From the NCBI RefSeq assembly GCF_030684315.1, contig NC_081371.1:31119440-31183439 (forward strand): DNA of 64,000 nt. The letters are read 5' to 3'. Position numbers and translations under genes: made by a program. Position 1 is the first letter of the stretch. The number at the start of each line of letters is the position of its first letter. Of the stretch, positions 1-64,000 are shown piece after piece. The notes beneath the pieces are model-generated. The model was not told where the DNA came from. It saw only the letters and a list, made by a program, of their open reading frames with translations, and did no database searches. Source of the DNA: Stegostoma tigrinum. Lineage: Eukaryota.

Positions 1-1710
1 AGTCAAAGGTTGTATTCAGAGGAGGAGGAGGAGTTTTATGCAGATTCTTCAAAATATAGTTGGCATGGGGATGGGAGCTTCTGTGAATACAGCAAAGGAA
101 GACCAAGGAGAATAAAACTTGAATTTTAACTAGCCAGAAACAGATTGATTGTATGTAAAAAGAACAAAGTTAACGAACAAACTTAGTTCCATTACAAAGA
201 CAGAAAAAATTATGATTGGGTAATATGGAAATGGCAGAGGAAATTCATATGACTTGGTGTCTATCTTCTCACAGCAAGATAAGAAAAAATCTCTCAGAAA
301 TTGATATCCAAGAGACTACTGAGAATTTGGTATTGAAAGAAATTAGTATTAATTAACAAAAGAAAAAAAAAGTAGCATTGGAAAATTTAGTGAGGCTGAA
401 AATGTATAAATCCCTTGGAGCCATTGTTGAATATTACAAAGTGTTGAAAATGCTGGCTCTAGAGGCAGTGCGAAATCAATAGTCGTCTTTCAAACTTCTA
501 TAGATTCTGGAAGGATGCCTGCAGACATGATGGTTGCAAGTGTAGTCTGCTATTCAATAAAGGAGGGGGAGTGAATGCAATGAATTACAAACCATTTATT
601 CTGACAATGGCAGTAGGGAAAATGCCAGGATATAGAAAATAATAAAATTGGCCAGAGTCAACACAGTTTTATCAAAGGGAAATCAAGTTTGACAAGCCTG
701 GTGGACTTTGAGGTTATTATTATCAAGGTAGATAAAACCAGTGGATGTGGTGAATTTAGATTTTTATAAGATTTTGAAAAAGTAACATACAGGAGGCCAG
801 TAAGCAAAGAAAGCATATGGGCTTAAGTCAGAATGTGTAATGGATTGAGAACTGATGGATGACCGTGAACAGAGAGTAGGAATTCTCACTAGATGCAAGC
901 AAAGTACCAGAGGTTTGGTAGCCTGCAAATGTTGCAAATTTTGAAATGGGTGAATAAACTAAATAACTATAGGCTAGTCACTCTGATCTCAGTGGCGGGC
1001 AAGTTAATGAAGTTTATATTGAGATATAGGATTAGCTGTCACTTGGCAAAGCAGGATTATTCAGGCCTAGTGTGGTATTGTTAAAGGAAGATCGTCTCTC
1101 ACTAACTTAATTGAATTTTTTGAGAAATAACAAGCAGGAATGGTGAGGGTAGTACAGTTGATGCATTTGTCAAGGTCTATTAACTGTCAAGAAAAATGAA
1201 AACACATAAGGTACAAGGGAACGTGGTGTGTTGGATCCAAAATGGGCTTGGTGGCTGGAAACAAAGGGTAACAATCAGCAGGTATTTTTACAAATGGAAA
1301 GCATGTTTTTGCAAATGACAACTGGTTTTTGCAAATGACAAATTGTGGATGGTGCAAAAATTGACTGGGCAGTTAATAGTGAAGTGGATGACTGTCGACT
1401 GCAGGAAGATATCAATGGCTTGGCTGAGCGGCAGAAAAGTGGCATATGGAATTCAGAGAAATAAGAGATTATGCACTGGTGGAGGGCAAACCATTGAGGA
1501 CCGAGAACAGGAGGAATTTCTTCACTGAAAGAGTGGGGAATCTAATGCAAGTTAAGTCATTGAGTGTGTTAAAAACAGAGACTGATAGATTTCTATGTGG
1601 TAATGACATCAAGGAATATGGGGACAGCACACAATAATGGCAGTCAGTTATAATCTAGTTGAATGATGTTGAGCAGACTCGAAGGGCCAAATGGCCTGTT
1701 CCTTTTCCTG
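1..1710 (+). mobile_element. Highly decayed CR1-type LINE fragments (RT region and 3' tail)
   Basis: Remnants such as YRLVTLISVAGKLM, GKSSLTSL and VDVVNLDF; CR1-like 3' tail gaagggccaaatggcctgttcc. Confidence 0.75.
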
Positions 1711-2246
1711 CATTTCTGACATGAGGTAAGAAATGGACATCTATTTTTCCATTGTATACATATGATGGAACAAAAAGCAACTCAAAATGATCCAGTAAAA
1801 ACATGTGATCAGAGTTGAAATACGTGACTCAGTTCCTGTCAGAACTTTCCTGTGCACAATTATTTTCTCAATTTTGATGTGACTTCTGCAGAATGAAGTC
1901 ACAATCCCATAATCAGCAATTTGAAAATGTTTGCCATTTTTGTTGGTTGTGTTTGAAGTAAAAATACTTCAACTCTGAACTAGAAGGTCATGGGATCAAC
2001 TATTGATTTCGCACTGCCTCTAGAGCCAGCATTTTCAACACTTTGTAATATTCAACAATGGCTCCAAGGGATTTATACATTTTCAGCCTCACTAAATTTT
2101 CCAATGCTACTTTTTTTTTCTTCAACCAAGAAGTTGCAAGCATTCTGAGTTTTTAATTTATTCTGAGATGATAAAATCTTTAAAATATATCTGACCAGGT
2201 AGTAGGTCTTCCATATCTCACTAATTCAATGGACAGCAGTAGGAAC

Positions 2247-2270
2247 TAGTGAGTTTTGAGAAGATTTGTT
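2247..2270 (-). mobile_element. 24-bp extreme 3' terminus of the PLE family found at 62406-63814
   Basis: Reverse complement aacaaatcttctcaaaactcacta matches 63792-63815 at 22 of 24 positions. Flanked by gcagtaggaac / gcagtatgaac (2236-2246, 2271-2281). Confidence 0.7.
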
Positions 2271-2678
2271 GCAGTATGAACATTAGAGCACAGTGGCTTA
2301 GGTGCACTGTCATTTTAGCTTGGATTGTGTGCTCAAGTGTCACACTAAGACTTGATCCCATGACCTTCTAGTTCAGAGTTCAATTAAAGAGGTCTTGTGG
2401 CAGTGTTAGCAATCTGCCCCTTAGTCAGAAGATTCAGTTTCAAGTCCCGCTCCAGGCTACAATGAGTCACTGTTTCTTACTGTAGGAAATCAGACTTTTT
2501 GGGAAGCTGTTAGACTAAGATGGCTGGACAGCCAGCGTGGATCAGACTGGTATCAAAAGCACAGGATTTAATCTCTTTCTGGCCAAGATGAATTCAGGAT
2601 TTGCCTCCTTGTCTTCTTCACAGCGCATGGGTCAGATCTGTCTTCAGGGTTAAAAAAAAGCTCAAGAAGATAGGATGA

Positions 2679-2844
2679 ACATTAGAGCACAGTGGCCTAG
2701 GTGTGCTGTCATTTCAGCTTGGATTGTGTGCTCAAGTGTCTGAGGAAGGGTCATCAGACTCAAAACGTTAACTGCTTTTTCCTTCACAGATGCTGCCAGA
2801 CCTGCTGGGCCTTTCCAGCAACTTTGTTTTTGTGTGTATGTGAG
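2679..2844 (+). mobile_element. Chimeric insert: copy of local sequence (2280-2341) joined to a PLE-terminus/hammerhead fragment
   Basis: 14-bp TSD agaagataggatga (2665-2678 and 2845-2858). CTGAGGA-a-gggtc(atca)gactc-AAAA-cgtt begins at 2740. Confidence 0.75.
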
Positions 2845-3962
2845 AGAAGATAGGATGATGTGGGCTCAATCATAATGCAACAACTGCTGAAGTCAGGCAA
2901 AATTTTGTGGCCTCCGCACCAGCAAGTTTGTAGGCAGTGTATTATGAAATCCCCTGAGTGGTCTTCTCGTTGCCCTGTCTGCAATTTTACCACATTGATT
3001 AAAAAGAAAAGTCACTTCCCACCCATTACCAGGGCAGTTGCTGCGATGACAGTCCTGCAAGACAGTCCTCAGCAGGTATAATGCTGCGACGAGTGGAGAA
3101 ACATTCACCACCAATTGACTCTTCAGGTGGCCGGGGCAAAACTCTGTCACATAAGACATCCTACTCCATAGTACTTCCCATCAAAAGTATCTCCTAATTA
3201 GTCAGTTAAAACTAGGCACTTGCATTTGCTATGCTTTTTATTCCCTTTTACAATGAATGTTCCATCTTGTATTTAGCTGGTTTAGGAATTTGATATTGCA
3301 GATGCAAAGAAATTATTTACACTGGTGCTAGATAAACTCTTGAGGGGCAATCTGGAACAAAGGGGCAAAACCTCAAATAGAGGTAAGTATCTCAGAAAAG
3401 AAGTCATATTTCACAAGAACTGTTGTGGGAACGTAAAACACGCTGTGCTAAAAAACTGGATTGTGAGTCAAAACTGAGACTGATGGGTTTTTGTTCGACA
3501 CGGAAATCAAGGAATATGGAGTAATGGTGAGTAAATATAGAGTTAAGTTATAGGGCTTGTAGCCTGCTTTTCTCTCCCAAATCTGTGCCGCAGAAGGTGT
3601 TTAAAAAATGGCGATGTTGTAACCTAAAAAAGTTATTTCATATGTTATAAATGGTAGTACAAGGATTTTATAAAACTATTAACCAAATGGAAAGTTTTAC
3701 TGTAAATGGTTACAATTTAATATTGTATTGCAAGTAATACATGTGTGTCTTTATTAACATATGACTAGATAGGGCATATTTTAAATTTTTGCCAGTACAA
3801 TATTTCCCCTAGGAAATGTCGGTCAACTAGACGATGTCCAGAGTTTGACCATGAGCAGTACAATAAATACCAAGAGGAAAAACAGAGTCCAAAAAAAATC
3901 TCAGAATAAATGCACTAGCAAGGAACTTACTTCTTACAGTATATGACATACTGTTTACTTAC

Positions 3963-4097
3963 AGTCACGTCCTGAAACTGCAGTCGAATTGTCGGTCCAG
4001 AGGGCTGTGACCTGTTGCTGATTTCTAATATGGTTCTCAGCAGCACACCTAGCAAGCTGTCTACAAGCATGTCCACCTCCTCCGAAGCAGTTATTTC
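3963..4097 (-). CDS. DOCK4: DOCK4 exon M (135 nt): [45 protein letters not shown]
   Basis: Acceptor attcag|GAA, donor ACT|gtaagt; phase 0 to 0. Confidence 0.93.
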
Positions 4098-7000
4098 CTG
4101 AATGATAATAAGATAATTGCAACAGTTGCCAAATAAATTTACATACAATTCACAGCACAGAAACAGGCCACTGAGGCAAAAAGAGAGTCTTGTCAATATT
4201 TATTTTGACAAGGCCACATTTCAAGAAGTTGGTGCAAGCTAGGTTTGTATCTGAAACGATCAATAAAACTGCACACTTGCTGAATGTTGAACAGGCTTAG
4301 CAAACCTAGCTGCAAAATCCCAATTGCATTGTGTAGTTTTCAAAACATTGTTTACAATATCATTGTGTCTAAGATGTACTTGAGCTAATGACTTTCCTGT
4401 TAATAAATGACACATACAATAAGAGACTAGACTTTGATGGACACAAAATATAAATGGGGTCCTTTTCCTTCTCCTATGATAAATATATATTCAGCCACAT
4501 AATGAACAACAGTATCAGCAAACACGATTTAAACACAACTTATTTGCGGAAATGGGTTAGTCTAAAATAAATTGGTGAACTTTCAATTAGAAGAAAGATT
4601 TTTAACGTTCTGGTTGTTTCTGTTCTGGTCAACAAAGCAGGTCAAACCCTAATTAAGAAATTTCATCACAAAAATGGTATCGTTTTATTTTCATTAATTA
4701 GTGCAGTTCCCCCCACCCCTAAAAAAATTCACAGCATAGGTATCCTGAATATCAGTTGTTAACTGTTTTTGTTCATAATTTTGATCACACAACCTGCCAA
4801 AGAGTCTGAGGTGTGGAGGAAGCTCACTATTTCCATACCTTTGTTACACTAGGCAGTGGTTTTGGAGTACCCCATAAGACCATCTGGGAGAAAGGTGTTG
4901 ATGAACATGCAGTTTCCACCATTTGTCATGGTCGAACCATTGAAAGTCAAAACCTTGACTCCAACTTGGAATTGCAGGTTTGCTCCAGGTCTTTTTCATC
5001 CAGAAGGCTGCCCGAAATGCCAAGTTGTATCTATGATAACCCTGTGGTGCATCCTGAAAAACTCCACAAATAGTGAAGTTTCAGAATGCCCTGCCACCCA
5101 GAGCAAGAGTTGTTTGTAAGGGACGGATGGAGGCTCCATTCCTGAAAGGCCCTTCTGGAAACTAGCCAAAATGACCTGATACTGTAGGATCCTGACTTAG
5201 CTTGGAAATAGTTCAATAACTACAGCAATTCTCATCAAAGCAGCCATGGATTTTTGAGATCCAGTTTAGTAATGGTTAGCCTGAAATAAAACCTTGCTTG
5301 AAAGATCATTGTTTCCTATTCAACAGCCTGGACTCAATAATTACGTAGGTCAGTAAATTTATTGCATTAGTCATCTGATTAATACTTAATTACATAACAT
5401 ACAGCAACAGAGAAAACAGCAACCAGTTGAGGCCAACACCAAAATAAACTTCAATGTCACTTCAATCATAAGATATCAGCACAGTTTACAGTGCTTTATT
5501 CTGAATTTAATAAAAATGATTGACCATTGTTTAGGGTATTGCATTTGTGTATTTCTTTGCTGGGGTGAGAACACAGAGATTTTGGGTAGGCAATTAAGTC
5601 ACATGCGGAAGGAAGCAGATGCAGTGGGAATGGATTTTCTGATGGTGAACGAAGGGAACAATACAAAGTTGCATTGAGTGAAAAGGGAACAAAGGATAAT
5701 AGTCATTATTTCTAAAGTCAATACATCAGTCAGCTTGTTCCGGACTCAATCCAGACATGAAGGATAATTGGAGAACCTATACACTGCAAATCAGAGACAA
5801 CAATGGATTATTGACATACATTGACTGGGAGGTATTGTGGGATTTATAATTTAAGGCAATGAAATTGTTCAGCCTTGACAGCGCGTTACAGATCATAACT
5901 GAAATTAAGCTAAATGTAAGAGGGAAAAATTTGGAAGAACAAATAACAAGTGAATGACTGGTTCATTAATTAACTTTAGTTGCAGTTAATTGCCTTAGAG
6001 AATTTGGTGAAAATTCATTGGTTGGTAAGTGATTAAATCATCAGTGAGAGGATAAAGAAATCATTGATTACAATTTAGCTAATTGTCCCAAAGGCATGTT
6101 AATCCATGTCCAATGAACCAAGTCGAGACATAAACTGATGAACTCCTTCAAAAGTCAATATATGGAGATTTCAAGACAGATTCTTCAAGGGTATTTGTTC
6201 ATTTATCTAAACTATTTAGAAATTATCCAGGATGGAAAAGATTGTCCAACAGGCAGTTAAAATATTGGGGGAGCTTTAAATGTGCAGGGTGCAAGACAAA
6301 ACAGTAATGGATTTGAATAATACCTGAACTGTGCTAAAGTATGATAATCATTAGGAGAGTTTAAGCTTAAGGTGGGAGGGTCCAAAACTAGAGGGCAGAG
6401 ATTTAAGGTGAGGGGAGGAAGATTTAAGTAGGACTTGAGGGGTGGGTGACATTTTCACACAGAGGTGGTATGTATACAGAATGAACTGCCTGAGAGAGTG
6501 GTAGATGCAGGTACAGTCACAACATGTAAAAGACATTTGGACTGGTACATCAATAGAAAAGGTTCAGAGGGATATAGGGCAAACACAGGCAACAGAATTA
6601 GTTTGGTTAGAAAACCTGTTCAGCATTCATGAGTTGGACTGCCTGGTCTGTTCCTGCAATGTATGACTCTGACTCTATAAGAAGAACCAAGCCAACTCAG
6701 AGTCGATATAGAATCAGCTGTGCCAAAATGCTCAGATGAAGTGATCTGATTTTCTCAAAACTACACATGCAAGAGATTTTTAGGTGAGGATGGCATCAGG
6801 CAAAAATAAAACAAATAGGTAACATTCAAGGAAACTGAATATACACTTAAGGGATATAGAGACAGTCAAGGGAATGGAATTGCCAAGACTTTTCTAAAGG
6901 GTGCTGGAGTAGATTTGAAAGGCAATTTGGCTTCGCTGTACCAGTCACTGGGAAAGTCATAATGGTTAATAAAGTTCTACAATTTTTAAGTAGTAACCAG

Positions 7001-10000
7001 TGATTGCCACTTCAGTTTTCCTGATGTTTAAATGGAAAAAAGTGCAACTAAGCCTTTCAGGTTCTACCTGGAGGACAAGGCTTAAACTAACCAAAAGGAT
7101 ACTTAACACAAAAATAATTTTAAAATGTAAACATTACTGAGAATTGCCATTTCAAAGTCTGAGAGCTGTTTGCTTGAAAAGTTTAATCTCTAATCTGATC
7201 CTGTCTCTCTGAAATACTCACAGAGCTGTCCTTCTTGATCAGACAAAACGTTGTGCTAAGGATGCGTGCACACATGGTTAGATCCTTCTGTTCTTGCAAA
7301 TGCATGTGGAGATGGTGTAGAACCACAGGTAGGAGAATGCAGCGAGAATCTGGAATAAGATGGTCAACACAAAATGCATCGGTCTCAATGATGGTCATGA
7401 TAGTATTGCAGCTGAATACCTCAACTATGCCCCGAGTGTTTTATCTGAACTCTTGCTTTGTACTGGTACCAAATTTAGCCACACCTCATGAAAAGTCAAG
7501 TTATTTTGTCTTTTCTTACTGACTTTATTGGTATGATTTCTTCCCAGGTTGTTTGAAGAAAGACACAATGTAAAGGAATACATGCAATGGCTAAATTACT
7601 CCTGATGATCACCCGTTCTAATTATTGTAATACAGCCATATATAATATAAAACAGTCCAGAATCTAGACCTGTATGTTTAAAGAGCCCAGAATACAATGT
7701 CAATATTTACATTCTTAATGAGGGACAACACCAAACTAAACCAAAGGGGAAAATTGTTTCATGTCTGGCATAACACCAAGGATTTAATTTTACTCTCCTC
7801 TAACTGCTACCATTTGTCTGAAATCTCAAACCTCTGCTCAGCATAGAAGGAGTGGTACACTCTTGAAGGAACTGTACTTCAAGACAGAAATTAAACCATG
7901 GTCTAACTTCATCTAAGATGTATATAAAAGGTCCCATGACACTATTCTGAAGAGGAGTGGCGAAGATTTCCTGTGACCAGATCAGTACTTATCCCTCAAA
8001 CAACATCACTAAAAACAGGTTACCTGGCCATTGTGTCATTGTTTTGTATGGGAGATTGCTGCACTCATGATTGGTAGACATATATTCTTCTAACAACAGT
8101 GATGACTTTTTGCAAATACTTCATTGGCTGTCAAGCAATCAGGATGACCAAAATGAAGTGCTTTATAACCTATAATTCTCATTTAGACATAACTTAGATC
8201 AGGAGTATTTTGATGAATTTGTAGGATTTAAATAACCAGCCATTAGAGAAGAAGCTGTCTGAGAATGCTGCCTTCCTTCATACAGACTGCTTAATTTTAA
8301 TAAGCTTGCTATGCTATAAAAATCCAGATATTTTAAGGACTGGGAATTTTGGTCTCCAGAAAATACACTTCCACACTTCAGGAAACATGCAAAATGCTGG
8401 GCTTCATTTCAGTTGTAACAGCGATCTTCGGTCAGGTGATTTACTAATTTTACAATTTTAGTGACAGAAATTAACAAGCAGTACACTTCACGTGGGTAAG
8501 AATACTGTTGTGCCGAAAGCTGTCATAAGATGTAACACCTAATCTAATGGAATCCAGTTTGATGCTATTTATAACTATTCATGAATAACTAAGAGTAGCT
8601 ATGCATAAAATAACGAACAAAATCTAACATTAGACTATCCATCTGCATTTCAAGTTTTAACCCAAAAGCCTTGAATGGAATAAAATATCAATCGAGAAGT
8701 ATTACTTGAAGGTCCCTAGAATTTCTGAAACTTCAGTGAAGGGGTCTTATTTTTCTATAAGTTGGAGCTCTTCTGCTTTTCAAATGCAAGTGTTTAACCT
8801 CTGCATTGGATCCTCCCACCTTTTACATAATGCTGTATCATTTTATGTTTGTTTTTTAAGATTCCCTACAGTGTGGAAACAGGCCCTATTTCTTAATTAT
8901 TCATTTAAGATTCCTCTATGAAGTCTATCTAGTCAATTTATTTGTCATATTCTATATTCATGTCTAGAAATGTTTTTCATCTCACCCTTATATTCAATCT
9001 TAAATGAATCCTTAATTAAAAATTTATGAGTACAGATGTTTCTTTTCTCTTTCTTTATAAGTGTTGCGTTATCCTGGTTTCTGATGGTAATCATGTGACA
9101 AGCATTTTTGCTGTCCTTGGCAGTTGAATGGTTCTTCTGAGCCAGAAGGCCCAGGTTCAAGTCCCACATGCAGCAGAGGTGTTTAATAATATCTCTGAGC
9201 AGGTTGATTAGAAAATATAGACAGTTGGATAGTTCTAGCATTCCTCCTGTAATTAATGTTTCACTGTCAAGCCCAGGTATGACGTTGCCATACATCTTTC
9301 CAGGCCTTCTTTACAGTAATTAAACAATTGTTTACACCTTCTTACTGCTTGTACTGAGTACTAACATGTGCCATCTCCACATCTCCTTCTAGGTATTTCT
9401 CTTTCTTTCCAGTTGTGATGGAATTTTTCATGGTTACCTGCTGCATTAATCTTTATCTTTGAATGATTTTAATATCAACATGTGACCTAATTCGTTATAC
9501 CTATTTCTGAATTAAATTTCTCAATTGTCTTAGGCCTAACCATCTTCAGCTGCTTCATTAGTGATTCTTTTTCCATCATGACATTAGAAGCGGGGACATT
9601 CACAAATCACAGCACAATGTTCATCACTGTTCATGGTTCCTCAGATACTAAAGCAGTCCATGTCCAAATGCAACAAGACCTAGGCAATATCCTGACTTGG
9701 GCTGAAAAGCGGAAAGTAACATTCACGCCACACAAATGTCAGGCAATAGCCATCTCCAATAAAAAATAATCTAACCATTGCCCCTTGACCATAAACTGAA
9801 CTGGGCTAGCCTTATAAGTACAATGGCTACAACAACAAGTTCAAAGTCCAGGAATGCTGCAGCGAATAACTCATCTCCTGACTCTCCAAAACCTGTCCAC
9901 TATCTACTGGGCTCAAGTGAGGAGTGTTATTCAATATTATGCACTTACCTGGATAAGTAAACCTCCAATAATACTCAAGAAACCCATCGTTATCCAGGAC

Positions 10001-13000
10001 AAAGTGGCCCATTTGAATGGCACCACATCCACAAACATCCATTCTGTTCACCATTGACGCTGTGTGTACCGTCTATAAGATGCACTGCAGAACTTCCCCA
10101 GCACAGACAGACAGTTTTTTTTCAAGCCTAGAACCACTAACATCAAGGAGGAAATGGGCAGCAGATATAAGTGAATATTACATCCTGCAAGTTCCCCACC
10201 GAGCCACCAACCATCCTGATTTGGAAATGTATCATTGTTCCTTCAGTGCCATTGGGTCAAAATCCTCTATTATTTTTCCTAAATTGCATTGTTGGTCTAC
10301 CGACAGCATATAGACTGGTGCGGTTCAAGGAGGCAGTTCATTACCACCACTTGCTCAAGGGCAATTATGGACAGGTAATAAACGGTAGCCAAGCCAACAA
10401 TGTCCACACCTCAAGTGAATAAAAGAACACCTACATTTCTAATCAGGTACAGTTATATGAGGTTGTGAAAGGTGATTAATTCTAAAACTAGCACTTACAT
10501 TCCAAACAATTGAATACTTCTCTCAACAGACCTCTAGGAATCAAAGTTCTCCCTTCTCCTCTCTAAATATAATATTATTATTGAATAAAATAAAATCACC
10601 ATATTGCAGATGCTGGACATGTGAAATTAAACAAACACTGGAGATATTTGGTCAGTCTAGTAGCATCTGTAGACAAAACAGTTCATGTTTTGGCTCGAAT
10701 GTGACTTTCCTTTAGAATAGAACATCACTCTCCACAGATGCTGCCAGACCTAAAGATTATTCAATATATCATCATTTTTGATTTAGCTAATTATCTCCAA
10801 ATGTAGGCATCACCACAGCACTATGAGAAAATAGACACTGGAATTTACATAGTTAATAAATATAAGCAGAGTTACAAAAACAGAAGTTGCTAGAAAAACT
10901 CAGCAGATTTAACAGAAACTCTGGAGAGAAAGCAGAGTTATTGTTTCAGATCCAATGACCCTTCTTCAGAATGCAAAACATTCACGTTATCCTTTGTGAA
11001 TCCTTCTTGAATTATTTTTGTTTAACTATCAGCACATTAACATATCTGTTCCCAGTTCAAGCTCTGCTGGATTTTGAACTTACTTTATCAGAGCATTTAT
11101 ACAGGCTCTAATTTCGGCTGACTGAAATACACAAGGACATTTTCACCAATTATCACTGTAGCAGACACAGTGCTTGAAACAACAATTTCATTGGGCACTG
11201 CACTGGAAAGCAGAATATTTTTACATTATCACCAACAACAGATATTGCTGGAAAAGCTCAGCAGATCTAGCAGCATCTGTGAAGAGAAGTCAGAGTTAAC
11301 ATTTCAAGTCCAGTAACCCTCTCTTAGGAATTCAGGCGCACAGTTCTCCGAAAGTGGATTCACAGGTAGACAGGGCAGTGAAGAAGGCTTTCGGCACACT
11401 GGCCTTCATCTGTCAGGGTATTGACTATTGAAGTTGGGAAGTTATAATGCAGTTCTACATGATGTTGGTGAGGCTGCACTTGGAGTATTGTTCAGTTTTG
11501 GTCACCTTGCCATAAGAAGGATGTTATTAAACTGGAAACAGTGCAGAAGAAATTTACAAGGATGTTGCCACGACTCAAGGGACTGACTTAGACAGGGAGG
11601 TTGGATAGGCAAGGACATTCTTCTTCAGAGTAGAGGAGACTGAAGTTGGGGGGGGGGGTGGTGTCTTATAGAAGTGTATAAAATCATGAGTGGCAAGGAT
11701 AGGGTGAAAGCACTCAGTCTTTTTTCCAAAATTGGGGAATTGAGGACTAGAGTCAGATTCAAATTCAGGTAAGAGGGGAAAGAATACATGGGAAACTGAG
11801 GGCAAACTCTTTTACACAGAAGGTGGTATACTTATGGAATCAGCTGCCAGCTGAAGTAGTTGATGTGGGTACATTAACAACATTCAAAAAACAATTGGAC
11901 AAATACATGAACAGAAAAGATTTAGAAGGATATGCACCAAATACAGGGAAATAAGATTAGAGTGGAATGATTAGTTTGGGCCAAAGGGCCTGTCTCCATG
12001 CTGTGGGACTCTATGACTCTATAAAGCTGACACTTTTACAGCAAGAAATCAAATAGGTTTTAAAAGACCTTTTAAGGGGCAGTAAATTCGTAATACAGTT
12101 TACTTGTTTTGAGCTGATGGAGTGTTTTATCACTTTAATGTTTCAAGCATAGCCATTAACTATTGCAGACCATAAAACACATAGGTGCAAAAATGTGTTA
12201 ATGTAGCATCAGCTGAAGTGGTACTGCTCAAGCTGGTGTCAGAAAGCACTATTGTAGGACTCTACCTGCAATGCCCCAGCGTAGGTTTTCCTATTTTATC
12301 TCTTAAAGTACTTCAACAGGGTTGTGCAGGTAGCAGCCTACAGTGCCAGTTGCTCCTGACAATGAACATTCTCTGCATTTAACTACTATTTTAATGAACT
12401 ACTCCTCTCTATGACCACTACTCATTCCAACGTCCTAAGCACCCACTGCATTATTTAAGAAAATTAGTAGGCTGAGCTCAACCTTGTTCTCAAATTTGTC
12501 AGACAATGTATGTTCTAACATTACTGGCTCAACTAAGATTATTTATAACCTTTTGCATATTAATTTCCATCACAATTACTCAATCTTTGTTGTTGCATAA
12601 TAATGAAATAATCGTACAGGAAAAATTTTGTTTCAGTCCAAATGTCATTAGAATGTCAACATTAACCCATTCATAAATTCAAAACAATCATAATGTCAAA
12701 ATCTCCATTCACAGTCACATGCAACTTGTGTGCATTTGGTAAATATGTAGCCGCTGCCCACATATGAGTCCAGGATAGTAAGCAGGGAATATAACATGGG
12801 GCCAGTAAGTGAAGGAGTTCAATGGTTTGAAATGATTTGAAATAAACAGGCATGGAATTCTGCCAGCCTCCTGTAATCTGGAAAATAAAAATGGTAAACC
12901 CTGCTGCATTTCTGGAGCAGTGGACAAGTGTGAACTAAGTTGAGATTGAAGTGGAAATTGACAAGGCGGCAGACAAGTACAGCAGATTTACTGCATATTG

Positions 13001-16000
13001 CAAACTATTGTACCCAGTTAGTTAACATTGTTTTTCCTGTGAAAGTTACAGCAAATGCAATTGAAAAGTGAATTCGTGGTCTGTAGTTTGTCATGTCAGT
13101 CATGAAATCCTAGTAAATAATGCTTCCCTTCCTCCCACACAAAGTAGGTTGGTGGTCATTAGTTTGATAATAATCAACAGAGACAGCAAAGATGATTTCA
13201 ATCTATCTGGTTGGTCACAGAGTTTAATACAGAGTACAGTACTCACAACACAACTTATTTTCATCAATTGATTTTCTTCCTAAATACCTGGCTGATGCAG
13301 AGATTTATAATAACATTACTTTTAATCTATTCAAATTAATTCTCTTCTCTCTTAATTCAGCTAATTCTTCTGATGAACTTCTTCAGATGGCTACTTCCAT
13401 CTCATTCCAGCAGTTTCTCAAGCTTTTCCACTACTTCAGTCCCTCTTTAAGCAGTCCTACTTTCTGATGCTTACAGTTCACTGTTTCGAACAATAAATAA
13501 TTGTTCAAAATTGTTGTTCAATACTGATCAATGAATATTATCAAAAAGCTTGCTGAAACCTTAAAATCAATATCTGAGATGGAGGTGGAGAGCTGCCTTT
13601 TGGAACAGCTGGAATTCATGTGGTGCAGCTAAACCCATGGCATTATATGGAAGGGAGTCTCAGCATAGTGTAGATGTTGGACAGGCTTTGGGAGTTAGGA
13701 AGTGAGCTATTCATTACAGGATTCTAATTCTTGGACTATCAGAAAAGCAGCAGTATTCATGTAGCTGGACTGGTTTAGTTTTTGGTGAATTGTAACTCTC
13801 AAGATATTGTTAATGGGGCATTTAGCACTGGTAATGCTATTGAATGTTGAATACCAAGGCGATTTCATTAAATATTCTCTAATTTTGTTGGAGATTATCT
13901 TGCCTGGCATGAATCTCACTTGCTGAATATTTTATTGGCAATTGTTTGGTGATATTTGATTTTATTTAATTCATAGTCTTCATACCAATTTACTTCTTGC
14001 TTATATACAGGTTTACCTTTTCAATTGTAAAGAGTTAATTTCTTTGTAACTTAAACGGAAACGAGGTGATTTTGAAATATATGCTATATTATCAATATGG
14101 AACAAAGTGAGACAAAGGATTGGTTTCCTTCTTTTGAACATTATATGAATTCCATTGACATTCCCACTTTCAAAGTCAAAATTTATCAGGATGTCAACAT
14201 AACATTCTGAACACTGCTCTACGTTCACTGACAGGCCCAGTTCATTCTTAAGCAAGAAAGAATGTAATGGAGAAACAAATACAGCCTTATTATCCTCACC
14301 TGCAAAACATTCTGATTATAGTCAACAGTTAACAAATTATAGCTTTGAGGTAAAGCTTTCATACGTCTACTCCTCTTTGTCTGCAGCTCATCACAGGCCA
14401 CTTCACAACTGTGACAACAGTCAACACCAACATACCAAGATACACAACAGCAAGTCACATCACTAAGATTTCTTCAACAGCATCTTCCAAACTGTGACCT
14501 CCCCTGCCGAGGCACATAAGAACATGGTATAAAAAAATGTATAGACTCAATATTCTGTTTGTCAATATAGTAATTCTGAACTCCAGATATAATTTAGTTT
14601 TAAATTTGTTGATTAACTGATCATATCACCTGCAATTCCCCTCAAGTCACTCGGCATCCTGGTTTCAAAATATATTGGCTTTTCTTCAATGTTAAAGGAT
14701 CAAATTCTTTGAACTCCCTCTTAAAGAGTAATGTAGTGTATGAACATCACATACACTGTAGATTTCAGGCAGGTGATGACTCACCATCACCTTCTCAAGG
14801 ACCATGAAGAATGGACAATAAAGGTTAGCGTTGGATGCTCCCAGGCAGTCATCATTTGAAGTACAGTCATCATTTTTCAAGCAAACATAGCAGTTAATCT
14901 CTGCACGTCGGCCTGATTTTTCAAGAAAGATCTGACAAAACTCAAGAGAATCTGCACTGAATGGCCCTATTTTCATTTGGGGACTAGTGGTATGAAAATA
15001 TTATGTTGCCATCTTTTAGTTGGAGTTGGGATCCTGAGCTCAAATATTGAATGTGTTATTAATGACTTCATCACATGGGTGAGAACATCAGAACAACAAA
15101 GTCCAGAACATCCTATAGTTCATCTTCTTGCCTTCAAAAAAATCCATTGGTGAAAATGTTTGTTTTGTTTTGGAAAGTCAAACATTGCAGAGGAATGTGT
15201 CTTTTTTTGCCCTTTTCCTGAAGAGTAAGTGAGAGGGTTGTGTGTGTATGTCTCAGAATATTTCCAGGGATAAGAATTCATAATTCTACATCACTGAACT
15301 GTGTATGTCAATCAATTATTTCATCCTTATTGAATAAGGTTTGTATTGATAATAAACCAGCAATTGTATTTATTAGGAAACTTGGTTGAAGGTCCCTTTT
15401 CTGTAAAGTGTGACATTGACAAGAAATTTAATTGGTCATCATGATAATTAGAAGAAGTATTTTTATTTTTTTTTCTTTTGACCTGTGGAGTGTGGAACTA
15501 AATTGAAAGCACTTCTCAAGCCTTGGTCATAAAAATTGAGCCATAACATCTTTTATATTCATCTGAATCAGGTTGATCAACCTTCAGTCAAACATTTCTG
15601 TTCAAAGATGGAATTTTAAAGCAGCACTCCCTGAATATTTCGCTGAAGCATCAATTTAAATTACGTGCAGATGTCTTGGAATTTCAGACAGATGAAAGTT
15701 GAGCTAACAAGAATACAATAACATCCTTGCATTGTGATAGCATTAAAATCATCGTTCTCCTCTAATCATAAGAAAATCTTCCTCCCTGTTCCACAATATA
15801 TAGTAGAAGGTGACATAGGTAAAAGGGCCAAATAGCCCTTTTCTGTGTTCTATAATACCAGATTGTATAAACATCATACAAAGCCTTATCATGCATCTTC
15901 CACATCTGATAGATTTTTTGAAGGGTAAACCAATAATCTAAATCATGTAAAATAAAAATATTTCGTATGATTATTAACCGTTTCGACGTTGTGATAAGTT

Positions 16001-19000
16001 GATATGTAATACATTGAAAACTTCTCTGTAACTGTTATGTGCCTGTTGCTTATCTGTTTTCTTCTCTCCACTGGTGAATCCTACATCACTGTTAAAGAAA
16101 AGGAATTAAAAGCGTTTGTTTCCGTAACACTAACTAGTGAGTCTAACCGAGCAAATTTTGACCACTATTCAGTGCTGACGCCTTTGTCAATTATAAAGCA
16201 ATTAACATATGTGTTTCAAAGTGAACAAGTATACTTCAGTGTATGGTCCAGAGACCAGGAGAGTTCATTGCCACCCCTCTTAAAATTTCTTTTAAAAGTA
16301 AGTGGCCATATTCCACTCCTACCAAGTTCTTGACAGAAAAATTGAAAGCAAAGGTATTGACAAATTGTGCACATGCAGAACATACAAAGAACATTTTCAA
16401 AGTCTCCTTCCAAAGTTTGGTGCAACCTTGAATTGTCAGACAAAGTTCAAACCCCACTTCAGACACATGCAACAGCTCAAAAACATCAATGGTTATCAAA
16501 TAAGGGTAAAGGAGAGAAATTATGTTGCTCTCAAGCTGAACTGTATTTTCTTTGATACTTTGGTTTTAGCTGCCTCTCTGATGGTTGTTTGCACTATAAA
16601 TACTTTCTAATCAACCTGTTCAGAGATAGCATTACATACCTTTGGAGCAGGTGGGACTTGAACCCAGGCCTCCGAGCTCAGAGTTAGGGACAATACAGCT
16701 GCACCTTATGGCCCTTTTGCTTGCTTTGTAGACATTTTCAAAACAACCTATTCTGAGAAGTTACTATGCACCTCTAAAGGAGGTGGGATGTCAATGTTTT
16801 GACTTGGCTCTTGGCTAAGAGTTAGGGATACTACCATTGTGTAACAAATGACCCCATGTTGTTTGCCTTCCAATGTATTATGGCATATGGTTTGTACCTA
16901 TGTGCTATATGAATCCTGAGCCATTATTGTCACCACATACATTAAACACCAATAGAAAGTCACAACATTGTCACTTTTGTACAATGATATTAGCTGGAAA
17001 GTTTTGGATTTGGTAACTGTGCTTTTGCTACATGTTAACACTTCATGTTTATAAATAAATGAACTAAAACTGAATGTAAAACAAAATTACCATCTTAAAA
17101 TGAACTTTATACTGCTTTGTGGTTGCAACTTAGGTTCTTCAACAAGTCACGAAACTCATCCCATTCATTATTGGACCCTAATCTTTGACATTAAATATAG
17201 ACCTTTTAATGCAGCATGAATCAATTGGTCACTGGTAGTAATCAACACTGGTATTTCATACATTTATCAGAAGAGTTGGACAAGAGAAGCAAACAATGGG
17301 AACAGTTCTGGTTATCATGCTACCAGAAGGATGTAATGGCTCTGGAGAAGGTACAGAAAGGGTTTACCAGAATTTTGCCCAGTTTGGAGGATGACAGCTA
17401 TGAGGAGAGATTGGACAAACGTGGTTTGTTTTTACTCGAATGTCAGAGGCTGAGAGGCAGCCTAATAGAAGATTACAGAATTATGGTAGACATGGATAGA
17501 ATGGATAATCAGAGGCTTTTTCTCAGGATTGAAATACCAATTACTGGAGGACTCTGGTTAGGTAAACGGTGATAAAGTTTAAAAGAGATGTAAGAGACCC
17601 ACACAGAGGGTCATAAGTGCCCAGAACGCACTGCCAGAGGAGGTGGTAGAAGCAAAATGCGCAACATTTAACATGCATCTTAAGAGATACATGAATAGGC
17701 AGGGAATAGAGGGATTTGGACAGCATAGAGGCAAAAGGTTGTTAGAAAGGCGATGCATGCCAGCTCAGGCTTGGTGGGCTGAAGGTCCTGTTCCTGCGCT
17801 GTAAAGTTCTTTGTTTTTTGTTCTATGAAGGGATGAGATCGCGACACAGATAGTGGAAAAGTGAGTTGTGAAGAGGATATATACACCCTACAGAAGGGCA
17901 TGGATAGGTTGTGTGAGTTGGCAAAAGTCTGGCAAATGTAGAAAAGTTTGAAATTATTCATTTTGGCAGAACAAATAGAAAAGAAGCATATTCTCTAAAT
18001 GGTGAGAGGTTGAAGAGCTCAGAGATGCAGAGAAAACTGTGCATCATAGTGCATGAATAACAGGTTAATAAGCAGCTACAGTAGTATTCAGGAAAGCTAA
18101 CAGAACATAAAGGTTTACTGAGAGGGGAATTGAATATGAGAAGTTATCCTTCAGTTATACAGAGCATGTGTGAGACCACATCTGGAGTACTGTGTATAGC
18201 ACTGGTCACCACATTTATGGAACGATATTAATGTGCTGGAAGCAGTTCAGAGAAGGTTTATTAATCTAACACCTGGAATGAGTGGATTGCCTTATGAGGA
18301 AGGGCTACACAGGCTGGGTCTATATCCTCTGGAGTTTGGAAGAGTCAGAGATGGCTTAACTAGATCCTCTAGAGGTGAATGTTGACAGCATGCATCACCT
18401 TTTGGGAGAACCTAGAACTAGGGTTGCCTAGTTGAAAAATAAGGGGACGCTCATTCAAAACAGAGATGAGGAATTTTTCTCTCTCAGAGGGTTTAGTGTC
18501 TTTGGAATTGCCTTCCTCAAAAAACAATGGATGCAGAATTTTTTAAAGGTTTTTTTTAATAGCAGAGAGAGATAGCTTATTGATTAACAGGGATGAAAGA
18601 TTATTGGGGATATGTAGGATTGTAGAGTTGAGGTTAAAGTCAGAGGACCCTGATCTCAGACATTATGGACAGGCTCAAGGGGCTGAGTGGCCTACTTTTG
18701 TTCCTTGTCCATATGTCCAATTTGGAGAGAAATTTAATTTACGTGATAACACAATTAACAAGTACTTCTCTTACCAGGATTAGTAAATAGTTGACTCTCC
18801 ACTGTTTTAGCAATGCATTGGAGTTTGACAGCTTCCAGTGAATATTCCACATGCAGGACATCGGGCATACTGCGCAAGGTGTCTCTCACCAGGTTTGCCA
18901 CTTCTCGCACATCTATCAGTTTCAGAAGCTCGGAGTACACAGCTGGGAAAGAGCTCAGGAACACAGCCTGGTGAAAACAAAGTAAGCTAGTCACCAACTG

Positions 19001-22000
19001 AACAAACTCAACATTAAAACTAAACTTGAACCATTAGAAGTGCAGAAGCAGTTGTATCATTCTGCTCACCACCTCCTCCCTCCCATGATCCAGCACCTTA
19101 AGCACTCCACCCAGGCAAACAGCAATAATTGCTCAATGTTCAGTTGAGGATACTGCATTCACAACTTGTGATGTAACCTCCTCTATACTTGGGATATTGA
19201 GGACTGAATGCTGCATATTTCAGTTCAGACTGCATGATTGATCCTGAGCTTCCAATTGCTGGCTAATTTGATTCTTCATCTCACTCCCACTCTGACATCG
19301 CTGTCCTCTGCCTCTTATTGATCTAAGTTTGCAGAACAGCACTTCATTTTCAATTCGATTATTTCCATCCTTCCAGACTCAACACTAAATTTAATAATTG
19401 CAGATCATGATTGCTGACCCCATATTCATTTGCAACTCCTCCAAACCCATCTTTTGTTTCTTTACTTGTCCTGTTGCAACCTCTTTTTATCTTGTATCAT
19501 CATTCTTCTTATAATTTAAGTGCTCCTGCCTTTCACCATATCATATTCCTTTGCTTTATCACTTAGCTTCCTTCCTTTGTCCCTTTCTTCTTTTCCCAGC
19601 CCCACCCTGGTTTAAATTGTTACAGCTTGAACTTCTTCTATGGTTTAAGGTCATGGTGGCTGGCAACCCAAATTCACTGTCTGCACTGTGGAGCTTTGCA
19701 GTTAATTAAACTGATTATGACGCATTCTGTGGGCATGTCAGCAATTTGCAATCAGTAATATGGAGGCCACCACCTCTATGGAGGCAGCCTGGTGAGACCA
19801 TTGGAGCCAGAAACTTCATGCTTTGAAGACAAGTGATATAGGAGCAAAAATAAGCCATTCAGCCCATCGAGTCTGCTCCACAATTCAATGCAATCACAGC
19901 TGATTTAATAATCTGCAACTCCACATTCCTGCCTTTTCTTCTTAACACTTGATTACCTTATTAATTAAAGCACTGTCTATCTCAGCCTTGAATATACTTA
20001 ATGGTCCCTCTACAGCCCTCTTTGGGTAAGGAATTCCATAGATTCACTACCCTCAGAGAAGAAAAGCCTCACTTCTGTCACAACTGTGCAACCACTTATT
20101 CTGCAATTATGTCCTGTCATCCTAGAATCTCCCACAAGGCAAAAGAATCTTTCCTCTGAAGAGTGGCTCATCAATAGAAAAGACCACACCTGTGGCCGAA
20201 ACATGCACCTGGGGAGGTTTCCTCTCTGCTTTCGAGGGGCCTAAAGGCTTCACCCTTGATAACTTTAATCTTCAACATAAGCCTCCATGTTGAGGGAGAA
20301 CCAAAGGTATTCCATGTTGAGGCATACGGTTTTCTCAGTGATGGTGCTGAATCTCAGGGTTGATTGCCTACTCACTGAGCTGACTGCATCAGGCTGCCTG
20401 TGCCACATTCTTATGCTGCTGATATAAGGAGGCTGCCTTCGAGAAGATTGCGTAGTTAGGCAAAGAAGTGCAGGCGATGGGATGCCACTCAATACTGGCT
20501 TTAGTATTCCCAAAGCCTACAGGAAATTTCAACCTGATGACTCCCAATATTTATAGGATTTCTCAAGCTCATGCAAAATGACTTTCAAATTTACTGATCT
20601 TTTCAATGCCAGCTGAATAAAAGAAAAGAAAATGTAGTCAAACTACCAAATGTAAATTTCTGTATAGTTAGAAAATGAAATGTGACTGCTCAAAAACAAA
20701 AGGAGCATTCAAAATTTACAGATAGATGATTGAATTATTCATTTCGGGAATTAAGAGCAACCATATCTTTTAATATAAAAGGACATGTGTCTGGAATTTC
20801 ACAACAGAATAGTGGATTGGAGGTGAAATGGGTCATTGAAAATTTTTTGTCTTCACTTGGGGATGCGGGTATTGCTGACTGGGCAGCCTTTATTGCTCAT
20901 TCTTAGTTGCCTTTGAGAAGGTGACAGTGGACTTCCTTCTTGAACTGCTTCAGTCCATGTGTTATGGCTAGACAGTTAGGAAGGGAATTCCAAGTCAAGA
21001 TGGCGTGCAGCTTGGAGGGAACTTTGAAGTGGTGGTGTTCTCATCTAACTGCTGTTTTTTGAGATGGAAGTGATTGTGGATTTGGGAGGTGCAGTCTAAG
21101 GAAGTAATCAAACCAGCTGCTTTGTCCTGGATGCTGTCAAGTACCCCAAGTGTTGTTAGAGTTGCATTCATACAGGCAAGTTAGGGGTATTCTATCACAC
21201 TCCTGACTTGTGACTTGTAGAAGGTGACTAGGTTTTGGGGAGTTAGGAGGTGACTTGCTTGCTGCAGGATTCCAAGCCTCTGACCTGTTCTTGGACCTAT
21301 TGTATTTATATGGTTTGTCAAGTTCAGTTCCTAGTCAATGGTAACCCCCAGGATTTTCTAGTGGAGGACTCAGTGATGGTAACACCCACTGCTGTCGAGG
21401 GGCAATGGTTAGCTTGTCTCATATTAAAGATAGCTATTGACTGGCATTTAAGTGGCGTCAATCTTATTTGCTACTTTTCAGCCAAAGCTGGAGACCAAAC
21501 AGCAATAATGGTACAAGACGGTGACACAAAACAAGTGCTGACGAATGAGGTGCAATTCCTCATATTCTGCTTGATTTTATTTAACTTCAAAGGAAATTGT
21601 TTGGGGTATAAAATGAGGTACTGGCTCATGAGCATCAATTTTACATTTTGCTCAACTTGGAGAATGGAGGACTTACACAGAATTTCTGGCAAATCTTTCT
21701 GGTAGTGAGTTATACTGAAATTTCCTGGGAATCTCTTTCACTTATGTCAGCACATTAGAATGATCATAAATCAAGTGGAAATCCATGTTACCAGCCAAGG
21801 CTTAAGCAAAGTATGACATTCACAGCACACTCCTCTTTTAAGTTTCTCTTTTGCTAACAGAATCTGAGCTGATTGGTGAGATTGAAACCAAGATCCATAC
21901 ATTGTTCCTTTTGTAGTCTCTATGGGCTTACTCAGTCTTATCCCGCTCATCGCACAACTGTCAGTGCTCAGATAATTAATAGCCATCACTTGCTTCTCTT

Positions 22001-25000
22001 GGCTTTGAATAAAGACATTAAAACACTTAAACAAATTTGATTAACCAGACATCAATATCTTTGGGTGCAAAAATAGATGCAGTCTGTTTCAGTAAAACCA
22101 GCTGTGCAAGATTTTCAGGTGAACCTAAACAAGTGCTTAAAGATATCAACAATATATAATAGATCCCCGTGTGGAGAAGTGTTTTTAAAAACTCTTCAGA
22201 AAGCACCTTCCTATGTGACAAAAGCCACCTTTTGGTACTCTTAGAACATCATTTTGCTACAGCTTTTCAGCAAACTGTAGATGAAATGCAGCAATCCCAG
22301 ACCATCCCATTAGCTGCATCAGTGAAGATCCATGAACTTTTCAATATTTTCTAATTTAATTCCAGTTCAGAACAGCATATAATTCATTTCTAATTTACTT
22401 ATTTGCCAGGGATACACACTGGCTGATTTAAACTATTCAGCGGAAACACCTGCACTGGTCTCTCTGCCGGTTCCTGCACCGGTCTCCCTGCCTGTTCCTG
22501 CACCATAACTTTTGATGTCCCCTCCTATTTCTCAAATATATTCTTCCCCCTTGGTAACATCCTTTCGAACTACATCATCTTGGACACACAGGCTGAAACA
22601 TGTAACTCTACCTCACTACAGGCTCCTTCAATGCCTCTGAAATAACTCCAAAAAGGCTGGTATCCTGCCACCCTATATTTACACGTGGAAAGTCCTTGCC
22701 ACTGATCCAACTCCCTAATAGCCAGCTCCTTGAATGACAGGATGTCTGAAACTCCTGTTCTTATCTTTCAGCCAGGTCTCCCTGACTGGACCAGATTAAT
22801 AGCCCCAATCAAGGAACTAATTTTTTATGAGGTCCACTTGGCTGCCCTCATTAAAATCACCACAGCATCCACTGCCTCAACACTGCTTATCCAATAATCA
22901 ATGTAGGATGAGCAGAAATTTCTTCCATACAAAAAAAAATGGAAAGTCCAATGTCTTCAATCACTATGAGAAACTTTGCTCCCGAAAGGCAAATTCCATC
23001 TCTCTTCTGGCCAACTATTAAAGCAGTTTGCAACCCTCATTTTATATTTAATCATGAGATAAGTATGCAAACATATATCTGAGCATCACCAAGACCACAT
23101 ATTCTCATGTCTGGATATTACTTTCATCACCCTGTTTCTGAAACCCAAATTTATATCTTTCCTACTTTCAGTTTGACTTTTCCAGTGTAATCCTAGTCAA
23201 ATCCTGCATTCCACCCTTTGGAAACCTGTCATCCAAACTTTGTGACCCAAGTCCTAACTCAAAACCATTCACCCATCACCTCTCTACTCACTGACCCATG
23301 CGAGCTGATACAGGATGTCCTTGCATGAAGTTGAAGTGGCATTCCTGAAAATCACAACTTTAAACACAGCATTGATTCACATAGGAACCAATGAAAAAAA
23401 CTGGAATCCAGTTTCAGAGGGTCTTCCTCAGCAGAAAAAGTATTTCAAAACATCATGCCTGTGGCCTCTAAATTGATTCATAGTACTACCTGTACTTTAA
23501 AGAGCTAATTTCCTAAGCTGGTAAAAAAAAGTCAAAAATGAAAGGATTTAAAGACATGAAAGAAAAACGGAATATTCCTCTGACAGTATCTCCATTCCTT
23601 CACTGTGAGACTAACTGCCTGAAGTCTGTGCTGGCAACCAGGTCCTTCCTCATTGAGCTCCAGGTTTCCTGCTGTGTCAATTACTTGTTCGCTTGAGGGG
23701 GTACCAGCAACTCTTGTCCAGTGGAATTTGGCAGCTCTACTGTGATGTACTGCTGGATGTTTGCCGAACGAGCTCCAGCTGGAATCTCATTGGGCGTGAT
23801 GGGAGGGGCTGCTGCCTAGCTCAGTGTGACCTGCGACTTGCAGACTTGGGGGAGCAAAGGGAAGGTTGTCCCTGAGCTAAGTTGTGGCTGGCTTCCTGCA
23901 GGCTTCATGGATGAGGGTCTGGCACCCTGTTGGAGAGGCAGCTGTGCCAGGTCTGGGTGCTGGTGGTGTTGACAGCCTCTCAAATGGTGGCTGCAGCATG
24001 ACCAATGGTAAGCAGCAGCTTCAGTGGTGGGTCTGGGCCTGGGAAGGGAGGGGAGGGCTCCCTGAAGCGGACAACAAGCAGTGGTGTGGCACAGAGACAA
24101 GTTACCCAAAGTTCAACAATCAACTCAGATAATGTACAGCAGTTTATAATGTCAAAACACATCAGATGATGCTCAATGAGATTCTTCAATGAGATTTCTG
24201 GTTCTAACGACAATGTGATTAAAGCAAATAGTGCTGAAAGGAGCAACGTTAAACATATATTGCCTGTATTGGAATGCCTTGCTTTTGCAATTTTCATTCT
24301 TGTTTTCCAAAATGCCTTTGTGGCCCCATCTTTACCCATCTGAAATGCCCTCTAACCCTATAACCCTCCAAAACATCTGTGCTCTCCAGTTATATCTCTT
24401 TAATGGTTTTAATCACTAACCACTGGTCAGCATCCCTCCTTGCCTGGAGGAAATTCATCCTAAAACATCCATTCCCTTTCCTCGTTTAAAAAGTTTCTAA
24501 CAACGTCTCTTTTTGAACAAATACTTAGTCACCTTGTGCTGATTATTTTGTTTGGTAACACTCGTGTGAAGCACGCAGGGAAGTTTTCCTGGATGAAAAG
24601 CACGATATAAACACAAAGGCAGAAGTCACCCGCCACCAAGTTATAGTCCAACGGGTTTATTTGAAATCACAAGCTTTTGGAGCACTGCTCCTTGGTCAGT
24701 TGAAGTCACTTCCCCTGAACTCAACTAACAAAGGAGTGGCGCTCCGAAAGCTTGTGATTTTAAATAAACCTGTTAGACTACAACTTGGTGTCGTGTGATT
24801 TCTGACCTCGTCCAACACAGTCCAACACCAGCACCTCCTCACCATATAAATACAAGTTAAAAATGTCACATTGGCTGACCTGTGTCTGTGTAATGATTGA
24901 GGAGCCTTGGCTTTCAATAGACAGGAAGTAACGCACTGATTGGAATAATTCATAAATATTGCTTCGAAATTCTTCCTCATTCTGTCCACCAGTTGCAAGA

Positions 25001-28000
25001 GTGTATAGGCTTCGGGAATGAATTATATATTTAAATATATATTCCTGTGCCTATAATTAGAATTAGACAACTGTTAATTATATAGCTGTGAAATTATTGT
25101 ACATGTTGCAATTAAAAACTATTGAAACAACAGAAAACAAAAGGTTCACACAATAGCAATAATAAATTGACCTATGTCATTTTAGTACAAATCTAAAATT
25201 CATAACCTGTTGTGTTATGGAGATGACTTATTGCCTAGTGGCTGACACCTTTTTCAGGTATCTATTAATTAACTGTCATTATTCATAATTCATATTCTAA
25301 CAATGACTTTCTGAATAATTAATTAATAATAATTAATAACGGTTGTGTCCAAGTCTTCATAAATGAAAATGTAATTTCTGGATTCATTCAATATCTTGGA
25401 ATCATACAGTGGATCTGTTCAAGCTGGACTTTCCATTGGTTTAATTAAGGTGTGCAGAATCCTACCCAATGCATTGATGTTTAACAATGAGGGTGGTCGA
25501 TTGGCTGGTTTGCAAATTATAGAAATGTCAACATAGTGTGTCTTCAATTCCTGCACCAGCAGAGATTAGCACGAAGGACTCTCTTTCTCAACCTCTCCCT
25601 ACACCTGAGGCATAGCGTTCCTCAGGGTTAAACCACTACCTCACTCTCTTTCTCTCTTCTGAGAGAGCAGCCCAATCATCTGGTAAAAGGATATAGATTG
25701 CTCCCTCCCCTGCAAGGAAAGCAGGTGGATGCTACCCGCTGCTGAGAATGCCTGCCTCACCGGCAGGGCATACTGACAGTGGGCTAATTGCTGGAGAATC
25801 GAGCCAGCATTTGAGAGTGGGAAGAACAACCACTCTCAGAAGCTGCTGACCAGCAGCTCCATCATTTCCAATAGTGCCAGTGCTTAGTAGTGGGTGTTGT
25901 CAGGTATGTAGGAGGTAGCTCAAAGAGGATCATGTCCACATCAAGAGACTAAGTCCTGGAATTTCAGGATGAGGAGGAACCCCAGAGTCCAGGGAGGAGT
26001 GTGGAATAGCAGTGTCAGACAGTGAGTGCAGAAGGAAGTGGGCAAGTTAGGATATCACAATGTGTCCTGAAAGTGTCCTCCTACATCCCATCTTTTTTCT
26101 TGCAGGCCAATAAAAACAAATAGTCTAACCACTCCTGTTTGACTGACTGTATGAAGTGCATCATAGCATGAACAGCACATTATTCAGGTCAATGAGCCTG
26201 TTAACAAGCTAAATGACCCTGAATGATTTATTTAAATATGGTAAGCAGGTTGCCAGTTTCACTGCCTGCCTGCCTAGTATATTATGCAGATGTGCAGGAG
26301 GGGAGTGAGCTAGCCACCTGATGTACTTTATAGCCACCTTCCCTGTTCAAAAGTGTCAGATAGAGGTACATCAAATCCAGTCCCAAACCTCTTCATCTTC
26401 AATAATAGGACATTTAAACTTGCAGAATCCCTCAATATGAGGGGACACTGATGTTCATATTTCAATGTCATTATTTGAACAATGTTTCCCACACTTAAAA
26501 AAAAATCACTGAAGACAACTGCAAACAAGGCTCTTGCATCAAATGGTTTTCTAGTGATTACAATCACTGAATAGTGTTTGTTAGTCTGACATAAGCTAAT
26601 AATAATCTATATACAAGGTTTGCTTAGGATGTCAGATCTTTCCTATTCGGATAGCATTCTCTAAGTGATATTTGGATAGGGTTTTCACATTATAGAGCTC
26701 CCTTTCATTGTAAAACCATGTAGATAAAATGAGAGCGAGAAGGAAAAGAAATTGAAATTAAGAAAGAGAGATGAGATAGAGACAGTAGGAGAAAGTTATA
26801 AACAATTCCTTATATTTCCATACCTCCTATGCCGATTCCATTCTGACACTGCTCATTATATAAGTTACTTTTCTGTGCCAGAGAAGCTGCTCAGTAATAA
26901 ATATGATTGAGTATAATGTTAAAAATTCATTTGCACTTGAATCAATAATTACGTGTTTCACGGGTGTCAACTGAGCAAATGACATTCACATCCTCAAATA
27001 CCAAAGGCACAAAGCATGTGTAGTAACAGTCAAAACAAGCAGCAACATTCTGATGTTTGTGTTTAATCTGCAAACCACAAGTTGATTGAAACTTACACTT
27101 CAATTATATTGAGGACTGATGGCACCATTATTCTTAACACAATATCTAGATCTTTGGTTTATAAGTTTTGCATCTTATCTCTGAACCGCAAGAGTTGTTA
27201 TTTCACTTGTAAGTGCTGCAAATAATTGCAATATTTATGAACTGCACTACATCCCTAGAGTCACTGTAGTAGTGAATTGAAAAGATTGAAATCCTGATGT
27301 ATCTTTAATATGAACATTTATTAGCGCATACAACACTTACCCTCAGAACATCCTGAATATGTTCCTGTCTCTCTGCTTCTATTGATCGATCAATGTATCG
27401 TTTCAGCACTTTTATAAGGTCCCTGTAACATTTAAAGCATCGTGGTGTTATATGAATGTTGATTTTAAAATGTGTGCATTTTCCTCCTTAGTTCTTTTTG
27501 CTGGTGAAAAAGGGTAAACTCCATCGCTATCACTAACTTTCAAAAACCAAATACTATAATGCTTTCAAAAGCAACTCCACTTTTTATGGCCTTTATTTAG
27601 AAAAGTGTGGTCTCATTTTGGTGTCTACAAATTTAGTAATTGGCTATGTGAATTCATTTTCACTTAGTGTACAGAATTTCGACCTGTACCATTCGAGCGA
27701 TGTAAGTTCTATGTTGATACTGACACAGCATTTTCACTGGGGAAAGTTAAACTGCTCTCATCTGAAATTTTTTAGATGCCTTTCAATGATCTACAATTAT
27801 GTGGTGTGTTTTGAGAAAATCAAAGTTCTTTTGTTGAAAACCTGAGCAATCTGAATATAAACAAGAGAGAAAGCGAGAAGTTTAATAGATAATAAAAAGA
27901 TCAAGGAGTATGGGATTATACCCCTGTATGGCTGGTATGCGATATTTATTTTTATTCATGAGGGCACCGGTGGTTAGGCCAGCATTTATTGCCCATCCCT

Positions 28001-31000
28001 AATTGCCCAAAGGGCGGTTAAGAGTCAACCACATTGCCGTGGGTCTAGAGTCACACGGGGGCCAGACCAAGTAAGGATGACAGTTTCCTTCCTTAAGGGA
28101 TATTAGTGATCCAGATAGGATTTTTTTCCCCCCAAGATTAATTGTCATCATTAGACTCTTAATTCCAGATTTCTTTCAAAGTGAATTCAAATTCCACCAT
28201 CTGCCATGACAGGATTTGAACCTAGTTCTCCTGAACATTACCTGGCTCTCTGGATTAACTGTTTTGTATTAAGCATCACCTCCCTACCATACATAGTGTA
28301 GGTTAAAGCATGAAATCAGCTATCAATCTAATTGAGTGGCAAAGCAGGCTTGCGGACCCAAATAGCCCATCCTTGCTCCACTTTCTTGTGATCCTATAAT
28401 TATAGCTGAGAGTTGGCTTAGAGGGTTTATTGAGACAGTACTGAGATATGGTTGAGAATTTCTGCTGATATCCCCCAAAATGCTCTCAGCATGCATTTGC
28501 AAAGCACAGATGCACATTACCCCTGCCAGTACTGCCAGCGAGATCATTCTAACCCATTCCCTCATGTTTATTGCGCTTATTTGAGTGTCGCCATTATTTC
28601 TTTTGAACTGGCAGGATGTTTCAGTGTGAACGTGCAGAACTTTCGGCATGTACAATGGAAACCCTTTGGGCATGTCAAGAGAAACAGTGTATTAGTTATG
28701 CCAACACAATGGAGAAGAATCCATCAAACGGATTGTACAAACACAAAGGCCTACACCTGCCCCATTTACACTGCAGGAAATTCAGGTCAGTGGTGAAGCC
28801 AGTGAAGACTGTGCACATATGAGGTTGCAATCAGAACACTGTAGCAGTGCGTTACTAGCCATCAGGCAAACAGACTGGTCTACTCATGCAATAAAGAAGT
28901 TTTAGAGCATTTTATGTTGACTTTGAAACTTCATTTGAACCTTATACACGCATAATGCTGGTACCACTACTCACAAATAATGTTAAAATGAAAGGCTCAC
29001 AAGTATTTGGAAGACAAAATACATGACATTACAAAACATTCCCACAGGTATTTGACAGTACTTCCCACACACTGGTGGGTACATTAGATTCTTTGACTAC
29101 TCAAATAGGGAATTCATTTTAAGGCATAATAAACAAAAAGCCAGAAGAGAACATCTGACACAAGTCTCTAAATACAAGAAACCCAGAGAAAATACAACAC
29201 AATGAAAGTGGGAAAGCAAAATCACTGGGCAGTACCTGTAAGCTAATGCTCCAGCAAAATGGCTTTCTATGTATGTATCCATGACTGGCTTAAAATGCTG
29301 AAACTTGATGTCCTGCAGCAAATTGATGATATGAACCTGCAATAGACAATTGCATGAGAGGCAAAAATATTCATACAAAGACATTCTAAATGGGGTACAC
29401 TTCAGTCAATTAAATAAAAGTGAAATACAGTTGATGCAGGACATTCAAAACAAAAACAAAGTACTGGAGAAACTCAACAAGGCTGTCAGCATCTGCGAAG
29501 AGAGAAACAGAGTTGTCATTTCAAGTCCAGTATGACTCTGTTTTTGGAAATTTGTTTGGACAAGTTGATATCTATTGTTAAAATGTTAAACTGTTCAGAG
29601 GTCAGGAAATAGTGTCCCAGGAGAAAGGTTGTTGAGCAGAAAGAATACAATGGGACAAAGGGAAGGGCAATGAATGCATTTATAGATATATCATGCACAA
29701 TTCATCTTTTTATGATAATCTTATACCCTCCAAACACAAACAAAATAATTAGCATTTTTGTTAAAATCACTTGCAAAATAGATTTCAATTTAAAGCAAAG
29801 GAGTGTCATTTGTTAGAAGCATATAGAATACGGATTACTTGGCTCACAATTGCACATCACCTCACATAGTTACACTGAAGTGAAGTGAAATAACTAAAAT
29901 ACTCACCAATGAATCAAAAACCTTCAATCCATATTTCTGTGAATTTTCATCCAAAATTCCAAATAATGCATCCAATGTATCTTGCAGAAACTAGAAAAGG
30001 AGTTTGAAGGAGAATTTAGAATCACAGTAAATCATGGGTCATCTTCCATGTTCTGTTGGGAAAATACCAAACTACAACATGCTTTCTACCTTGACTATTT
30101 CTGCACCATCTATATCTTTGAATTTTGACAGGATGTCACATATTCTTTCTGGGTGGGCTCTCCATTTCAAAAAATCCAACAAGTCTCCTGAAAAAAAGTA
30201 AAAAATGTTAAAAGTCAGAGTACAAAAACGGTTAAACAACCAACAAACAAACGTTATAATTATTTTAGTCCTGTGTAATTGTAGAAGTTAAAATTAAAAT
30301 TTGGTTTCTACTTTCAAATCAAAAGTACTTAAGTGCGAGTAAACTAAGCACAGTGTTGCTTATATATAGATGTGTAACTGTTGAAAACAAGTTTTTATCA
30401 CAATAAATAAAGCAATGGGCTAGAGACACAATGTTCAGGCACAAGCTGTGGAGAAAAAAAACTGAAAGCTGACCTTGTGATCCTTTATCAGATTTAGAAG
30501 GTAGACATTAGCTACTTAATCGCAGATCCAATTAGTGCTGGAACAACAAGATTTTCTTGTTTCAAAATTCAAGAATGTTGTTAAAAAAAAAATCAAAATT
30601 GGAATCTGGTGTAAAACCACCAGGTGAATTTATAATGGGCTTTGGGACCTCAACATCAGGACCAAAATCAAGCTCACTATCCTTAGGGTGGAAGCTGAGA
30701 TCTTCCGCCCTCAGCCATATATTAGTTTTGTATACTGACCCTTGTGGGGTATACAACCACAGCCAAATGGAAGAACCTAAAGCAAAATAAACACATACAG
30801 TCCATTTTCCTAACATTCTGAATGAACTTAGTACAGCATAGAAATTACAAGATCCAAACTGTCCTCCTTTCTGGCACTCCTGCGGGGCTGCTCAGGCTTC
30901 AGAGCTTTCGTCTTGGATCAGCATTATCTCATTCTCGCCATAAACTAAGTAACATGCAACATGAGTTTCAGCACTGGTGTGGGGCTAGATATGTGGGCGT

Positions 31001-34000
31001 ACATCCTAAAAGTGGATCATATGAAATAACATGTTCCTTTGGCTGTTCACAACAGGCAGAGTACTGACTATATCAACCAATCTGCGCTTGCAAAACACAG
31101 GACTTACTGCCTAACATTAGATGTGATTCAGTGACTAGATAGCACCAACTAAACATTTCTGGTTATGTTAAGAATTATACTAAAAACTAATTTAAGATTA
31201 TTCATTGGGCTTGCAGTTTAGCTCATTTATGCTTGCTACAGCCCATAGATATTTCATGCACGGCCCAGTCGTTTGCAAACGGAAAGAGTTCGTTCACACA
31301 TTGCATCTTTTTTCAACTAAACAAAAGCTTGAAGGAAACTGTCCTGAAGAAGGGTCTAGGCCCGAAACATCAGCTTTTGTGCTCCTGAGATGCTGCTTGG
31401 CCTGCTGTGTTTATCCAGGCTCACATTTTATTATCTTGGATTCTCCAGCATCTGCAGTTCCCATTATCTCTCAGGAAACTGCCAGTGTCTGGTTAATTCC
31501 CTTAGGCAATGCCTTGTACAATCAGAGCCGACTCGTCCAGTTTAAAGTTTAAACAAGAGCTTTGCAGCCAACTGCCAGTCCCTGGTGCATTCTCCATGGC
31601 AACACTTCTAATAATCAGACTCCACTGGCTATCCAATCACTACCTTGTTTCCATGCAGGACCAATGGTTGATTTCTCTGAGGTGTGACTTTCTTGCGCTC
31701 CTGTCCTGCTTGGCACCATTATAAATCTTCCGTATCAAGCAACTATCTATATCATTGTTTCTTTGTCATCACCATCAATAAACAGCATATCCTACTGTAG
31801 GAGTACCATCACCGCAGGGCCTCTTTTGGTTTAGTAAGGTATTCCCCAACTTCACACCCCCAACACCACTTTCATAAGAGAGTGAGGAATTTGCAGTAAA
31901 CATAGAATTTACAAATCTGCCGGTTATCAAATCACAAACAAGAAAGTTAACGCAGTGTACAATTCATCACTATCTGCAAATAAACATATTCTGTCATAAT
32001 ATGTGTAAATGGAAGGAGTTTTACTATTTTTTCATATACTTCATTTTGTGCCAGATGGCTGAGTCATTTAAGTTGGCAAAATATTAATATTGAGCAATGC
32101 AAAGGCAGTTGAATGTGATAACCTGGATCCTTTAGAATTTTAGTACATCCTCTCCAATTGTACAAGTTCTGTTCTGCAAACCACTCAATGTAACTTGAAG
32201 ACCCAACTTCTAAAATCATCGTTGTTAGCACTATCTGAACTCTTTTCCATATGTCAGTAGACAGAAACTGAGCTATAAACACAGACAAATGAGAGAACTT
32301 AAAGCAAGAAATACATTCATTCCTTTTTCCTACCATTCTGAGTAAGTTTAGTCGAGCACAGAAATGACGAGATCCAAAAAGTCTCCTTGGAAGCTTTGAC
32401 TGGTTGACTGTTGCCATGGAGATTTCCTTTACAATACTGAAGTTTGAGGTAACGAGCAGGGTCATGAAAGCTGGTGTTTTCTTCACACTGCAAAATAGAA
32501 ATTTGTCAATTTTATTAGCCTTTGCCAACTTGACATGTTATAACAGGAAATATTGCACTACAGTCAAACTGTATCAATGCAGGTAATTAAAATTCACCTG
32601 GAATGTGTATCTAGGACAAGTTCACATTGGTTAACAGAGGTTCAGATATTTTTTGGAGATTTGTTATGTGAATTAGTTGAGAATCATAATTCCAGTGTGT
32701 CTAGATCAACATGTAGTGTTCATTATTTCGTAATCATAACTTTGGCAACAGGTTAATGTCATTGATAATAGAACGTCAAAGTCACCAAAGTAGAGTTCAA
32801 AAATCTTTGGAGCCAAACACATTCTTTGATGCCTTTTACCTACCCCCACACTCAAGGCCCTGTCGTGATTTGGGTTGCTTTCAGCACAGCAAACCCATTT
32901 TCATCAATTCATGGCCCCCATTATCAGCTTTACTTTCTCCTGAGCATACTATTGTCTATCCCTTTGTCTCCTTGACAGTAACTCTTTCTCCCTCTCTCGT
33001 TCTCTCTCTCTCACTCAAAAACAGAAATAGCTGGAGAAACTCAGCAAGTCTAGCAGCATCTGTGGAGAGAAATCAGAGTCAATATTTCAGATCCAGTGAC
33101 CCTTCTTTAGAACTAACTGTAGCTGGGAAATGATTGGTGTATATGTTGAAGATGGCATGGCGGGGGTGGTGGAAGAGAGCAGTTACCAATAGGTGGAGAG
33201 GGAGCCCAGAGAGAGAGAGAGAAAATAGCAGTTGGGCAGACAAAGGAATGGGTAAAGGTAAGCTGGGAAAAAAGAAATGGACCATTGATCACCATTGAAT
33301 ATGAGTTGGGTGAAGAGACAGTAGCCCATATGAGACAAAGTCCGGTGTGTGGGGATTGGGGGAAGGGCACTGAAGGAGGTTTTCAGGCCCTAAACTTATT
33401 TAACTCAATACTGAGTCCTGGAGGCTGCAGGGTCCCCAAGTATAAAATGAGGTGTTGTTCTATCAGTTTATGCAGCTGAACCTAGCTGCAGCAAGCCCGA
33501 AGCAGAGATGTTGATCAGGGAACACAGTGATTTGTTAAAGTGGAAACACTTCTAACAGACCGAATGTAGGTGTTCTGCAAGGCGATTGCCCAGTCTGGGC
33601 TTTGTCTCCCCACTGCAGAAGAGATCACATTGTGAGCTGTGAGTATGGTAGGTTAGATTGAGTGAGGTGCAAGTAAATTGTGGTTTCACCTGTAAGATGC
33701 ATTCAGGACATTGAACAGTGAGGAGGGAGGAAGGAAATGAGCAGCCGATTGCATGAGAAGGTGCCGGCGGTGGGGGGTGATGGGAAATGCTGGGAGTGGA
33801 TATATACCAAGCTTTTCTGAATTACAATCAGTTTAAAACAAGTGTCACTGGCCCGGAAACACTGACTCTGCTTTCTCTCCACAGATGCTGCCAGCTCTGT
33901 TGAGTTTCTCCAGTTATTTCTGTTTTTTGTTAGGCTTTTTGTTTTTTGTTGTTTCCTCACTCTGGGCTCCATCTCCACCTATCCACTCACTCTTTTCCTC

Positions 34001-37000
34001 CATTCCCTGACTTCAGCATAAATACCATCTTTTCCTAGCTATCTTCAGTTCTGAAGTATCACTGCGCTTGAAACGTGAACTCTGCTTTCTTTCCATGGAT
34101 GCTGCCAGACCATGTTTTCTCCAGCAATTTCTGTTTTTGTTACCAAAGTCATTACCAATGCATAAGCCATAATCCTGAGTTTTATACTAGAGCTGTGCCT
34201 GATTGTGCCCTCCAGCTCTGAACCTGTTACAGATTGGAAAGTCGGTCATCGTGCACCTAATTTGTGCGGATTTGTGGTTGCCCATAGCATTGAGTTCATC
34301 TTCAGACACTACTTAGTGAAGAGCACTGGCATGTGTGAGTGAAAAGGCTGATAAGGTTTCCCTCTCACTGACTGACACCTTGCAAAATGTTATAGAGCAA
34401 GCGTTAAGACTCTGTTCCAGCTAGTACAACTTCATTTTCCTCAATGCTTTTCTCTCATTAAGGTAGTTGAAGTTGGCAGCATCCTGGCTGCTTCATGGTA
34501 TGCTATTATGTGCAATCATGTTTTCCCAATATGATAAATACACACAATATTATGTAGGGAGTCAAACCAGTGTCGCTTATATTATTATCACTTTTTATGC
34601 CCCTCTATCAATTTAACTCATAACATTCGTCAGTTTTGTTGCTCACTTGAACTATGTGCAGAACAACTTTATACATAATTAGCAAATCACAACTCAATTT
34701 TTATTTCCTCTCCAAATTCAGTGGTCGGAGAATACTTCAAAATCATTGCATTGACATATCTACCTCACTTTCCTTATTATTTCCATTGTGTTGGTCAGCA
34801 CAATAGAACCTTTGCAGCAAGATGCCTGGAACCCACTGAGTGATGGTTTGGCAGAGACAAGCACTGGGTATTGTCCATAAAGATTTACTGCAATTTTATT
34901 CCAGGTACAATTACACTATTTAATGATTCAATTATACTCAATGTGCAAATACCTTGTGGACTAAGAGTTCATGAATACCATCTGGCAATGTTCTGCCATC
35001 TTCTTGCATCAGTGGAACAAAGGAGAACCCAAAAAGCTTTTTCTCTCCTTTTTCCTTTGCTGGAAATTAAAAAAAAACACAATTAAGAGGCTTTGGGAAG
35101 ATCTCCCACCTGAGTGTTAGTCTAATCGATAAACAGCAAAAATTTTGAATTAGAACTGGGTCTTAACAGTTTGTTCAGAGAACAGCAAAATCAAAGAACT
35201 ATTCCGAGTGTGTATTAGGCCCTCAAATTGTGTTTAAGAAATCTCCAATGTTCTTTCCTTTTCTCTGAGATTCCCACTGGTGTTTGAAGTGCTAAATTAG
35301 TTTTGGTCTGCTGTGTTATTTTCCAGGGTTAAGATATATTTCTCCTCCATGAAAAAGTGGTCTCCGCATTGAGTTGATGATCTCAATTATATTAAAGGGT
35401 TGATGTTTTATCAAATTTAGTTTGTTGTTCCAATTTAGGCAATAGCAATTGCTACAGACAAAAAGAGAAAATGAGAACCCTCCCTTGTTCAGCAACTTAA
35501 TTCCAGTTAACACAGGACAGCAACCAAACTACTGTTTCCTGATATAACTGTGGAAGAATTATTCATTTCGATGTAATGTTTCTCATGTGAACAGCAACAT
35601 GCTTCCTTGTAGGCAACGTAACATGATGAAGCCCAATACAGCCACAGCAAAAACAATTCCCAAATTTGTGGCAAACCAATATGTAATTTTAATTGAATGC
35701 ATTGAGCCGTCTATATATAAACTGCCATCCATTTTGTTTACACTTGGCAGAGAGAGTGGCATCACCTATTTGTAACTGAAGCTGTTGCCAGCATCACTGT
35801 TAGTTTCAAGCCTGGTATCCTCTATGAAAATCAGCACATTCCTTTATCATGGGATGCGGCTGTAATTTAAATTTGGAGTGATTAAAAAAAAAATCACACA
35901 ATCCCAAAATAGAATTTAAATTTCTCTTTCGAGTGCCAAACAGATTACTCCTCCTTCCTAAAACATCACGTAAATAAGATGTAAACAGGGACTCACTGAA
36001 TCATTATCCATTTTTTTCTCAATTCAAAACAAAATCTGTGTCAACACAGACAGAGAAGGAGCTGCACATAGACATAGTTTAAAAAGTGTCTACGTTTTTG
36101 CCTCCCATTTTTGAATGATAGCCATCATCAGCCTTAATGATGTAGAGATTGAGAGGAAAACAGAATAAACATGAGCAAAATTAAATTTTGTCTGCAGCTT
36201 TTCATTTTAAGAGAGCGGGCCAAGGTGAAATCAATTAAAATTATTAAAACTCTTACATTTGAGAATCAACCACAAATAACCCAGTGACTCATTGTTTTTG
36301 GAATCCAGAGCCCCTCATTTTCGCTAACGTTTTTCTATTTATATTCTTTAGAGTGTTGTATAACTGTGGAAGGAATCTTATCGAGGCTATGGTGAGAAAT
36401 GTGCATGATCATGTCAGAAATCCACTGAGGCCTATCTTGCATCGGGAAGAACTCACTACATCTCTTAACAAAGTTCTGGGTGTTCAGGTGAGATTCCTGC
36501 TCAGCAGTGGTGAGTTGCCGATTGCAGATTGTTACCGTATAACAACTTTATTAACTGTATGCTTCACCTCATCAATACACAGTTTTCTGTTTTACCAACA
36601 ACCTGTGAGTAAACTAGATGCTGCGAATTGCCCTCAAGAATATCCGAGCAAATAGCTGGCCACATCTGTTCACTGCTGGTTATGAAGAGCCTCCATATTG
36701 GTCACCATGCAACAGAATGTCAAGGCATGCTCCATGGGTGCACATCACATGTCCCCCACAACCACAGACACTCTCACCCGGTATGTTCCAAACTCCAAGA
36801 ACCCTGAAGGCACATCCATGATCCTCGTACCAAGATGCTTCTCTACTTCAATGCCGCACCTTGGGGCACAGTGCAGTGGTGTAGCAAGGACATTTTACGC
36901 TCAGGGACACATACCCCGTTCACAGATTGGGCCAGAATGCATCTCTAGGCTGTTTGCTTGCTCTCTTAGTGCTCACTCATTCTGGGCCTACGTCATTGTT

Positions 37001-40000
37001 CACAAAATTCCTGCCTCCCCCTTCCTTGGTACATGGATCAGGGATGTGCCTTCATTCTGTGTGTCTGTGGTTGCGGGGGACATGTCATGGGCATATAATG
37101 AAGCATGCCTTGACACAAATTCTGTTCTGAATTGAGAACTTTGGGCATTGTATTCTCAGCCAAAAGTATGAGGCTCACTGTACTGCTGTAGTGCTGTGCA
37201 ATTTAGCACAGACTCAAAGCTTGAATGGTTCTCAGCAGTCCTCCATGAAATCAAGAGCGATAGCCTTCGGTGTGGGGATCCTGGCACAGCATGTCAAGGG
37301 TAGGCTCTGCCAGGGGTTTTGACATGGTCAGCCAGCCACCCAGGGTGGTCAGAGTCAGGGTCCTCTCCAAAAAGGAGTGAGGAACCAAACGACGAGGAGC
37401 CCATCACCCATTCCAACTCTTTGCATCCTATTTTGGGGAGTTCTGTTCCTGGAATGGGAGAGGGGCAGATATTAAGGCAGATAAAAGTAGATGGCACTTC
37501 TGGTGGTTACTTTTGGTGCAGGTGGGGAGGTATCGTCAACAAGTGATCGGTAAAGCAGAGGGCATGCAGGCTTAGTGGTGTTGGGAGTGGGAGACAGTGT
37601 GAAACTAAGTGAAGGCCTGACCTACGGGGCAACCACACACCAGGCTGACAGAGTCTGGTGTCATGGCCTCCTCTGCCTGTCCTGCAGGAAGATGATATGA
37701 CAATTCTACATGATCTCATTCACTAGGAAGCAAGATAACAATTTTCCCTTTGCTGCAATGTTGAGGACAAATGTCAAGAACTGTGGAGGGCAACTCCAAA
37801 CTAACGGGATAATAAAATGTGAGGCTGGATGAACACAGCAGGCCAAGCAGCATCTCAGGAGTGCTCCTGAGATGCTGCTTGGCCTGCTGTGTTCATCCAG
37901 CCTCACATTTTATTATCTTGGAATCTCCAGCATCTGCAGTTCCCATTATCACTGATCCAAACTAACGGGGCTTGTTTGGCAGCAAAATGCCAGGGACAGC
38001 AGTCCATTCGGGAATCACCCAGCAGTGGGAAGTTGTTCCATGTATACAGAGTGGTAGAACTGGGCTAAAATCTGATGAAAGGGGAACCAGAGGGGCAGGG
38101 TACACAGGTAATGAAACATCTTTGGTAAGATGCAGTAGAGACCACACTAAGCTATGCACAGAAAAAGCCTCCATGACACTCCACAAAACTGATACTTATC
38201 TTAAAAAAAGTGCAGCCCTGTGTTACTGAATGTAGTTTAATTATGTTTAAATATGTATTATTAAGCTTGAAACATCAATCCACAACAGGAATACCACACA
38301 CCCTTCCATCATATAATAATCCTTCCTATGTTTTAGTAGGCTGCACTGTTTTGACCCAACCCGAAAGGGGCCAATATGGTAGATGCTGCGTATTCGCGGT
38401 ACTTCTGAGACGTAAGATAGTAAACAACATGTACAAAGATCTATAACAAATGCATACTCGGTTTGAAATAATTCCTCAGCAGACTGGCAAAATTAAATCC
38501 GACAGCCTTTTCTTTCATTTATGCTTGCTGTTCAGACAGGAATGCAGTATTTAGCTTTGCATATATAAGTCAATGATGTAATGGTGCTTACTGGAACAGT
38601 GCCTGAATTCAAGGCGGATATGTGCACCCCTAAATTTATCCACTGGAATAGGAAGCTTCAGCGGCTCAGCCCACCTGGGGCTATTGTTGTGGTAAAGCAC
38701 AAAGGAATGGTGTTCACTCACTGGAATTTCTCCAGACCCCAATGAAATACAATCCTATGAAGAGAAGGAAAACAATTCTGAACGTCAAAGAATTACGCTG
38801 CTTTTATATTTCGGCACAAAGGAAATCAGAACAGATTTATCTAATAAGCTACAGAATTCAGGCAACAGAAAGGTCATATTGATTGGAAACCGATAAGCAT
38901 TTGATCTGGCAAAATTGAATCAAATATGTTCTCCTGGTTTTGATCAAATATAACATATTTCAACTATTTGTTGTTAGCCTTTTGAAGTTAAAGAGCATTT
39001 TAAAAAAGAGACTACATCTAACAGAAACATACAAACTTTGCAGAGGATTAATTGAGAAACAAACATAATTAAAAACAAATAGAAGTTGGCGTAATAGCTT
39101 GAGCGAACATAACCTCCGTTTCAGGCTTAATACAAAATAATGAATCTCAAGTCAATGCACTAAAAGTAAGGGAACACACTGTGATGAAAGATGGTAGAAT
39201 TCAACATTAAAATGGTGGCAAAAGGGTTAGTCATGAATCAAGGCCTCATGTTTAGCCAAAGCTGTCACTGCAGGAATGAGGCAGAAATTGACTAAAATAG
39301 GCCAGGCAAAATTACTAACTGGTGATACAATACAGCCAATTTTGTTTTTGGTATACCATGTGTCTGTGTACTAGAAGTCTACTTGCACAATGAAACTAAC
39401 CCTGTCAACAACAGAAGTGAGCAATTTAATAGCTAAAAGACTTGTATGAAAAGAAAGTATGGGAACAATAGCAATCCTCCAGTCTGGAGGCGATATAAAA
39501 ATCAACAAAAGCATACAAAGAAAAGTTACAAAAGCAACACAGAAGAAATATAAGAAAAAGCTGGAGAAGAGTAGCAAAAACAATGTTCAAAATTTTATAA
39601 ACACATTTAGAGAAAGACAATGAGTCTGATTAACATGGGAACCTTAATCAGAGGCAGGTTGACTATAATTGGGAATCAGGAAACGGATAATTTACCAGAT
39701 AGCTACTACATATTATTCTTTTCAGAATAATGTGAAGATAAAATACCAAAGATACAAGGAAAACTAATGTAAATCAAGGGACAAACTAGAACTAATATAG
39801 CAAAAACCAAGTCAATGACAAAACTCGTTACTAAAGATGAACAAATCATCAGGATCTAATGATTTCCAATTGCCAATAGCCCCACTACAAAGAGTGGTAG
39901 AGGTAAACTAGGAAATTACAGACTTACTTATCTAATGTTCTTCATAGAATAGATCATTATGGACAACGTGATTGAGTTTTTGGGACATATGAATTGATTA

Positions 40001-43000
40001 GAAAGGCTAAGTCAAATCTCATGATCTTGGCTGAGCTTTTTGAGGACTTGACAAATGCAGTGAAATTGGTAGTGCCTGTGGATTTTATTAACATGACATT
40101 CCAAAAGGCAAAGTTGAATAAAAGCAACCATTAAAACAAAAGAAGGCAACCTATTGTATTGAACAGAGAATTAGTTAGGAGACAGAGTGCAAAGATAATG
40201 TTACATACACAGAAGCAGAATGTGGCTTGTGTTGCCCCAAGGTTTAGGCTGAGGCCACAACTTTTCACTATTTACAATAAAATACTTACATAAAGGAAGA
40301 TAGAGCTGTGCTTCTAATTGTTGTTGATTACATTAAGATAGTTGATACAATAAGTAATGTAGATGAGTACAAAATATTACAAAAAAGATATTGATAGATT
40401 GAGTGAATAAGAAAAAATGTTCACTCTGCAAACTGCATTTTAGATTAATGAAAATTACATAATTTTATAAATAGGATAAAAATCTAGGAACTGAGAGTGA
40501 ACAGTGAGAGAGTGTGATTTTGGAGTCTAAGTGCAGGTATCTCAAACTTAGTAGACAGCAACAGAAAACAACTTGACAGGTCAGTGGATTGTTGGCTTTT
40601 GTTGTAAGAGGGCCTGCATCCAAAGGGTCAAAGATATATTGTAGCTGTGCAGAATTCTACAACACTCCATCGAATCCCAGACATCATATCTCACAAATGG
40701 TATAAAGCCTTGATGGAAATGTGGCATAGATTCATCAGAAGGATATGGCAACTAAAACTGAATTATAGAAATTGGCTGGACAGATGAGGCTTATGTTGAT
40801 TAAATGCAGAAGATTAAGGAATGGCATAATTGGGATGATTAAAATAATTAACGGTTTGGCAGAATACAGATAAGCTATTTCTGCAGCTGAGAGTGTCCAG
40901 AACAAGGTGAATAATCTTGAAATTTAAGACAGGCCATTCAATGGTGCTGTTAAAAAGCATTTGGCCACGATCAAAATCTGAAACTCTTTCATAAACAGTG
41001 CAGAGGCTAGGGAAGTATATCATTTCAAAGATGAGAATGATAGATTTTTATTGAACAAGGATAGTAAGGATTGTGGAAACTAGATGGGAGATCTAGAACA
41101 AAGGAACATAAAACATTGCAGCAGGAGTAGGACTTATTAGTGAAAGGCACCGTGGCTTTGTGCAGGGAAGGTCATGTCTCACAAACCGATTTGAGCTTTT
41201 TGAGGAAGTGACAAAAATGATTGTGGGGGCAGGGCTGGTGATGTTGTCTACATGAAATTGAGAAAGGCCTTTAACAATGTCTTTCATGGCAGGCTGATAC
41301 AGAAAGTGCAGTCACATAGGATCTGTGATGAGCTGGTAAACTGGATACAGAACTGGCATGGTCATAGAAGCAAGAGGGTAGGGTATTTTTCTGACTGTAC
41401 ATCTGTGACCAATAGTGTTCCACAGGGAACAGGGACTGCGGTTGGTTTTTATTTATAGATATGATCTGGAGGAGAATGTAGGTGGTCTGATTAGAAAGCT
41501 TGCAGATGACTCAAAGATTGAGGGAGTTGCAGATAGTGAGGAGGGTTACCAGTGGATACAGCAAGATATCAACAGGCTACAGACTTGGATGGATAAATGG
41601 CAGATGTAATTTAATCCAGACAAATGCAAAGTGATGCATATTGGAAGATCTAATTCAGGGTGGGGAGATACTGAACATACAGGAGATGGCAGAAGCATTT
41701 ACATACAGAGGGATCGAGGCAAAAAGGTCAATAGTTCCCTGAAAGACACAACATGTGGTCAAAATGGTCAAGAAAGCGTATGATATACCTATCTTCATCA
41801 AACAGTACACGGAATATAAAAATTGGCAAATCATTGAACTCTAGTTAGGCTACATTTACAATATTGCTTACAGATCAGGTTGCTATTAGAAGGACATGGA
41901 AGATTTGGAGAGGGTACAGAAAGGATTTACTAAGATGTTGCCTGGTTTGGCGGGTATTAGCTATGAGGAGAAATTGGACAAATTCGAATGCATGTCACTT
42001 GAATATCAGAGGCTGAGAAGCAATCTGATAGACGCTTACAAAATTTTGAGAACCACAGATAGAATGGGTATTCAAAGTCTTTGTTCCTGGGGTAGGCCTG
42101 TCAATTACTTGAGGAAATAGGTTTAAGGAAAGGGGGAAAATTTAAATGAGATGTGAGAGATGAGTTTTTGTTTTACACAGAGGATGTTAAGTACCCAGAA
42201 TACACTGCCAGAGGAGGTGGTAGAAACAGATGTAATAGCCACGTTTAAGAGATAACTTCGCAAGTACATAACAGGCAGAGAAGAGGGATATAGACCACGG
42301 AGAAGCAAAGGGCTTTTTGTTGAGATAGGTGTCGTTTGTCAGCACAAGCTTGATGGACCCAGGGGCCTGTTCCTGTGCTTTACTGTTCTGGGTTCTTTCT
42401 TCTTTATTCCTTCACTTATTGGAAATGTCATCTCAACATCTACCCTAACAAGTCCCCTCAGAATTTTGTATGCTTCAATAAGATCACACTTCATTTTTCT
42501 GAACTCTAATGAATAAATGCCTCACCTGATTAGCCATTTTTGATAAGTCAACTTTTTATTCATGAATCTCTTTTGAACTGCCTCTACTGTCAGTATATCT
42601 TCTTTTAAGGGATAAGGCAGGGTAGATGCAGGAAGGATGTTCCTGCTGACAGACATGTCCAGTACCACCATCAAAGCACAAGGAGTAAACTAATTAGGCA
42701 CTGAGGTGAGAAGAGCTTTCTTCACCCAGAGAGTGGTGAGCCAGTGGAATTTGCCAGCACAGAAAGCAGCCAAGACCAAACATTTTATGATTTCGAGGAG
42801 GATTTGGGGTTTAAAAGGATCAAAACGTATGGGGGAAAAGTGCACTACTGAATTGGGTGATCAGCCATAAATATAATAAACAATGGAGCATGCTTGAAGC
42901 ATCGAATCGGCTACACCTGCTCCACTTTTCTATGTTCCTATGTATAAATACAGGCCCAAAACCATACACAGCACTCCCAGTGCAATCTCAACAATATCTT

Positions 43001-46000
43001 GCACAGCTATAACAAGACTAACATTTTTAAACTCCAACCCTCTAGAAATGAAGGCCAAAATTCCACTCACCTTCCTAATTATTTGCAGCAACTGCATGCT
43101 AATGTTTTGTCTTTCACAGACAAAAACGTCCAGATCCCTCGGTGTCGTGCTTTATTGGAGTCTCTCTCCAATTAAATCATAGTGTGCCTTTTGATTCTTC
43201 CTACCATAGTGCATGGCCTCACATTTTCCCACATTAAACACCATCTGAAGTTTTGCCCCTTGTTTAACCTATCTCTATCCCTTGCAAACTTATGTCCTTG
43301 TAAAGAGGAAAAGTGCAGATCAGTCATGATCTAATTGAATGAACAGACGTATAGGATTGAATGCCCTACTCCTTGTTCCTTGTGCTGGTTTCTTCCTTCC
43401 TTCCTCCGTTCCTTTGGGAGGTAGCTGGATTCTTCTGTGAGACATGATGGAAAAATGATGGGCACAAAATGTGTCTAATTGTCTTGATACAGAATAATTT
43501 TCTACCTCAAAATGCACTCTGTTGAGGTCGGGTATTACTGGCAAAATATCGCTCTCGAATTATTAAAAAATTTCAATAAAGAATAAAAAAGCATCATTTA
43601 CCTTTAGGATTTGTCCCTCACTATCTAAAACATACATGGTAACATCTACATTCCTGGCCACACTCTTGCCTCCTTTCTCAAATTCTCCTCTCTCCAGTGT
43701 TACGTACAAGTCATTTCTGATATCACCTGGGTAAATTAAACAAAACATGCATTAGGAAATACACTTTATTAAGGAGTTAATTAAAACTTTGAAAAAAGGT
43801 GCACTTTTTTTGAACATTGAATAAGTTTTCCTTTATTTTTTAACCTTGCACCAGGGTGTCACAAAACCATGCATCAACAGGCAAGAGGCAAGCGGTCAGT
43901 CTGCTCTGAGGTTGTGGTTAGGTGGGTCTAAATACTGCTGGGATAACTGTGCTTCCAACTTTTTCTCTCCTGGTTCTGGAAATCTTGCATTTAGTTTGAC
44001 AGTTCATTACGAAGCAGGGATCAGAAACTCATCGGAGGTGGGAAAAACCAAAACTGTCGCTCAAGATCAAGATGCCAATGTTAAAGCTGTCCCATTGCAA
44101 ACATGGGAACGGAGAACACTTTACTTAAAAGACCAAAGCATAGCTTTGGTAAAACTTTATGGAAATAAAACAAATTATGAGTATTGTACCTCCCAGCCCA
44201 GTGTTGCTTAACGGTTGCAACATGTGCAGATGACAGGGTAAGAAGTGGGAAGTTGGATATGTTAATAGATCTTTGAAAACTGGCATGGTCTTGGGAGCTG
44301 GATTATTTGTGTTATGTATATTGTGTTACTTATTTGTTTCATGTTATATAACGTCAAGCATTAACCTAGGCAACAGCTCCAGAAGCAGCAGGAGTCCTCC
44401 ATACCCTTATAAATAGAATGTTCTCTATTTCCAAATCAGTAGGATATTTCATCGTCACGAATCATATAAATTTCCAGTATTTAAACATTTAATTGCATAA
44501 TGATCTCTCCATAGCTGTGTATCTCTTTCTGCTTCAATAGTTATCCAATGTTCCCTTAAATAAAGCCATCCTCCCAATTTCACTATTCCAGGGGTTAAAA
44601 GACTGGCATGCTTCAACTTGGGAGAGATTTCTCCTAACCCCTCTCCTCCTCAGGTCAGGTTAATAGCCCCAGGGGAATGAAATTTCTTTCAGGAAGCACT
44701 ATTTCATGACTATAACCTATAGCTTCTTCAATTACATCAACATCTGTCTCTATCTTTCTCTGTTCCAATGAAAAGACTCATCATTTTTCAAGGTTTTCTC
44801 CATAACCATGGATTCACAATCAGTAGCGAATGGTCTCAAAAGCTTTAATGTACTTTATGCAATAGGGTGGCCAAACTGCACATAATATTTAAATAGGGGT
44901 GTAACCAACATATTAATAAATACACAATTACAAGTTCACTTTTGTAGTTTTATACTCCCACAAGTAAAACTTCATTGGCCTGACATTTGAATCCCTGGGT
45001 CTCTATCCATCGGAACCCTCAGTTTCTTTTTATTAATTGCGCAACATCAGTTACTTCACTATAATTCCTTGAACAAAAAAAGTGGAATGCTTCTTTGCTA
45101 TTAGACTAAAAAGAAATCAATCTGGAAAGCAGTACTGGTGCATTGTAAAAAATAATCCCCACTTTGGCTATCACTGTCCTCACTTGACAATTTTCTATTT
45201 GGATTTGCTCTTCTGCAGGAGTGGGGTCCCTGCTGATTTTTCACACTTCCATGTAGTGCTGAAGTGCTTTGTAGAAGCTCTGTTGTTGTCTCCAATGAAA
45301 TCATTAAGTCAGTACAAAGCTCCATTCCTTCCTGCTCTCTACAGGCCATGTTGTAGTTTATTTGTTCATTAAGCTTTGAGTGAACTTGCCTTCAGAGAAT
45401 TTCATTCTCATTGTTATCATGCAAAATTACAAGGATAGCATTATCGAAGGGAGAAGTATTCTCACTGCACTCCCACATATAAAATATGTCCAAATAGTGT
45501 TTTCATGTAAAACCGCCTACACATTTGTTGTGATAATGAGAACTTGCTGCCCTCTACTGGTAGAACTTGTTTTCTTCTTGAGAATAAATGTAAGCATCAT
45601 CAGTTGTGTTCAGATCAATTTAATTCCAAAATGGGCATAGCATCTAAACGTTAAAAAAAAGACTGTAACAGGTCATATCTTTTTCACGAGAATTGCTTGC
45701 GTTCATTGAAGGAGACCTTCAGCCAGTCAGCAACTACTCTAGTAATGAAGCTATTTATGAGTACCTCCAAGAAAATCCTCCAGATTGACATCCAATCTGG
45801 ATCATTCAGGCTGTGATAATGGGAACTGCAGATGCTGGAGAATCCAATATAATAAAGTGTGAAGCTGGATGAACACAGCAGGTCAATCAGCATCTCAGCA
45901 GCCAGGCCTGCTGTGTTCATCCAGCTTCACACTTTGTTACCTTGGATCATTCAGGCTGCCTATCGAGACCCACTGCAATCACTGTAACTTTGTGGCTGCA

Positions 46001-49000
46001 ATTCCATACTAATGTGATAATTGGTCTGGTCAGAAACGTAACTGATGCTCAATACCCGAAAGGTCATATGGAGAAAATGTAATACCAGAAATCTGCCTAA
46101 GTGTAAAACAGATTTTGCTTTCTATTTCTTTTCAGAAACATCTAATTGGGGAAGATGTTGCATTGTAAGTTTTCACCCAGCTTAAATGATGAACACGCAC
46201 GATGCAAGTTGGAGCTACTTCTAAATTCCAACCACTGTTGGGTGTTATTCGCCTACTTAGAAGATTTACCCAGAGCCAACCATTTATACAGTATATAGTC
46301 AGAAAGTCACATAGCATGGAAAAAGACCCTTCAGTCCGATCAGTCCATACCGAACATAATCCCAAACTAAGCCAGTCCCATCTTCCTGTTCCTGGTCCAT
46401 ATTCCTCCAAACCTTTGCTATTCATGTACTTTTGAATGTTGTAATTGTACCCACATCCATCAATTCCTCAGAAAGTTCATTCCACACGTGCACCATGCTG
46501 TGTAAAAAATTTGCCTCATGTCTTTTCTAAATCTCTCTCCTCTCACTGTAAAAATGTGCCTCCTATTATTGAAATCCCCCATTCTAGGGAAAAGACAACT
46601 ACCATTAATTATAACTAAACCTCTCATAATACTTCCATCAGGTCACCTCTCAACCTCCTACACTCTGATGAAAAAAAGTCCCAGCCTATTCAGCTTTTCT
46701 TTACTGCTCAAACCTTCCATACCGAACAACATCCCAATAATTTTCTTCCAAACCCTCTCCAGCTGGACAATATCCTTCCAATAACTGGGTGGCCAAATCT
46801 GGACACAATTTTCCAGAAGAGGCCTCACCAATGTCCTGTACAACCTCAACATGGCTTCCCAACTCCTACACTCAAAGGACTGAGCAATGAAGACAAGCAT
46901 GTCAAATGCCTTTTTAACCACCCTGTCCACATATGATGTAAACTTCAAAGAAATATGTACCTGCACCCCTAGGCCCCACTGTTCTACACCCCCAAGGCCC
47001 TACCATTAATTGTATGAACCCTACCCTTGTTTGTCGTACCAAAATGCAATATCTCACAATTATCCAGATTGAATTCCATCTATCATTTTTCAGCCCAATG
47101 ACCCATTTGATCAAGATCCCTTTGTAATCTTAGAAAACCTTTGCTGTCTACAATGCCTCCAATTTTGGTGTCCTCCACAAACTTACTAACTGTGCCTTCT
47201 ATATTGTCATCCAAATAATTTATATAAATTGCAAACAAAAAAGGACCCAGAAACAATTTCCTGGGACACTGCTGGTAACAGGCTTCCAGTCCAAAAAAGG
47301 AACCCTCCACCATTACTGACTCCTGTGGTTAAACCAATTATGGATCCAATTTGCAAACTCACCCTGAACCCCATGTGAATTAACTTTACTAATTAGCCTA
47401 CCATGCAAAATCAAATAAACAACATCTACCGCTCCGCCTTTAACAATCCTTTTGGTAACTTCCACAAAAAAACTCAACCAAGTTGGTGAGACAAGATTTT
47501 TCTCACGCACAACCATGCTGATTATCCCTAATCAATTTTTGCCTCTCTCAATGCCATAAATCCTACATTTTATAATCACCTCCAAATCACCCACAACCAA
47601 AGACAGACTCTCAGGTCTATAATTCCCCAGTTTCTCCTTACAACCTTTGCCACCCTTCAGTTATCAGGCACCTCACCTGTGGTTATAGATAATGGAAATA
47701 TTTCTGCAAAGGGGTCTCGTAATATCCTCCCTTATTCCCTACAATGTTCTGGAATACATTAGATCAGGTCCCAGAGATTTATCCACCTTTATGTTCTCTA
47801 AGATCTCCCGAACCTCCTCTTCTGCAATGTGAACTGTTTTTGAAATATCAAAGTTTATTTCTCTGCATTCTCTAGACTCCATTTCTTTCTCCACAACAAA
47901 CACTGATGCAAAATATTCATTTAGTATCTCTCCCATCTCCTGATGTTGAAGGGAAGCAAATCCATCAGCAGGATAGCTGCTGAGTGCAGCTGTAGGCCTG
48001 CAATTCATGCAAGAAGTTGAGTGTAAATTTCTGATCTTCTCAGGCCAGCCTCAAGGCAGTTGCCTCCTCCTGGATTTGGCTCTCAGTGCATGAACCACTT
48101 GCCATTGGAAAGATCCTGGCAAAGATGCAACCAGTCCACAGTCGAGGAATTAATTCTGCAGATTGGCTACCTGTCGTTGCCACATGAGAGCTCTGATCAT
48201 GACCAACCTTTGGGAAAATCATCCAAATGTGAGAACCTATTGGACCACTGACAATGCTTGCATCTCCTGTCCTACCTTCAAGCCCTCCCCACAGGAACCT
48301 GAAGGTCTATTTTAAACTTCCTCAGAACAAAATGAAACATGACTTCCTTATACCCCTAAACGGATGTGGAAATGTTTTCACAATCCTGAAAAGATTCAGA
48401 ACGTTGAATACCTCCTCCACTTTTTTAGTCTACTATTCTTACTGCAGGATGTACTAACCACAAGACTAGTTTTCTAATCTCAGTTTAAAATTAGAAAATG
48501 CAAATTTTACTGCAATATCGTGAGGTGCATATAGCCTTTCACAACAGCAGTATTACTTAAAAGATGAGGTAGAAAACACGAATTACCATTGAACGAGAGG
48601 TGGATTATCACTTTCAGCTGACATGCAAAAGCAACGGTCTATTTAGCTGGACAGACAGATGTACAAAATCCCATGGCATTAGTCAAACAAGGGCAGTGAG
48701 TTCTCTCAGTCTGCAGAATTTGAAAGCAAGTCAACTGGGATTAAAGAAGGTTCTGTTTGAGTGTTTCATGCTTCTTTCTGAATTCTTGGTTCATCTATTC
48801 CTTCACATGGTTTTGCAACCGCATCTCATATAGTTACTAATCTACACCATTTTAAAGATTCATTTCCTATGACTAAATGCTCAATAAGTTTATTTAGGTT
48901 AACTTATTTTCAAAAGTCTTGTTAATTTTCCAATTAAAGTCATGTTCTATATATCCTCATTTTTTATATATTACGTAGATGTGACCTAAGCTTTCCCTCT

Positions 49001-52000
49001 ACCTATTTGCACGTTTTGGCTATTGTTCCAGACCTGAGTCCATCACTCACTTCAAGATAGTAAAAACTGCAGGTGCTGGAGAGGTGGAGGAACACAACAG
49101 ACCAGGCAGCAGCAGAGAAGCGGGAAAGTTGACATTGGTTATCCTCGTCTCTCCCTCTTATCCCCGCCTCCTTGACCAGAGGCACCCTGTCCATCTTCTC
49201 TCTCACCCATCCACTTCTCCCATGCCACTTACTAATCCCCACCACTGCCTACCTGCACTTACCTATCACCATCCCACCTACCTTCCCCTGCTCCTCCCTC
49301 CTCTCTTTATGTCGGAGCCCTCTTCCCCCTCCCTCATTTCTGAAGAAGGGTCCCTACCCGAAACAACAACTTTCCCACTCTTCTGGTGCTGCCTGCCCTG
49401 CTGTGTTCCTCCAGCTCCAAACAGTGTTATCCCCATCACTCACTTTTTGTCTTTCTTCTTTTCTGTTTAGTCTTTCTAGACATTTTTCTATTGCTCTTTT
49501 TTTTTCTATCCTTCCACTCCTGCACTTTTTGGTACTCAACCCTCCCAATTCCCTGACCCTACCCTTTTGTGCACCTTAACTTTCCCTCTCTGTTGCCAAT
49601 AGCTTCCATCCCTTGGCATCTTTTGATGTGCTCTTCTGGCATTTAGCACTGGCCCATTAGAAGCAGCAACTCTAAATGCTCCGTTCTACTCTCCTCTTCT
49701 TCTCTCTCAGTGTATTCACTGGCAGTCAATCTTGCCAATCTTCTTCCAATTCAACTCATCCCTCGTAATGAATCTCTTAGCTGCTGTGTGAAATGGTATA
49801 GCAAGCCACTTAGTTGTATTAATCCGCTAAAAGGAACAAAACACAACATTGACCTAGGCATTGGAAAAGGCAATAGTAAACTTAATTCTGTCAATCCTGC
49901 AAGGTTTTCCTCACTAATGCTTGGGGGCTAGTGTCAAAATTGGGTGAACTATCTCACAGACTAGTCAAGCAATATCCTAACACTGCAGAACAAAATCCTG
50001 AGTATAACTACATCCCAGACACGAGTGTCATCATCCCTGGGTACGTCCTGTCCCACTCACAGGGCAGATTCATTTTAATCCAGTCAATTATCACCCATCA
50101 GACTACTCTTGAATATCAACCAAAAAATGGCAAAATAAGTCATTAACAGTGGTATCAAGGAGCCGAGCAATAACATGTGTACTGATGTTCAGTTTGGGTT
50201 CTGCCTGAGCCACTCACCATCAGTTCAAATAAGGTCAACCCAAGAGATGAACTGCAGCGTAGAGTGGAGAGTGATTGCCCTTAACATCAAGGCAGCATTT
50301 GACCAAGTGTGACATCAAGAAGCCCTATAAAAACTGGAATCAATAGAAATCAGGGGGAATTGGAGTCATACCTGACAACAATCAAAGATGGTTATGGTTG
50401 TTAGCAGTCAGTCATTTTAGATCCAGTCATCCTTGCAGCAGCACCTCAGAGTAATGTCCTAGACCCAAAAATCTTCAGCTGTTTCATCAAAGACCTTCCC
50501 TCCATCGCAAGTGGGGAACTTAACTTACGATCACGCTACTTCAGCATTTATGCAACATTTAAGCAATGCTTACATCCAAAGAAACCTCTGCCCAAATGCA
50601 GCAAGACTCAGACAATATCCAGTTTTAGGATGACTAGTGGCAACTGACAACTTCCACAAAGTGTCAGGCGATGACGATGTCCAATGGGAGAAACTAACCA
50701 TTGCCCTTTGATATTCAATGGCATTATCCACACTGATCCCACGCTAACTAATCCTGGGGGTTACTATTGACCAGAAACTGACCTGGATTCACTACATAAA
50801 TATAATAGTTGCAACAGCAGATTGGAAGCTTAGAATCTCAGTGAGCAACTTACTGCATGACTCTCCAAACAACATTCCCTCTTAGCTGCACATGTGCATG
50901 CAGCCACTCTCGATGTTCCATGCACGGCAATTGGCATTGGCACGCCAATCATGGCAATGACTTCTGGCCCCACAAGTCACTGCCATTCACAGGCCTTAAA
51001 AGGTCCTTGCAGCTGCTAAGAGAATTAGAAGGAACATTGTGTCTGAGGACTGCACTACATCTACTAGGCACAAATCAGAATGGTAATGGAATATTCACCA
51101 GTTGCCTGCAGCTCCAACACTGAACAAACTTGACAACATCAAGAGCAAAGTAATCTGTTTAATTGGCACCGCATTCACAAACATTTACTCTCTTCACAAC
51201 TGATGCACAAGAATGGCAATATGTACCACTTTCAACTTGAACTGCACAAATTCACCAAAGCTACTGAGACAGCACCTTACAAAGCTATTACCATCTAGAA
51301 GGGCAGAGCAGCAGATCCTTGGGAAAGCTGCCACATGCAAGTTCCTCTCCAGGTTCCCTCTCACTTTTACTTGGAACTGCTGCGGCTGGGTTAAATCCTG
51401 GAACTATCTTCATCACAGCACCGTGATATAGTGAAACTGCAGTGATTCAATAGGTACCATCTTCTCAAAGATAAATAGGGATGTACAATAAAGTAAACCC
51501 AGCCAGTGAAGCCCACAGCCCATGAATAAGGGCAGCACGGTGGCTCAGCGGTTAGTACTGCTGCCTCACAGCACCAGAGACCTGGGTTCAATTCCACCCT
51601 CAGGCGGCTGTCTCTGTGGAGTTTGCACATTTTCCCAGTGTCTGTGTGGGTTTCTGCCAGGTGTTTTGGTTTCCTTCCACAGTCCAAAGATATGCAGTTT
51701 AGGTGGACTGGCCATGCTAAACTGTCCGTAGTGTTCAGGGTGTGTAGGTTAGATGGATAAGCTAAAGGAAATGTAGGATTAAAGGGAAAGGGTGGAATAC
51801 TCTTCGGAGGGGCAGTGTGGACTTGTTGGGCCGAATGACCTGTTTCCACACTGTTGGGGTTCTATAATATGAAGGACCGTGCCCTAACTAAGGATCTCAA
51901 CTAGTGTGAGAGGAGGCTTCACCTGAATGAGGTTAATTCTGGCAAAGTGGGAAAAAGAGGCCCTTCGCATAAGGTTTACCACAAGAAATAAAGTCTTTAA

Positions 52001-55000
52001 AGCAAGACGTGTGGAAGAGGATAGAAGGCACTGATTCAGAGGATTATCTTCAATGAGACTGGCAGCAGAGTGGTGATAAATGGTGTCATGAACCAAAACA
52101 TGATGCAAGTGAAGGGAAAGCAGCTGATTGTTGAATAGGATTGGCAAATATTTCTAGTCTTTGAAGTACAGTCTTCCGTTTGTATTTATATCTTTAGTTA
52201 TTTTGTCTCCCTCCCTTCTTAAAAGTACCTTCAGTATAAAATTGATACTACTGTTTGGAAAATATAATTACAACAAAATGTAAAGAGCAGAACTTCTTGT
52301 GTAATTAATACATTAAATAAAATACAATATTGATGGCAGGATGTGTGATATGTTCCTGCAGATGCATGTTGGAGCTGATGGACACTTAGGTAGAATTATT
52401 TACCACAGAGAGTTTTATAAGCTGCATCTTTAAGTAGATTCAAGGCTGACATAGATGGGATATTTAATCAGTAAGGGAATCATGACAGGGAACAGACAAG
52501 AAAGTGGAGCTGAGGACTATGTTAGAACCCTCACTGATTTTTCATGATTTTTACATTTTTATTATTTTATCAATTTTGGTTTGGAGTTGTGAACTGGGAA
52601 CTGTGAGCTATAAATGCCTTGTGGACTTTAGGGTAGCTTGTCATAAAAGGAAAACTACAGACCAAACAAGCTTTGCTAGATGGTGAGGCCAGGCCTGGAG
52701 GTTAATTGTAGACTAATTCTTGATTAAAGCTGTTCCAACAGATACCATGAGCCCAGGAAGGGAATTGTGTTTAAACAGCTAGCAGAAGTTGGCTATTAAT
52801 GAGGTCCGCACCTGGGAATTGGTTCCGGCAATTCTGGAAGAGACCCTGTGTTCAAGCGGATAGCAGTCATTGAATGATAATTGAGGCCATGGGAAGAGAT
52901 GATCAGTTTATCAGAGTGGAACCGGAAATGAAGTTTTATTTTGAAACTTTATTTTCTGGGAGACATCATGAAGATTTGAAAACTCTGCCTAATCTGCTAG
53001 ACAAGCTTCCAGAAGCCCAAACAGTAGAAAGGTGAGGAAGAAATATTGTTGCCTTTGCCTGGATGAACTGAGAAGATGACCCTGATCAATGTTACAGAAA
53101 AGCAAATCAATGAGTCCACACCTATGCTTCTGAAAAAATAACAAACATACTGTAAAAGCCATTTCAGTAATCTGGAAAGATGATATATTTTCATTTATTT
53201 GACCCTTAACTGTGTTTATTTGTCTCGGGGTTGAAAATAAATGTTATGGGCTTAAAGCATAAACAAAACCGGTGTCTGGAATTAATTAATTATCAAGTCC
53301 AAGGTTGATTATTTGAAAATCTGGTTAGGAACCACTGACATAATTATTGGGGGCCTTCAACCGTTTAATTTTACTGGTTGTGAGTACAGAGGTAGAGAGG
53401 CTGACTTGGATCAACTGTGAGGCTACTTACCATGACAATCAAATCAGATCAGATCAGCCAGGACTTCCTTCGTTGTCAGAGCTGACCAGACGTGCTGAAT
53501 GGCATGCTTCAGCTCGTAGGTTTTGTGGAATGAATATAAAAACAACTTGCAGCCTGCTTGTCTGACATTCAATACTGGATGAGCAGAAACTTCCTCTGCT
53601 TTAAATACGGGAAAAGTCAGTGTCTTTGGTCCTTGTTACCAACTCAACTCTCTCCCTGGCAACAGTCGGAATTATGCCAATCTTTCTAAAACCTTGGAAT
53701 CACATAATACCAAGAAGAGCTTGATCTCATCCTTGCCATCTCTGAGACCCACCGAATTCCATTCCTCAACATGAACTGATTTTGTCCTCATCTGCTGCTG
53801 AAACCTTCAATCATACCTTTAGAACCCTGAGATTTGACAATTCCAATGCCCGTTCGGCTCATCTCAAGTATTCTACCTTCATAAATGAGATTGTCAAAAA
53901 CTCTGCATGTGATGTCAAGCAGGCCCTGTTCCCCTTGGCTGATAGAGTATAGCGGGAAAAATGTGACGTTGTTCAATTTAGAGTATTATTTAAATGAAGA
54001 AAAACTGCAGAAAGCTGCAACACAAAAGGTATTTAGGGGTACTTACACATGAAACACAGAAAGCTAGCGTACGGGTGCAGCAAGTAATCAGGAAGGCTAA
54101 TGGGATGTTGGCTGAAGTACAACAGCAGGGAAGTCTTAAACAAGGTGCTAGTGAGGCCAGATCTTGAGTATCATAAGTAATTTTGTTCCCCTAATTTAAG
54201 GGAAGATATCAGAAGCAGGTTCACGTGGATGATTTGTGATACGGAGGGGATTTTTTTTAGTGAGCAAAGGTTAAACGGGTTGTGACTCTAGTAACTGGAG
54301 TTTAGAATGATGAGAAGTGCTCTCATAGAAATGTATAGGATTCTTAAGGGACTTGAGCAGAGTAAATGCTGAAAGGATGCTTCCCTTCATGGGACAGTCG
54401 AGGACTAGAGGGCTTAGTCTCAGAATAAGGGGTGCCAACTTAAGACTGAGATGCAGAGGAATTTCTTCTCTCAGAGGGTTGAGTGTCTTTCGAAGTCCTT
54501 CCCAGAGAACTGTGGGGACAGGGTTGTGTACATTTAAGGCTGAAATAGATAAATTTTTGATCAGTCGAGGGAATCAAAGATTACACGGAAAACACAGCAA
54601 AGTGGATATTAGGGATGTCAGCTCAGCCATGATCGTATTGAATGGTGGGGCAGGCTCAAGGGACCTATCTGGCTAATCCTATTTCTTATGGACTTGTAAC
54701 ACTGTTAATTGGAATGTCCTATTTACTTACTGGTGCCAAATAAATAAGTTATTATTATTGGTTTCTCTGATGGAAGAGATAAGCAGAAATAACCAAAGCT
54801 TTACACATTCACAATTTGTAACATAAAATAAAATCCAGTCCTTTTATTAAGTGAGTGCTACAGTATTTGTGAAGTATGATGACAAAAATACACAATGCTA
54901 TTAAACGCAACAAAATATGAGGAAACAAATAAAGGAAATATTACCTAATATAAATAGCGCATGCTGTCACTCAATAAATTAAAAATTTATTCCTTTAAAA

Positions 55001-58000
55001 TGTGTGCCATTCACAAGCTACTGACAAATCTAGCACATTGATGGATAATGACACTGCAAGTAAATGAACAAGATTTTATTATTTAATTTACAAGCCAGAT
55101 ATAAAACAAAAGCCATATTGCAGAGGTTTTGAAAGCAGGAGGTCCGTATCTGTTATGAGTACAAATAGTATGATGTCAATAGACCAGGATCTGTCAACAC
55201 TGGACCCTCATTAAAGATATTGATGCCAAATATGCTGCACTAAAATAAAACGCTTTTGTTTAAGTTGCAGATTATTATTGTTTATTTAATTCTGTAATAT
55301 AACATAAAAGATACAAAATCAACTTTGCGTTATAAGAAGTTCCAATTCTGTTTAGTTTACAAAAAAAACTGAAAAGAAAGAACATGTATTATTAATATTA
55401 CTTGGTATTAGTAGTAACACAACAAACACTATTTGGCATTTTAATTGCCCACTGCTAACAGTTCTATCTTCAACAGCCCGATCCCTGATCTGGACTTTTG
55501 TCCCTAAACCTTTCCATCTTTTTGTTCTGCTTTCAAAGCCTACTGCTTCTTGTGGCGATCTGTTCTTATGTCTTCATATGGCTTACATCTCCACATGATT
55601 TAATGTGATCAAGCAAAATTTGACTGTGACATTTTACTACTAAAGGGCTCTATCAGAAAGTTTTCCTAAAATCAGATGCAACGTACTATTTTCTCTCTTC
55701 CAAAGACAGTATCATCCCATGAAGATACATTATAGGCAAATGAAAATAGTTTGATAAATGGGGGAGCGATACATGCCCATAGGGACAATGCAGAACACGA
55801 AAGCCAAAAATATCTGAAATTATATCTGTAACAGAAACCCCATAAAATTGTCACAGCTACTTTAGTTAATGCAATTGTGATTTCTTGACTTAAATACAAC
55901 ATATAAATTCCAATAACTGAAGAAAAAGACTACAGACTAATGGGATGATTGGCCCTGGATTCCCCTCTACCAATGGCCAAAAGGGATAAATGTACACATA
56001 AAACTAAAGTCATTAAAGAATGAAACAGCTAAAAACAGGATTAATATTTTTATTGCAGAAACTACAACCTTTGGTCCTCTGTAGATTGGTAGCATGAGAC
56101 AGATGGAGGAACTATTATTTGCTTTGAGGAAAATTAGGTCATCAGCAGATAATCATTTTCATGTAAGTGTTTTCCAATTAACTTTTGCTCAAAGAAATAA
56201 TTTAGGTTAAACTTAGTTATCTATTTTCTGCAGTTGTCACATGTGAATCAGTACAACAATTGAGGTAAGAGGCCAATGCTGAGCCATTAGAAATGTCAAT
56301 TCTTACAACATTGGCAGGCTTTCCCAAACTATGTTACTACCAATAATTTACTTTGAAAGGTCAGCGTCATCACTGTTGTTCTGTACACAACTGCAAAGCA
56401 GTACTTAAGGGTACAACATCTCCACAAATGTATTCCTCAATAGTCAACACAAGTACCAACGTGAGTAATATATTCGACAGTAACTTCCATTTATATAACA
56501 ACATCAAAAACTTTCCAAAGGGAGCTCACAGATGTATATCATAGAAAAATGGATGAATGCTGGAAGAGAGACACTAGGAAGGGTGGTCAAAAGTTTAACA
56601 ACAGAATGAAATCTAAGAAAACAGAGAGATGGGGAAATAGAAATTTGTGGAGGAATTTTCAGCGATGGTGGCCACTAATGGTGCAATGGAATGAGCAACA
56701 TATCCAGATTCAAAATGTAGTAGAATTTGGGCAATGAAGATATGGTTTACAAATAGGGAGGGACAAGGATAATGAAATGATTTAAACACAAAAAGGGGAA
56801 CAACAGTTTCATTTGTAATGCCTTCAACTCAGTAGTATGTCACAATGAATTTCTGAGTACTGTTCCCAAACAAAAATGGATGGAATATTTAACGTAGAGC
56901 CATTTCAGGAAGGATTCATGCACTTGGTCAAAGGAATAAGTTTCACAAAGCATTATAAAGGAATAAGTGGAGGAAGATGATGAACTGGAGAGGCAGAGAG
57001 GATTAAGACCCCTTGAACCGGCATTACTCATCCATAAGGTTCTGGCTGATCTTTGAACTTAATACCACTTTTCTGATCCATCCCTACATGCCTTAATTCC
57101 TTAGGCTCCGAAGATCTATAACTCAGCTCTGAATATAATTATCAATTGAGCAATCCGAATTAATTGTCCTCTTGTCCTGCGGACAATGCCCCAGAGTTCC
57201 AAAACACCCCTCAGAGAAACCAATTCTTAGCACTTACCTTTTCAGGCTTTCATGGGATCTTCTACGTATCAGTGAGATCACTATCACTTCTGATTCTTCT
57301 GAACTCCACACAAAATAAACCCAATGACCTAATTCTCTCATCACAGGACAACTCCCTCATCACATTCCAATGAACCTTTGATACTTCATCTCTTGTCCAA
57401 TTATATCCCTGTGTAAGCTCAGGGAGCAAAATGGTACGCGGTATTCCAGAAATAGCCTCACCAAAACATGGTTAGCAAAATTGGTTAGCACTGAACATAA
57501 CTGCTCCAGAATAAAATCTGCAAAGAGAGAACCTTTTTCCCTATGGAATTAAACTTTTGTTTGCTTCAGAGCTAAAGCCAAAGCAAAACTAATGGCTTAA
57601 TATGTTCACACTACCTGTCATAAAGTCAAAAGTACAAACATCATCTCCATTAAAACCACTGGAATCTACCAGGCACTTGACTACAGTCACATCTCTTCTT
57701 GGAACTGATGCAATTAGGTCTTTGTTCCAGAATGACTTTCTGACAACTTAAGAAAATCTCATAGCACAAACTCTTGTCATTGGACCTCTCTTTTTAAAAC
57801 AATGCAAATTCCAACAAAAAAAAATCATGGGCAAAGTACATTTTAAGATCACCAACATTCTGACAGGTCTGGTTCAATCTCAGACAGTGTGCCAGGAGTG
57901 GGCTAGAGTGGAGAATACAGAATGGAGTTTGTGGCATGGACAAAAGCAAATAATTTCAGTCCTTCCGATATTTAGCTGGAAGAAATTTTCAACCTGAGGA

Positions 58001-60558
58001 ACTGTGGAACTGAGAGCAATGTAGCTCAACAAAAGTTTGCAGAACTTTCAATGGGATAGCATATAGATAGGAAATGTTCAGCTAAGCTCAGGCTTATGGA
58101 TGCCAGATTATGAAATGTTGGAGTACTGCCAGTACCTGACAAATGACGTGACAAAAGATTTTCAAACAGTTCTGACTTCACACTGTTCTTGCTCCGAACT
58201 GAAAGTGGCACTAACTGAGCAAACCTGACAGAAGGTATTTTGCTTGTGATTTTTTTTTTAAAAACTCATTATCACAGGACTTCTGCATTTTGGACCAAGT
58301 GTTAAATCAACACAAGGCTTCAATTAACAAAATAGAAGTTAATGGAGAAACACAGCAGGTCTGGCAGCACCTGTGGGAGGAAAGCAGAGTTAACCTTTTG
58401 GGTCCAGAGACCCTTCTTCAGAACTCAGTTGCTGCCAGACCAGCTGAATTTCTCCAGCAATTTGTTTTTTTTTCAGACTTCCAGCATCCACAGTTCTTTG
58501 TTTTTTGTTTGGTTCAAGAATTTAATACATTTTCCAGTAAAAAGCACCCCACAGCTCTTCCAATATTAATTTTTCACTCAACACCTCTACATCAAGGCAT
58601 TCACTGTGGTGCTTTGGTTTGTACTGAACACATAATAAAATGCTATATACATAGAAGTTTTCTGTTTTTCTCCTACTTGGTGAAGTTTAAATTAAAAAGG
58701 TAATTTTATTCTGCAGACTCAAAAGATTCATTTTGAGGCACTATTCAAGCTCATGAGCGAGTGAAATAAGTTAATTTTAGTTTGCATTAGCCCTTATGGC
58801 ACCTGTATTATTATTCAAAGCACAGTTACAATTAAAGCTGTTCTTTAAAACCTCCCCGGAGAAAGGAAAATCCAGTCAGTAACTTTACCAGATATAAAGG
58901 CCAAGTTAGAAATAATGACATAATGACATAGCCAATTATGTGAGTCAACACTTATGCCAGTAACATTACACAGACATAACGAGATTGGAATAGACATCCT
59001 GTGACCAAAGTGCATGTTTTTGTGAATTTATAAATGGAGAATGTAAATTTTAAGGTTTCCTAATCGTTGATATTACTCATTTAATTTGGTACATTTAGAA
59101 TGACTGACATTTGAAGGCAAAATAAATCTCAAACTGTGAAGCTTGCAAGACTTTACTGAATTAACATCATGTCATTAAAATATGCAGTGAAAAGGATGTT
59201 TTGAAAGGGACCTAGCATATAAAACACAACTTCTGAACATCTCTCTTCAATTCTAAATTGTCAAATCTCATTGCCTTGAACCCAAACTAGCTCAATTCTA
59301 TTCTATCTGCCCCAAAAGGCAGAGCAGAGATAAGCCTGAAGTCTCACTCTTTCCAACACACATGCACAGTGGCAGCAGTGTACCATTTACAAGACACATT
59401 GCAGCAACTCACTAAGGCTATTTTAATGGTGTCTTTCAAATTAGCACCCTCAATACTTGGAAGGGTAGTCAGTATAGACCAAACCTTTCAAGTTCCCTTC
59501 CAAGTTACATTCCAACCTTACTAAGAACTATTTCACTGTCACTGGTTCCACAGCCTTGAACTTCCCTCCCAGCCATACTGTGTGTGCTCATATACCACAA
59601 GGACTGCAGGAATTCAAGGAGGTAGCAAATCACCACATTTTCCCGGGCAATTAGGGATGGGCCCTAAACGCTGACCTTGCCACCGAAGCCCGTATTTTAC
59701 AAACAGGCACTACAAAAGAAAATCACAACATCCTGAAAGCAATATATTCTTCAACAGAAAACATATGAAGAAAAGACAGTCTATTTACACAGCACTTTTT
59801 CATTCCTGGATTGCTCCCAGGTGCTTTACAGCCTATGAACTAATTTGGAAGTATGGTTACTGTTGTAATATGGGAAACACACCATCATGCCATCCATTGT
59901 GTACACAGCAATGTTCCCAAAACATTGGTGAATCTTTTTTTGTTTTAAAGAGGACATTGGTTGAAGGATAAATATTTGTCAGTATACCTCTGTTCTGTAA
60001 AGAGCGCCACGTAATCTTTAATATCCACCTGAAAGGGCAGATCTGAAAAATGGGAAATTTACATTGACAGCTTCCCTCTGTAATGTACTGAAGTGTCAAT
60101 GCTGAGGATGTGCTGAAGGATCAAAAGGCAAAACCTTCAAACTGTCACTGAATAGTATTAAAATGCTAGCTTTTCAATGCCTTACTGTATACATGGTAGA
60201 AATAATTAAAAACTTTAAACCAAGTATGAACACTTGAAGTAAACAATTTTGTATTATCTTTGTCATATTTTGTGTAGCATAAAATACCCTGGAACAAAGC
60301 ATATTGTTTTAAAATGCAGATAAATTATCTCGAAGACCTCGTGATTGACGAAAGCCAATTTGTGGAGACAGAAAATGAAGTGCAACAATTCCCAGAATTG
60401 ATGTATAACAGCTTCATTGCTGCCCAACCTACCTGGCATTATTATATCTGAAAAGCCCAATTTTCTGGTGATAGCCACACCTCTTGTGAACAATACCGGG
60501 TACTCTCTCCGGATCTGATCAATATCTCCATGTAGCAGCTGTAGTGCAACTGACAAAC
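3963..60558 (-). CDS. DOCK4: DOCK4 (dedicator of cytokinesis 4, Rac GEF), internal part: 13 coding exons; gene extends beyond both window edges
   Basis: The spliced exons give an uninterrupted frame of 1667 nt (2 nt + 555 codons). Every intron is GT-AG and phases match. The peptide matches recalled DOCK4 motifs ([75 protein letters not shown]) better than DOCK3. Confidence 0.93.
6350..6680 (+). mobile_element. CR1 LINE 3' end
   Basis: aactagagggcagagatttaaggtgagggg...ttttcacacagaggtggta...tail gtatgactctgactctat. Confidence 0.75.
7222..7349 (-). CDS. DOCK4: DOCK4 exon L (128 nt): (D)[42 protein letters not shown]
   Basis: Acceptor ttccag|AT, donor TCT|gtgagt; phase 1 to 0. Confidence 0.95.
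7850..8170 (+). mobile_element. Deu-domain SINE remnant (SacSINE1/AmnSINE1-like)
   Basis: aaaggtcccatgacactatt, ttatccctcaaacaacatcactaaaa and atacttcattggctgt resemble the recalled Deu domain and tail. Confidence 0.65.
9528..10425 (+). mobile_element. Second non-LTR LINE family (CR1/L2 group), 5'-truncated
   Basis: [10 protein letters not shown] and [24 protein letters not shown] remnants. Distinctive tail caccac..ctcaagggcaatta.gga..gg.aataaa. Confidence 0.75.
10604..10752. mobile_element. Decayed inverted pair of PLE-terminus fragments
   Basis: Minus arm (gcagatgctgga...gcatctgt) followed by plus arm (ctctccacagatgctgccagacc). Confidence 0.5.
10876..10972 (-). mobile_element. PLE-terminus fragment with hammerhead-like core
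   Basis: Minus strand reads CTGAAGA-a-gggtc(attg)gatct-GAAA-caat-aactctgctttctctcc. Confidence 0.7.
11236..11330 (-). mobile_element. PLE-terminus fragment with degenerate hammerhead core
   Basis: Minus strand reads agggttactggactt-GAAA-tgtt-aactctg...acagatgctgctagatctgctgagcttttccagca. Confidence 0.65.
11332..12022 (+). mobile_element. CR1 LINE, 5'-truncated
   Basis: [23 protein letters not shown] and LVRLHLEYC remnants; tail ctctatgactctat. Confidence 0.85.
16606..16855 (-). mobile_element. Tandem pair of short tRNA-derived SINE copies; same family as a plus-strand copy at about 9130-9220
   Basis: Minus strand reads ggcctgggttcaagtcccacctgctcc..ctctgaacaggttgattagaaa, compared with ggcccaggttcaagtcccacatgc..ctctgagcaggttgattagaaa at 9148-9214. 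Confidence 0.6.
17300..18715 (+). mobile_element. Two adjacent CR1 LINE 3' fragments (about 17300-17825 and 17845-18715)
   Basis: [26 protein letters not shown] and VRPHLEYCV remnants; two CR1 tails. Confidence 0.8.
18775..18967 (-). CDS. DOCK4: DOCK4 exon K (193 nt): [64 protein letters not shown]
   Basis: Acceptor caccag|GCT, donor CTG|gtaaga; phase 0 to 1. Confidence 0.95.
19180..19650 (+). mobile_element. Highly decayed PLE 3' end (endonuclease C-terminus plus pyrimidine-rich UTR)
   Basis: Remnant peptides [24 protein letters not shown] and LNTKFNNCR resemble the C-terminus of the element at 33016-33780. Confidence 0.5.
19835..20160 (-). mobile_element. CR1 LINE 3' end
   Basis: Reverse-complement tail (ataggagca...ccattcagcccatcgagtctgctcc) and RLFFSEG remnant. 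Confidence 0.7.
20840..21485 (-). mobile_element. Second LINE family, 3' part
   Basis: Reverse complement of the same tail (tttattgctcattcttagttgcctttgagaaggtg) and body as 9528-10425. Confidence 0.7.
22449..22504. repeat. 24-bp tandem repeat, 2.3 copies (cctgcacYggtctcYctgccKgtt)
   Basis: Units start at 22449, 22473 and 22497. Confidence 0.8.
22638..22864 (-). mobile_element. Solo LTR (227 bp)
   Basis: TG...CA termini, 5-bp flanks gcctc / gcatc (4 of 5 identical), and a decayed poly(A)-signal-like aaatata near the minus-strand 3' end. Confidence 0.6.
24620..24838. mobile_element. Fold-back element made of two inverted PLE-type termini (second family), each with a degenerate hammerhead
   Basis: Arms 24620-24703 and 24721-24804 are imperfect reverse complements. 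Cores are ctaacaa-a-ggag(tggcg)ctcc-GAAA-gctt (plus strand) and ctgacca-a-ggagc(agt)gctcc-AAAA-gctt (minus strand). Confidence 0.75.
24880..25050 (-). CDS. DOCK4: DOCK4 exon J (171 nt): [57 protein letters not shown]
   Basis: Acceptor ttatag|GCA, donor CAG|gtcagc; phase 0 to 0. Confidence 0.94.
25490..25700 (+). mobile_element. Unclassified SINE-like repeat
   Basis: B-box-like ttcaattcc followed by ctcagggttaaaccac; weakly similar to 2510-2655. Confidence 0.35.
27341..27422 (-). CDS. DOCK4: DOCK4 exon I (82 nt): [27 protein letters not shown]
   Basis: Acceptor ttacag|G, donor AGG|gtaagt; phase 2 to 0. Confidence 0.94.
27950..28265 (-). mobile_element. tRNA-derived SINE sharing its 3' tail with the second LINE family
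   Basis: Minus strand has a B-box-like ggttcaaatcc and ends with gggcaattagggatgggcaataaatgctggcc, the same tail as 9528, 49750 and 59360. Confidence 0.65.
29236..29336 (-). CDS. DOCK4: DOCK4 exon H (101 nt): [33 protein letters not shown](R)
   Basis: Acceptor ttgcag|GTT, donor CAG|gtactg; phase 0 to 2. Confidence 0.95.
29447..29549 (-). mobile_element. Decayed PLE-terminus fragment
   Basis: ctggagaaactcaac...cagcatctg..gagagaaacagagtt..tttcaagtccag..gactc; same family as 10876 and 11236. Confidence 0.55.
29907..29990 (-). CDS. DOCK4: DOCK4 exon G (84 nt): [28 protein letters not shown]
   Basis: Acceptor ttctag|TTT, donor TTG|gtgagt; phase 0 to 0; preceded by a 99-nt intron. Confidence 0.95.
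30090..30187 (-). CDS. DOCK4: DOCK4 exon F (98 nt): (G)[32 protein letters not shown]
   Basis: Acceptor tttcag|GA, donor AAG|gtagaa; phase 1 to 0. Confidence 0.95.
31344..31472 (+). mobile_element. Short PLE-terminus insert starting exactly at a hammerhead core
   Basis: CTGAAGA-a-gggt(ctag)gccc-GAAA-catc. TSD aggaaactg(t/c)c at 31333-31343 and 31473-31483. Confidence 0.8.
32334..32487 (-). CDS. DOCK4: DOCK4 exon E (154 nt): [51 protein letters not shown]; end of DHR-1
   Basis: Acceptor ttgcag|TGT, donor ATG|gtagga; phase 0 to 1; contains the conserved CSTKLTQN motif. Confidence 0.95.
33016..33780 (-). mobile_element. Decayed PLE (Neptune-like) 3' part: GIY-YIG remnant plus terminal repeat with degenerate hammerhead
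   Basis: Minus-strand translation gives [40 protein letters not shown] and [24 protein letters not shown]. Terminal motif ctaaaga-agggtcactggatct-gaaa near 33085-33112. Confidence 0.75.
33825..34140 (+). mobile_element. Two tandem PLE terminal-repeat fragments, inverted relative to 33016-33780
   Basis: Repeated tail actctgctttct..gatgctgccag..ttctccag..tttctgtttttg at about 33865-33930 and 34078-34140, with degenerate ctgaag...gaaac cores. Confidence 0.65.
34953..35059 (-). CDS. DOCK4: DOCK4 exon D (107 nt): (T)[35 protein letters not shown]
   Basis: Acceptor ttccag|CA, donor AAG|gtattt; phase 1 to 0. Not in the ORF track; read by hand. Confidence 0.95.
36880..37215 (+). mobile_element. Possible highly decayed PIF/Harbinger transposase remnant
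   Basis: Fragments [38 protein letters not shown] and LCNLAQ occur in the order expected for Harbinger DDE nucleases. Similarity is weak. Confidence 0.35.
37808..37955 (+). mobile_element. Short PLE-terminus insert with a perfect 54-bp 5' inversion (palindrome)
   Basis: Arms 37808-37861 and 37864-37917 are exact reverse complements around a 2-nt loop. TSD tccaaactaacggg at 37795-37808 and 37956-37969. Same family as 31344. Confidence 0.85.
38592..38754 (-). CDS. DOCK4: DOCK4 exon C (163 nt): [54 protein letters not shown]
   Basis: Acceptor tcatag|GAT, donor CCA|gtaagc; phase 0 to 1. Confidence 0.95.
39230..41090 (+). mobile_element. Very old CR1 LINE remnant
   Basis: Decayed RT-region phrases (ggaaattacagactt, gagctttttgaggacttgaca, gatattgatagattgagtgaat) in CR1 order. 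Confidence 0.6.
41140..42410 (+). mobile_element. CR1 LINE, 5'-truncated, RT core
   Basis: [38 protein letters not shown] and [15 protein letters not shown]; CR1 tail. Confidence 0.85.
42411..43290 (-). mobile_element. Old minus-strand CR1 interrupted by a plus-strand CR1 3' fragment (about 42608-42940)
   Basis: Minus-strand CR1 phrases on both sides of a plus-strand ttcttcacccagagagtggtgag...tatgttccta segment. Confidence 0.6.
43602..43726 (-). CDS. DOCK4: DOCK4 exon B (125 nt): [41 protein letters not shown]; start of DHR-1/C2 domain
   Basis: Acceptor ccag|GT, donor AAG|gtaaat; phase 1 to 0. Confidence 0.95.
45814..45942 (-). mobile_element. Short PLE-terminus insert with inverted arm
   Basis: 16-bp TSD tggatcattcaggctg (45798-45813 and 45943-45958). 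Inverted arms at about 45851-45882 and 45907-45938. Confidence 0.85.
46300..47945 (-). mobile_element. CR1 LINE, 5'-truncated, RT domain with frameshifts
   Basis: ORF-track fragments [43 protein letters not shown] and [17 protein letters not shown]. Confidence 0.9.
49061..49431 (+). mobile_element. PLE terminal repeat (pyrimidine-rich UTR plus hammerhead core) preceded by an inverted short arm
   Basis: CTGAAGA-a-gggt(ccct)accc-GAAA-caac at 49340-49367. The arm at 49061-49135 is the reverse complement of the tail. Confidence 0.7.
49750..51529 (+). mobile_element. Second LINE family, internally deleted copy (endonuclease start, RT remnant and tail)
   Basis: [31 protein letters not shown] and [15 protein letters not shown] remnants; tail caaagataaatagggatgtacaataaa. 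Confidence 0.7.
51530..51865 (+). mobile_element. HE1-type V-SINE (tRNA head, V domain, CR1-like tail), full length
   Basis: A box tggctcagcgg, B box ggttcaattcc, V-domain tgtggagtttgcacatt...gtgggtttc...ggtttcc..ccacagtccaaaga, tail gggccgaatgacctgtttccacactgt. Confidence 0.85.
53955..54692 (+). mobile_element. CR1 LINE 3' fragment
   Basis: [11 protein letters not shown] and LVRPDLEY remnants, aggaatttcttctctcagagggtt, CR1 tail. Confidence 0.75.
57000..57470 (-). mobile_element. Decayed CR1 3' fragment
   Basis: Reverse-complement CR1 phrases (ccctcagagaaaccaattct, gtattccagaaatagcctcacca). Confidence 0.55.
58334..58507. mobile_element. Inverted pair of PLE-terminus fragments with a minus-strand hammerhead-like core
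   Basis: Minus strand reads gagtt-CTGAAGA-a-gggtc(tctg)gaccc-AAAA-ggtt-aactc (about 58386-58426), followed by a plus-strand tail gctgccagacc..ttctccagca. Confidence 0.7.
59360..59700 (+). mobile_element. Second LINE family 3' end
   Basis: ttcaaggagg.agc...caccac...gggcaattagggatggg tail. Confidence 0.65.
59770..60115 (-). mobile_element. Deu-domain SINE remnant
   Basis: Reverse complement resembles 7850-8170 (gctttacagcc.atgaa.ta, ggttgaaggataaatatt, atccacctgaaagggcaga). Confidence 0.6.
60433..60558 (-). CDS. DOCK4: DOCK4 exon A (126 nt): (G)[41 protein letters not shown](G)
   Basis: Acceptor ttttttaaag|GT, donor CAG|gtaggt; phase 1 to 1. Confidence 0.93.
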
Positions 60559-61291
60559 CTTTAAAAAAGAAAAGATACATAACATTGAAATATTCCAGAG
60601 GTTGATTTACTCCTTGGAAGAAAATCTTCCACAATAAAACAGTTCAGTGAAAAAAGCACTCTAGAACCTAATGGGCTCACAATGATTTGAGAAAAACAAA
60701 TGGTTCTGCTTGGATTATGCTTCATTTAAGATTATTCTGCACTGGAAATTGGCAGGAGTGGTACATTTAAATTGTACACTTCAATCAGGTACTTATCGCA
60801 TTCCAACATACTACATGTTGTGTACTGCTTCTCTGGTTCCTGATTATGAGGTTAATGACAATTCTTGAGTTTAACTCCTGTTTACAAAACTTAATTACTG
60901 CATTTGATTTTGCTATGAATTATTTACAGTCTCAATTACATTCAAGCTGCACCACGATAGCCACATTTTTTATCTAATCCAATCACATGTCAACAGTGCT
61001 ACTGAAGCACATCACTGTTGATTAAATAAAAATGAGTTCATTTGACGTGAAAGGACCACACCAGACTAAGATGTGCAAGATTTCCCATGAATGGCCATCC
61101 TGCACTGCAATCTCATAGAAGTATTAACTAATATTGCAGAAGCGCAATGAAATACTCCATGTTACAATGAGTCAATTAACATTTTCCAATTTTTTAAATC
61201 TATTCAAAATAACCATGTAATGGCACTTTGGGTAGTGAGCTAGCAATCTGCCCTATGCTGTCCAAGATTTGGTTTAGGTTCTAAGTGCCTC

Positions 61292-61685
61292 ATAGAGTCA
61301 TACAGCACGGCAACAGATCCTTTGCTCCTACTAGTCCTGGCTGAACATAATCCCAAACTAAACTACCCACCAGCCTGCTCCTGGCCCATATCCCTCCAAA
61401 CATTTCCCATTCATGTACTTATCCAAATATCTTTTAAACATTGTAACTGTGCCCACATCCACCACTTCCTCAGGAAATTCATTCCACACACGAACCACAT
61501 TCAAAAAAACGTTGCTCCTCATGTCTTTTATAAATCTCTCTCCTCTCACCTTGAAAATATGACCCTGGGTCTTGAATTCCCCCAACCTAGGGAAAAGACA
61601 CCTACCATTAACCCTATCTATACCCCTCATAGTTTGATAAACTTCAATTAGTTCACCTCTCAACCTCCTAATCTGCAGTGAAAAT
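61292..61685 (-). mobile_element. CR1 LINE 3' end
   Basis: ORF 61358-61702 RRLRGELIEVYQTMRGIDRV...VVRVWNEFPEEVV. Confidence 0.85.
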
Positions 61686-62405
61686 GTGAAATGCTTTTGC
61701 ATTTAAAGTTTGTATGACATGCAAGTCCACTGCACAAAACTGACATTGTCAAATCAATATACACTTATTCAAGAAATTTAAAGACTTTGCCCAAACAAAA
61801 ATCCATTGAATCAAAGAATAGTTGAAAGTTGAAATATAACCATAAATCAATAATAGAAAAACTGAAACAGAAACAAGTACAACACTGTAACAGTTAAATT
61901 CTGCAGTGATCCATATGTAACTTCAAATTATGCAACAGCTACCAGGTAGACAATTCTAACACAAAGTTGGAGCGTTCCTTTTAATCAAAAAGGAGAAGGA
62001 TGGAGACGCAAGTTTCAACAATAACTGATAAATTTGCAGAATTCTAACCTATAAAATTCAGGTACCTGTTCCACCAGAAAAAAGATAAACCAGTCACTAA
62101 AATGGGAATATATATTTTGACGTGACAGTACAATATTAAAGAATACTACAAAATGAGATTAAACTAAAAATTTAGAATAGATTATTGCAACACAGATCCA
62201 AACATCAGACAATACTCATTTCACAATCGTGGACTCTGGCCACTACAGTAGCGATTAACAAATTTCAATTGGAATGAGTCTGAATATTTATACCAGCTAA
62301 TTTGAATTTAATTAAGATAGTTTTCAACTCTGAATTATGAAGTTTTGTACTTTACTTCAAGTACACAATTTATATTGTAAGCCTTTAAAAAGTGCAAACA
62401 ATTGA

Positions 62406-63814
62406 AAGTGAAGATAGAAGAGGATGAAATAATGGTCTCCTTTGACGTAACAGCCCTGTTCACATCCATCAACATCAACCTGGCCAAAGAAACACTGACT
62501 ACACTATTAGAAGAACCGAAGACACATACACCAGACACCACCAACCCCATCAGCAAGGACAACATCATCAAGCTAGTGGACCTATGCCTCACCACCCACT
62601 TCACTTTCAATAACAAAACCTACAGACAAACCGACGGTACACCCATGGGATCTCCGATGTCAGGGTTCTTAGCAGAGGCAGTAATGCAGAGACTCGAACT
62701 AACAGGTCTGCCAATCATCCAACCCAAACTTTGGGTCCGCTATGTGTATGACACCTTTGTCATCACTAAACAAAACAAATTAGAGGAAACCTTCAAGACC
62801 ATCAATAATACCCTTTACTGGCATAACATTCACAAAAGAGGAGGAAAACAACAACAAACTGCCATTCCTAGATGTCACAGTAGAGCGAACAGCCAATGGG
62901 GGACTTCATACCAGCGTCTACAGGAAAACAACACATACGGACCAAATACTGAACTACAGGAGCAACCATCCCAACACCCACAAACGAAGCTGCATTAGAA
63001 CATTATTCCAACCAGCCACCACATACTGCAGCACAAAGGAACTACGCAGAGCAGAGGAAAATCACCTATACAGCGTATTCAGAAAGAATGGGTACCCAAT
63101 GAACACAGTCCACCGATTTCTCAGCAATAAACCCAAACAAACAGACAAAACATGCCCAGAAACCATAACCACTCTCCCCTACATCAAAGACATTTCTGAA
63201 ATGACTGCCAGACTACTCGGACCCCTTGGCATCAGGGTAACCCACAAACCCACCAACACACTAAAACAGCAGCTAATGAACTTAAAAAACCCTACACAGA
63301 CAACAAGCAAAACGAACGTCATCTACAAAATACCTTGCAGGAACTGTGACAAATACTACATTGGACAAACAGGCAGAAAGCTAGCCACCAGGATACATGA
63401 ACATCAACTAGCCACAAAAAAACATGACCCACTATCGCTAGTATCCGTACATACAGATGAGGAAGGACACCACTTTGATTGAGACATCCATCCTAGGACG
63501 AGCCAAAGAGAGACACACATGAGATGGCATTCCAACCGGAACTCCATCAACAAACACATTGATTTGGAGCCCATCTACCACCCTCTGAGAAAAAGAACAG
63601 GAAATGACATCACCAACGAAGGAAATGACATCACCAACTCAAGGAAGCCTAAACAGATCAATAGAAAGGGACATAACACTAGCGCTTCATCGGAGGCTCA
63701 CTGATGATGTTACCTAGAATGGTGACAAAACGTCTGAAAACGAACCTTCCCGCTCAGCGAGCAAACTCACATCCAGAACCTCAATCTGAGCTACAAATCT
63801 TCTCAAAACTCGCT
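62406..63814 (+). mobile_element. Penelope-like retroelement (RT + GIY-YIG endonuclease; probably Poseidon-type), 5'-truncated, inactivated
   Basis: RT motifs MVSFDVTALFTSI, GTPMGSPMS, RYVYDTF (YVDD changed to YVYD) and KLPFLDV. GIY-YIG motif VIYKIPCRNCDKYYIGQTGRKLATRIHEH. Frameshift near 62815 and stop at 63480-63482. Perfect 15-bp TSD agtgcaaacaattga at 62391-62405 and 63815-63829. Confidence 0.93.
63698..63737 (+). ncRNA. Minimal type-I hammerhead ribozyme motif in the PLE 3' terminal repeat; core G12 mutated to A
   Basis: tca-CTGATGA-t-gttacc(tagaat)ggtgac-AAAA-cgtc-tga. Stem I tca/tga, stem II 6 bp, palindromic ACGU stem III, GUC triplet. GAAA appears as AAAA at 63727. Confidence 0.75.
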
Positions 63815-64000
63815 AGTGCAAACAATTGATAAAACATTGTTTTATTTTTCATTTATCCAACAGTTTGGTTTGTGTAAAGTTCTGAGAGTCTATTTAAAAT
63901 ATAGTGAAATTTACAAACAGATCAGCGACACATTTCTTCCCAAGAGGCTAGTAGAACTAGTTGATAAACACTGAGTAATTGAATGGAACATTCTATTAAT

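Follow-up and report, generated by a model that had tools for sequence, protein, structure and literature searches.

Decayed PLE termini in the DOCK4 introns of Stegostoma tigrinum, and a candidate footprint of hammerhead cleavage in their youngest family

The window that we analyse, a stretch of 64,000 nucleotides of Stegostoma tigrinum DNA, raises a simple question: what are the decayed hammerhead motifs scattered along it, and how did they come to be there? A sequence-only reading had taken them for ribozymes from the termini of at least three PLE families, with an intact consensus and a very high copy number, and had proposed that these termini travel as SINE- or retrozyme-like units. The PLE origin, the families, the consensus and the copy number all stand; the mode of mobilisation is not supported. 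The motifs are probably decayed pseudo-LTR (pLTR) ends of PLEs, produced by internal priming and run-off, the 5' end in the youngest family often being made by the cut of the hammerhead; the part of this explanation that makes them by-products of PLEs is one that we hold with high confidence.

Hammerhead remnants in the window

Minimal hammerheads in PLEs are already known (PMC4209133), and there is nothing unusual in the motifs themselves or in finding them within DOCK4 introns. The host gene, DOCK4, reads on the minus strand; 11 of its exons were placed along 3963..60559, from 60559-60431 down to 4097-3963; the DOCK paralogues were told apart by protein search, a PDB search being unable to separate them. 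Every site cited as lying in the introns falls outside these exons, and at 11 of the 11 sites the remnants of CUGANGA, stem II, GAAA, the palindrome and the NUH triplet are recognisable. Each copy is also lesioned, as had been claimed, since a strict intact-core pattern matches nothing in the window; the same pattern matches 50 times in a genome sample of 812,100 bp, and not once in any of 5 shuffles. A looser hammerhead descriptor gives 53 matches in 662,100 bp, versus 1, 1 and 2 in shuffles. Lesioning is thus local to the window copies: genome-wide, intact cores are abundant. The curated hammerhead models of Rfam have no match in the window at E<=10. Judged by eye, the majority of the lesions include a CpG-type change, and several copies also carry non-CpG changes, such as CTGA to CTAA, or a deletion at 34050.

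An iterated profile finds 12 A/B-type matches and 2 arms of family D within the window, some of them unlisted before (10601-10726, 29424-29548, 33819-33932 and the inverted arm 58426-58502). Core inspection and the profile together identify four pLTRs of family B: on the plus strand, 2738..2850, with a core from 2740 in which GAAA became AAAA, and 34038..34147, with a deletion in the core and stem II; on the minus strand, 10870..10974, with a lesion in the palindrome and NUH triplet, and 11217..11335, with lesions in the core and palindrome. They also identify a head-to-head pair of this family at 58320..58502, whose minus arm has a lesioned core. The profile adds two remnants on the minus strand, one of family B at 29424..29548 and a weak B-like one at 10601..10726 (score 26). 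Another head-to-head insertion of family B, at 33007..33932, combines a minus arm containing a GIY-YIG remnant (33389-33743) and a pLTR with a plus arm formed by the pLTR 33819-33932.

Among the insertions of the other families, those with target-site duplications (TSDs) have a single mismatch in each. Family D forms a head-to-head pLTR pair at 24613..24845, with an AGCU palindrome, two lesioned cores and a TSD of 12 bp. The young family A1 contributes a solo pLTR at 31344..31471 (plus strand), which begins at the first base of the core, has ACGT changed to ACAT, and is flanked by an 11-bp TSD. From the same family come two fold-back insertions in which the ribozyme core is wholly absent: 37808..37953, with arms +39..+92 and +36..+125 and a 15-bp TSD, and 45813..45947, with arms +38..+125 and +56..+97 and a 17-bp TSD. 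Family A2 is present at 49060..49435 as a short inverted arm, a pyrimidine-rich 3' UTR and a pLTR with its core at 49340, within a 14-bp TSD. Finally, a 5'-truncated PLE of the Poseidon-like family C lies on the plus strand at 62950..63816, its left boundary being approximate; it includes a GIY-YIG remnant (63081-63587) and, at 63701, a hammerhead in which GAAA became AAAA.

Five families and their ribozymes

Five PLE families or subfamilies are thus seen, where at least three had been proposed, and their terminal origin is supported by pLTR ends linked to RT and/or GIY-YIG ORFs. In A1, both RT and GIY-YIG lie upstream, in a unit of about 3.75 kb with the pLTR followed by the ORF; its RT has a weak Pfam RVT_1 match (E 2.6e-5, below cut-off) and its EN motifs were read directly from the sequence. 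One locus of family D has a pLTR followed by an RT ORF, with RT and EN matches within that locus (L138). Families C and B are linked to the GIY-YIG EN only; in B, matches of 42-56% identity stand upstream of several copies, 22 of 185 profile matches having an EN match upstream, several of them coincidental. Neither the EN fragment nor the N-terminal fragment matches a Pfam family. The whole has the organisation of EN+ PLEs: a PLE RT with the GIY-YIG endonuclease C-terminal to it, in a single ORF adjoining the pLTR (with the RT seen in A1 and D), an optional tail of 30-40 nt, direct or inverted pLTRs, and a TSD. According to PMC8557442, the Neptune clade is marked by a Zn-finger-like CxxC linker that separates RT from EN; a Cys-rich linker is present in A1 and absent in C. 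We provisionally label A1, A2, B and D Neptune-like and C Poseidon-like.

The family consensus sequences carry an intact CUGANGA/GAAA core and a NUH triplet, which is GUC in A1, A2 and C, GUU in B and CUU in D. Among 169 intact cores, stem II has 5-6 pairs of differing sequence in A, B, C and D, pairing being kept through different sequences, with G10.1-C11.1 and an unpaired base after A9. Stem III is palindromic and loop-less, ACGU in A, B and C, and AGCU in D. These traits, with the type I core and a short stem I, are those of the published survey of minimal hammerheads, in which most motifs are likewise dispersed, single and tied to truncated PLEs (PMC4209133). A stem I of 4-5 bp would be usual for minimal hammerheads: B and D each have 4 bp, C has 3 and A1 only 2, the last being a difference from the survey; the D. 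virilis hammerhead also has 2 (PMC4209133).

The claim of a very high copy number holds as well: one exact intact 30-nt core, that of the young family A1, is counted 90,316 times genome-wide, while the largest vertebrate counts of minimal hammerheads are about 4,000 in the coelacanth and 9,000 in Xenopus tropicalis (PMC4209133). A literature search by title and abstract returned no report of shark PLE hammerheads or of a genomic cut footprint, and no paper joining Stegostoma and Penelope; subscription papers, Repbase/Dfam and supplements may cover these families.

Insertion ends and the origin of the short units

The ends of the insertions tell how the short units were made. The TSDs in the window measure 11-17 bp. 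The 3' ends of A1 form two groups, +90..+101 and +119..+128, about 35 nt apart, and those of family C fall at +78..+84 and +108..+116. In 26 of 27 head-to-head pairs, one arm has the short 3' end and the other the long one, and the two arms of a pair mostly share their 5' class. Because of these TSDs, of the two 3' ends and of the occurrence of one of each in 26/27 pairs, the short units resemble the usual insertions of PLEs, with priming that began within the pLTR, and not a separate SINE or retrozyme lineage.

The proposal that termini of 100-170 nt are independent, non-autonomous SINE/retrozyme units, amplified via circular RNA, is one that we judge very improbable. Short and long A1 copies are not separable (n=80, permutation p=0.28), in a comparison of A1 arms over +52..+125 whose power is low on 74 nt; in it the short copies form no sequence subfamily of their own. 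Both kinds are primed at the same pair of 3' sites, and the starts of full-length elements coincide with those of short ones. The 3' ends are fixed and TSDs are present, and the ends are not circularly permuted. In favour of such units, the copies of family B are mostly short, as its few upstream EN matches indicate, and PLE pLTRs did give rise to animal retrozymes: a preprint (bioRxiv 10.64898/2026.07.22.740005) describes non-LTR retrozymes that are, like the units here, ORF-less, hammerhead-bearing and derived from pLTRs, and that occur in the only chondrichthyan sampled. The definition used in that work, however, asks for tandem repeats in which at least 2 consecutive units have complete hammerheads, of type I, whereas the copies in the window are dispersed or head-to-head. 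Rare head-to-tail tandems of the post-cut piece +29..+127 do exist (L331, L355); the ribozyme core is absent from those seen.

The short units could also be solo pLTRs, left where the two pLTRs of a full element recombined, and some single units with a TSD, such as the one at 31344, do start at the pLTR edge. Recombination between direct repeats does not account for head-to-head fold-backs, ragged 5' ends or two alternative 3' ends, and this origin seems to us extremely unlikely.

Under the preferred reading, insertion by internal priming, the element's own RT would prime inside the terminal repeat and run off the 5' end of the RNA, leaving pLTR remnants. A protein dimer may nick both target strands and use a single RNA for priming at both sites; units of 60-130 nt would come from starts in the 5' pLTR, and long truncated copies from starts in the 3' pLTR. 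The Anolis Poseidon PLE (PAc) offers a precedent: according to Frangieh 2024 (PMC11167929), it has two internal RT start sites, extends both strands, and has a protein-assisted hammerhead. Shared with the shark families are the two RT starts bounding a tail of 30-40 nt, the extension of both DNA strands, the hammerhead in the pLTR and a predicted protein dimer; PAc is a Poseidon, whereas the Neptune-like label applies here to A1, A2, B and D. The same head-to-head pLTRs, one-end tail, TSDs and solo pLTRs are described for EN+ PLEs that inserted with inverted pLTRs (Arkhipova 2013, PMC3846280; Craig 2021, PMC8557442). The former text explains inverted pLTRs by self-priming on an antisense template; we infer that twin priming on sense RNA better fits the 26/27 rule and the independent arm lengths.

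The 5' ends of family A1

Where, then, does the RNA begin? We anchored 153 A1 arms on +52..+90, 116 of them taken from the initial 3.75 Mb of a single contig. Their 5' ends are bimodal: 80 lie upstream of -20, none in -20..-6, 39 in -5..+9 (the 5' edge of the ribozyme), 1 in +10..+28, and 33 in +29..+49, a stretch that opens at the predicted cut site (+29). Once 2 internal deletions are removed, 0 ends in +10..+28 face 30 in +29..+47 (binomial p about 1e-9). This second pile suggests cleavage in vivo: the A1 hammerhead is, on the evidence of this footprint, a candidate for activity, and we think it rather likely that it does cut. An uncut RNA would start at the 5' edge of the ribozyme, probably where transcription begins, and a cut one at +29. 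Against this reading, over half of the arms (80/153) read through an uncut ribozyme. Upstream of ends in -5..+1, a cap-derived G was looked for: G is found in 13 of 26, many of them from the partner arm.

Crude genome-wide tallies of the junctions show no sharp edge before sorting by hand, with 1,274 at +29 versus 925 at +28. Sorted by eye, the first 30 loci at +29 comprise 12 clean ends without overlap, 13 with microhomology from +29 to +32, and 5 mutated intact copies. The first 23 matches at +28 are 13 mutated copies still containing core sequence and 10 ends at +29 with an extra C, which can derive from the TSD, the partner arm, a tandem joint or an insert; 3 of the 23 could be true +28 ends.

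The edge could have another origin. If the ribozyme were a passive passenger of the PLE, RT might pause at the base of an inactive hairpin and the ends then be joined by the AGCT palindrome or microhomology. The minimum-energy fold of the A1 monomer is indeed such a hairpin, pairing +1..+6 with +25..+30 (base at +29/+30; about -11 kcal/mol, -11.4). Cofolding of dimers, whose fold of minimum energy was not the active one, was uninformative. The A2 hairpin is weaker (-8.2 versus -11.4 kcal/mol), and A2 lacks the edge: among 75 ends, in a design blind to those past +36, 11 fall in +10..+27 and 3 at +29/+30. Moreover, 25 of the 33 cut-class arms sit in head-to-head pairs, where junctions are ambiguous, and PLEs without hammerheads proliferate well, and hammerheads may parasitise PLEs (Craig 2021, PMC8557442). 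A stall, however, predicts ends at +31 or later, while 12/30 loci are clean at +29; no sorted case demands an end upstream of +28; and the palindromes CTAG, GGCC and ACGT within +13..+27 are unused as junctions. Family C, whose hairpin is equally stable (-12.0 kcal/mol), has no edge (n=48; 6 ends inside the ribozyme, 2 past the cut). Family B shows no gap (n=78). An edge is seen in A1 only, and its failure to recur in A2, B and C speaks against cleavage, as does the 2-bp stem I of A1. A pile of family C ends at -83 was rejected as a walking artefact from a short duplication in the reference. All considered, pausing is a doubtful account, though one to be taken seriously.

Returning to cleavage, we suppose that it depends on a second ribozyme, on the PLE protein or on both, and therefore that dispersed intronic monomers would be inert. 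They do appear so: intact cores in DOCK-gene blocks show no orientation bias, with 20 sense versus 18 antisense. Hammerheads of PLEs have low activity in vitro (PMC4209133). For PAc, cleavage is dispensable in vitro and RNA-seq has no ends at the cut site, and in the available text of that study we found neither the pairing of one site per strand nor the cut-site edge, both features of A1 (PMC11167929).

We lean slightly towards the full proposal, in which the A1 hammerhead cuts the germ-line retrotransposition template while the RT-endonuclease, acting as a dimer, starts synthesis on both strands of one staggered cut from two internal sites within the same RNA. The function of PLE hammerheads is called unclear in PMC8557442, and PMC4209133 states no in vivo evidence; whether they cut in vivo is the open question that the A1 footprint addresses, as candidate evidence. 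A1 is young and nearly intact, with insertion ends at the predicted cut site, and so provides a substrate that can be named, the enzyme that matches it, and a prediction at the level of the base; the rule of one site per strand is a testable account of the head-to-head insertions typical of PLEs. If the proposal is true, insertion arms on the order of 15,000 would register the ribozyme's cut to the base, in a genome that also holds more than 90,000 identical intact cores, about 10 times the largest vertebrate count of the founding survey.

Hammerhead remnants, their elements and their host gene

We number each ribozyme from the C of CUGANGA (+1), which places the predicted cut of family A, after the C of GUCA, between +28 and +29. 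Hammerhead-like remnants are genuine at all 11 sites cited in the sequence-only reading. They belong to family B (2738, 10870, 11217, 33007, 34038 and 58320, with three unlisted copies at 10601, 29424 and 33819), to the young family A1 (31344), to A2 (49340), to D (two arms, 24613-24845) and to C (63701). Every copy was said to carry a lesion, and a strict intact-core pattern indeed has no match within the window; it has 50 in a genome sample of 812,100 bp, made up of five DOCK-gene blocks (one of them holding the window) and five 30-kb stretches, and none in five shuffles. A looser descriptor gives 53 matches in 662,100 bp versus 1, 1 and 2 in shuffles, and an Rfam scan of the window did not detect these minimal forms.

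In the 812 kb sample, cores are intact in 32 of 60 matches for A1, 5 of 51 for A2 and 2 of 88 for B. Exact whole-genome counts bear out the very high copy number that had been supposed: 90,316 for an intact A1 30-mer, 70,878 for an A1 downstream 39-mer, 6,347 for an intact C 40-mer and 10,657 for a C downstream 23-mer, with no match for reversed-pattern controls. Because of the sampled core counts and the 90,316 A1 30-mers, we conclude that the window, as it happens, holds nothing but broken copies, and that the system is largely intact in A1. Remnants of A/B type number 199 in 812 kb, or roughly 0.8 million genome-wide provided the sample is typical; the minimal hammerhead counts given in PMC4209133 are about 4,000 for coelacanth and about 9,000 for X. 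tropicalis.

The proposed origin from termini of Penelope-like elements (PLEs) also stands: reverse transcriptase (RT) and/or GIY-YIG endonuclease (EN) ORFs adjoin the pseudo-LTRs (pLTRs) of A1, B, C and D, clade names being provisional and assigned by the linker criterion as worded in PMC8557442. Relatives of the A1 copy at 31344 are 96-98% identical, and their upstream DNA enters an ORF encoding an RT (YIDD; weak Pfam RVT_1 match), then a Cys-rich linker and a GIY-YIG endonuclease. Of 30 loci retrieved by the N-terminal part of this ORF, 4 extend to a 5' pLTR, for a unit of about 3.75 kb; these units begin at about 0 (L279), +39 (L268) and +65 (two). The main ORF overlaps the pLTR, in which a frame of 13 codons (+4..+45) begins with an ATG within the catalytic core, recalling the anole PLE, whose ORF begins at stem II. 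Family C has a Poseidon-like GIY-YIG upstream (63081-63587 in the window), several B copies have upstream EN remnants of 42-56% identity (33389-33743 in the window), and D has an RT ORF after the pLTR in one of 20 loci (L138).

Consensus cores are intact across families: stem II varies in sequence with its pairing retained, stem III reads ACGU in families A, B and C and AGCU in D, and stem I has 2 bp (A1), 3 (C) or 4 (B, D). The hammerheads of A1 to D are of a known kind, minimal hammerheads in the pLTRs of EN+ PLEs, and the dimer model is restated in PMC6155905 and PMC6765202. Literature searches listed, by title or abstract, no report of shark PLE hammerheads or of genomic cut footprints, though relevant material may exist in supplements or repeat databases.

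The host gene, DOCK4, is encoded on the minus strand: one of its exons matches shark DOCK4 records, a zebra shark one among them, at 100% identity, and none of the 11 exons mapped in the window overlaps a hammerhead motif. Intact cores across DOCK introns have no strand bias (20 sense, 18 antisense), which makes it probable that dispersed monomers leave the host pre-mRNA uncut.

The window also holds a perfect 124-nt inverted repeat (360-483 and 1999-2122, 1,515 nt apart) with an imperfect 51-nt inverted match nearby (1965-2015 and 2336-2386), attributable either to recent rearrangement or to an artefact of assembly. A 69-nt direct duplication (2273-2341 and 2672-2740, 93%) ends right at a family B copy; by eye, a family C 3' end seemingly lies just to its left, on the minus strand.

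Short units and head-to-head pairs

We collected 153 A1 arms, or pLTR-containing insertion pieces, anchored on +52..+90, a choice that leaves the 5' end unselected. The 812 kb sample supplied 37 of them; the other 116 were taken from DNA flanking 98 of the 100 first-listed anchor matches (one contig tip, by-catch included). The 3' ends of the arms form two clusters, +90..+101 and +119..+128, in agreement with the pair of internal RT start sites, and the tail, described for the anole PLE in PMC11167929. Head-to-head pairs combine one short and one long 3' end in 26 of 27 cases, the exception ending at +114 and +128. One target-site duplication (TSD) flanks each whole structure (11-17 bp in six window insertions), and arm lengths differ freely in long pairs.

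We infer twin priming as the source of these pairs: the element's own protein would prime both nicked strands at the two internal sites, and priming within the 5' pLTR would yield short units by run-off. Asymmetric tails and inverted pLTRs are already described for PLEs in PMC3846280 and PMC8557442. The SINE- or retrozyme-like mobilisation put forward from sequence alone finds no support: no sequence difference separates short from long A1 copies (n=80, p=0.28), 3' ends are fixed, and a retrozyme identity was rejected on the tandem criterion as stated in bioRxiv 10.64898/2026.07.22.740005.

An Rfam mir-607 match at 45844-45945 (E 3.9e-5, below cut-off) corresponds to an A1 fold-back insertion, a type of hairpin that could be mistaken for a microRNA in annotation.

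5' ends at the predicted A1 cut site

The 5' ends of the same 153 arms are distributed as follows: 33 beyond -690, 47 in -690..-21, none in -20..-6, 39 in -5..+9, one in +10..+28 and 33 in +29..+49. With two internal deletions removed, +10..+28 holds no end and +29..+47 holds 30 (p about 1e-9). Inspection by eye shows that, of the 39 ends assigned to the ribozyme's edge, a further two extend upstream as well. The window fold-backs at 37808 and 45813 are of the cut class, which amounts to about 15,000 arms when 32/153 is scaled to at least 70,878.

Junction matches genome-wide number 1,274 for a +29 start and 925 for a +28 start. Hand-sorting the first 30 loci of the former gave 12 clean +29 ends, 13 microhomology overlaps and 5 mutated intact copies; the clean ends are often preceded by one or two extra G, at a place where the search pattern favoured G/T. 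The first 23 of the latter comprised 13 mutated copies retaining core sequence and 10 +29 ends with an extra C from the TSD, partner, tandem joint or insert, three of which could be true +28 ends.

Two loci, L331 (G000:C1:6335856-6335981) and L355 (G000:C1:4383740-4384120), are head-to-tail tandems of the exact post-cut piece (+29..+127) with one C at the joint, which suggests either a small circle or template jumping where the RNA ends. Junctions with this start, TCC, make up 8 of the first 100 matches to the +28 pattern. At L334, same-sense sequence from the 5' region of the element's own ORF precedes a +29 pLTR piece, as if RT had jumped templates at the cut site.

Pausing of RT at an inactive hairpin is a real rival for the A1 edge, since the A1 monomer is predicted to fold into such a hairpin ending at +30; the equally stable hairpin of family C, however, comes without the edge. 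No cut-site edge appears in C (n=48), where the cut would be at +35 and ends fall at +12, +21 (three), +28 (two), +43 and +44; in A2 (n=75), with 11 ends in +10..+27 and 3 at +29/+30 under a filter excluding ends past +36; or in B (n=78). The older families are noisier, yet this outcome is a failed replication. The pile of ends at the ribozyme's 5' edge recurs in A2 and B. Three C loci (L297, L312, L313) start at +21 or +28 after one common A-rich sequence, which may be the 3' end of another element inserted in the ribozyme.

For the anole PLE, PMC11167929 describes hammerhead cleavage as protein-assisted and dispensable for in vitro insertion, with no RNA-seq ends at the cut site. We regard hammerhead cleavage in vivo as moderately probable in A1, where it is directly testable.
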